Assembly: GCA_031285485.1 (NCBI GenBank)
Contig: JAITWC010000023.1
Location: 1 to 28,863 of the forward strand
Length of the DNA: 28,863 nucleotides
Reading direction: 5' to 3'
DNA from: Alistipes sp.
GTDB taxonomy: Bacteria; Bacteroidota; Bacteroidia; Bacteroidales; Rikenellaceae
Numbering within the stretch: position 1 is the first letter of the stretch; each line of letters begins with the position of its first letter. The position numbers were made by a program, and so were the translations under genes. Shown piece after piece: positions 1-28,863 of the stretch. Under the pieces are notes generated by a model. It ran no database searches and was not told the origin of the DNA. It saw only the letters and a list, made by a program, of their open reading frames with translations.

Positions 1-43
1 CATGAAATTCGAACTCCGCGAAAAATCCAGCGTAAACCTTTAG

Positions 44-98
44 GAATTAAGAGTCAGGGCTACGCGTAATTGTACCGCTTAGCCCTGACTCTTAATTC
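44..98 (-). other. Perfect 19-bp inverted repeat (stem-loop) 8 nt downstream of the GH43 stop; 3' stabiliser or atypical terminator
   Basis: Arms GAATTAAGAGTCAGGGCTA (44-62) and TAGCCCTGACTCTTAATTC (80-98), 17-nt loop; no clear U-tract on the minus strand. Confidence 0.75.
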
Positions 99-106
99 AT
101 AACTCA

Positions 107-2143
107 TCACTCGAAGTCCACCTTATAGGTCTTAACCACCCCGCGATAGTCAAACTTAATCGTCGCCTCACCATCGGGTTCATTGGGCTGCACGATTGTT
201 ACTTTCACATCGGGATTGCCGGCAGCGGCACTCATCAGCGGAGGCGAGATAGCCGAGGGAGCGACTCCCACCTTAGCCTCATAGAGGTCGTAACCTACAA
301 TACCGTTGGCATTGGTCGAACGAACAGGGGTCGGCGAGAGCGGGATCTCGATGCCGTTAGCCCAGATCTGAACACTCGGCGACACATGACGTTCAACGGC
401 GCGATCCTTGTCGCTGAATCCCAACCCTAACAGGTCGAACAGCGGGCCCCGGCCCTGACCACCGCGACCGGCCACTTCGGCGGTCAGATAGATGGCGTGT
501 TTTCCGCCGAGCCCTTCGATGGCCTGAGCCACGTCGATCGTAAACTGTCTTGCCACGGACGGGCTGCCCGCCGGAACCTCGATGGTACCGATCTGGCGTC
601 CTTTCCAGGTCGAGTTAGCCCACGGGCCGTCGAGCCAAACGATAACCCTGAACGGAGCCTGCGAGCGCGGAGTGAGCCACACGTTGAGCTTGGTCTGCCC
701 TCCCTGGGCAACACCTGCAAACGGGGTCAAACCCTTCGTAGCCTGGGCCAGACCGCCGAAACCGAAATATTTGAACCCAACTGTCGCACCCGCGTTCATC
801 GACACCGGCATGTGGTTGTCCCAAATATCCCACGAGTCCTGCATCAACGCCCCTTCGGTCAGATAAGCCGCGTAACCGGCCGACCAGAACCTGAACGGAT
901 CGAGGCCGTAAACCTGAAAACCTTCCGAAGTAACCTCGGCGCCGGTATATTCCGTACCGGCATTGGTGCGAGCGCTCCACTTGCCGTCGGACGCGTAGGG
1001 GTCGTAACCGCGGATCACCACCTTACCGCCCTGAGCAACCGGAGTTTCGTCGGCCTCGATCACGACGGGAGCCACCATAGCCTGACGCGCAAAGCCGAAA
1101 CCGCGCGGCGGACGGTGGTAGAACACATACCACTGGTCGTTGATCTGCTCGATCGAGCCGTGTGTGTTGTGACCGCCGTTGGTGAGCTGAATCCCCGAGC
1201 CGTCCTCGTTGAGCACCGGCCCACGCGAGTCGACCAGCACGCCGCCGATCTTCCACGGCCCGAGCGGGGTGTCGCCATAAGCGAAACGCAGCGTCGAGTT
1301 GGAGCTCGAAACGCCATAGTCGGGCCCGCTGTAACCGCTGTAAATAAGCAGGTACTTGTTGCCCACGCGGCGGATCGACGACGCCTCGAAGAAGTTGTAG
1401 TCGCCCGGCTTCTCGCCCGGATAGAGGTTGGGATACTGCGTTCCGGCCGGGTCTCTCACCTCGCCGTAGCGCACGCTCGCCGGCATGAAATAGGGGATCA
1501 CCTCGGTGCCGGGCCTCACGGAATACATCGTGTTCTGATCGAGCTGGGCAGCCAGCGACCTCTGGAATCCCCAGAAACCGTAAGCCCTGAAGCCGATCCG
1601 GTAGTCGGGGTCGCGGCGGTTGGTGATCTGCTCGACGTACACGCTCGGGTCGAACCCGAGTGTACTTCCGGCCACGACGCCGCGGCCGTCGGGGGTCATG
1701 TTGACGGGAGTGAACGGGCCGTCGGGCCTGTCGCCCCGTGCGATCATCGGCTCACGGTTCGCTCCGCGGCTGTGCGGATAGAGCCAGTACTCTTTCTTGC
1801 CGTCGCGACGTTTCACCTCCACCAGATCGGGCGCGTACATCACGTCCCACTGGTTGTCGATGTTGTAGGTAAAGATGGGGCCTTCGTCGATCCACGCGCT
1901 GAGGTCTTCGACGGGCGCCGACCACATTCTGATGTCGGGGCCGCAATAGCTGCCGAACCTCAGGTCGTGCGACCCGATGATGTAGGCGCGGAATTTTCCG
2001 GGATTGTCGGGATCTTCGAACACCCTCGGCTCGCCGTCGGGAATATGCTCCCACAGCGGCAGATAGGGGTTCTGAGCATGCGATTGTGTAACCGCGGTCG
2101 CAAGTGCCGCGAGTGTGACGATGGTCAGACAGATAATTCTCAT
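107..2143 (-). CDS. Secreted GH43 glycoside hydrolase (arabinofuranosidase/xylosidase-like) with C-terminal CBM6-like beta-sandwich and a small terminal domain
   Basis: Signal peptide (MRIICLTIVTLAALATAVTQSHA); GH43 five-bladed propeller motifs NPYLP..PDGEPRVF, YAPD, GFDPSV, FFEASS, GPW, NTHGSI..WYVFYHR; canonical Bacteroidetes promoter upstream. Confidence 0.85.
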   Translation of the reverse strand: MRIICLTIVTLAALATAVTQSHAQNPYLPLWEHIPDGEPRVFEDPDNPGKFRAYIIGSHDLRFGSYCGPDIRMWSAPVEDLSAWIDEGPIFTYNIDNQWDVMYAPDLVEVKRRDGKKEYWLYPHSRGANREPMIARGDRPDGPFTPVNMTPDGRGVVAGSTLGFDPSVYVEQITNRRDPDYRIGFRAYGFWGFQRSLAAQLDQNTMYSVRPGTEVIPYFMPASVRYGEVRDPAGTQYPNLYPGEKPGDYNFFEASSIRRVGNKYLLIYSGYSGPDYGVSSSNSTLRFAYGDTPLGPWKIGGVLVDSRGPVLNEDGSGIQLTNGGHNTHGSIEQINDQWYVFYHRPPRGFGFARQAMVAPVVIEADETPVAQGGKVVIRGYDPYASDGKWSARTNAGTEYTGAEVTSEGFQVYGLDPFRFWSAGYAAYLTEGALMQDSWDIWDNHMPVSMNAGATVGFKYFGFGGLAQATKGLTPFAGVAQGGQTKLNVWLTPRSQAPFRVIVWLDGPWANSTWKGRQIGTIEVPAGSPSVARQFTIDVAQAIEGLGGKHAIYLTAEVAGRGGQGRGPLFDLLGLGFSDKDRAVERHVSPSVQIWANGIEIPLSPTPVRSTNANGIVGYDLYEAKVGVAPSAISPPLMSAAAGNPDVKVTIVQPNEPDGEATIKFDYRGVVKTYKVDFE

Positions 2144-2177
2144 GGCTTAGTGTAATTAATAGTAGGTTGTAGGGGAG

Positions 2178-2208
2178 CAAAGATAACCAAACCCCCGATA
2201 AAAACAAA
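2178..2208 (-). promoter_or_regulatory. Bacteroidetes sigma-A promoter for the GH43 gene
   Basis: Minus strand TTTG (2208-2205) - N19 - TATCTTTG (2185-2178), a full match to TTTG-N19-21-TAnnTTTG, 34 nt before the ATG. Confidence 0.8.
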
Positions 2209-2358
2209 ATTCAAACACATCCGCCGCCTGCACGTATCGTGAAATGCACGGCGAAACGGCGATTTTCGGTCGGGCACCCGACGCGGACACCCGCGCGGCA
2301 CCTCCCCCAATCGCCGCGGACGGCAAAACCGTCCGCGCAACCCTTTCGCCGGTCGATT

Positions 2359-2552
2359 ATTCAACTAAACGGAGTCGTTTGGTATAATATTGGAATGATA
2401 TTCAACCAAATGACACTGTTCAGTCTAATCTCAAATTGCGATTCAACCAAACAACGCCGATCGGTCGAATAACAAACTGAGATTCGACCAAACAACACTG
2501 TTTGATTCAATCTCAAAATAATTTTAGACCAAACGACGTCGTTTGGTCTAAT
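2359..2552. repeat. Tandem array A: 5 x 41 bp (30-bp AT-rich imperfect palindrome + 11-bp variable linker)
   Basis: Units start at 2359, 2400, 2441, 2482 and 2523; the last holds a perfect 28-bp palindrome TTAGACCAAACGAC|GTCGTTTGGTCTAA (2524-2551). Confidence 0.9.
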
Positions 2553-2729
2553 AACACCATCTTCGCGGGCATGAACGGGACGAAACACACCCCGATCCGC
2601 TCCGGGGAGGTGTCAGCGGTGGCGGCGTGGCCCCACGCGGAACGACTGCATCGACCGGCCGGCCGACGATACCCGCTGTCGGGGCACGTTTCGGGGCCTG
2701 CACCCCGAAAGCAGCCGCTCCCGCCGGAC

Positions 2730-2778
2730 GAACAGGGAAGGGGATCGAAAGCAACAGCTTCGATCCCCTTCCCTGTTC
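2730..2778 (-). other. Perfect 20-bp inverted repeat (stem-loop) 8 nt downstream of the GH51-GH97 stop
   Basis: GAACAGGGAAGGGGATCGAA (2730-2749) / TTCGATCCCCTTCCCTGTTC (2759-2778), 9-nt loop; no U-tract follows on the minus strand. Confidence 0.75.
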
Positions 2779-2786
2779 CGGGTGTG

Positions 2787-5700
2787 TCAATTGGACAGGA
2801 CGAATCCGCCGCGGGGCTGGAGGGTGACTTTCACACTCCGGCCGCGGACGACATCCACCTCGCTTGCGACCGGGGCGCGCGACGGTTCGTCGCCGATGAG
2901 CGTCGCCCTCGAACCGGCCATCATCGGCAGGTCGAGTTCGAGTTCGAGGGCATCTTCCGTGGCGTTCACACCGCCGATGTACCATTTGTCGCCGCTGCGG
3001 CGCGCAATGACGGCGTAACGTCCGGGATAACCGTCGACGTAGCGCGTCTCATCCCACGTGGTGGGCACCTTCCGCATGAAATCCATCACGAAACCGCTCG
3101 TGCCGGTGAGGTTGTCGGGCGTGATGGCGAACATCTGCACCGGATTCTGGAACAGCACGGCCGTCGCCAGCTGGAAGGCGTCGGTGGTGAGACGCTCCGC
3201 CCCGCCGGTGTTACCCTTGTTGAGGAATTTGTTGAGCAGAACGCCGCCGAACTCCATCACCCCTACGCTGTTGCGGATGAAGGGGTGGAGCGAGGCGTAG
3301 TGGGCCTCGTTGTTGCGCACGTCCTGCGAGAAGATCAGCATCTCGGAGGCCAGCACCGCCTCGCTGCCGACGAAGTTGGGATACATCCGTTCCCAGCCGC
3401 GGGGCAGGGTGCTGCCGTGAACGATTATCATCAGCCCGTGGTCGTTGGCGTCCGACAACACGTCTTCGTACATGCGCATGGTCTCCTGCTTGTCGCCGCC
3501 CCAGAAGTCGACTTTCAGACCTTTCACTCCTATCTTTTGGAGCCACTTCATCTCCTTTTTGCGTTGGATGGAGGTGTTCATCCTGCTGCGCGGACCCTGG
3601 GGTGCGTCGTTGACGGTGCCGTTGGAGTTGTACCACAGGAACACGTCGACCCCTTTGGACCGGGCGTACCGGACGAGTTCCTCCATCCGTTCGTAGCCGA
3701 TGTTGGCGTCCCACAGCGCGTCGATCAGAATGTACTCCCAGCCCATCTCGGCGGCGAGATCGATGTATGTCACCTGGTCGTCCCAGTTCATGCTTGCGTC
3801 CTGCCACACGATCCAACTCCATGTTCCGCGGCCGTATGTGTAGTCGGTCGAAGGTTCGTAGAGCGGCTCTACGAGGTCGGAGGTGATGGTCGTCTCGACG
3901 ATCGGTGCGAGGTCGTCGCCCACGGTGATGGTGCGCCACGGAGTCACTCCGGGCAGACCCACCTGTGCGCCGACGCTCCCGAACCCGTTGTTCTCGGTCG
4001 GATCGGGGTAGGCCACCGTGTAGACACCGTTTTTGATGGCGCTCAGGTGCGACCCGCAGTAGAGGCTGGTCACTCCCGTTTCGGAGAGCAGCGCCCAACC
4101 GTTGTCGCCTATCTTGAAGAGGCCCGGGAAGACGTAACCCGTCGGCGAAGTGGTTTGTGCAATGGGCACATCGGCCTGGTATCCCGACTCGTAGCTGGGC
4201 GAAGTACGTGCGAATCCGCCCATGGTAGTCATCATGTAGGAGACGAAGGCGGTGGTTTGTGCGGGGAAACGGAAACCCGTCGCCTCGCTCTCCACCACGG
4301 CCGCGCGCCGGTCGCCCCACATCGGAAACTCGTAGCGCAGGGCCACATCGCGATCGCTCACCTGGAACACCACCGTCATCTGGCGTCCGGCCACGTTTTG
4401 GAACGTGTAGTTGAGCGTGTTGGCGTGGTATTCGTTATGCGAACTTTTGATCTTTGCCTGGGTGTAGGTTTTGTCGACCCTGCCCGCGGAACTCTCCACG
4501 AACGTGAGGTTGGAGGTGAAATCGCCCTCGTTGGAGACCAACCCCAGCGGCGAATCTTCGAGGATGGCGGTACCGCCGCGGTCGACCGAGTAAAGCAGCT
4601 TGCCTCCCTCGATGAAGATCCGTGCGCTCAGTTTTCCGTCGGGGCTGGCGACAGTCACTCCTTCGTGCGAGTAGGTGTTGACCGACGATTTCTCTATGGA
4701 CAACACTCCGGCCGAGTAAGGTTCGACGGTGAGGACGATGGCATTGTTCTCCGGTACGATGGCCCGGTGCATCAGTGCCACGGCGTTCTTGTTCTCCATG
4801 CTGTTTTCCACCGTCAGCGAGCCGGGGGCGTAGTAGTCATACTGCGCGTCGCCCGCGATGTTCGCCCAGTCGCCCCGCACAGTCAGCGTGCGTTCGCGTT
4901 CGGTGGGGTTCACGATCTTGACTATCACCCGGCGTCCATCTTCCGACAGCGTCGTGGCGATGTTCATGCCGGCCGCGCGGCCGGTGTAATCGAGCCTGTA
5001 CTTCGAGAAGTTGTCGTGCCACAGGCGCGTCACCTGATAGTTGGGAGCGGCGAAAGCGTCCTTGTAGTCGAAGTTGATGAAGGCGTTGTTCCACCCGTCG
5101 GCATCGGTGCGGCGCAGGAACAACGCGGCGGCTCCCAACTCGACGACCGGGGTCTGCTCACACATGTTGAGGAAACCTCCGGCGAAAAGGCCCGTCCGCC
5201 AGTCGATCGAGTTGAGGTTCCACTCCGAAATGTAGAGCTTGATGTTGGGGTTGGAACTTGCGGCGAACATATCGGCGTAACGCTGGTACTGAGTGCGCAG
5301 ACGCTCGGGGCCGGTTGCGTAGCCATTCGCACCTTCATAGTGGTGGAGGCTCATGTAGTCGAAGTAGTTGGCCGAACGCTCTATAAACTCAGCGTCCTCT
5401 GGGAATCCTCCGCACACTATGATCTTGATCGTCGGGTCGATTCGGCGCATGCCTTCGGAGAACTTGCGCACGGCGGCCTCGTATTTCTCGATGCCCATCT
5501 CCCACATCTCGTTGTCGATCTCCCAATACTTTATGTTGTAGGGCTCGGGATGGCCGTTGGCGGCGCGTTTGCTGCCCCACGCTCCGGTGGCGGGTTCGTT
5601 ACAGTAGGCCACCCAGTCGAGTGCGTCCTGATAGATACCTTCGAGTTCTTCCTCGGGGCGGTCGAAACCGACGCGCACCACCATCACCGGCTCTGTGTTG

Positions 5701-7202
5701 ATCTCGCGGCAGAAACGAATGAACTCGTCGGTGCCGAAGGCGTTCTGGTCGTAGTCGAGCCACATCCAGTGGGGCCACCTCTGGCGGTCTTTCTGCGGAC
5801 CGATCGCCCACTTCCAGTTGTATTGCGCCACGTAGCCACCGCCTGGCCAGCGCATCGAGGTGGGGCCGAGATCCTTGATCATCTTCAGAATATCGGGACG
5901 GAATCCGCCCAACTCAAGACCCGTGCGGGAACTCATCGTCACCTGGTCGACCTGCACCGAGCCGCCTTCGACCTGTATTGCGAAGTCGGCGTCACCGGCC
6001 CATGCTTCTCCCTCAAGCGTGAAAGAGTATTCTTGCCACTCGCCCGTGGGACGGCCCAGAGTCTGGCTCGCCACGGTTCGGTCTCCGGCCTTCAACGCGA
6101 CCGACAGTGTGCCCCGTCCGTCACCCTTTGCCCAAATCGAGCCGATGTAGGCTTCGCCGCTCTTGATGCTCTGCGGACCCTGCGTTATACCCGACAGCGA
6201 TGTTGCGGTTATCCGTTGCGAGTAGTCCATATTGACTGCGTCGCCCTTCACCATCTCGAAGGTTCCGCCGCCGAACGACTTCCACTGCGGAGCCACGGCC
6301 GGGATCTTCACATCCTCCGGCATGCCTTCGAACACCGTGGTGCGGCCGCCGTTGGTCGTGACTTTGATATTGCGATAGAGCGCCTCGGTGTAGTTGACCC
6401 ACAACACGAGGTCGTTGATAGCTTCGGCGTCGAGACCTCCGGCGTTCAACACCTGACGGTCGTCCCACCACACGCGGGCCCTGTCGCCCTTCACGGTTAT
6501 GCGTAGCTTGTGCCACGTGCCGCCCGTGTCGAGCCCTTCACGCGGGATGTAGTGGTCGGCCGGTTGCCACGAGCGCACGGTGCGCATCTGGCCCCGGGTC
6601 TCCGTCTCGGCGTCCACCCGGCGCGTGATGGCGAGGTTGGCCTTCGAGAGCGCCTCCCGGGCCCGCTGCAACTCTTGGGCGTTCGATCCCGGCATACCCG
6701 AGATCATCCCGGCGCGTTCGTACTGCGGGTCGAATATGCGGAAGAACCACGGCTCACCCCCGGCTCCGTTCTTGAAAGCGAAACGCATGTCGAGTGCGCC
6801 GCCGCTCCACCGACGTCCGGCCAGTTTGAAGGCGCGCCAGTTGACGTCCATAGTGATCTCGTAGTCGTTGCCCTCTACCGAGGTGAGGCGGATGGGCTGT
6901 TCGTAACGAGTGGGGGAATGAAGAACGGCGTCATCGTCGGCATACCAGCCGTCGAAGTATCCGTCGCGGGGAGTGATGCCCGGAAAATGTTCCGGCTCGA
7001 ACGTGCGCTCGAAGATCATCTCGTTCCAGACACCGTTACTCGGCGAAAAATAGATGTGTTCGAACAACTGTCCGTAGATCTTGCTGTCGATCAGACCGGC
7101 CACGCGGTTGGTCTCGATGTTGATCTCGGCGCGCTGTGCCACCGAGGGCGGCACGACAAAAAGCGTTGCGGCAATCAGAGGGATGAGATTTTTTTTATTC
7201 AT
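2787..7202 (-). CDS. Secreted multimodular glycosidase (1471 aa): GH51 alpha-L-arabinofuranosidase-like module with inserted beta-sandwich domains, fused to a complete GH97 module
   Basis: Start moved to MNKKNLIPL (7202), which gives a signal peptide and lies downstream of the -7 box. GH51 motifs IYGQLFEH, GFRPD..SMRWPGG, GTDEF, WEIDNEMW, ISEWN. GH97 motifs SPDGKL, YILIDALWD, GLKVDFWGGD, HGSTLPRGWERMYPN, VPTTWDET. Confidence 0.85.
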   Translation of the reverse strand: MNKKNLIPLIAATLFVVPPSVAQRAEINIETNRVAGLIDSKIYGQLFEHIYFSPSNGVWNEMIFERTFEPEHFPGITPRDGYFDGWYADDDAVLHSPTRYEQPIRLTSVEGNDYEITMDVNWRAFKLAGRRWSGGALDMRFAFKNGAGGEPWFFRIFDPQYERAGMISGMPGSNAQELQRAREALSKANLAITRRVDAETETRGQMRTVRSWQPADHYIPREGLDTGGTWHKLRITVKGDRARVWWDDRQVLNAGGLDAEAINDLVLWVNYTEALYRNIKVTTNGGRTTVFEGMPEDVKIPAVAPQWKSFGGGTFEMVKGDAVNMDYSQRITATSLSGITQGPQSIKSGEAYIGSIWAKGDGRGTLSVALKAGDRTVASQTLGRPTGEWQEYSFTLEGEAWAGDADFAIQVEGGSVQVDQVTMSSRTGLELGGFRPDILKMIKDLGPTSMRWPGGGYVAQYNWKWAIGPQKDRQRWPHWMWLDYDQNAFGTDEFIRFCREINTEPVMVVRVGFDRPEEELEGIYQDALDWVAYCNEPATGAWGSKRAANGHPEPYNIKYWEIDNEMWEMGIEKYEAAVRKFSEGMRRIDPTIKIIVCGGFPEDAEFIERSANYFDYMSLHHYEGANGYATGPERLRTQYQRYADMFAASSNPNIKLYISEWNLNSIDWRTGLFAGGFLNMCEQTPVVELGAAALFLRRTDADGWNNAFINFDYKDAFAAPNYQVTRLWHDNFSKYRLDYTGRAAGMNIATTLSEDGRRVIVKIVNPTERERTLTVRGDWANIAGDAQYDYYAPGSLTVENSMENKNAVALMHRAIVPENNAIVLTVEPYSAGVLSIEKSSVNTYSHEGVTVASPDGKLSARIFIEGGKLLYSVDRGGTAILEDSPLGLVSNEGDFTSNLTFVESSAGRVDKTYTQAKIKSSHNEYHANTLNYTFQNVAGRQMTVVFQVSDRDVALRYEFPMWGDRRAAVVESEATGFRFPAQTTAFVSYMMTTMGGFARTSPSYESGYQADVPIAQTTSPTGYVFPGLFKIGDNGWALLSETGVTSLYCGSHLSAIKNGVYTVAYPDPTENNGFGSVGAQVGLPGVTPWRTITVGDDLAPIVETTITSDLVEPLYEPSTDYTYGRGTWSWIVWQDASMNWDDQVTYIDLAAEMGWEYILIDALWDANIGYERMEELVRYARSKGVDVFLWYNSNGTVNDAPQGPRSRMNTSIQRKKEMKWLQKIGVKGLKVDFWGGDKQETMRMYEDVLSDANDHGLMIIVHGSTLPRGWERMYPNFVGSEAVLASEMLIFSQDVRNNEAHYASLHPFIRNSVGVMEFGGVLLNKFLNKGNTGGAERLTTDAFQLATAVLFQNPVQMFAITPDNLTGTSGFVMDFMRKVPTTWDETRYVDGYPGRYAVIARRSGDKWYIGGVNATEDALELELDLPMMAGSRATLIGDEPSRAPVASEVDVVRGRSVKVTLQPRGGFVLSN

Positions 7203-7253
7203 AGGGTTTAGCAGGTATTGGTTTGGTTCCGGTTCCATTGAACTACGGACTCG

Positions 7254-7261
7254 CAAAGTTA
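7254..7261 (-). promoter_or_regulatory. Bacteroidetes -7 promoter box for the GH51-GH97 gene
   Basis: TAACTTTG on the minus strand, 51 nt before the ATG at 7202; -33 box not canonical. Confidence 0.6.
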
Positions 7262-7416
7262 CTCAACTTTGGATAAAGAAAAAACACCACTGTCCACTAA
7301 AAGTTGGGCGGATTAAAAATTAAACAAATTTGGTTCACGTGAGCCATCGGGTTCTTTGAAAATATTAAGATTCGATCTGTCAAAAAGGTCTTCAAACGGG
7401 GTTTTGTCGGTGACGC

Positions 7417-7600
7417 AAACGGTAAATTTCTCGTTTTGGCCGTTGCCTCCGGGGGGCAAGCAGTAAATTCGTCATTTTGGTCGTTGCCTCCCGGGGGCAA
7501 GCGGGAAAATCGTCTTTTTGGCCGTTGCCCCCCGGGGGCAGGGAGGAAAATCGTCTCTTTGGTCGTTGCCCCCCGGAGGCAGGGAGGAAATTCCCCGTTT
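7417..7600. repeat. Tandem array B: 4 x 41 bp with TGCC(C/T)CC..GGGCA hairpin core, bounded by imperfect 13-bp terminal inverted repeats
   Basis: Units start at 7421, 7462, 7503 and 7544; ends AAACGGTAAATTT (7417-7429) and AAATTCCCCGTTT (7588-7600) are 11/13 complementary. Confidence 0.9.
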
Positions 7601-7602
7601 TA

Positions 7603-7645
7603 CCCCGCGGCGTCGGCCACGCAGGCGGCAACCGACGCCGCGGGG
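7603..7645 (-). other. Perfect 14-bp GC-rich inverted repeat 10 nt downstream of the thioesterase stop
   Basis: CCCCGCGGCGTCGG (7603-7616) / CCGACGCCGCGGGG (7632-7645), 15-nt loop; followed by TAAAA rather than a U-tract on the minus strand. Confidence 0.7.
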
Positions 7646-7655
7646 CGGGTGCTGA

Positions 7656-8411
7656 TCACCTCGCCGATCCTGCTATGGCGGCACGGCAGACCGAGACCCC
7701 GCTGGCGTTGCGTATGTCGAAGCGGTGGGTGACGCCGGTATCGGTGGCGGCTGCGGCGGCCGGGCAGATGGTCAGCGCCTCGCCCAGCGTTGCTTCGTGA
7801 AGGTAGTTGATGTCGAGCCTGACGGACGACAGGCCCGCCAACGCCCCGGCCGGGAGCGTGTCGACCATCCATTCGAGGTACTTCATGCTGTTCACGTGGC
7901 CGTTGAAGTCGATGTCGCTGTAAACCACGGTGTACGAACTCCCGGCGACCCCGTCCACGGGGCCCACTTTCAGGGGCCTGCCGACCGGCGGTTCGCGATC
8001 GACCAGCGAGCCGGCCCTGTTCGACAGCGACGAAAGGTCCAAAGGCCGCCGCGTGTCGAGGTCGATCATTGCCCACAGCGTCACCGCGGCCCCGAACTGC
8101 TCGCCAGCCCCGCCGCCAGCCCCGACGCCCGCAAGCGTCATGTTGCGGGTGGTGAACAGGCGCCCGTAGCCGCTCACCCAGGTGTGGATGTCGACCGGCT
8201 CCCCCCGCGAGGGAAGCCGGCGCAGCTCGACGGCCATGCGCGACAGCACCCACGAGGCGTTGCCGGTGTTGAGGTCGCTCACCCCGAAACCCGACATGTC
8301 GGCATCGTCGCCGGCCGCGCCGAGTATCAGGTCGCCCATCGTGCAGAGCCTTGCGTGCTGCGAGGCGTCGATGTCCCTCGACCCGATGCGGTAGCGGTAT
8401 GTTCCTGCCAT
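7656..8411 (-). CDS. Acyl-ACP thioesterase (FatA/FatB-like double hot-dog fold)
   Basis: SRDID near the N-terminus, WVLSRMAVELRRLP, W.SGYGRLFTTR, and catalytic-type YSDIDFNGHVNSMKYLEW; 12 bp downstream of trxA. Confidence 0.85.
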   Translation of the reverse strand: MAGTYRYRIGSRDIDASQHARLCTMGDLILGAAGDDADMSGFGVSDLNTGNASWVLSRMAVELRRLPSRGEPVDIHTWVSGYGRLFTTRNMTLAGVGAGGGAGEQFGAAVTLWAMIDLDTRRPLDLSSLSNRAGSLVDREPPVGRPLKVGPVDGVAGSSYTVVYSDIDFNGHVNSMKYLEWMVDTLPAGALAGLSSVRLDINYLHEATLGEALTICPAAAAATDTGVTHRFDIRNASGVSVCRAAIAGSAR

Positions 8412-8423
8412 CGGGAGCGGGGG

Positions 8424-8741
8424 CTATTGAATGAGGGCCTCCAGCCGCGCTTTCAGGTCGGCCCGGCCCAGCGCGCCCACCTGCCTGTCGACGAGTTTGC
8501 CCTCCTTGAAGAAGAGCAGCGTGGGGATGTTGCGGACAGCATGGCGGGACGGCAGCTCGCGTTCGCTGTCGACGTTGCATTTGCCTATCGTGATCCGCCC
8601 CTCGTATTCGCCGGCGAACTCCTCGACCATCGGTGCTATCATTCTGCACGGGCCGCACCATTCGGCCCAAAAATCAACCATGAAAGGTTGGCCGCTCGCG
8701 AGCAACTCGTCGAACACGGCGTTTGTAATCTCCTTTGCCAT
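8424..8741 (-). CDS. trxA: Thioredoxin
   Basis: VDFWAEWCGPCRMIAP active site and VRNIPTLLFFKEG; 105 aa. Confidence 0.97.
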   Translation of the reverse strand: MAKEITNAVFDELLASGQPFMVDFWAEWCGPCRMIAPMVEEFAGEYEGRITIGKCNVDSERELPSRHAVRNIPTLLFFKEGKLVDRQVGALGRADLKARLEALIQ

Positions 8742-8748
8742 ATCTTTA

Positions 8749-11700
8749 TTATTGTATTGTGTATCTCAATTCGTTGTCGTCCAAAAAATCGGTAAGGCCG
8801 CCCGAGAGCGACACCTTTCGGCTGCGGGAGTGCATCTTCACACTCACGCCCTCCTTGCGGTCGGTCACTTTCACCGCCAGCCGCAGGCCACCCTCCGACT
8901 CGCGCGCCGCATGGTCGAGCGACGCAACGAACGCGCCGTCGATCGCCTCCAACGGCACGGTTACGCAAATTTCGCGCAGCATGGTCCGCTCCACGTCGTC
9001 CAGTTGTCGCATGTCGGTGATGCGTGCCTCCAGCTCTCCTTCACGCCCGAAACGTGTCTGGATCTTGCCGCGAATAAACAAAAAATAATCGGAGAAGAAA
9101 AACATCCGGTGTTTTTCGTACTCCTTGTCGAACATCGTAAACTCGTGGCTGTTGCCGTCGTAGTCCTCCAACTTTATCCGTCCGTAGGGTTTCCCCTTCT
9201 GGGTGACGAGATTCTGCACCCCCGTCACCATGCCCGCCACGGTGAAATCGTGGCCGTCCTTTCCGGCCAGATCACTCAGATCGTACAGCGTGGAGTTGCA
9301 CAGGTGCCGGATCACGACGGCGTATTTATCCAACGGATGCGACGAGAGGTAAATCCCTATCGACTCCCTCTCCCTATTCAGCGTTTCCAACTGCGACCAG
9401 TCGCCGACGGCCGGGGGCGCGGGTTTCTGCACCGCCACCTGGGCCGTGCCTCCGAAAAGGCTCTGCTGGGCGTTCGACCGTTCGCCCTGTATTCGGGCAC
9501 CGTAACGCATGAGCTGTTCGAGGAACGTGCCACCGCCCGAGGTGCCGCTCTCACCCGTCTCGGCAAAGAACTTACTGCGGTGGAAACCGCTGATTGCGTC
9601 GAGCGCACCCGCCACGGCCAACCCTTCGAGCGTCTTTTTGTTGACGGCCTGAAGGTTGATCCGCTCCATGAAGTCGTATATGTCGGCGAACCGTCCACCA
9701 GTCTGCCGCTCCCCGATGATGGATCGCACTGCCGCCTCGCCCACCCCCTTGATGCCGGCGAGCCCGAACCGCACGTTGCCGCTCCTGTCGGACGAGAACA
9801 TGTGAAAACTCTCGTTCACATCGGGTCCCAACACGTTTATCCGCATCCGTTTGCACTCCTGCATGTAGTGCGTGATCTCCTTGATGTTATTGAGGTTGCG
9901 GCTCAGCACCGCCGCCATGAATTCGCTCGGATAGTGGACCTTGAGCCAACCGGTCTGGTAGGCGACGTAGGCGTAGCAGGTGGAGTGGCTCTTGTTGAAG
10001 GCGTATTCGGCGAACGCCTCCCAGTCGCGCCATATCTTGTCGATCGTCTTCGGGTCGTGGCCTTTGGCTGTGGCACCCTCGATGAACTTGGGCTTCATCT
10101 TTTCGAGCACCGCCTTCTGTTTCTTGCCCATCGCCTTGCGCAGCGTGTCGGCCTCGCCGCCGGTGAATCCCGCCAGCTTTTGCGACAGCAACATCACCTG
10201 CTCCTGATAGACCGTGATGCCGTAAGTGTCGGCCAGATAGTCCTCCATCTCGGCGATGTCGTAGGCTACCGGCTCGTCACCGTTCTTGCGGCGGATGAAC
10301 GACGGTATGTAGTCCATCGGGCCGGGGCGGTAGAGGGCGTTCATCGCAATGAGGTCTTCGAATCGCGTCGGCCTGAGGTTTTTGAGATGTTTGCGCATTC
10401 CGGCCGACTCGAACTGGAACAGCCCCTGTGTATCGCCGCGGCTGAAGAGTTCGTAAGTCTGGGCATCGTCGAGCGGCACCGCCTCTATGTCTATCTTTTG
10501 GCCGTGGATCAGTTCGATGTTTTGCAACGCATCCTTTATTATCGACAGCGTGCGCAGACCCAGAAAGTCCATCTTTATGAGGCCGACACTCTCCACCTGC
10601 CCCCCTTCGAACTGCACAACGTTCTTCAACTCGTCATCGTTCCTCTTACTCGAACTTTTCGTCTCCTTGTCCTTGTCGCGCACGGTGGCGATGGGGGCGT
10701 AGAGTTCGAGGTCGTCTTTACCGATTATCACACCGCAGGCGTGGACTCCGGTCTGGCGCACCGATCCTTCCAACTTCTCAGCGTATTCGAGCGTTCGGCG
10801 GATCACCTCGTTATGCGATTCGCGCTCGGCCCTCATCTCAGCCGACACTTCGTAGAGGTGCTCGAAGGCGGTCTGACCCTTCTTTGGAGCGAGGCGGTCG
10901 GGCACCAACTTGGTGAGTCGGTCACTCTCGGAGAGGGGCAGTTTTTGGACGCGGGCCACATCCTTGATCGCCATCTTGGGGGCCATGCAGCCGAAGGTTA
11001 CGATTTGGGCGACGCGCTTTTTGCCATACTTTTCGGTCACGTACTCCAGCACGTCGGCACGGCCGTCCTCGTCGAAGTCGATGTCGACGTCGGGCAGCGA
11101 GATGCGGTCGGGGTTGAGGAAGCGTTCGAACAGCAGGTCGTAGCGCAGCGGGTCGATGTTGGTGACGCGCAGAGCATAAGCCACCACCGACCCCGCGGCC
11201 GATCCGCGGCCCGGTCCAACCGACACTCTCATCTCGCGCGCGGCACGAATGAAATCCCACACGATGAGGAAGTAGCCCGGAAAGCCCATCCACTCGATCG
11301 TCTTGAGTTCATATTCGAGCCTCTCTGTCACCTTTTCGCTAAGTTCCTCGCCGTATCTCTCCCTCGCTCCGGCATAGGCCAAGTGGCGCAGGTAGTCGAA
11401 CTGCTTGGCAACGGTTGTCTTCTCCGGATCATCGAACTCCTCCGGTACCGGAAAGTCGGGCAGCAGCGGCGGATGCTCCAACGAATACGACTCCACCTTT
11501 TCCGCGATCTCCAGTGTGGTTTCCAAAACCTCTGGCGCGCCGGGAAAGAGAGCCGCCATCTCATCGGGGCTTTTCAACCACTCCTGGAATGTGTATCGCA
11601 TCCTGTTGGGGTCGTCGAGGTCTTTGCCGGTGTTGAGGCATATCAGGTGGTCGTGTGCCTCGGCGTCGTCGGCGTCCACGAAGTGCACGTCGTTGGAGGC

Positions 11701-12333
11701 GATATACTTCACGCCGAACTTTTTTCCGAGTTCGACGAGAACGGCATTCACTTTCTTCTGGCCTTCGTACACCCCACGGCTACGAGTGTCGGCCGACATG
11801 CCTACCGGATGAAGCTGCATTTCAAGATAGTAGTCGTCGCCGAACATCGCTTTAAATTCGGCTATCGTATCCTCGGCGCCTTTCATGTCGCCGCGCAGAA
11901 TTGCCTGCGACACCTCGCCGCCCAGACAAGCAGAGCAGCAGATCAGCCCTTCGGTATGCTCCCGCAGCAGGGTCTTGTCGATGCGAGGCTTATAATAGAA
12001 CCCCTCCGTCCACGAGTAGCTGACGATTTTGCAGAGATTCTGGTAGCCCGTAAGGTTTTTTGCCAGCAGCACGAGATGGTCGCCCGCCTTTTCGTCCTTG
12101 TCGGCGACGAAACGGTCGCGCACCACATACACCTCGCATCCGATGATCGGTTTCACCCCCTCGCGCGAGGCGACGTCGTGAAACTCCTTAACGCCGTACA
12201 TGTTGCCGTGGTCGGTGATGGCTACGGCAGGCATACCCATCTCCTTTGTGCGGGCAATGAGCTTTTTAATATCCGACGCCCCGTCGAGGATCGAATACTG
12301 GGTATGGACGTGAAGGTGTACAAAATTCGACAT
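8749..12333 (-). CDS. dnaE: DNA polymerase III alpha subunit
   Basis: PHP domain HLHVHTQYSILDG and AITDHGNMYG; GPGRGSAAGS; FERFLNPDRISLPDVDIDF; YAFNKSH; C-terminal OB fold. No intein seen. Confidence 0.98.
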   Translation of the reverse strand: MSNFVHLHVHTQYSILDGASDIKKLIARTKEMGMPAVAITDHGNMYGVKEFHDVASREGVKPIIGCEVYVVRDRFVADKDEKAGDHLVLLAKNLTGYQNLCKIVSYSWTEGFYYKPRIDKTLLREHTEGLICCSACLGGEVSQAILRGDMKGAEDTIAEFKAMFGDDYYLEMQLHPVGMSADTRSRGVYEGQKKVNAVLVELGKKFGVKYIASNDVHFVDADDAEAHDHLICLNTGKDLDDPNRMRYTFQEWLKSPDEMAALFPGAPEVLETTLEIAEKVESYSLEHPPLLPDFPVPEEFDDPEKTTVAKQFDYLRHLAYAGARERYGEELSEKVTERLEYELKTIEWMGFPGYFLIVWDFIRAAREMRVSVGPGRGSAAGSVVAYALRVTNIDPLRYDLLFERFLNPDRISLPDVDIDFDEDGRADVLEYVTEKYGKKRVAQIVTFGCMAPKMAIKDVARVQKLPLSESDRLTKLVPDRLAPKKGQTAFEHLYEVSAEMRAERESHNEVIRRTLEYAEKLEGSVRQTGVHACGVIIGKDDLELYAPIATVRDKDKETKSSSKRNDDELKNVVQFEGGQVESVGLIKMDFLGLRTLSIIKDALQNIELIHGQKIDIEAVPLDDAQTYELFSRGDTQGLFQFESAGMRKHLKNLRPTRFEDLIAMNALYRPGPMDYIPSFIRRKNGDEPVAYDIAEMEDYLADTYGITVYQEQVMLLSQKLAGFTGGEADTLRKAMGKKQKAVLEKMKPKFIEGATAKGHDPKTIDKIWRDWEAFAEYAFNKSHSTCYAYVAYQTGWLKVHYPSEFMAAVLSRNLNNIKEITHYMQECKRMRINVLGPDVNESFHMFSSDRSGNVRFGLAGIKGVGEAAVRSIIGERQTGGRFADIYDFMERINLQAVNKKTLEGLAVAGALDAISGFHRSKFFAETGESGTSGGGTFLEQLMRYGARIQGERSNAQQSLFGGTAQVAVQKPAPPAVGDWSQLETLNRERESIGIYLSSHPLDKYAVVIRHLCNSTLYDLSDLAGKDGHDFTVAGMVTGVQNLVTQKGKPYGRIKLEDYDGNSHEFTMFDKEYEKHRMFFFSDYFLFIRGKIQTRFGREGELEARITDMRQLDDVERTMLREICVTVPLEAIDGAFVASLDHAARESEGGLRLAVKVTDRKEGVSVKMHSRSRKVSLSGGLTDFLDDNELRYTIQ

Positions 12334-12338
12334 AGGTG

Positions 12339-12346
12339 CAAAAGTA
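12339..12346 (-). promoter_or_regulatory. -7 promoter box for dnaE (near-leaderless)
   Basis: TACTTTTG(CA) on the minus strand ends only 5 nt before the ATG. Confidence 0.55.
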
Positions 12347-12375
12347 GCGATTTTTTGCGTAATTTTACGTCCCCT

Positions 12376-14643
12376 ATGAGCTATGCCGACATAATTTTGC
12401 CTCAGGCGGGGCCGCCGTTTTTCACTTACCGCGTCGGTGAGGATCTACTCGGCAGGCTTTCGTCGGGGTGTGCCGTGGCGGTGCCTCTCGGGGCGAGGCA
12501 GATCGTGGGAGGGATAATTTTGCGGGTGCATGACGTGGAGCCCGCGTTTCCCACCCGGCCGGTGCGGCGGTTGCTGTTTTCGCGGCCAATCGTGTCGCCG
12601 GAGCAGATGCGGCTGTGGGAGTGGATGGCCGAATATTACATGTGTACTCCGGGAGAGGTGATGACCGCCGCGCTGCCAGCGTTGCTCAAACCGGCCGGAT
12701 TCTCGGAGGAGGAGTTTGCCGCCGATGAGTTCCAGGCGCGCAGGGTGCGAACGGTGGCTTTGACCGCCGCCGCTTCGGGCGAGGGGGCTTTCAATGAAGA
12801 GTGCGAGAAACTTCGTCGCCGGGCACCGAAACAATACCACGCTCTGGTGGAGATCGCGGCCCTTGGCCCCGGCCCCATTCCGCGGTCGGAACTGAAGGCC
12901 GGTGCGGCCGTCCTGGTCGCGCTCTCCCAAAAGGGGCTTATCGCGATCTCGGAATGCGAGGCGGCAACACTTCCGGCGAACGATCCGCCGGCGGCGTTCC
13001 GGCTGCCGGAGCTTTCCCCGGCCCAACGAACCGCGCTCGATGAATTGCGCGAGGCGTTGCGATACCACAACACTGCTTTGTTGTTCGGAGTCCCGTCGAG
13101 CGGAAAGAGCGAGGTTTGTTTCCATGCCATAGCCGGAACGCTGGCAAAGGGGCGCGACGTGCTGCTGATGCTGCCCGAGATCGCCCTCACCACCCATTTC
13201 GTGCAGCGTGTGAGGCGTGTGTTCGGCCCCGGCGTCGTGGTTTACCACTCTGCTCTCAGCCCGAGGCAACGCGCCGAAACATACATCCGTCTGGCCCGCT
13301 CCACCGGAGGCACGCTCGTCGTGGGGGTTCGTTCGGCCATCTTCCTGCCCCTCCCGCGACCCGGGCTCATCGTCGTGGACGAAGAGCAGGATTCGAGTTA
13401 CAAACAGTCCGACCCCGCACCGCGCTACAACGCCCGCGACGCCGCGATAGTGCTGGCGCAGGAGAGCGGCGCCAAAGTGATCCTCGCCAGCGCCACCCCC
13501 TCGCTCGAAACGTGGGCCAACGCGCAAGGCGGAAAATACGGCCTGGTGGAGTTGACCGAACGCTGGGGGGGCACGCCGCCGCCCGGGGTGACGATCTCCG
13601 ACACCCTGCGCTCCGCCCGTCGCGGCGAACGACGCGGGAACTTCAACAAAGAGCTGCTCGACCGCATGGCCGGGGCGCTCGGCCGCGGCGAGCAGGCGAT
13701 CGTGTTCCGCAACCGGCGCGGGATCGCCCCGTTCATCGAGTGCGCCGAGTGCGGCCACGTCCCGCGGTGCGGCCACTGCGCCATTCCGCTGAGCGTCCAC
13801 CGCGACTCGCTCCGGTGCCACTACTGCGGCGCGTCGACCCCGTTGCCGTCGCTGTGTCCGGCGTGCGGCGGCATGAATCTCGCCACGAAGGGTTTCGGGA
13901 CCGAAAAGATAGAGGAAGAACTCGCCCGCCTGTTTCCCGCGGCGCGCGTGGCCCGGCTCGACCGTGACAGCACCACATCCGAAAGGGCTTTTCGCCGAAT
14001 AATCGGCGACTTCGAGGCCGGAGCGACCGATATTCTCGTGGGCACGCAGATGGTGACCAAGGGGCTCGACTTCGCGGGGGTGTCGGTCGTTGGGGTGCTG
14101 GGTGCCGACAACCTGCTCAACCATCCCGACTTCCGCGCGTCCGAGAACGCCTTCGCGCTGATTATGCAGGTGGCGGGGCGCGCGGGCAGGCGCGACGTGC
14201 GGGGGCAGGTGGTGATCCAGACCGTGTCGCCCGGCAGCCGCCTCATTGCCCAGGCCGCCGCGGGCGATTACCGCGCGATGGCCGCCGACCTGCTCGCCGA
14301 ACGCGCCATGTACGGTTATCCGCCCTATGCGAGGTTGGTGCGGGTGATGCTGCGCCACTCCGACCGCGAGGTCCTGGGGGCCGCCGCCGCGCGGTTGGCG
14401 GAGCTGCTGCGCCCGGTGTTCGGCGAACGTCTGCTCGGGCCCCAACCCCCGGTGGTGGAAAAAATAAAGGGCGAATACGCCCTCATCTTCCTGCTCAAAG
14501 CGCCTCGCGGAACGCTCTCCGACGGCGCGGGGGCCATGCCGATGTCGACCGTGCGCGAAACCCTCCGTGCCACCTCCGCCGCCATTCTTGCCGTCCCCGA
14601 TTTCCGCCGGATCACGCTTACTTTCGATGTCGACCCGCGGTGA
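12376..14643 (+). CDS. priA: Primosomal protein N' (replication restart helicase), 755 aa
   Basis: True start MSYADIILPQ inside the long fused ORF. N-terminal 3'-binding domain (LWEWMAEYYMC), Walker A GVPSSGKS, DEEQDSSYKQ..PRYNARD, four CxxC Zn ligands, KGLDF, QVAGRAGR. Confidence 0.95.
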   Translation: MSYADIILPQAGPPFFTYRVGEDLLGRLSSGCAVAVPLGARQIVGGIILRVHDVEPAFPTRPVRRLLFSRPIVSPEQMRLWEWMAEYYMCTPGEVMTAALPALLKPAGFSEEEFAADEFQARRVRTVALTAAASGEGAFNEECEKLRRRAPKQYHALVEIAALGPGPIPRSELKAGAAVLVALSQKGLIAISECEAATLPANDPPAAFRLPELSPAQRTALDELREALRYHNTALLFGVPSSGKSEVCFHAIAGTLAKGRDVLLMLPEIALTTHFVQRVRRVFGPGVVVYHSALSPRQRAETYIRLARSTGGTLVVGVRSAIFLPLPRPGLIVVDEEQDSSYKQSDPAPRYNARDAAIVLAQESGAKVILASATPSLETWANAQGGKYGLVELTERWGGTPPPGVTISDTLRSARRGERRGNFNKELLDRMAGALGRGEQAIVFRNRRGIAPFIECAECGHVPRCGHCAIPLSVHRDSLRCHYCGASTPLPSLCPACGGMNLATKGFGTEKIEEELARLFPAARVARLDRDSTTSERAFRRIIGDFEAGATDILVGTQMVTKGLDFAGVSVVGVLGADNLLNHPDFRASENAFALIMQVAGRAGRRDVRGQVVIQTVSPGSRLIAQAAAGDYRAMAADLLAERAMYGYPPYARLVRVMLRHSDREVLGAAAARLAELLRPVFGERLLGPQPPVVEKIKGEYALIFLLKAPRGTLSDGAGAMPMSTVRETLRATSAAILAVPDFRRITLTFDVDPR

Positions 14644-14644
14644 C

Positions 14645-14869
14645 GCTCCGTAGGGCTACGAAGGCTTGAAAAAAGTCCGGGGAAGCCTCCGTAGGGCTAC
14701 GGAGCCTCCAAAAAAACTCGGGGAAGCTTTCGTAGGGCTACGGAGGCTCCAAAAAGTTTCGGGGAAGCCTCCGTAGGGCTACGAAGGCTCCAAAAAAGTC
14801 CGGGCAAGGCTCCGTAGGGCTACGAAGGCCCCAAAAAAGTTCGGGCAAGGTTCCGTAGGGCTACGGAGC
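14645..14869. repeat. Tandem array C: 6 palindromic cores at 41-bp period (consensus GCCTCCGTAG-GG-CTACGGAGGC + A-tract) between convergent stop codons
   Basis: GTAGGGCTAC at 14650, 14691, 14732, 14773, 14814 and 14855; ends GCTCCGTAG / CTACGGAGC are 9-bp inverted repeats. Confidence 0.95.
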
Positions 14870-14870
14870 C

Positions 14871-15938
14871 TTAAAAGTTCATCACGCTGTTCTGCCGGTT
14901 GATACTTTCGAGGTGGATCGCCTCCAAAATGTCGTTGAGGAACTCGCGGCCCAGCCCCAGCGTGTCGGCCTGCGACAGGATCCGCTCCTTGATCGCCCCC
15001 CAGCGGCTCGACTGGAGGATGGCGACGTCGTTGGCCTTCTTCACGCGGCCGATCTCCTCGCTGATGCTCATGCGGCGCCCCAGGAGCGAGAACAGCTCGG
15101 CGTCGATCTGGTCGATCTGGTCGCGGAAACGGTCGAGCGCCTTCACGAACCCGGGGTCGTCGGCCGCCTCGCGGCGCCAGTTCACGCCGCGCACCAGGCG
15201 TTCCAGCTCCGCCGGCACCAACTGCTGCCCGGCGTCGCTCAGCGCCTCGGCCGGGCACACGTGGCTCTCGACTATCAACCCGTCGTAACGAAGGTCGGCC
15301 GCCGACTGCGACAGTTCGTGGAGATACTCCGTCGTGCCCGCCATGTGCGACGGGTCGCAGATCATCATCGTCTCCGGGAACCTGCTCCGCATCTCGAACG
15401 CCAGCGGCCACATCGGAGCGTTGCGGTAACGCTGCTGCCCGAAGTACGAAAATCCCCTGTGGATAAGGCCGATGTCGTCCATCGGGATGCCAACCGCCGC
15501 GAAACGTTTCACCGCCCCGGCCCACAGGTCGATGTCGGGGTTCATCGGGTTCTTGATCATCACCGGCACCCCGCTGCCCTTCAGCGCGTCGGCCACATCC
15601 TGAACCGCGAACGGGCTCACCGTGGTGCGCGCCCCGATCCACACCAGGTCGATCTCGAACTCCAACGCACTCTCCACATGTTTGGCCGTGGCAACCTCCA
15701 CCCCGACCGGCAGTCCCGTCAGCCTCTTCGCCTCGGCCATCCACGCCAGACCCTTGAGGCCGACCCCCTCGAACGTTCCGGGCGAGGTGCGGGGTTTCCA
15801 CACTCCGGCGCGGAGCACGTCGACCACACCCGTCTCGGCAAGTTTCACGCAGGTGTCGAGCGTCTGCTCGCGCGTCTCCGCGCTGCACGGGCCCGATATT
15901 ATGAGGGGCCGCTTTGCCCCGAGTTTGAATTTGTTCAT
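14871..15938 (-). CDS. Bifunctional type I-beta DAHP synthase / C-terminal chorismate mutase (355 aa)
   Basis: Start MNKFKLGAKRPLIISGPCSAE; RAGVWKPRT, WIGART, IHRGF, DPSH, GLIVESH; C-terminal CM motif RDQIDQIDAELFSLLGRRM; 4-bp overlap with tyrA. Confidence 0.92.
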   Translation of the reverse strand: MNKFKLGAKRPLIISGPCSAETREQTLDTCVKLAETGVVDVLRAGVWKPRTSPGTFEGVGLKGLAWMAEAKRLTGLPVGVEVATAKHVESALEFEIDLVWIGARTTVSPFAVQDVADALKGSGVPVMIKNPMNPDIDLWAGAVKRFAAVGIPMDDIGLIHRGFSYFGQQRYRNAPMWPLAFEMRSRFPETMMICDPSHMAGTTEYLHELSQSAADLRYDGLIVESHVCPAEALSDAGQQLVPAELERLVRGVNWRREAADDPGFVKALDRFRDQIDQIDAELFSLLGRRMSISEEIGRVKKANDVAILQSSRWGAIKERILSQADTLGLGREFLNDILEAIHLESINRQNSVMNF

Positions 15939-16777
15939 GGTAATATTCTCTTTATGGTATTTGCCTTTTGCATCGCCGCGCGCAAGCCCTCGCGGTCGTC
16001 GCGTTCGAGCAGGCGGCGCAGTATCTGTAACTGGTGGATGTGCTCGCGGAGTACGTCGAGGACGTTGTACTTGTTGCCGGTGAAGATCGGCAGCCACGTC
16101 TCGGGCGAGCTTTTGGCGAGCCTCACGGTGCTCTCGAAACCTCCTCCCGCGAGGTCGAATATGCGTTCCTCCTCCCGTTCCTTTTCGAGCACCGTCAGCG
16201 CCAGCGCGAACGAGGTGATATGGGAGATGTGCGACACGTATGCCGTGTGGAGGTCCTGTTCGGCGGCGGACATGTAGATGACGGGCGAGCCGATCCGGGC
16301 GTAGATGTTCTCGACGGTGGCGAGGGCGTCGGCGTCGCACAGTTCGCGGTCGCAGATCACGGTAGTCCGCCCGGTGAAGGCTCCGTGCCGCGCGGCGGCG
16401 GGGCCGCTGAACTCGGTGCCCCACATCGGGTGCGTGGCCACGAACCGGCCCCGCGCGGGGTGTTGCTCGATCACCTCGCACAGCTCCTCCTTTATGGAAC
16501 CCATATCCATGACGGTCTGGCCGTGCCGTACCCGGTTGAGTATGCGTGTCGCCAGAACGGGCGTGACGTCGACGGGGGTCGCCAGAACTATGAGATCGCT
16601 CCCGGCCACGGCCTCGTCGTGGATCGCAGTGCGGTCGACGAGGCCGAGTTCGAGCGCACTGCGGGCATTCTCCGCCGACGAGTCCACGCCGATCACCTCG
16701 TCGGCCAGTCCGTGATCCTTCAGGGCCAGCGCGAACGAACCGCCGATAAGCCCGAGGCCGAAGACCGCAGCCGTCAT
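15935..16777 (-). CDS. tyrA: Prephenate dehydrogenase (280 aa)
   Basis: Start MTAAVFGLGLIGGS (Rossmann motif); DMGSIK, THPMWGTE, HTAYVSHISH, GGFESTVRLA; ATGA overlap with the upstream gene. Confidence 0.92.
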   Translation of the reverse strand: MTAAVFGLGLIGGSFALALKDHGLADEVIGVDSSAENARSALELGLVDRTAIHDEAVAGSDLIVLATPVDVTPVLATRILNRVRHGQTVMDMGSIKEELCEVIEQHPARGRFVATHPMWGTEFSGPAAARHGAFTGRTTVICDRELCDADALATVENIYARIGSPVIYMSAAEQDLHTAYVSHISHITSFALALTVLEKEREEERIFDLAGGGFESTVRLAKSSPETWLPIFTGNKYNVLDVLREHIHQLQILRRLLERDDREGLRAAMQKANTIKRILP

Positions 16778-17949
16778 AACCCGGCCGCCTGCACTTTGGC
16801 CGTGGCTTTGGCGAGCAACTCGGCGGGAACGCACAGCGAGATGCGGATGCAGCGCGTGCCCTCCTTGCCGAACACTCCGCCCGGAGTGACGAACACGTCG
16901 GCCTTGTCGAGCACCATGTCGGAGAACTCGAAACAGTCGCCCTTCCACGAGTCGGGAAGATCGGCCCAGATGAACAGGCCCGCCTGACCCTCGCGGTATT
17001 TACATCCCAGCGTGTCGAGCAGTTTGAAGCCCTCCTTCTCGCGGGCGTAATAGATGGCGTTCAGCTCGGTGAACCACTCGTCGCCGAGGCTCAGCGCGGC
17101 GGCGGCGGCGGCCTGAACGGGATAGAACATCCCCGAGTCCATGTTCGACTTGAAGCGCAGCACGTCGGAGATCCAGTCGGCGCGACCGGCCAGCGAACCA
17201 ACACGCCAGCCCGCCATGCTGTGGCCCTTCGACAGCGAGTTGAGTTCCATCGCCACGTCCTTCGCCCCCTCGACGGAGAGGATGCTCAGGCGCAGGTCGT
17301 TGCGGATAAAGCTGTAAGGGTTGTCGTGCAGCAGCAGGATGTTGTGTTTCGCCGCGAACGCGATCAGTTTCCCGAACAGTTCGACGGTGGGCACGGTGCC
17401 GGTCGGCATGTTGGGATAGTTGCAGATCATGAGCTTCACCTTCGACAGATCCATTGCCTCCAGCTCGTCGAAGTCGGGATGGTAACCGTTCTCCTTCTTC
17501 AGCGCGTAGGGCACGGGAGTGGCGCCGGCCAGCGTCACACCGCCGTTGTAGGTGGGATAACCCGGGTCGGGGATCAGGGCTCGGTCGCCCTCGGACAGGA
17601 AGGTCATGCAGACATGCACGATGCCCTCCTTGGAGCCGAGCAGGGGCAGGATCTCGTTCTTGGGATTCAGTTCCACCCCGTACCACTTTTTGTACCAGTC
17701 GGCGAATGCGCCGCGCAGCAGGTCGCTGCCGTGGTATGGCTGGTAGCCGTGGACGTCGGGCCTCAGGGCGGCGGTGTGGAGGGCCTCCGTCACGCTGGCG
17801 GGCGGCGGAAGGTCGGGACTGCCGATACCCAGGGCGACGATGTCGCGTCCGGAGGCTTTCAGTTCGGCGATCTGTTTGTTCTTGGCGGAGAAATAGTACT
17901 CCTTGATTGTGTCGAGCCTGCCCGCGCAGGTGATTTCTACTTTTTTCAT
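16774..17949 (-). CDS. PLP-dependent class I/II aminotransferase (probably aromatic amino acid/prephenate aminotransferase given the operon)
   Basis: LGIGSPD, GSKEGI, PDPGYPTY, NYPNMPTG, HDNPY, SLSKGHSMAGWRVG (PLP lysine). Confidence 0.9.
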   Translation of the reverse strand: MKKVEITCAGRLDTIKEYYFSAKNKQIAELKASGRDIVALGIGSPDLPPPASVTEALHTAALRPDVHGYQPYHGSDLLRGAFADWYKKWYGVELNPKNEILPLLGSKEGIVHVCMTFLSEGDRALIPDPGYPTYNGGVTLAGATPVPYALKKENGYHPDFDELEAMDLSKVKLMICNYPNMPTGTVPTVELFGKLIAFAAKHNILLLHDNPYSFIRNDLRLSILSVEGAKDVAMELNSLSKGHSMAGWRVGSLAGRADWISDVLRFKSNMDSGMFYPVQAAAAAALSLGDEWFTELNAIYYAREKEGFKLLDTLGCKYREGQAGLFIWADLPDSWKGDCFEFSDMVLDKADVFVTPGGVFGKEGTRCIRISLCVPAELLAKATAKVQAAGL

Positions 17950-17970
17950 GGTGTTTGTGTCGTTATGTCG

Positions 17971-18792
17971 TTATTTTTGGAGTTTAAGTGCGCTCGGGTA
18001 GACACCGTAGACGTGTACCTGTTCGGTGGCGCGTATCAGCCGTTCGAGGTTTGCCGAGTAGACCTCCAGCGAGGGGAACTCGATGTCGATGTGGAACATG
18101 TAGTGCCACGGTTCGGCGGGGATGGGGTGCGACTGGAGGCGGCTCATGTTCACCCCGTCGAGCACTTCGAGCGCCCTCACGAGCGAGCCCTGCCGGTGGT
18201 CGGTCTTGAAGTAGAGGCTTGCCTTGTCGGCCTTGGTGTCGATGAGCAGGTCCTGCACTTTTATTATCACGAATCGGGTGTAGTTGTTTTTGATGGTGTT
18301 GATGTCGGGCGCTACTATCTCCAGGCCGTAGAGCCTCGCGGCGCTTTCGCCGGCTATCGCGGCGACGTTCTTCTCTCCGCGTTCGGCGACGTCGCGCGCG
18401 CTCAGCGCGGTGTCTTCGCTTTCGACCAGCCGCCAGTCGGGGTGCGTGTCGAGGAAGTTGTGGCACTGCTGGAGGGCCATGGGGTGGCTTTCGACCTCGG
18501 TTATGTCGTCGAGGGTGGTTCCGGGGATCGCCATGAGGTTTTGCACGACGTGTAGGTAGACCTCGCCGGCGACCTGCACCCCGGCCTCCTGCAACAGGCC
18601 GTAGTTCGCGATGATCGTTCCGGCGATTGAGTTCTCGACGGCCATCACGCCGAATGCCGCCTCGCCGCTTTTGGTGCGTCGTGCCACTTCGCGGAACGTT
18701 GCGCACGGCAGCACCTCGATCCCCGTGCCGAAGTACTGTTCGGCGACTATCTGGTGGAAACTGCCCTGGTATCCCTGGATTGCTATTTTCAT
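17971..18792 (-). CDS. pheA: Prephenate dehydratase with ACT domain
   Basis: IAIQGYQGSFH, AVENSIAG, SHPMALQQC, NYTRF, ACT-like SLVRALE..SRLQSHP. Confidence 0.93.
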   Translation of the reverse strand: MKIAIQGYQGSFHQIVAEQYFGTGIEVLPCATFREVARRTKSGEAAFGVMAVENSIAGTIIANYGLLQEAGVQVAGEVYLHVVQNLMAIPGTTLDDITEVESHPMALQQCHNFLDTHPDWRLVESEDTALSARDVAERGEKNVAAIAGESAARLYGLEIVAPDINTIKNNYTRFVIIKVQDLLIDTKADKASLYFKTDHRQGSLVRALEVLDGVNMSRLQSHPIPAEPWHYMFHIDIEFPSLEVYSANLERLIRATEQVHVYGVYPSALKLQK

Positions 18793-18827
18793 GTTTTCGG
18801 TGTGCCGCGCGGTGTCGCGCGACCGTG

Positions 18828-18835
18828 CAAAGATA
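18828..18835 (-). promoter_or_regulatory. -7 promoter box of the pheA operon
   Basis: TATCTTTG(CA) on the minus strand, 35 nt before the ATG. Confidence 0.65.
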
Positions 18836-18888
18836 ATCCATCCGCCCGGAACGGCCTAATTTCCTTTCGGATTTTTTGCGTCGCCGCG

Positions 18889-18919
18889 GTTGCTAATCCG
18901 GAACTATTTATTAGTTTTG
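18889..18919 (+). promoter_or_regulatory. Rightward Bacteroidetes promoter immediately upstream of the first 55-bp hairpin element
   Basis: GTTG (18889-92) - N19 - TAGTTTTG (18912-19). Confidence 0.55.
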
Positions 18920-18926
18920 TGCCGGA

Positions 18927-18981
18927 CTCTCCGCCGGGGCGAGTTGGTTGTGTGGGTTTCCGACGATCCCCGGCGCGAGGG
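18927..18981 (+). repeat. 55-bp bulged-hairpin element, copy 1
   Basis: CTCTCCGCCGGGG - N28 - CCCCGGCGCGAGGG; directly repeated at 20748-20802 and 20820-20874. Confidence 0.9.
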
Positions 18982-18986
18982 TTCGA

Positions 18987-19069
18987 TAGACATCTTCGGC
19001 AAATAGTGTAATGAGGATTGATTTTCAGGCGTATAAATATCTTTAAACCGTATTTATCGAAGAAGCCTA
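18987..19069 (+). repeat. Left 83-bp MITE-like element with its own 19-bp imperfect terminal inverted repeats
   Basis: TAGACATCTTCGGCAAATA ... TATTTATCGAAGAAGCCTA. Confidence 0.8.
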
Positions 19070-19083
19070 TTAAAAAAATGCTG

Positions 19084-19091
19084 TACTTTTG
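19084..19091 (+). promoter_or_regulatory. -7 promoter box for the peptide/lipoprotein unit
   Basis: TACTTTTG(C), 14 nt inside the left element; the expected -33 region overlaps the element's right arm. Confidence 0.5.
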
Positions 19092-19274
19092 CTGAAACAA
19101 ACAAGAAAAGTGTAGATGCCTATGACGAAAAACAGAACCAAACAATGCGAAGAGCATGTTCTCCGACGTTCCGAACGGAACAAAAACGACACCACACCTT
19201 AACTTTAGGGACGTGGAAATATAACCAACAAACTAATTTAAATAGATCGTTTACCAAACTAACACAACAAAAAA

Positions 19275-19553
19275 ATGACAAAGAAAACATTTCTCAGCTT
19301 AGTCGGCGGCGCAGTCGCCATCGTAGCTGTGGCAGGCGTTGCCGTTAACAACGCAAACAGCACTACCAAAATGTCCGACCTCATGATCAAAAACCTTGAG
19401 GCACTGTCCCAGAACGAAGGAGGCAGTGGCGGAGGGTGCGGTTTTGCTGCGTATCAGTATGACGACGATTGGTATGAAGATTCCAAAAATTTCAGGCGGT
19501 GCGGAGATTGCGAATGGGTTAGTGGCACAAAACCGCAGTACACTCAGTGCTAA
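19275..19553 (+). CDS. NVEALA-family small secreted protein (92 aa) with Cys-rich C-terminus
   Basis: KK + hydrophobic N-terminus, SDLMIKNLEALSQNE (NVEALA-like motif), GGSGGG linker, 4 Cys; AT-rich leader. Confidence 0.8.
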   Translation: MTKKTFLSLVGGAVAIVAVAGVAVNNANSTTKMSDLMIKNLEALSQNEGGSGGGCGFAAYQYDDDWYEDSKNFRRCGDCEWVSGTKPQYTQC

Positions 19554-19603
19554 CGCGAAGAGAACGGGAAACCATTCTTTAATATTCTATCAGACGTTGG
19601 GAT

Positions 19604-20635
19604 ATGAAAAACTTGTCGATTTTGGCGTTACTCCTAACGGTAACGATTTTGTTATCGGTAGCATGCGGTGTAAGACGGGAAATAATTTCGCTTGACGCGA
19701 TACCCACAAGAAGTGTGGTTGGTGTACCTTTTGATACATCCCCCGAACTTCTCGCACCACGGCAAATATACGCTACATTAGGTGCAGTCGCTCTGTTTGA
19801 TAGAAACAACAAGAATGGTTTCCTGTCTTTTTTCGACAAGCAAACGGGCGTGCTTCGCCAATCGTGGGGCACAGAGGGAAGGGGGCCCGGTGAATTTATC
19901 CTTCCGCGCATCGTTGCGACACAAAAAGGTTTGACGGTAACATCTGCGGATGCCAATTACAGAAAATTGCGCTTTACTGACTCGCTTGAGATAGCGTTGC
20001 TGGACATGGGAGAATACGAGGAGAAGTTGATCGGCTCCAACTTCCTCTTCATAGTGAATGATTCCCGGGTTATCTCCGTCAAAGAGGGACCTAATCAGTT
20101 GCAAATCCTGAACCTCCAAACGGGCGAGGAGGAGCATGCAAACTACCATCCGCTGAAAATGCCGAGGAACATAGATCCGGTAGCCTTGAACAGCACCGTT
20201 TTTCAAGCCCATTACGCTTACCACGAGGATAGCGAACGGCTGTTTGTAGCATATCAGTATCATCCGATTGCATCTGTGATAGATGCTGCGGGAAACGGTT
20301 TGGTGGGGGAAACGCGGTTCGACTCATTCCGAAACGACATTAAGAAGGATGACCAGGGAGGTTGGGCTTATGTCGACCCAACGCTCGGCTACACCTTTAC
20401 GGCTGTATCTGACAACTTCTTTTATGCGCTCTATCAAGGTTCGAACAGGAAAATATTGAGTGCAAATATTCAAAAATCGGAGATACATAAATACGATATG
20501 TCGGGCCGACTAATTGAACGTATATTAGTTGACGAGCCTGTTTATCACTTCTCCGTCGAACTTGATGACAGTAAGATATACGCCATGTTCCTCGACAGTG
20601 AATTCATCGCCAAAGTTTGTATTTATGACATTTAA
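19604..20635 (+). CDS. Lipoprotein, probably TolB-like/6-bladed beta-propeller (BF3164-like)
   Basis: Lipobox LSVA-C21; GTEGRGPGEFILP motif typical of Bacteroidales 6-blade propeller lipoproteins; DNFFYALY and EIHKYDMSG blades; directly follows the NVEALA gene. Confidence 0.75.
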   Translation: MKNLSILALLLTVTILLSVACGVRREIISLDAIPTRSVVGVPFDTSPELLAPRQIYATLGAVALFDRNNKNGFLSFFDKQTGVLRQSWGTEGRGPGEFILPRIVATQKGLTVTSADANYRKLRFTDSLEIALLDMGEYEEKLIGSNFLFIVNDSRVISVKEGPNQLQILNLQTGEEEHANYHPLKMPRNIDPVALNSTVFQAHYAYHEDSERLFVAYQYHPIASVIDAAGNGLVGETRFDSFRNDIKKDDQGGWAYVDPTLGYTFTAVSDNFFYALYQGSNRKILSANIQKSEIHKYDMSGRLIERILVDEPVYHFSVELDDSKIYAMFLDSEFIAKVCIYDI

Positions 20636-20638
20636 AAC

Positions 20639-20722
20639 CATACTTCTTCGACAAATACCTCGAACAGATATTTGTGTGCCTGAAATTCAATGTCAATTCC
20701 CCGTATTTATCGAAGACGTCTA
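20639..20722 (-). repeat. Right 84-bp MITE-like element, an inverted copy of 18987-19069
   Basis: Reverse complement TAGACGTCTTCGATAAATA..ATTGAATTTCAGGCACACAAATATCT..GTATTTGTCGAAGAAG; starts 3 nt after the lipoprotein stop. Confidence 0.8.
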
Positions 20723-20747
20723 ATGTAGTTTTAAGTAAGGTTAGTGG

Positions 20748-20874
20748 CTCTCAGCCGGGGTGCGTTGTGTGTGGGTAAAGTTTGTCAGCCCCGGCGCGAG
20801 GGTCCCAAGTAGTTAGCGGCTCTCCGCCGGGGTGCGTTGGTGTGTGTAAGGTTCGGCAATCCCCGGCGCGAGGG
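20748..20874 (+). repeat. 55-bp bulged-hairpin element, copies 2 and 3 (72-bp period)
   Basis: CTCTC(A/C)GCCGGGG - N28 - CCCCGGCGCGAGGG at 20748 and 20820, each preceded by GTTAG(T/C)GG. Confidence 0.9.
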
Positions 20875-20891
20875 CCCAAAAAGGGCATTGA

Positions 20892-21068
20892 AAAGTTTCA
20901 CAACCCGGCCCGACCCCTCGGCGGGCATCTTGCAAAGTTTCAGAACCTCCGCAGACCCCTCGGGGGACACCTTGCAAAGTTTCACAACCCCCGCCGACCC
21001 CTCGGCGGACACCTTGCAAAGTTTCAGAACCTCCGCCGACCCATCGGCGGGCGTTTTGCAAAGTTTCA
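20892..21068. repeat. Tandem array D: 4 x 42 bp plus a partial unit, CCGCCGA-CCC(C/A)-TCGGCGG hairpin core, upstream of DUF6261
   Basis: AAAGTTTCA at 20892, 20934, 20976, 21018 and 21060. Confidence 0.95.
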
Positions 21069-21114
21069 GGGCTTCGCCGGCAACACATAAACCAACCCTA
21101 AAACAATTACGGTC

Positions 21115-21831
21115 ATGAAAATCGAAAACATTTACCTCTACCGCCTCCGCAACGACACCCATTTCCAGTTCATGCAGTACGTGGTGGCTCTGGTGAAGGA
21201 GATCGGCGCGGAGGCGCTCAGGGTCGAGGCCCAGATGGCGGCCCTGACGCTGCTCCACTCGCAGGAGGACGAGGCGCTCAAGAAGATCGTCCGCAGCGCC
21301 CTCACCGACGACATCGAGGATGCCGACCACGCGCGCGACGCCGTGTTCCGCGGCCTGTCGGACGCCGTCGTTTCGGCCACCAACCACTACAATCCCATCG
21401 TTGGCGAGGCCGCCCGCCGTCTCCGCATCGTGTTCGACACCTACGGCAACGTGGTGGCCCGAACGCTGGACGACGAGACGAGCGCCATCCACAACCTGCT
21501 GGTGGAGCTGACCACGAAAGGCGCACTGGACGCGGAGACGCTCGACCTCGGCGGATGGATCGGCGAGCTCGACCGGCTCAACCTGGAGGTACAGGGCCTC
21601 ATTCTGAGGCGTGCCGACGAGGAGGCCGAGCGCACGAAGCTGGTACTGCGCACCGTCCGTCTCGAAGTCGACGAGGCGTACCGTATTTTGGTCGAGCGGG
21701 TCGACGCGCTGGCGGTCGTGGATGGCGGCGCGGTGTACGACACGTTCATCTCGCGCCTCAACGAGATCGTCGTCCGCACCCGCGACATCGCCGCGCAGCA
21801 GGCCGGCCGCCGCGAGAAAAAAAAGTTATGA
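21115..21831 (+). CDS. DUF6261 family alpha-helical protein (HagB/HagC-like)
   Basis: RLRNDTHFQF, DHARDAVFRGL and YGNVVARTLDDETSAIHNLL resemble recalled Porphyromonas HagB/DUF6261 motifs (RLQNLEHYRF, DEERDRAYQAL, YGNVIRMNYDKETAAIENFL); no signal peptide. Confidence 0.75.
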   Translation: MKIENIYLYRLRNDTHFQFMQYVVALVKEIGAEALRVEAQMAALTLLHSQEDEALKKIVRSALTDDIEDADHARDAVFRGLSDAVVSATNHYNPIVGEAARRLRIVFDTYGNVVARTLDDETSAIHNLLVELTTKGALDAETLDLGGWIGELDRLNLEVQGLILRRADEEAERTKLVLRTVRLEVDEAYRILVERVDALAVVDGGAVYDTFISRLNEIVVRTRDIAAQQAGRREKKKL

Positions 21832-21903
21832 GTCGGGCTGCGCGCCGCAAACAAAATAACTTATAACTGCAACTTTTACTAACCGTTTAAAATAAAAAAA
21901 ATC

Positions 21904-23406
21904 ATGTTCGACAATTATGAAGTATGGTTCGTGACGGGAGCTCAGCTCCTGTACGGCGGCGACGCGGTCGTCAAGGTGGACGCTCATTCGGGCGCAATGG
22001 TCAAGGGACTCAACGACTCGGGGCGACTGCCCGTCAAGGTGGTGTACAAGGGCACCGTCAACTCGTCGAAAGAGGTGACCGCCGCTTTCAAGGCCGCCAA
22101 CAACGACGACAAATGTATCGGTGTGATCACCTGGATGCACACCTTCTCGCCCGCCAAGATGTGGATCCACGGGTTGCAGGCGCTCAACAAACCGCTGCTC
22201 CACTTCCACACCCAGTTCAACAGCGAGATCCCGTGGGACACGATGGACATGGACTTCATGAACCTCAACCAGAGCGCACACGGCGACCGCAAGTTCGGCC
22301 ACATGGTGACCCGCATGCGCAAGAACCGCAAGGTTGTCGTCGGCCACTGGCAGGACGCCGCCGCGCAGGACAAGATCGCGATCTGGATGAGGGTCGCAGC
22401 CGCGTGGGCCGACTCGCAGGATATGCTGATATTGCGTTTCGGCGACCAGATGAACAACGTGGCCGTTACGGACGGCGACAAGGTGGCCGCCGAACAGGTG
22501 ATGGGCTACCACGTCGACTACTGCCCCGTGAACGACCTGATGAAGTATTACCACGCCGTGAGCGACGCCGACACCAAGGCGCTCGTGGCCGACTACTTCA
22601 AGGAATACGACCACTCGCCCGCGCTCGAAACACCCGGCACCGAGGCTTACACCAAGGTGTGGAACTCGGCAAAGGCGGAGATCGCCCTGCGCCGCCTGCT
22701 CAAGGAGACCGGCGCGAAGGCTTTCACAACGAACTTCAACGACCTGGGCGACTTCGACCAGATCCCGGGCCTGGCGTCGCAGCGCCTGATGAGCGAGGGC
22801 TACGGTTTCGGCGCCGAGGGCGACTGGAAGACCGCCGCGCTGGTCCGCACCACGTGGTTCATGAGCCAGGGCATGCCCAAGGGGTGCTCGTTCCTCGAAG
22901 ACTACACTCTCAACTTCGACGGCGACCGCAGCGCGATCCTTCAGGCCCACATGCTGGAGATCTGCCCGATGATCGCCGCCACCAAACCGCGCCTCGAAGT
23001 TCACCGCCTGTCGATCGGCATCGACAGCGAGACCGCCCGTCTGGTTTTCACCAGCAAGCCCGGCACCGGAACCGCCGCCACGGTGGTCGATCTGGGCAAC
23101 AGGTTCCGCCTGATCGTCAACAAGGTGGAGTGCATCGAGAGCAAGCCGCTGCCCAAACTGCCCGTCGCCAGCGCGCTGTGGATCCCCATGCCCAACCTCG
23201 AAGTGGGCGCCGCGGCGTGGATCCTCGCGGGTGGCACCCACCACACGAGTTTCTCCTACGACCTGACCGTCGAATACTGGGAAGACTGGGCCGACATCGC
23301 CGGCATCGAAATGGTTGTGATCGACGAGGACACCACCATCTCCGGATTCAAGAAGGAGCTGCGCTGCAACGAAGTATACTACATGCTTAACAAGGCACTG
23401 CAATGA
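21904..23406 (+). CDS. araA: L-arabinose isomerase
   Basis: WFVTGAQLLYG, WMHTFSPAKMW, MDFMNLNQSAHG; metal/catalytic motifs GAEGDWK, LEDY, HMLE, GGTHH. Confidence 0.97.
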   Translation: MFDNYEVWFVTGAQLLYGGDAVVKVDAHSGAMVKGLNDSGRLPVKVVYKGTVNSSKEVTAAFKAANNDDKCIGVITWMHTFSPAKMWIHGLQALNKPLLHFHTQFNSEIPWDTMDMDFMNLNQSAHGDRKFGHMVTRMRKNRKVVVGHWQDAAAQDKIAIWMRVAAAWADSQDMLILRFGDQMNNVAVTDGDKVAAEQVMGYHVDYCPVNDLMKYYHAVSDADTKALVADYFKEYDHSPALETPGTEAYTKVWNSAKAEIALRRLLKETGAKAFTTNFNDLGDFDQIPGLASQRLMSEGYGFGAEGDWKTAALVRTTWFMSQGMPKGCSFLEDYTLNFDGDRSAILQAHMLEICPMIAATKPRLEVHRLSIGIDSETARLVFTSKPGTGTAATVVDLGNRFRLIVNKVECIESKPLPKLPVASALWIPMPNLEVGAAAWILAGGTHHTSFSYDLTVEYWEDWADIAGIEMVVIDEDTTISGFKKELRCNEVYYMLNKALQ

Positions 23407-25046
23407 GCAAATACGTTGTAGGACTCGACTATGGCACCGACTCGGCGCGAGCCGTCGTGGTCGATGCCGCGAACGGCGAGACGATCGCCACCGCCGTGAA
23501 ATACTATCCGCGATGGGCCGAGGGAATGTACTGCGACCCCGCCGCCAACCGCTACCGCCAGCACCCGCAGGACTACATCGACGTGCTGGAGGATAGTGTG
23601 CGCGAGGCTCTGGCGGCGTGTCCGGCCGGAACCGCGGAAAAGGTCGTGGGCATCGCCTTCGACACCACCGGCAGCACCCCCGTGTTCACCGACGAGGCGG
23701 GAGTGCCGCTGTCGATGAAGCCGGAGTTCGCCGAGAATCCCAACGCGATGTTCGTGCTGTGGAAAGACCACACGGCGGTGCACGAGGCCGCGGAGATCAA
23801 CCGCGCCTGCGCCGCGTCGAGCGTCGACTACTCGGCCTACGAGGGTGGCATCTACTCCTCGGAATGGTTCTGGGCCAAGGCGCTGCACGTCCTGCGCGAG
23901 GACAAGGAAGTGCGGGAGGCCGCATACAGCCTCGTCGAACACTGCGAGTGGATGCCGGCTCTGCTGACGGGCGCAAAGTCGGCCAAAGACGTTGTTCGCA
24001 GCCGCTGCGCCGAGGGCCACAAAGCCATGTGGCACCCGTCGTGGGGAGGTCTTCCGCCCGAGGAGTTCCTCACGGGGATCGACCCGCTGCTCGCGGGCTA
24101 CCGGGCGAGGCTGTTCACCGACACCGAGACGGCCGACAAACCCGTCGGACGACTCACCGCCGAATGGGCCGGACGCCTGGGCCTGACGACCGAAGTCGTG
24201 GTCGCGGGCGGAGCGTTCGACTGCCACATGGGAGCCGTCGGCGCCGATGTCACGCCGCACACATTCGTGCGGGTGATCGGCACCTCCACCTGCGACATCA
24301 TGGTTGCGAGCCGCGAGGAGGTTGGTGATAAACTCATAAAAGGTATCTGCGGACAGGTCGACGGCTCGGTCATTCCGGGCATGATCGGTCTTGAGGCGGG
24401 GCAGTCGGCTTTCGGCGACATCTACGCCTGGTTCCGCAAGCTGCTCGAATGGCCGCTCAAGGGACTCGACGCCGCCGAGCGCGAACGCATCTCCGAGGGG
24501 TTGATCCCCGCGCTGAGCGAGGCCGCGGCGGAACTGCCCATCGGCGAGGACGCAATAGTTGCCACCGATTGGATGAACGGACGCCGCACCCCCGACGCCA
24601 ACCAGTTGCTGAAAGGCACGATCACCGGATTGACCCTCGGTAGCGACGCTCCGCGGGTGTTCCGCGCACTGGTCGAGGCCACGGCTTTCGGTTCGCGGGC
24701 CATCGTCGAGAGGTTCCGCGGCGAAGGCGTGAGAATCGACAACGTGATCGGCATCGGCGGCATCGCCCTCAAGTCGCCCTTCGTGATGCAGACCCTGAGC
24801 GACGTGCTGGACATGCCCATCAAGGTGTGCCGCACCGATCAGGCTTGCGCTCTCGGGGCCGCCATGTTCGCCGCCACCGCCGCCGGAGTGTATGCGAAGG
24901 TGGAGGACGCCCAGGCCGCCATGTCGTCGGGATTCGCGTCGGAGTACAAGCCCGACGCGAAGAACGCCGCACTCTACCGGGCGCTCTACCGCAAGTACCT
25001 CAAGCTGGGTGCTTTCACCGAGAAGGAACTTTTTAACGAAGCGTAA
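23403..25046 (+). CDS. araB: Ribulokinase (FGGY family)
   Basis: GLDYGTDSAR, DTTGSTP, LWKDHTA, GGIYSSEWFWAK, CAEGHKAMW, GLEAGQSAFGD, DWMNGRRTP; ATGA overlap with araA. Confidence 0.96.
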   Translation: MSKYVVGLDYGTDSARAVVVDAANGETIATAVKYYPRWAEGMYCDPAANRYRQHPQDYIDVLEDSVREALAACPAGTAEKVVGIAFDTTGSTPVFTDEAGVPLSMKPEFAENPNAMFVLWKDHTAVHEAAEINRACAASSVDYSAYEGGIYSSEWFWAKALHVLREDKEVREAAYSLVEHCEWMPALLTGAKSAKDVVRSRCAEGHKAMWHPSWGGLPPEEFLTGIDPLLAGYRARLFTDTETADKPVGRLTAEWAGRLGLTTEVVVAGGAFDCHMGAVGADVTPHTFVRVIGTSTCDIMVASREEVGDKLIKGICGQVDGSVIPGMIGLEAGQSAFGDIYAWFRKLLEWPLKGLDAAERERISEGLIPALSEAAAELPIGEDAIVATDWMNGRRTPDANQLLKGTITGLTLGSDAPRVFRALVEATAFGSRAIVERFRGEGVRIDNVIGIGGIALKSPFVMQTLSDVLDMPIKVCRTDQACALGAAMFAATAAGVYAKVEDAQAAMSSGFASEYKPDAKNAALYRALYRKYLKLGAFTEKELFNEA

Positions 25047-25048
25047 CG

Positions 25049-26938
25049 ATGAAGCGAACCAGAATAACCATTATCGGCCTCGCGCTGCTGCTCTCCACCG
25101 TGGGAGCGGCGGCGCAGGAGGCGGTCTCCTACTTCCCGCTGAGGGACGTGAGACTGACCGCCGGGCCGTTCCTCGATGCTCAGCAGACCGACCTGCGATA
25201 CATCATGTCGATGGAGCCCGACCGACTGCTCGCGCCTTTCCTGCGCGAGGCCGGGCTGACACCCAAGGCCGAGAGCTATCCCAACTGGGAGAACACGGGG
25301 CTCGACGGACACATAGGCGGACACTATCTGTCGGCGCTGGCCCTGATGTGGGCTTCGACCGGCGACGAGGCGGTGAAGAGCCGTCTCGACTACATGCTGA
25401 GTGAGCTGCGGAGAGCGCAGACCGCCTCGGGCAACGGCTTTGTGGGCGGAACACCCGGCAGCCGCGAGCTGTGGGAGCAAGTCCGGGGAGGCGACATCCG
25501 CGCCCGCGGGTTCGACCTCAACGGCAAGTGGGTGCCGCTCTACAATATCCACAAAACCTACGCCGGACTACGCGACGCATGGCTCCACGCCGGGAGTGAA
25601 CTTGCGCTGACGATGCTGGTGGAACTAACCGACTGGATGATCGGCGTAACGTCCGGTCTCTCCGACGAGCAGATGCAGGACATGTTGCGCAGCGAGCACG
25701 GCGGTCTCAACGAGGTTTTCGCCGACGTTGCGGCAATCACCGGCGAGGCGAAGTACCTGACGCTCGCGCGCAGGTTTTCGCACACGGCAGTGCTCGAACC
25801 GCTCACCCGAGGCGAGGACAAACTCACCGGAATGCACGCCAACACCCAGATCCCAAAAGTGATCGGCTACGAACGGATAGCCCAACTCTCCGGCGACGAC
25901 ACCGCCTGGGGCCGTGCCGCCGAGTGGGACAGGGCGGCGAGGTTCTTCTGGAACATCGTCGTGAGCGACCGTTCGGTTGTGATAGGCGGCAACAGCGTGA
26001 GGGAGCATTTCCACCCCACGGACGACTTCTCGGCGATGCTCGAAGACGTGCAGGGGCCCGAGACGTGCAACACCTACAACATGCTGCGCCTGACGCGAAT
26101 GCTGTTCGAGACCACTCAGGAAGCACGTATGGCCGACTACTACGAGCAGGCGCTGTACAATCACATCCTCGCGTCGCAGAACCCCACCCGGGGCGGATTC
26201 GTCTACTTCACTCCCATGCGCGCGGGCCACTACCGCGTCTACTCGCAGCCCCACACCTCGATGTGGTGCTGCGTCGGTTCGGGGCTTGAGAACCACGCCA
26301 AGTACGGCGAGTTCATCTATGCCCGAAGCGAAGACGCACTTTGGGTCAACCTGTTCATCCCCTCGCGGGTCGAGTGGAAGGAGCGGGGCATCACCCTGTC
26401 GCAAAGCACCGGTTTCCCCGACTCCGGGCGCGTCGAGTTCACCGTGGAGCAGGCTCCGAGGGGAGCTTTCGCCGTGAAGCTGCGCCGTCCGGGCTGGGCA
26501 CGCGGGGTTAAGGTGTCGGTCAACGGGAAAGAGCAGCGCACCGACGCCACCGGCGACTACATTACCGTAGAAAGACGCTGGAGGGCGGGCGACCGCATCA
26601 CCCTCGACGTGGATATGGCGGTGACGATGGCCCGCGTACCCGACGGGAAAGACCAGTGGGCGTTCATGTACGGCCCCGTTGTGCTCGCCACGCCGATGGG
26701 CACCGACGACCTCGAAGGACTGTTTGCCGACGAGGGACGCATGGCCCACGTCGCCGGCGGGACGCGCGTCCCCACCGAGAACGCACCCGCGCTGAACGGC
26801 TCGCCCGAGGCTCTGCCGTCGATGCTGCGAAAGGACGGCGCGGCGCAACTCTCTTTCACCCTCGCGGGCGGCATGAAGTTCATACCCTTCTTCAGGCTCC
26901 ACGAAGCCCGGTACGCAATCTATTTACCTAACCGATAA
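25049..26938 (+). CDS. Secreted GH146 (GH127-like) beta-L-arabinofuranosidase
   Basis: Signal peptide; YPNWENTGLDGHIGGHYLSA, HANTQIPK, PETCNTYNML, WCCVGSGLENH (Cys3-Zn motif). Confidence 0.88.
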   Translation: MKRTRITIIGLALLLSTVGAAAQEAVSYFPLRDVRLTAGPFLDAQQTDLRYIMSMEPDRLLAPFLREAGLTPKAESYPNWENTGLDGHIGGHYLSALALMWASTGDEAVKSRLDYMLSELRRAQTASGNGFVGGTPGSRELWEQVRGGDIRARGFDLNGKWVPLYNIHKTYAGLRDAWLHAGSELALTMLVELTDWMIGVTSGLSDEQMQDMLRSEHGGLNEVFADVAAITGEAKYLTLARRFSHTAVLEPLTRGEDKLTGMHANTQIPKVIGYERIAQLSGDDTAWGRAAEWDRAARFFWNIVVSDRSVVIGGNSVREHFHPTDDFSAMLEDVQGPETCNTYNMLRLTRMLFETTQEARMADYYEQALYNHILASQNPTRGGFVYFTPMRAGHYRVYSQPHTSMWCCVGSGLENHAKYGEFIYARSEDALWVNLFIPSRVEWKERGITLSQSTGFPDSGRVEFTVEQAPRGAFAVKLRRPGWARGVKVSVNGKEQRTDATGDYITVERRWRAGDRITLDVDMAVTMARVPDGKDQWAFMYGPVVLATPMGTDDLEGLFADEGRMAHVAGGTRVPTENAPALNGSPEALPSMLRKDGAAQLSFTLAGGMKFIPFFRLHEARYAIYLPNR

Positions 26939-26953
26939 TCGCAAAATTAAAAC

Positions 26954-28498
<1,545 letters not shown>

Positions 28499-28525
28499 TC
28501 TCCGGGCGTAATAAAATCGCAACGG

Positions 28526-28557
28526 AAAGGGCGCCCTTCGCGGGGTGCCCTTTTTTT
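28526..28557 (+). terminator. Intrinsic terminator of the ara operon
   Basis: AAAGGGCGCCC-TTCGCG-GGGTGCCC followed by T7, 27 nt after the stop. Confidence 0.9.
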
Positions 28558-28581
28558 ATTGAAATCAATTTTATATATTTG
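28551..28581 (+). promoter_or_regulatory. Promoter overlapping the terminator tail and pointing into array E
   Basis: TTTT - N19 - TATATTTG (28574-28581). Confidence 0.55.
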
Positions 28582-28602
28582 TGCCGGACGCCCGGGGCGG
28601 AA

Positions 28603-28830
28603 CGCCGTCCGCGGACGGCGGGGCAAAAGAGCCCTCGGAAACGGTTTCGTCCGCGGACGGCGGGGCGAAAGAGGCCTCGGAAATGGTTTCGTCCACGGAC
28701 GACGGGGCAAAAGAGGTCTCGGAAACGGTTTCGTCCACGGACGACGGGGCAAAAGAGGTCTCGGAAATGGTTTCGTCCGCGGACGACGGAGCAAAAGAGC
28801 CCTCGGAAATGGTTTCGTCCACGGACGGCG
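28603..28830. repeat. Tandem array E: 6 cores CGTCC(G/A)CGGACG at 42-bp period; ends form CGCCGTCC/GGACGGCG inverted repeats
   Basis: Cores at 28606, 28648, 28690, 28732, 28774 and 28816; the first lies in a perfect 18-bp palindrome (28603-28620). Confidence 0.95.
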
Positions 28831-28863
28831 CAACGACGGCAATCCAATTAATCGCATATCAAA

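Follow-up and report, generated by a model that had tools for sequence, protein, structure and literature searches.

Tandem arrays with a 41-42-bp period and a palindrome in each unit are linked to DUF6261 genes in a Bacteroidales genome

We analyzed a 28,863-nucleotide stretch of DNA from Alistipes sp. (contig JAITWC010000023.1, assembly GCA_031285485.1; hereafter the window), in which an initial annotation had described five intergenic arrays with a common architecture. Tandem Repeats Finder (TRF) recovers all five, and one of them immediately precedes a DUF6261 gene in the same orientation. The features are as follows.

2363..2549, no strand assigned: array A, five decayed ACCAAAC-N6-GTTTGGT-type palindromes at 41-bp spacing
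7434..7593, minus strand: array B, TRF period 41, 3.9 copies, 87% matches, TTGC-type
14646..14865, no strand assigned: array C, TRF period 41, 5.4 copies, 86% matches
20888..21069, plus strand: array D, TRF period 42, 4.3 copies, 85% matches
21115..21831, plus strand: DUF6261 (PF19775) gene, 238 amino acids, Pfam E=9.5e-36
28574..28581, plus strand: TATATTTG, matching the Bacteroidota -7 box TAnnTTTG and ending 24 nt upstream of array E
28606..28827, plus strand: array E, TRF period 42, 5.3 copies, 92% matches, at the contig end

Array A is AT-rich; TRF reports it at 2396-2517 (period 41, 3.0 copies, 70% matches), and by eye its five palindromes keep an exact 41-bp spacing across 2363-2549. 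It is an orphan, with DUF6261 absent nearby, and is flanked by two minus-strand genes. Array B, likewise an orphan, consists of a TTGCCCC-CCG-GGGGCAA palindrome (17 bp) and a 24-bp linker and is found upstream of a GH51-GH97 gene; its A-tract strand is the minus strand, the sense strand for both adjoining genes. The core of array C, CTCCGTAG-GG-CTACGGAG, is accompanied by an A5-6 tract, and this third orphan occupies the gap between the convergent stops of priA (end 14643) and a DAHP synthase gene (end 14871). Array D has the core TCCGCCGA-CCCC-TCGGCGGA, and 46 bp separate its 3' end from the start codon (ATG) of the DUF6261 gene, downstream of which follow araA, araB, a GH127 gene and a GH51 gene. 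The core of array E, TCGTCC-AC-GGACGA, is CGTC-tagged. Because contig C15 carries an array 96% identical to array E with the same right flank and a DUF6261 gene 47 bp further on, array E is probably gene-linked as well. A dyad core is present in every unit of the five arrays, and indels within them amount to 0-2% (TRF).

The MAG assembler did not create the arrays as an artefact, which the initial annotation had left as a way for its claim to fail. A Logan contig spanning 13492-14828, and thus reaching 183 bp into array C, shows 0 differences. Logan contigs from the source run end at arrays B and D, and k-mer depth in that run is 2-3 times higher in array-holding bins. A contig end lies within 300 bp of 38 of the 166 arrays counted below. 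The exact copy numbers given here come from a short-read assembly; such assemblies are broken by the arrays, which is relevant to MAG quality.

A TRF run on the whole 1.52-Mb assembly returned 248 non-overlapping tandem repeats. The resulting histogram has the sharp peak expected from the window: 68 repeats have a period of 41 bp and 87 a period of 42 bp (together 155/248), and there are zero with a period of 31-40 or 43-54 bp. When TRF rows with periods of 40-43 bp are merged, 166 arrays result, which total 32.6 kb or 2.1% of the assembly. The suspected genome-wide system is thus real, at a density of one array per 9 kb rather than the one per ~6 kb estimated from the window. The mean array period is 41.56 bp, that is, 4 x 10.39 bp. 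We find 38 sequence clusters, every one with a period of 41 or 42 bp, in line with the earlier proposal that period and not sequence is the conserved trait. The accompanying statement that the arrays cannot be aligned holds between families, as the five window arrays fall into five different clusters at 70% unit identity, but not overall, as one cluster holds 60 arrays. Arrays occur in every class of intergenic gap without preference, and the genes adjoining them are unrelated housekeeping or glycan-use genes.

Arrays are 83-420 bp long and contain 2-10 copies, with a unit identity of 70-98% within an array. Every array is head-to-tail, with a single linker orientation and a fixed period. The linker is constant at 24 bp, and the palindrome measures 17 bp where the unit is 41 bp long and 18 bp where it is 42 bp long, so that the two periods reflect an odd or an even palindrome centre. 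The commonest dyad type reads TTGC, 2-4 variable bp, a loop, the complement and GCAA. Its TTGC-N9/10-GCAA skeleton is found in ~40% of arrays, making up the largest family (67 arrays), and a search with this skeleton gave 255 matches versus 0 for the reversed control. Nearly all families retain the dyad through changes in the two arms that compensate each other, and the architecture is unchanged from 33% to 64% GC in unrelated contigs. There are 141 different consensus palindromes, far above the number of DUF6261 paralogs. Higher-order periods also occur, of 82-84 and 123-126 bp, and substitutions form a patchwork. We considered two alternating dyads per unit, which are poorly supported: the linker dyad is weak, with 4.5/12 complementary pairs compared with 3.0 in shuffled sequence. 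In ~19 arrays, an 88-nt structured element is located exactly at the 5' foot of TTGC palindromes, a placement by which the palindromes serve as insertion targets.

Three mechanistic labels attached to the arrays earlier do not fit this anatomy. Arrays have the form P-(L-P)n, with a palindrome (P) at both start and end; what had been taken for terminal inverted repeats in three window arrays arises because arrays open and close with a palindrome. Genuine terminal inverted repeats and target-site duplications were not found, and copy numbers vary, at odds with a MITE-like amplifier. The comparison with CRISPR fails on the linkers, which recur within an array and are not unique; no gradient of unit decay along the arrays was found either (identity to consensus 0.929 at the 5' end, 0.924 internally and 0.903 at the 3' end), and there is thus no sign of a CRISPR-like addition at one end. 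A REP/RAYT-like amplifier is not supported, as neither a Y1 transposase (Y1_Tnp), TnpB nor a reverse transcriptase was found in the 65%-complete genome.

The suspected expansion of DUF6261 is confirmed. DUF6261 is the largest paralog family in this genome, with at least 24 copies in the 65%-complete assembly. Among the 18 copies whose 5' flank is assembled, 17 have an array within 300 bp upstream, compared with 118/1095 other genes (p=1.7e-15). The gap between array and ATG measures 28-130 nt at these genes, and each gene-linked array has a private palindrome. No DUF6261 gene is found within 900 bp of 147/166 arrays, and orphans thus make up about 85% (~140). The genes downstream of DUF6261 copies are mutually unrelated, and DUF6261 is present at 0/80 araA loci of other Bacteroidales. 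Two arrays, on contigs C191 and C15, have a common right flank, and their homology begins at the first unit. Truncated DUF6261 N-termini are located behind the arrays on contigs C125, C184 and C67.

Pairing of arrays with DUF6261 is seen again outside this genome, both in independent metagenome contigs and in further families of the order. Across genomes G025 and G626 and metagenome contigs picked solely for a TTGC array, the array lies directly before 18/22 DUF6261 ORFs; the pairing is likewise found in genome G034 and at 8/12 loci of G626 and G510, which encode 38 and 19 DUF6261 copies, respectively. Arrays and DUF6261 are both absent from 24/24 closest same-family relatives searched. One genome (G472) contains a 42-bp TTGC array without DUF6261. 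The occurrence of arrays is patchy across the order.

The window DUF6261 protein is all-helical and acidic (AlphaFold2 model calculated with an alignment, pLDDT 96.5), and the family has a median pI of 5.6. In both AlphaFold DB and ESM Atlas, the model matches clusters that bear the name 'Hemagglutinin protein HagB', and all members of the matching ESM Atlas cluster carry PF19775. To our knowledge no nucleic-acid role has been assigned to HagB and HagC, which are described as adhesins. We found no recognised DNA-binding domain or fold in DUF6261; its PDB matches are generic four-helix bundles (Z <= 10.4). Matches to the four-helix bundles of Avd and S23p (Z ~9) were set aside, as scores of helical proteins are still noise at this level. 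Neither PADLOC nor NCBIfam gave a match for DUF6261, and PDB searches returned no ToxN-like structural match. Literature searches for 41/42-bp arrays in Bacteroidales returned nothing, and the papers that mention DUF6261 concern Streptococcus.

Our results point to an undescribed array-plus-protein system. Given the period peak, the unit anatomy, the gene linkage, the phyletic co-occurrence and the missing RNA-strand signature that we observe, the best reading is that the arrays are a DNA-level, helically phased dyad platform and the cis partner of DUF6261 (HagB-like) genes, to which we assign a probability of about 0.42. The arrays would then act as double-stranded DNA, with the unit held at 41-42 bp. 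Since this length corresponds to four B-DNA turns, the dyads would all lie on one face of the helix. By analogy with sopC/SopB-type arrays, the likeliest role is a platform for side-by-side binding of a dimeric protein, and the product of the adjacent DUF6261 gene or a host factor is a candidate binder. Of the two kinds of mechanism offered initially, phased protein binding or DNA wrapping thus fits best (a 41.56-bp period, symmetric dyads, no strand bias), and a REP/RAYT- or MITE-like amplifier is not supported.

Array and DUF6261 gene may duplicate as one cassette, of which the array would form the left edge. In this lineage of termite-gut Bacteroidales, such a cassette would have expanded to at least 24 genes and ~166 arrays. 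Most of the arrays are now orphans, which would either have lost their gene or have spread alone. Whole units would be gained and lost by unequal recombination or slippage.

Several properties count against the platform or also suit other constraints. DUF6261 is acidic and has no recognised DNA-binding fold, most arrays lack a nearby DUF6261 gene, the different palindromes far outnumber the paralogs, and G472 has an array but no DUF6261. The TAnnTTTG box before some arrays would suit a transcribed leader, and the symmetric yet variable inner stem bases also fit a hairpin or a cruciform. The orientation of the arrays is not required by a pure double-stranded DNA platform: gene-linked arrays always point the same way relative to transcription, and orphans do so by 29 versus 13.

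A bolder variant is that DUF6261/HagB proteins are new dyad-reading nucleic-acid binders, each with its own palindrome, and that the ~140 orphans form a chromatin- or insulator-like layer. We consider this unlikely. If true, TTGC-NNN half-sites (in the main type) would be presented every four turns on platforms covering 2% of the DNA, and the layer would consist of diversifying protein-array pairs.

We also rate as unlikely that the arrays are REP/BIME-like selfish repeats, whose single-stranded hairpins would be copied in trans by a RAYT-like Y1, an IS110-type or another, unknown transposase. Head-to-tail insertion beside a site recreated by each unit would then set the period, and DUF6261 genes would be preferred neighbours. 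The arrays are indeed extragenic, high-copy and palindromic, and they have conserved stem-foot bases, namely GTAG in array C (GTAG-GG-CTAC), CGTC in array E (CGTC-CACG-GACG) and, mostly, TTGC instead (TTGC...GCAA in the 67-array family). Tandem head-to-tail REP arrangements and CGTC repeats have been reported in Bacteroidetes (PMC3733652). Placement without preference for an intergenic-gap class, the patchy distribution across the order and the use of palindromes as insertion targets by the 88-nt element are likewise consistent with REP-like spread. IS110-family fragments lie beside two arrays; they are broken and located at contig ends, so no link between IS110 and the arrays can be demonstrated. 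Against this explanation, PF01797 (Y1/HUH RAYT) has no match in our 65%-complete genome, whereas control genomes do match, and the 38 sequence families would demand many cognate enzymes. Head-to-tail arrays with a fixed linker are unlike inverted REPIN pairs, and no defined ends were found at the arrays. A REP-like origin also leaves unexplained why an array in one orientation precedes 17/18 DUF6261 genes here, and DUF6261 genes in other genomes, nor does it account for the mean period, 41.6 bp.

Alternatively, the array could act as RNA, forming the 5' leader of DUF6261 transcripts, in the manner of a type III toxin-antitoxin system, in which the toxin gene follows a tandem-repeat antitoxin RNA that is cleaved into its units, or as a hairpin-rich leader for stability or translation; we think this decidedly unlikely. 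A promoter-like box, followed by 3-7 direct repeats and a gene, is the layout of toxIN-type loci, in which ToxI consists of 5.5 repeats of 36 nt. The short array-to-ATG distance, the private repeat of each DUF6261 paralog and the accessory, patchy character of the cassette, as known for toxin-antitoxin and defence genes, are in keeping with such a role. So is the A-rich strand, which wherever scorable is the sense strand for gene-linked arrays, and predominantly for orphans. A TAnnTTTG box closely precedes array E (window position 28574) and the arrays on contigs C180 and C75, and some arrays may therefore be transcribed leaders. Promoter enrichment is not general, however: the exact TAnnTTTG occurs in 4 of 82 sequences upstream of arrays, which is under the intergenic background. 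The partner gene is missing for most arrays, some of which, such as array C, sit between convergent stop codons, and the helical DUF6261 fold differs from ToxN/AbiQ. Stem mismatches on the A-tract strand are balanced (G:T 54 versus A:C 56), and sense-strand stems thus contain no G:U excess over A:C, which favours DNA rather than RNA. An Rfam scan of the window and 10 array loci returned only chance miRNA-like matches.

Least likely of all, and in our view improbable, are functionless minisatellites, descended from a 41-42-bp founder unit that spread by recombination with the DUF6261 cassette and maintained by slippage or unequal crossing-over, with the period kept only because whole-unit events dominate: the higher-order periods and patchwork substitutions suggest unequal exchange, and the variable copy number, the lack of a polarity gradient and of a gap-class preference agree with it, but families have diverged past alignment and yet 0/166 arrays have a period of 40 or 43 bp, and this fixed period, the dyads upheld by two-arm compensation and the GC-independent architecture argue for constraint rather than drift.

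The constancy of the period, the share of the genome and the tie to DUF6261 thus mark the arrays and their partner as a conserved array-protein system. An exact four-helical-turn period that is kept while the sequence diverges past alignment represents an unusual class of repeat, which here makes up 2% of the genome and, across Bacteroidota (and Fibrobacterota, judging by homolog names), is tied to a single large protein family. A nucleic-acid-linked role, if true, would alter the reading of the HagB-like family. With at least 24 paralogs and ~140 orphan arrays, this genome is suited to separating the platform, selfish-DNA and RNA explanations.

Among known systems, the arrays differ from CRISPR in that the linkers within an array are repeated and there are no unique spacers, and from MITEs in that they have no shared termini, terminal inverted repeats or target-site duplications and range from 83 to 420 bp. 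BrickBuilt, a minisatellite-MITE of Porphyromonas gingivalis built from a 23-nt unit between defined leader and tail ends that bear small inverted repeats, resembles them in forming intergenic tandem minisatellites at many loci of a Bacteroidales genome, which may influence transcription; it differs in being one sequence family with no reported protein-family link (PMC4596501). With REP, BIME and REPIN elements, among which are superfamilies tagged GTAG and CGTC (PMC3733652), our arrays have in common extragenic, high-copy, hairpin-capable palindromes with conserved stem-foot bases, some of them GTAG or CGTC, as well as tandem clustering and use as targets for other insertions. Unlike REP/RAYT systems, the main tag is TTGC, paired and symmetric, the head-to-tail 41/42-bp period with its 24-bp linker is strict, and the arrays are linked to DUF6261, no RAYT being found in the 65%-complete genome. 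As in toxIN, cptIN and tenpIN, a protein gene is directly preceded by a short direct-repeat array in the same orientation, and as in type III toxin-antitoxin systems each gene has its private repeat and the distribution is accessory and patchy. The fold and family of DUF6261 are unrelated to ToxN and absent from PADLOC, the stems have no RNA-strand signature, most arrays are orphans, and the unit is a simple dyad. In the sopC locus of the F plasmid, which is bound by SopB, a 43-bp direct repeat that includes a short inverted repeat occurs 12 times. Unlike SopB, the partner described here is an acidic, all-helical protein with no known DNA-binding fold, and in place of a single plasmid locus there are 166 chromosomal arrays, mostly gene-free, and dozens of diverged array-gene pairs. 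Both systems consist of head-to-tail units of about four helical turns with one dyad each, present in several to a dozen copies, which adjoin the gene with which they travel.

We recovered by Tandem Repeats Finder (TRF) all five arrays with a 41-42-bp period and a palindromic core proposed in the initial annotation, and reading the sequence directly we find a dyad core in every unit. That observation is confirmed and extended here. DUF6261, GH97, GH127 and araA assign the DNA to Bacteroidota, the best 80 of 599 araA relatives carry names from Bacteroidales, and the run metadata give a termite-gut metagenome as its origin. The arrays and neighboring features of the window, which forms the entire contig C191 of assembly G000 (1.52 Mb, 193 contigs, 60% GC, 65% complete), are as follows.

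2363-2549: array A, five palindromes at exact 41-bp spacing when read directly; reported by TRF at 2396-2517 (period 41, weak, 70% matches)
2787-7238, minus strand: single 1483-aa ORF (1489 aa from an upstream TTG at 7256), with an ASD1/GH51-like module and a complete GH97 (N, catalytic and C domains all present)
7434-7593: array B, period 41, 3.9 copies (TRF)
14646-14865: array C, period 41, 5.4 copies (TRF)
20740-20879: 72-bp direct repeat in two copies, a GC-rich hairpin element immediately 5' of array D, corresponding to the 55-bp hairpin element of the first reading
20888-21069: array D, period 42, 4.3 copies (TRF)
21115-21831: DUF6261 gene, preceded by array D
28606-28827: array E, period 42, 5.3 copies (TRF)

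The genome-wide period histogram, put forward initially as a check, has a sharp peak at 41-42 bp: among 248 non-overlapping tandem repeats detected in G000 by TRF, the period is 41 bp in 68 and 42 bp in 87, with none at periods 31-40 or 43-54. Merging TRF rows of period 40-43 yields 166 arrays of 2-10 copies and 83-420 bp, which sum to 32.6 kb (2.1% of the assembly) and have a mean period of 41.56 bp (4 x 10.39). The majority of units consist of a palindrome and a 24-bp linker. The palindrome measures 17 bp in 41-bp units (7+3+7 or 6+5+6) and 18 bp in 42-bp units (8+2+8, 7+4+7 or 6+6+6), and the period is thus 41 or 42 because the dyad center is odd or even. TTGC-N9/10-GCAA is the commonest palindrome frame, and its inner 2-4 stem pairs vary among arrays with complementarity kept; paired TTGC units spaced by 24 bp gave 255 matches versus 0 for the reversed control. 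At 70% unit identity the arrays form 38 clusters, the largest containing 60 arrays, with both periods represented; the next have 11, 9, 8, 7 and fewer members. Dyad symmetry in the linkers is weak, and we find no polarity gradient along the arrays. Two members of the array E family (C126:2204-2425 and C95:25-246) have ∼24 bp of left and ∼40 bp of right flank in common before they diverge, and may represent either different strains in the bin or duplication of a segment a little longer than the array. A contig end lies within 300 bp of 38 of the 166 arrays. In the Logan assembly of the source run, contigs end at arrays B and D, and into array C they continue with no difference. The arrays are thus genuine repeats at which assemblies break, and no artefact of the assembler.

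Homologous flanks of separate arrays pointed us to the paralogs of DUF6261 (PF19775), the biggest paralog family of G000 (24 members including fragments, 18 of them Pfam-level matches), so that the suggested search for an array-flanked expansion of this family was positive. An array is located within 300 bp upstream of 17 of the 18 DUF6261 copies with an assembled 5' flank, versus 118 of 1095 other genes (odds ratio 141, p = 1.7e-15). By our own gene calls, 28-130 bp separate the array end from the DUF6261 ATG, and in gene-linked arrays with scorable strand asymmetry the sense strand is the A-rich one. The palindrome is private to each gene-linked array. The paralogs are old and share 33-80% amino-acid identity (median 46%). 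Unrelated genes follow them (araA, EPSP synthase, alcohol dehydrogenase, fimbrillin-like, esterase, TMEM260-like and DKNYY), and DUF6261 was found at none of 80 araA loci of other Bacteroidales (the best 80 of 599 araA relatives). Array E is 96% identical to an array on contig C15, shares its right flank, and in C15 a DUF6261 gene is next downstream. Their homology starts at the first unit, which suggests that array and DUF6261 gene form a cassette bounded on its left by the array. The low-GC cassette, array D and the DUF6261 gene (window 18822-21400) are all missing from three other metagenomes of termite gut in which diverged fragments (mostly 90-99% identical) of the neighboring genes are present, and this stretch is thus accessory. 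AT-rich heptamer runs (AACTCAT/AATTCAT, as in AACTCATAACTCATAATTCATAA) are found between several arrays and the DUF6261 ATG, and also adjoin some arrays without a nearby DUF6261 gene (orphans):

C12:4606-4730
C48:307-390
C180:12474-12501
C109 and C70, array flanks

No DUF6261 ORF or remnant is present within 900 bp of 147 of the 166 arrays, 35 of these 147 being near contig ends. Short N-terminal DUF6261 remnants follow arrays at C125, C184 and C67, which shows that some orphans have lost their gene. Only 25 orphans have a palindrome in common with a gene-linked array. The TTGC arrays comprise ∼13 symmetric half-site types of 1-8 arrays each, four of which include a gene-linked member, a pattern compatible with putative cognate array sets for individual paralogs.

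Within the same GTDB family, we located TTGC arrays in none of 400 other genomes and DUF6261 in none of 24 genomes tested, and 400 kb of a same-genus genome contained no 41/42-bp arrays. A three-unit TTGC pattern (24 fixed bases) matched at least 120 metagenome contigs of 33% to 64% GC, which also hold 42-bp arrays unselected by the pattern. The DUF6261 profile identified 22 ORFs in these contigs and in loci of two compared genomes (G025 and G626), 18 of them directly behind an array; in G034 a DUF6261 gene is preceded by a 41-bp array. G626 (complete, 4.3 Mb) and G510 contain 38 and 19 DUF6261 paralogs, respectively, and 8 of 12 sampled loci from the two have a TRF-visible upstream 41/42-bp array. 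Of 62 metagenome arrays with both flanks complete, just 9 have DUF6261 next downstream, orphans being common elsewhere too. By name, DUF6261 homologs occur in Bacteroidales, Prevotellaceae, Cytophagaceae and Fibrobacterota MAGs, mostly on 1-2-kb contigs. G472 (97% complete, another family) has 42-bp TTGC-type arrays with 98% unit identity (C73:14078-14277 and C71:25952-26053) and no PF19775 match; these arrays are at contig ends, and a partner gene may be unassembled.

AlphaFold with a 58-sequence alignment produced a confident, all-helical DUF6261 model (pLDDT 96.5). Clusters named 'Hemagglutinin protein HagB' in AlphaFold DB and in the ESM Atlas match this model, and all members of the Atlas cluster carry PF19775. 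PDB structure searches returned generic helical bundles only, and PADLOC and NCBIfam gave no match. The paralogs are acidic (median pI 5.6).

Hairpins selected as sense-strand RNA predict more G:U than A:C stem mismatches, and in 411 units we count 54 and 56, respectively. Together with the symmetric dyads and the four-helical-turn period, this favors an action of the arrays as duplex DNA. Phased protein binding, one of the initial readings, is the best supported, the binding itself being predicted. We keep alive the alternative that the arrays are RNA leaders, against which the missing G:U excess speaks. In its favor, the A-tract strand coincides with the sense strand of co-directional neighbors in 34 versus 14 arrays (p = 0.006), and in 29 versus 13 orphans (p = 0.02), and promoter-like boxes lie 5' of arrays at window 28574, C180 and C75. 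No Rfam family matched in the window and 10 array loci. By our codon-based gene calls, arrays occupy every class of intergenic gap (++, 45; --, 49; convergent, 18; divergent, 16) and show no preference over background.

The mobile or CRISPR-like readings fare worse. Searches of G000 (65% complete) yielded no Y1/RAYT, TnpB or reverse transcriptase, and a REP/RAYT-like amplifier is not supported; a MITE-like one is contradicted by arrays having neither target-site duplications nor terminal inverted repeats, those noted initially for three arrays being simply the palindromes with which arrays start and end; and since linkers recur within an array, a CRISPR identity is excluded. Broken IS110-family (PF01548) transposase fragments, one with an internal TAG, are all near contig ends, two of them within 150 bp of a 42-bp array:

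C86:22737-23168
C85:241-462
C1:5271-5702
C3:2739-2954

Literature searches found no published description of such arrays or of their pairing with DUF6261. G000 adds a period histogram for the whole genome, the 17/18 + 24 rule for palindrome and linker, the scale of orphan array expansion, a negative RNA-strand test and an array-targeting insert.

This insert is a conserved element of ∼88 nt with ∼19 full copies in G000, outside the window, for example:

C22:3644-3753
C143:1869-1974
C171:3579-3681

It has no Rfam match and is absent from the other loci examined. The element starts at GTTAC/CTCGGTCGGCTTT, contains CGCCGCTGTCGCGGCG, and finishes at GAGCCTCGCACCTGCGGTGCTCG/TTTGC, and its last hairpin (GCAyC-NNN-GrTGC) covaries. 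Nearly all copies are positioned exactly at the 5' foot of a TTGC palindrome, in an array or at its edge, and this apparent TTAC-flanked insertion recalls IS608-type targeting.

Follow-up and report, generated by a model that had tools for sequence, protein, structure and literature searches.

Two inverted IS5-family MITEs bracket a peptide/propeller gene cassette in the leader of a DUF6261-araA operon: a probable transposase-less composite transposon

We analyzed a contig of 28,863 nucleotides from an Alistipes sp. assembly, here called the window, and found that positions 18987-20722 consist of two inverted miniature elements (MITEs) with a peptide gene and a lipoprotein gene between them. 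The ends of the MITEs are those of an IS5-family insertion sequence, and the whole segment interrupts the leader of a DUF6261-araA operon. We consider it probable that 18987-20722 is a composite transposon with no transposase of its own that was inserted here as a unit. The element is a known kind of mobile element with an unusual cargo. We infer that it arrived en bloc, that TA was its target and that it may still be mobile.

The two MITEs, L and R, are laid out as follows.

18987..19069, + strand: left MITE (L), 83 bp; outer TIR 18987-19005 canonical (TAGAC...), inner TIR 19051-19069 mutated at its tip (TAGGC)
20639..20722, - strand: right MITE (R), 84 bp; inner TIR 20639-20657 mutated at its tip (CATAC), outer TIR 20704-20722 canonical

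An earlier note on this DNA had described the two as inverted copies of each other, and this was confirmed. The best alignment of L with R was in inverted orientation, with a score of 77 versus 45 in direct orientation, and 500 shuffles gave a score of 14.2 +/- 4.3 with a maximum of 29. An independent repeat search of the window returned a 49-nt inverted pair at 19017-19065 and 20643-20691 (78%). Re-reading the sequence also bore out the finer description: each MITE has its own dyad, TCTTCGnnAAATA-N45/46-TATTTnnCGAAGA, with TIRs of about 19 nt, the outer 19-mers of L and R match at 16/19 positions, and both outer tips read TAGAC. The inner tips read TAGGC in L and CATAC in R. Neither copy contains an ORF, and at 83 and 84 bp both are short, non-coding elements of the MITE type. 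Their interiors are mutual nearest relatives (score 13, next-best 9 and -2; shuffles -6.3 +/- 3.3) and have in common a subfamily block, ATTGAWTTTCAGGC, that adjoins the TIR. L and R are approximately 25% diverged, so the structure is either old or was assembled from copies that had already diverged, which counts against the composite reading. Folded as RNA, R gave -19 kcal/mol (z = -3.8).

From outer end to outer end the structure measures 1736 bp, 1569 bp of which are enclosed cargo. The interior had been called markedly AT-richer, and the GC content of the composite is indeed 44.6%, compared to 60.9% and 62.3% for the kilobase on either side and 60.0% for the genome. Logan contigs of the source run, assembled independently, extend across both junctions (18644-19398 and 19372-20877), where their depth equals that of the flanks. 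Two nearest-relative copies lie in inverted orientation around passenger genes with their outer ends intact, and the earlier suggestion of a transposase-less composite fits the pair and its cargo.

The MITE ends are the TIRs (TAGACnTCTTCGGnAAATA) of an insertion sequence of about 900 bp that belongs to the IS5 family and has two ORFs (HTH_Tnp_4 and DDE_Tnp_4). With a paralogous orfA fragment on contig C158 of the MAG as the query, which scored 49 bits on HTH_Tnp_4, we retrieved 62 loci at the protein level. The complete copies among these loci are autonomous elements of 900-945 bp with TAGACyTCTTCGGnAAATA at both ends. Within 19-nt TIRs they carry orfA (HTH_Tnp_4, 54.6 bits) and, in the -1 frame, orfB (DDE_Tnp_4/DDE_Tnp_1, with 75.9 bits on DDE_Tnp_4), together about 278 aa, and the NCBIfam match is IS5_4. 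Full copies occur in many Bacteroidota MAGs, with termite guts predominating. The tip was TAGAC in 20 out of 28 ends that were taken from the protein-retrieved loci and anchored on an internal motif only; TAGGC and CATAC, the inner tips of L and R, were not seen among them.

The same IS ends are present in the source MAG (G000), in both cases at a contig edge. A left end lies at C111:1-119, where the TIR end (101-119) is followed after 50 nt by the start of an ORF (MFYKDIENLSAARFKRLTGVKREV), and a right end lies at C109:4209-4355, a stretch that also codes for the C-terminal 41 aa of orfB with 88% identity. A PF13359 profile search found no intact transposase or complete DDE gene in this MAG, which is 65% complete. 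The TIRs of the 83-bp units therefore match an autonomous IS, at the protein-retrieved loci as well as on C111 and C109, and the earlier view of the units as the ends of mobile elements is supported; the search that had been proposed for autonomous elements with these ends was successful. The family to which they had been assigned is not supported: the elements that have these ends encode HTH_Tnp_4/DDE_Tnp_4 proteins (IS5_4), which speaks against the IS630/Tc1-mariner attribution. The block-wise conservation of the copies had been taken to mark protein-binding sites. For the terminal blocks this stands, as they are the TIRs recognized by a transposase, but for the interior blocks the shared ancestry of two copies of one MITE subfamily is a sufficient explanation.

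We then considered where else such ends occur. In the 1.52-Mb assembly, a scan for the 19-mer with up to 3 mismatches returned only three of the four L/R ends and one site on C111, while about 0.3 matches were expected by chance (hand arithmetic). Out of 300 family genomes, matches were confined to the source MAG, the same-genus genome G014, in which the match is a decayed remnant adjoining dapA, and one match with 1 mismatch. Solo copies, or copies with other cargo, had been put forward as something to search for, but no further copy of the L/R subfamily was found in the 65%-complete MAG, and the whole 83-bp element used as a query against this MAG and 60 relatives returned end-matches only. 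Nor did we find the composite again in different surroundings, either on the contigs of the nearest propeller homologues or on metagenome contigs. The metagenome contigs yielded 37 MITEs of 71-95 bp, which belong to other subfamilies and have the same TIRs; there were no filled/empty pairs among 36 metagenome MITE loci.

TA is present on every end of the IS/MITE family, with A-W before the first TA and W-T after the last, so that TA as a target duplication and TA as the first two bases of the repeat are indistinguishable. No duplication longer than TA was seen in 8 complete IS copies. With no true empty site found, the sequences do not establish the TA duplication considered in the earlier note. 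The outer flanks of the composite rejoin as (G/A)A-TA-AT, which fits the family target consensus A-W-TA-W-T, and the composite holds 0.25-0.3% of the genome's TA/WTAW sites.

The cargo consists of the following features.

19084..19091, + strand: Bacteroidetes-type -7 box TACTTTTG, found by a scan for the motif TAnnTTTG, 15 nt after L
19275..19553, + strand: NVEALA-family peptide gene, 92 aa; Pfam PF14055, 34.2 bits against a cut-off of 27
19604..20635, + strand: TolB-like 6-blade propeller lipoprotein gene, 343 aa, lipobox LSVAC; Pfam PF15869, 40.5 bits against a cut-off of 29.2

Judged by its motif, the box at 19084 is likely to be the cassette's own promoter, and L adjoins it as had been reported. 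The other limit of the cassette also agrees with the earlier description, since R begins 3 nt past the TAA stop codon (20633-20635) of the lipoprotein gene. The two genes are neighbors and both exceed the gathering scores of their profiles. The 92-aa peptide has an N-terminal hydrophobic segment, the sequence NLEALSQNEGG and a C-terminal part with 4 Cys. Its partner is 71% identical to the closest propeller homologue, in L122, where a homologous peptide gene precedes the propeller gene in the same pairing. Nucleotide homology to L122 covers 19380-20635 and ends at the stop codon, and the cassette of L122, which runs from about 190 nt upstream as far as the stop codon, has limits like those seen here. 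The same type of cassette lies in GC-rich contexts without any MITE in L122 and also at three other loci of the source genome, so another route of arrival exists, which counts against the composite reading. The propellers of the genome's other NVEALA loci are only 22-31% identical over short stretches, and we rejected the idea that the cassette is a recent paralogue of these loci.

The earlier note had also proposed that the element generally delivers NVEALA/propeller modules. This was not supported, as the TIRs were absent from the 3 other NVEALA loci of the source genome, from the contigs of the 3 nearest propeller homologues that were looked up, and from 22 NVEALA loci that belong to 6 further genomes of the order. 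One TIR match with 2 mismatches, in L186, lies inside a 391-aa ORF and was taken as chance. No mention of NVEALA was found in the literature searched.

On either side of the composite lies the leader of the operon, with the following parts.

18912..18919, + strand: Bacteroidetes-type -7 box TAGTTTTG at the leader start, found by the TAnnTTTG scan
18919..18986, + strand: GC-rich hairpin unit 1, directly adjoining the left MITE; identified by direct repeat families D2/D3, BLAST to units 2-3 and C184, and alignment
20723..20739, no strand: AT-rich leader spacer; the leader resumes immediately outside R
20740..20880, + strand: GC-rich hairpin units 2 and 3, identified by repeat search and BLAST
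20888..21097, + strand: 42-nt tandem array immediately 5' of the DUF6261 gene; part of the interrupted leader, not of the mobile element
21115..21831, + strand: DUF6261 gene, the first gene of the operon; Pfam PF19775, 123.5 bits

A paralogous leader on contig C184 is unbroken and has the order -7 box, hairpin unit, short AT spacer, hairpin unit, 42-nt array and DUF6261 start. It keeps the same box (TAGCTTTG), and the spacer between its two hairpin units is similarly AT-rich. The leader in the window is broken by MITE-cargo-MITE and nothing else: beyond the outer ends there is no additional DNA. On the strength of its motif and position, the box at 18912 is likely the promoter of the DUF6261-araA operon, now separated from the operon by the insertion.

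The paralogous leader on C184 was the only site lacking the unit that the proposed search for an empty site produced. It has two hairpin units where the window has three, and the first of the two resembles a mosaic of window units 1 and 2; this leader is therefore possibly a product of recombination between units and not a clean empty site. No orthologous empty site was found in the six nearest same-genus genomes, from which the whole region is absent. These genomes have PDT divergent from nadC, with neither the cassette nor DUF6261, and nadC was not found in the source MAG, which makes an orthologous comparison impossible. We also rejected the idea that the 41/42-nt arrays were MITE-borne, as their flanks have no k-mers in common. 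There were no Rfam matches within 18700-21200.

On the composite reading, two diverged copies of one 83-bp MITE subfamily would have come to bracket the promoter, the peptide gene and the propeller gene, the MITEs themselves being derived from the IS5-family IS of about 900 bp, whose two ORFs are linked through a -1 frameshift. Full-length copies of this IS would have provided a transposase in trans that recognized the two intact outer TIRs, and the whole unit would have moved into the AT-rich spacer between the GC-rich hairpin repeats of the DUF6261-araA leader, in the orientation of the operon. The decayed inner tips would now keep single MITEs from leaving alone and would hold the unit together. 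Several negative results weigh against this reading: the searches gave neither a second composite nor a solo copy of the subfamily, no orthologous empty site, and no intact transposase in the 65%-complete MAG.

It is possible, though we think it unlikely, that the pair never moved as a unit and that the MITEs arrived by independent insertions, or by one local hop, beside a cassette that had come by another NVEALA-island route. The two MITEs would then have landed later in the only permissive TA-containing slivers at the cassette edges. The IS family favors AT-rich A-W-TA-W-T targets, which are rare in a 60% GC genome (781 AWTAWT sites), and insertions into gene interiors are selected against. 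The flanks of each single MITE fit the target consensus reasonably well, the 25% divergence of L and R fits two events, and the other NVEALA islands of the genome and L122 are MITE-free and low in GC with similar limits. However, the only two subfamily copies in the assembly sit 1.57 kb apart in about 0.3% of the candidate targets, which makes two unlinked insertions here improbable. In addition, there is no non-MITE cassette DNA beyond the outer ends on either side, and intact outer tips together with decayed inner tips are the pattern expected of a unit that moves on its outer ends.

Homologous recombination, in which MITE copies act as portable homology arms and the cassette is swapped in from donor DNA without a transposase acting on the composite, appears improbable to us. 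There are 83-bp arms on both sides of the cargo, and termite-gut metagenomes have many MITEs that share the TIRs, but these arms are mutually inverted, short and only about 75% alike, and no further subfamily copy was found that could have been the partner. We regard as very improbable the invertible segment that the earlier note had raised, a phase-variation switch in which a site-specific recombinase in trans would flip the 1.7 kb. Although the inverted repeats enclose a promoter and genes, they are complete MITEs whose ends match an IS with a DDE transposase, and a site-specific recombinase would be poorly served by arms that are 78% identical and contain indels. Tyrosine and serine recombinase genes (PF00589, PF00239) are absent from the 28.9-kb contig of the window (C191), and the contigs of the source run, which would hide rare variants, give a single orientation with no inverted joints. 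That a regulator of the cassette binds the repeats as duplicated sites, with no mobile DNA involved, is hardly credible, and the IS match already contradicts it. The blocks do have dyad symmetry and one is near the promoter, but the same 19-nt ends bound transposase-coding elements of about 900 bp and dozens of MITEs in unrelated contexts, and no such repeats were present at about 30 other NVEALA loci examined.

To our knowledge, nearly all gene-carrying MITE pairs have been described in connection with antibiotic resistance in Proteobacteria. An IS5-derived pair with a secreted Cys-rich peptide and a partner lipoprotein would extend this mechanism to niche and competition genes of gut symbionts, and a composite would suggest a way by which at least one NVEALA island of low GC came into a genome of high GC. 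A practical outcome is the definition of a widespread IS/MITE family, with TAGACnTCTTCGGnAAATA as its TIR and A-W-TA-W-T as its flanks, which could be flagged by pipelines that annotate Bacteroidota MAGs. Doubtful, in our estimation, is a further step, namely that a still-active IS5-MITE shuttle carries NVEALA peptide/propeller modules of a bacteriocin-like kind from one genome to another within the termite-gut community. If it were true, Bacteroidota would have their first described MITE composite with a gene cargo, and landing in operon leaders would rewire transcription, since the element places its own promoter and a terminator-like hairpin between the host promoter and the DUF6261-araA operon.

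The nearest parallels in architecture are class 1 integrons of Acinetobacter that have 439-bp MITEs on their two sides and a similar MITE-flanked structure of Enterobacter cloacae that was shown to transpose (both reviewed in PMC9771954), together with mosaic transposons built from Tn3-derived TIMEs (PMC4133298). These precedents count in favor of the composite reading. As in those cases, two transposase-less miniature copies surround passenger genes, and mobilization would need a transposase in trans acting on the outer ends. The MITEs described here differ in being much shorter (83 bp) and IS5-family derived, the host is an uncultured termite-gut member of the Bacteroidales, and the cargo is a peptide/propeller pair instead of resistance genes. 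Unlike the E. cloacae structure, the present unit is known from sequence, as a single copy.

Among IS5-family elements, the autonomous relatives resemble ISCaa2 and ISCaa3 of Amoebophilus asiaticus, which belong to the ISL2 group and are 914-916 bp long with 275 aa (PMC3196728). Both sets measure about 0.9 kb and combine two ORFs with a -1 frameshift, a likeness drawn here at the level of the IS5 family, whereas the window has miniature derivatives only. Porphyromonas gingivalis has IS5-related MITEs, BrickBuilt and MITE464/PgRS, that are reported as dispersed solo copies (PMC4596501). These too are miniature elements of Bacteroidales with TIRs that match full-length IS5-family elements, and the tips are alike (GAGAC in P. 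gingivalis, TAGAC here), but the TIR sequence and the interior are different, and L and R form a gene-carrying pair. IS630/Tc1-mariner elements and their MITEs have TA at both ends and short TIRs, as the present elements do, but the autonomous partners here code for IS5-family transposases. DDE_Tnp_4 is the Harbinger-type nuclease domain, and the Tourist MITEs of PIF/Harbinger transposons are the eukaryotic analogue.

We compared the two elements that bracket the low-GC cassette, L on the left and R on the right, and examined the site in which they lie. Inverted alignment of L and R scored 77, against 45 in direct orientation and 14.2 ± 4.3 (maximum 29) for base-shuffled controls, and a repeat search independently recovered a 49-nt inverted pair within them. 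Each carries a terminal dyad of ~19 nt. The bracketed 1736 bp has a GC content of 44.6%, against 61-62% in the flanking kilobases and 60.0% in the 1.52-Mb assembly, and R starts 3 nt past the lipoprotein stop codon. Direct reading and alignment thus bore out everything that the earlier note had described here: inverted copies, dyads, tips, low GC and the position of R. Both junctions between element and flank are present, at flank-like depth (15-19), in Logan contigs of the single run containing the locus, a termite-gut metagenome, which makes misassembly unlikely.

Features of the cassette and its insertion site
17971-18792, prephenate dehydratase (PDT) gene, left of the leader and divergent, with its own -7 box
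18912, rightward -7 box that opens the leader
18919-18986, GC-rich hairpin unit 1
18987-19069, L, 83 bp; outer tip TAGAC, inner tip TAGGC
19084, Bacteroidetes-type -7 box, by motif
between L and R, NVEALA peptide gene, 92 aa (PF14055, 34.2 bits)
between L and R, lipoprotein gene, TolB-like 6-blade propeller, 343 aa (PF15869, 40.5 bits)
20639-20722, R, 84 bp, inverted; inner tip CATAC, outer tip TAGAC
20740-20880, two further GC-rich hairpin units
20888-21097, 42-nt tandem array
21115-21831, DUF6261 gene, followed by araA

The window is contig C191 of a metagenome-assembled genome (MAG) of 193 contigs that is 65% complete. A fifth copy of the terminal inverted repeat (TIR) lies on another of its contigs (C111:101-119), 50 nt upstream of the start of an ORF that runs off the contig, and C158 holds a paralogous N-terminal transposase fragment (HTH_Tnp_4, 49 bits). 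This fragment retrieved 62 loci, mostly from Bacteroidota MAGs and many with termite-gut isolate names. The autonomous relatives for which the earlier note had proposed a search were among them, as complete elements of ~900-945 bp with TAGACyTCTTCGGnAAATA at both ends. They encode orfA (136 aa; HTH_Tnp_4, 54.6 bits) and, in the -1 frame, orfB (142 aa; DDE_Tnp_4, 75.9 bits; DDE_Tnp_1, 63.3 bits), each with an NCBIfam IS5_4 match. Two-ORF, 0.9-kb elements of the same layout have been described as IS5-family in Amoebophilus (PMC3196728). These ORFs and this layout assign the ends of L and R, on sequence grounds, to the IS5 family and not to IS630/Tc1-mariner, as had been suggested. C109 terminates in the right end of such an IS, which encodes the C-terminal 41 aa of orfB (88% identity). 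Both IS ends thus occur in this MAG, each at a contig break (C111, C109), as is usual for a multi-copy IS that has failed to assemble; the 65%-complete MAG contains no intact assembled transposase gene.

In metagenome contigs, a scan for pairs of these TIRs spaced by 45-75 nt yielded 37 MITEs of 71-95 bp in several subfamilies, many in termite-gut data sets, which identifies L and R as MITEs belonging to the IS family. The interiors of L and R are mutual closest relatives (score 13, against -6.3 ± 3.3 for shuffles and 9 and -2 for the next-best MITEs). Fragments of other elements were also seen. The first 520 nt of C158 (L017) are a nest in which a different IS5-type transposase (DUF4096-like) begins and leads directly into the HTH_Tnp_4 orfA fragment, itself cut by a third element starting MRRISLTEDERQ. 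A same-genus genome (L011, G014:C28:~180-420) has one canonical TIR of the family next to a dapA-like gene, at its 3' end; the ~230-bp remnant joined to this TIR contains a -7 box and a stretch similar to the N-terminal part of a further IS5-type transposase (LEAIFYVLKSG).

In a tip census anchored on the internal motif only, with loci retrieved through the transposase protein, 20 of 28 family ends read TAGAC and none read TAGGC or CATAC. By this measure the pair has canonical outer tips, and each inner tip carries mutations at conserved positions. Across the family, the TA-bearing tips are preceded by A-W and followed by W-T, and the pair's outer flanks rejoin as (G/A)A-TA-AT, a good match to this consensus. 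Since no duplication longer than TA was visible in complete IS copies and no filled/empty pair was recovered for the metagenome MITE loci, the TA may be a 2-bp duplication or just the first two bases of the repeat, as the GAGAC start of P. gingivalis IS5-family ends (PMC4596501) would allow.

The pair lies in the leader of the DUF6261-araA operon. A truncated paralogous leader (C184:1-470) runs contiguously from the same -7 box through a first hairpin unit, a short AT-rich spacer and a second hairpin unit to a 42-nt array; its last part is the start of a DUF6261 gene (~75 nt), beyond which the sequence is unrelated. The hairpin units were found only there and in the window. Compared with C184, the window leader is broken by exactly MITE-cargo-MITE: unit 1 adjoins the outer tip of L, and immediately past that of R the AT spacer continues. 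Because C184 has two units against the window's three, and its first resembles a hybrid of window units 1 and 2, as unit-unit recombination could produce, we did not take it as a clean empty site. Nor was there an orthologous one in the six nearest same-genus genomes (L098-L103), where PDT is divergently paired with nadC and the cassette and leader region is absent. In the window's MAG PDT is paired with the DUF6261-araA region instead, which indicates a lineage-specific rearrangement beside PDT; nadC was not found in this 65%-complete assembly. Between the MAG and the source-run Logan contig, six mismatches fall in ~100 nt of the left flank (18884, 18885, 18893, 18934, 18969 and 18985), the rest of the locus being nearly identical; this suggests that strains vary here or that hairpin unit 1 has undergone gene conversion.

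We consider it somewhat probable that MITE, cargo and MITE arrived by en-bloc transposition. L and R are the only two copies of their subfamily in the assembly and lie 1.57 kb apart in a segment holding ~0.3% of the genome's candidate TA targets. Linked arrival is also favoured by the intact outer and decayed inner tips, by the lack of leftover cassette DNA beyond the outer ends, and by the shared orientation of the unit and the operon it entered.

Independent or local MITE insertions seem rather unlikely, although homologous cassettes speak for them. In L122 the nearest cassette homologue, with a propeller of 71% identity and a conserved peptide, is MITE-free in a GC-rich context and has similar limits, nucleotide homology ending at the propeller stop codon; three other NVEALA islands in the window's MAG are low-GC and MITE-free; and none of 22 NVEALA loci from six further genomes of the order has the ends. 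NVEALA cassettes therefore have another route of arrival, and MITEs could have settled later in the few permissive AT-rich slivers at cassette edges. In the data searched, the composite is thus not a general vehicle for NVEALA modules. An invertible segment found no support: C191 carries no recombinase, and the run's contigs, in which rare forms are invisible, hold one orientation only.

Side effects are possible. The insertion puts 1.7 kb between the -7 box at 18912 and the DUF6261-araA operon. R folds to a -19 kcal/mol hairpin (z = -3.8) immediately past the lipoprotein stop, which could act as a terminator or stabiliser, and a weak match hints that L may carry a decayed IS promoter region directed into the cargo.

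TRF found 140 tandem arrays in the 1.52-Mb MAG, 64 with a period of exactly 41 nt and 76 with one of exactly 42 nt, each with 2.8 copies or more (median 4.8). They total 28.6 kb or about one per 11 kb, the window example being that at 20888-21097; periods of 36-40 or 43-48 were absent there, as were 41/42-nt arrays from 92 kb of 16 same-genus genomes. Unit sequences vary between arrays, and the flanks have no k-mers in common. The DUF6261 gene is one of 18 paralogues (44-61% identity) in this 65%-complete MAG, the 17 other sites including C48:391, C97:3871, C12:4732, C39:12934 and C170:7015, with no matches in 17 other same-genus genomes. In 13 of the 18, a 41/42-nt array precedes the start codon by no more than 150 nt; several of the others lie at or close to contig edges. 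Three of the MAG's four NVEALA loci directly adjoin a DUF6261 paralogue (C39:12934-14566, C180:12502-13944 and window 19275-21831), two of them alike in order and strand: peptide, propeller, array, DUF6261. Their propellers are only 22-31% identical, which rules out recent duplication.

Published systems offer parallels. P. gingivalis MITE464/PgRS elements, reported with 41-nt tandem repeats, may be a lead on the arrays, and IS5-related MITEs are known in Bacteroidales (PMC4596501). [quoted passage not shown] Gene-carrying MITE pairs are thus already known; the example here brings a new MITE/IS family, a new host and new cargo.
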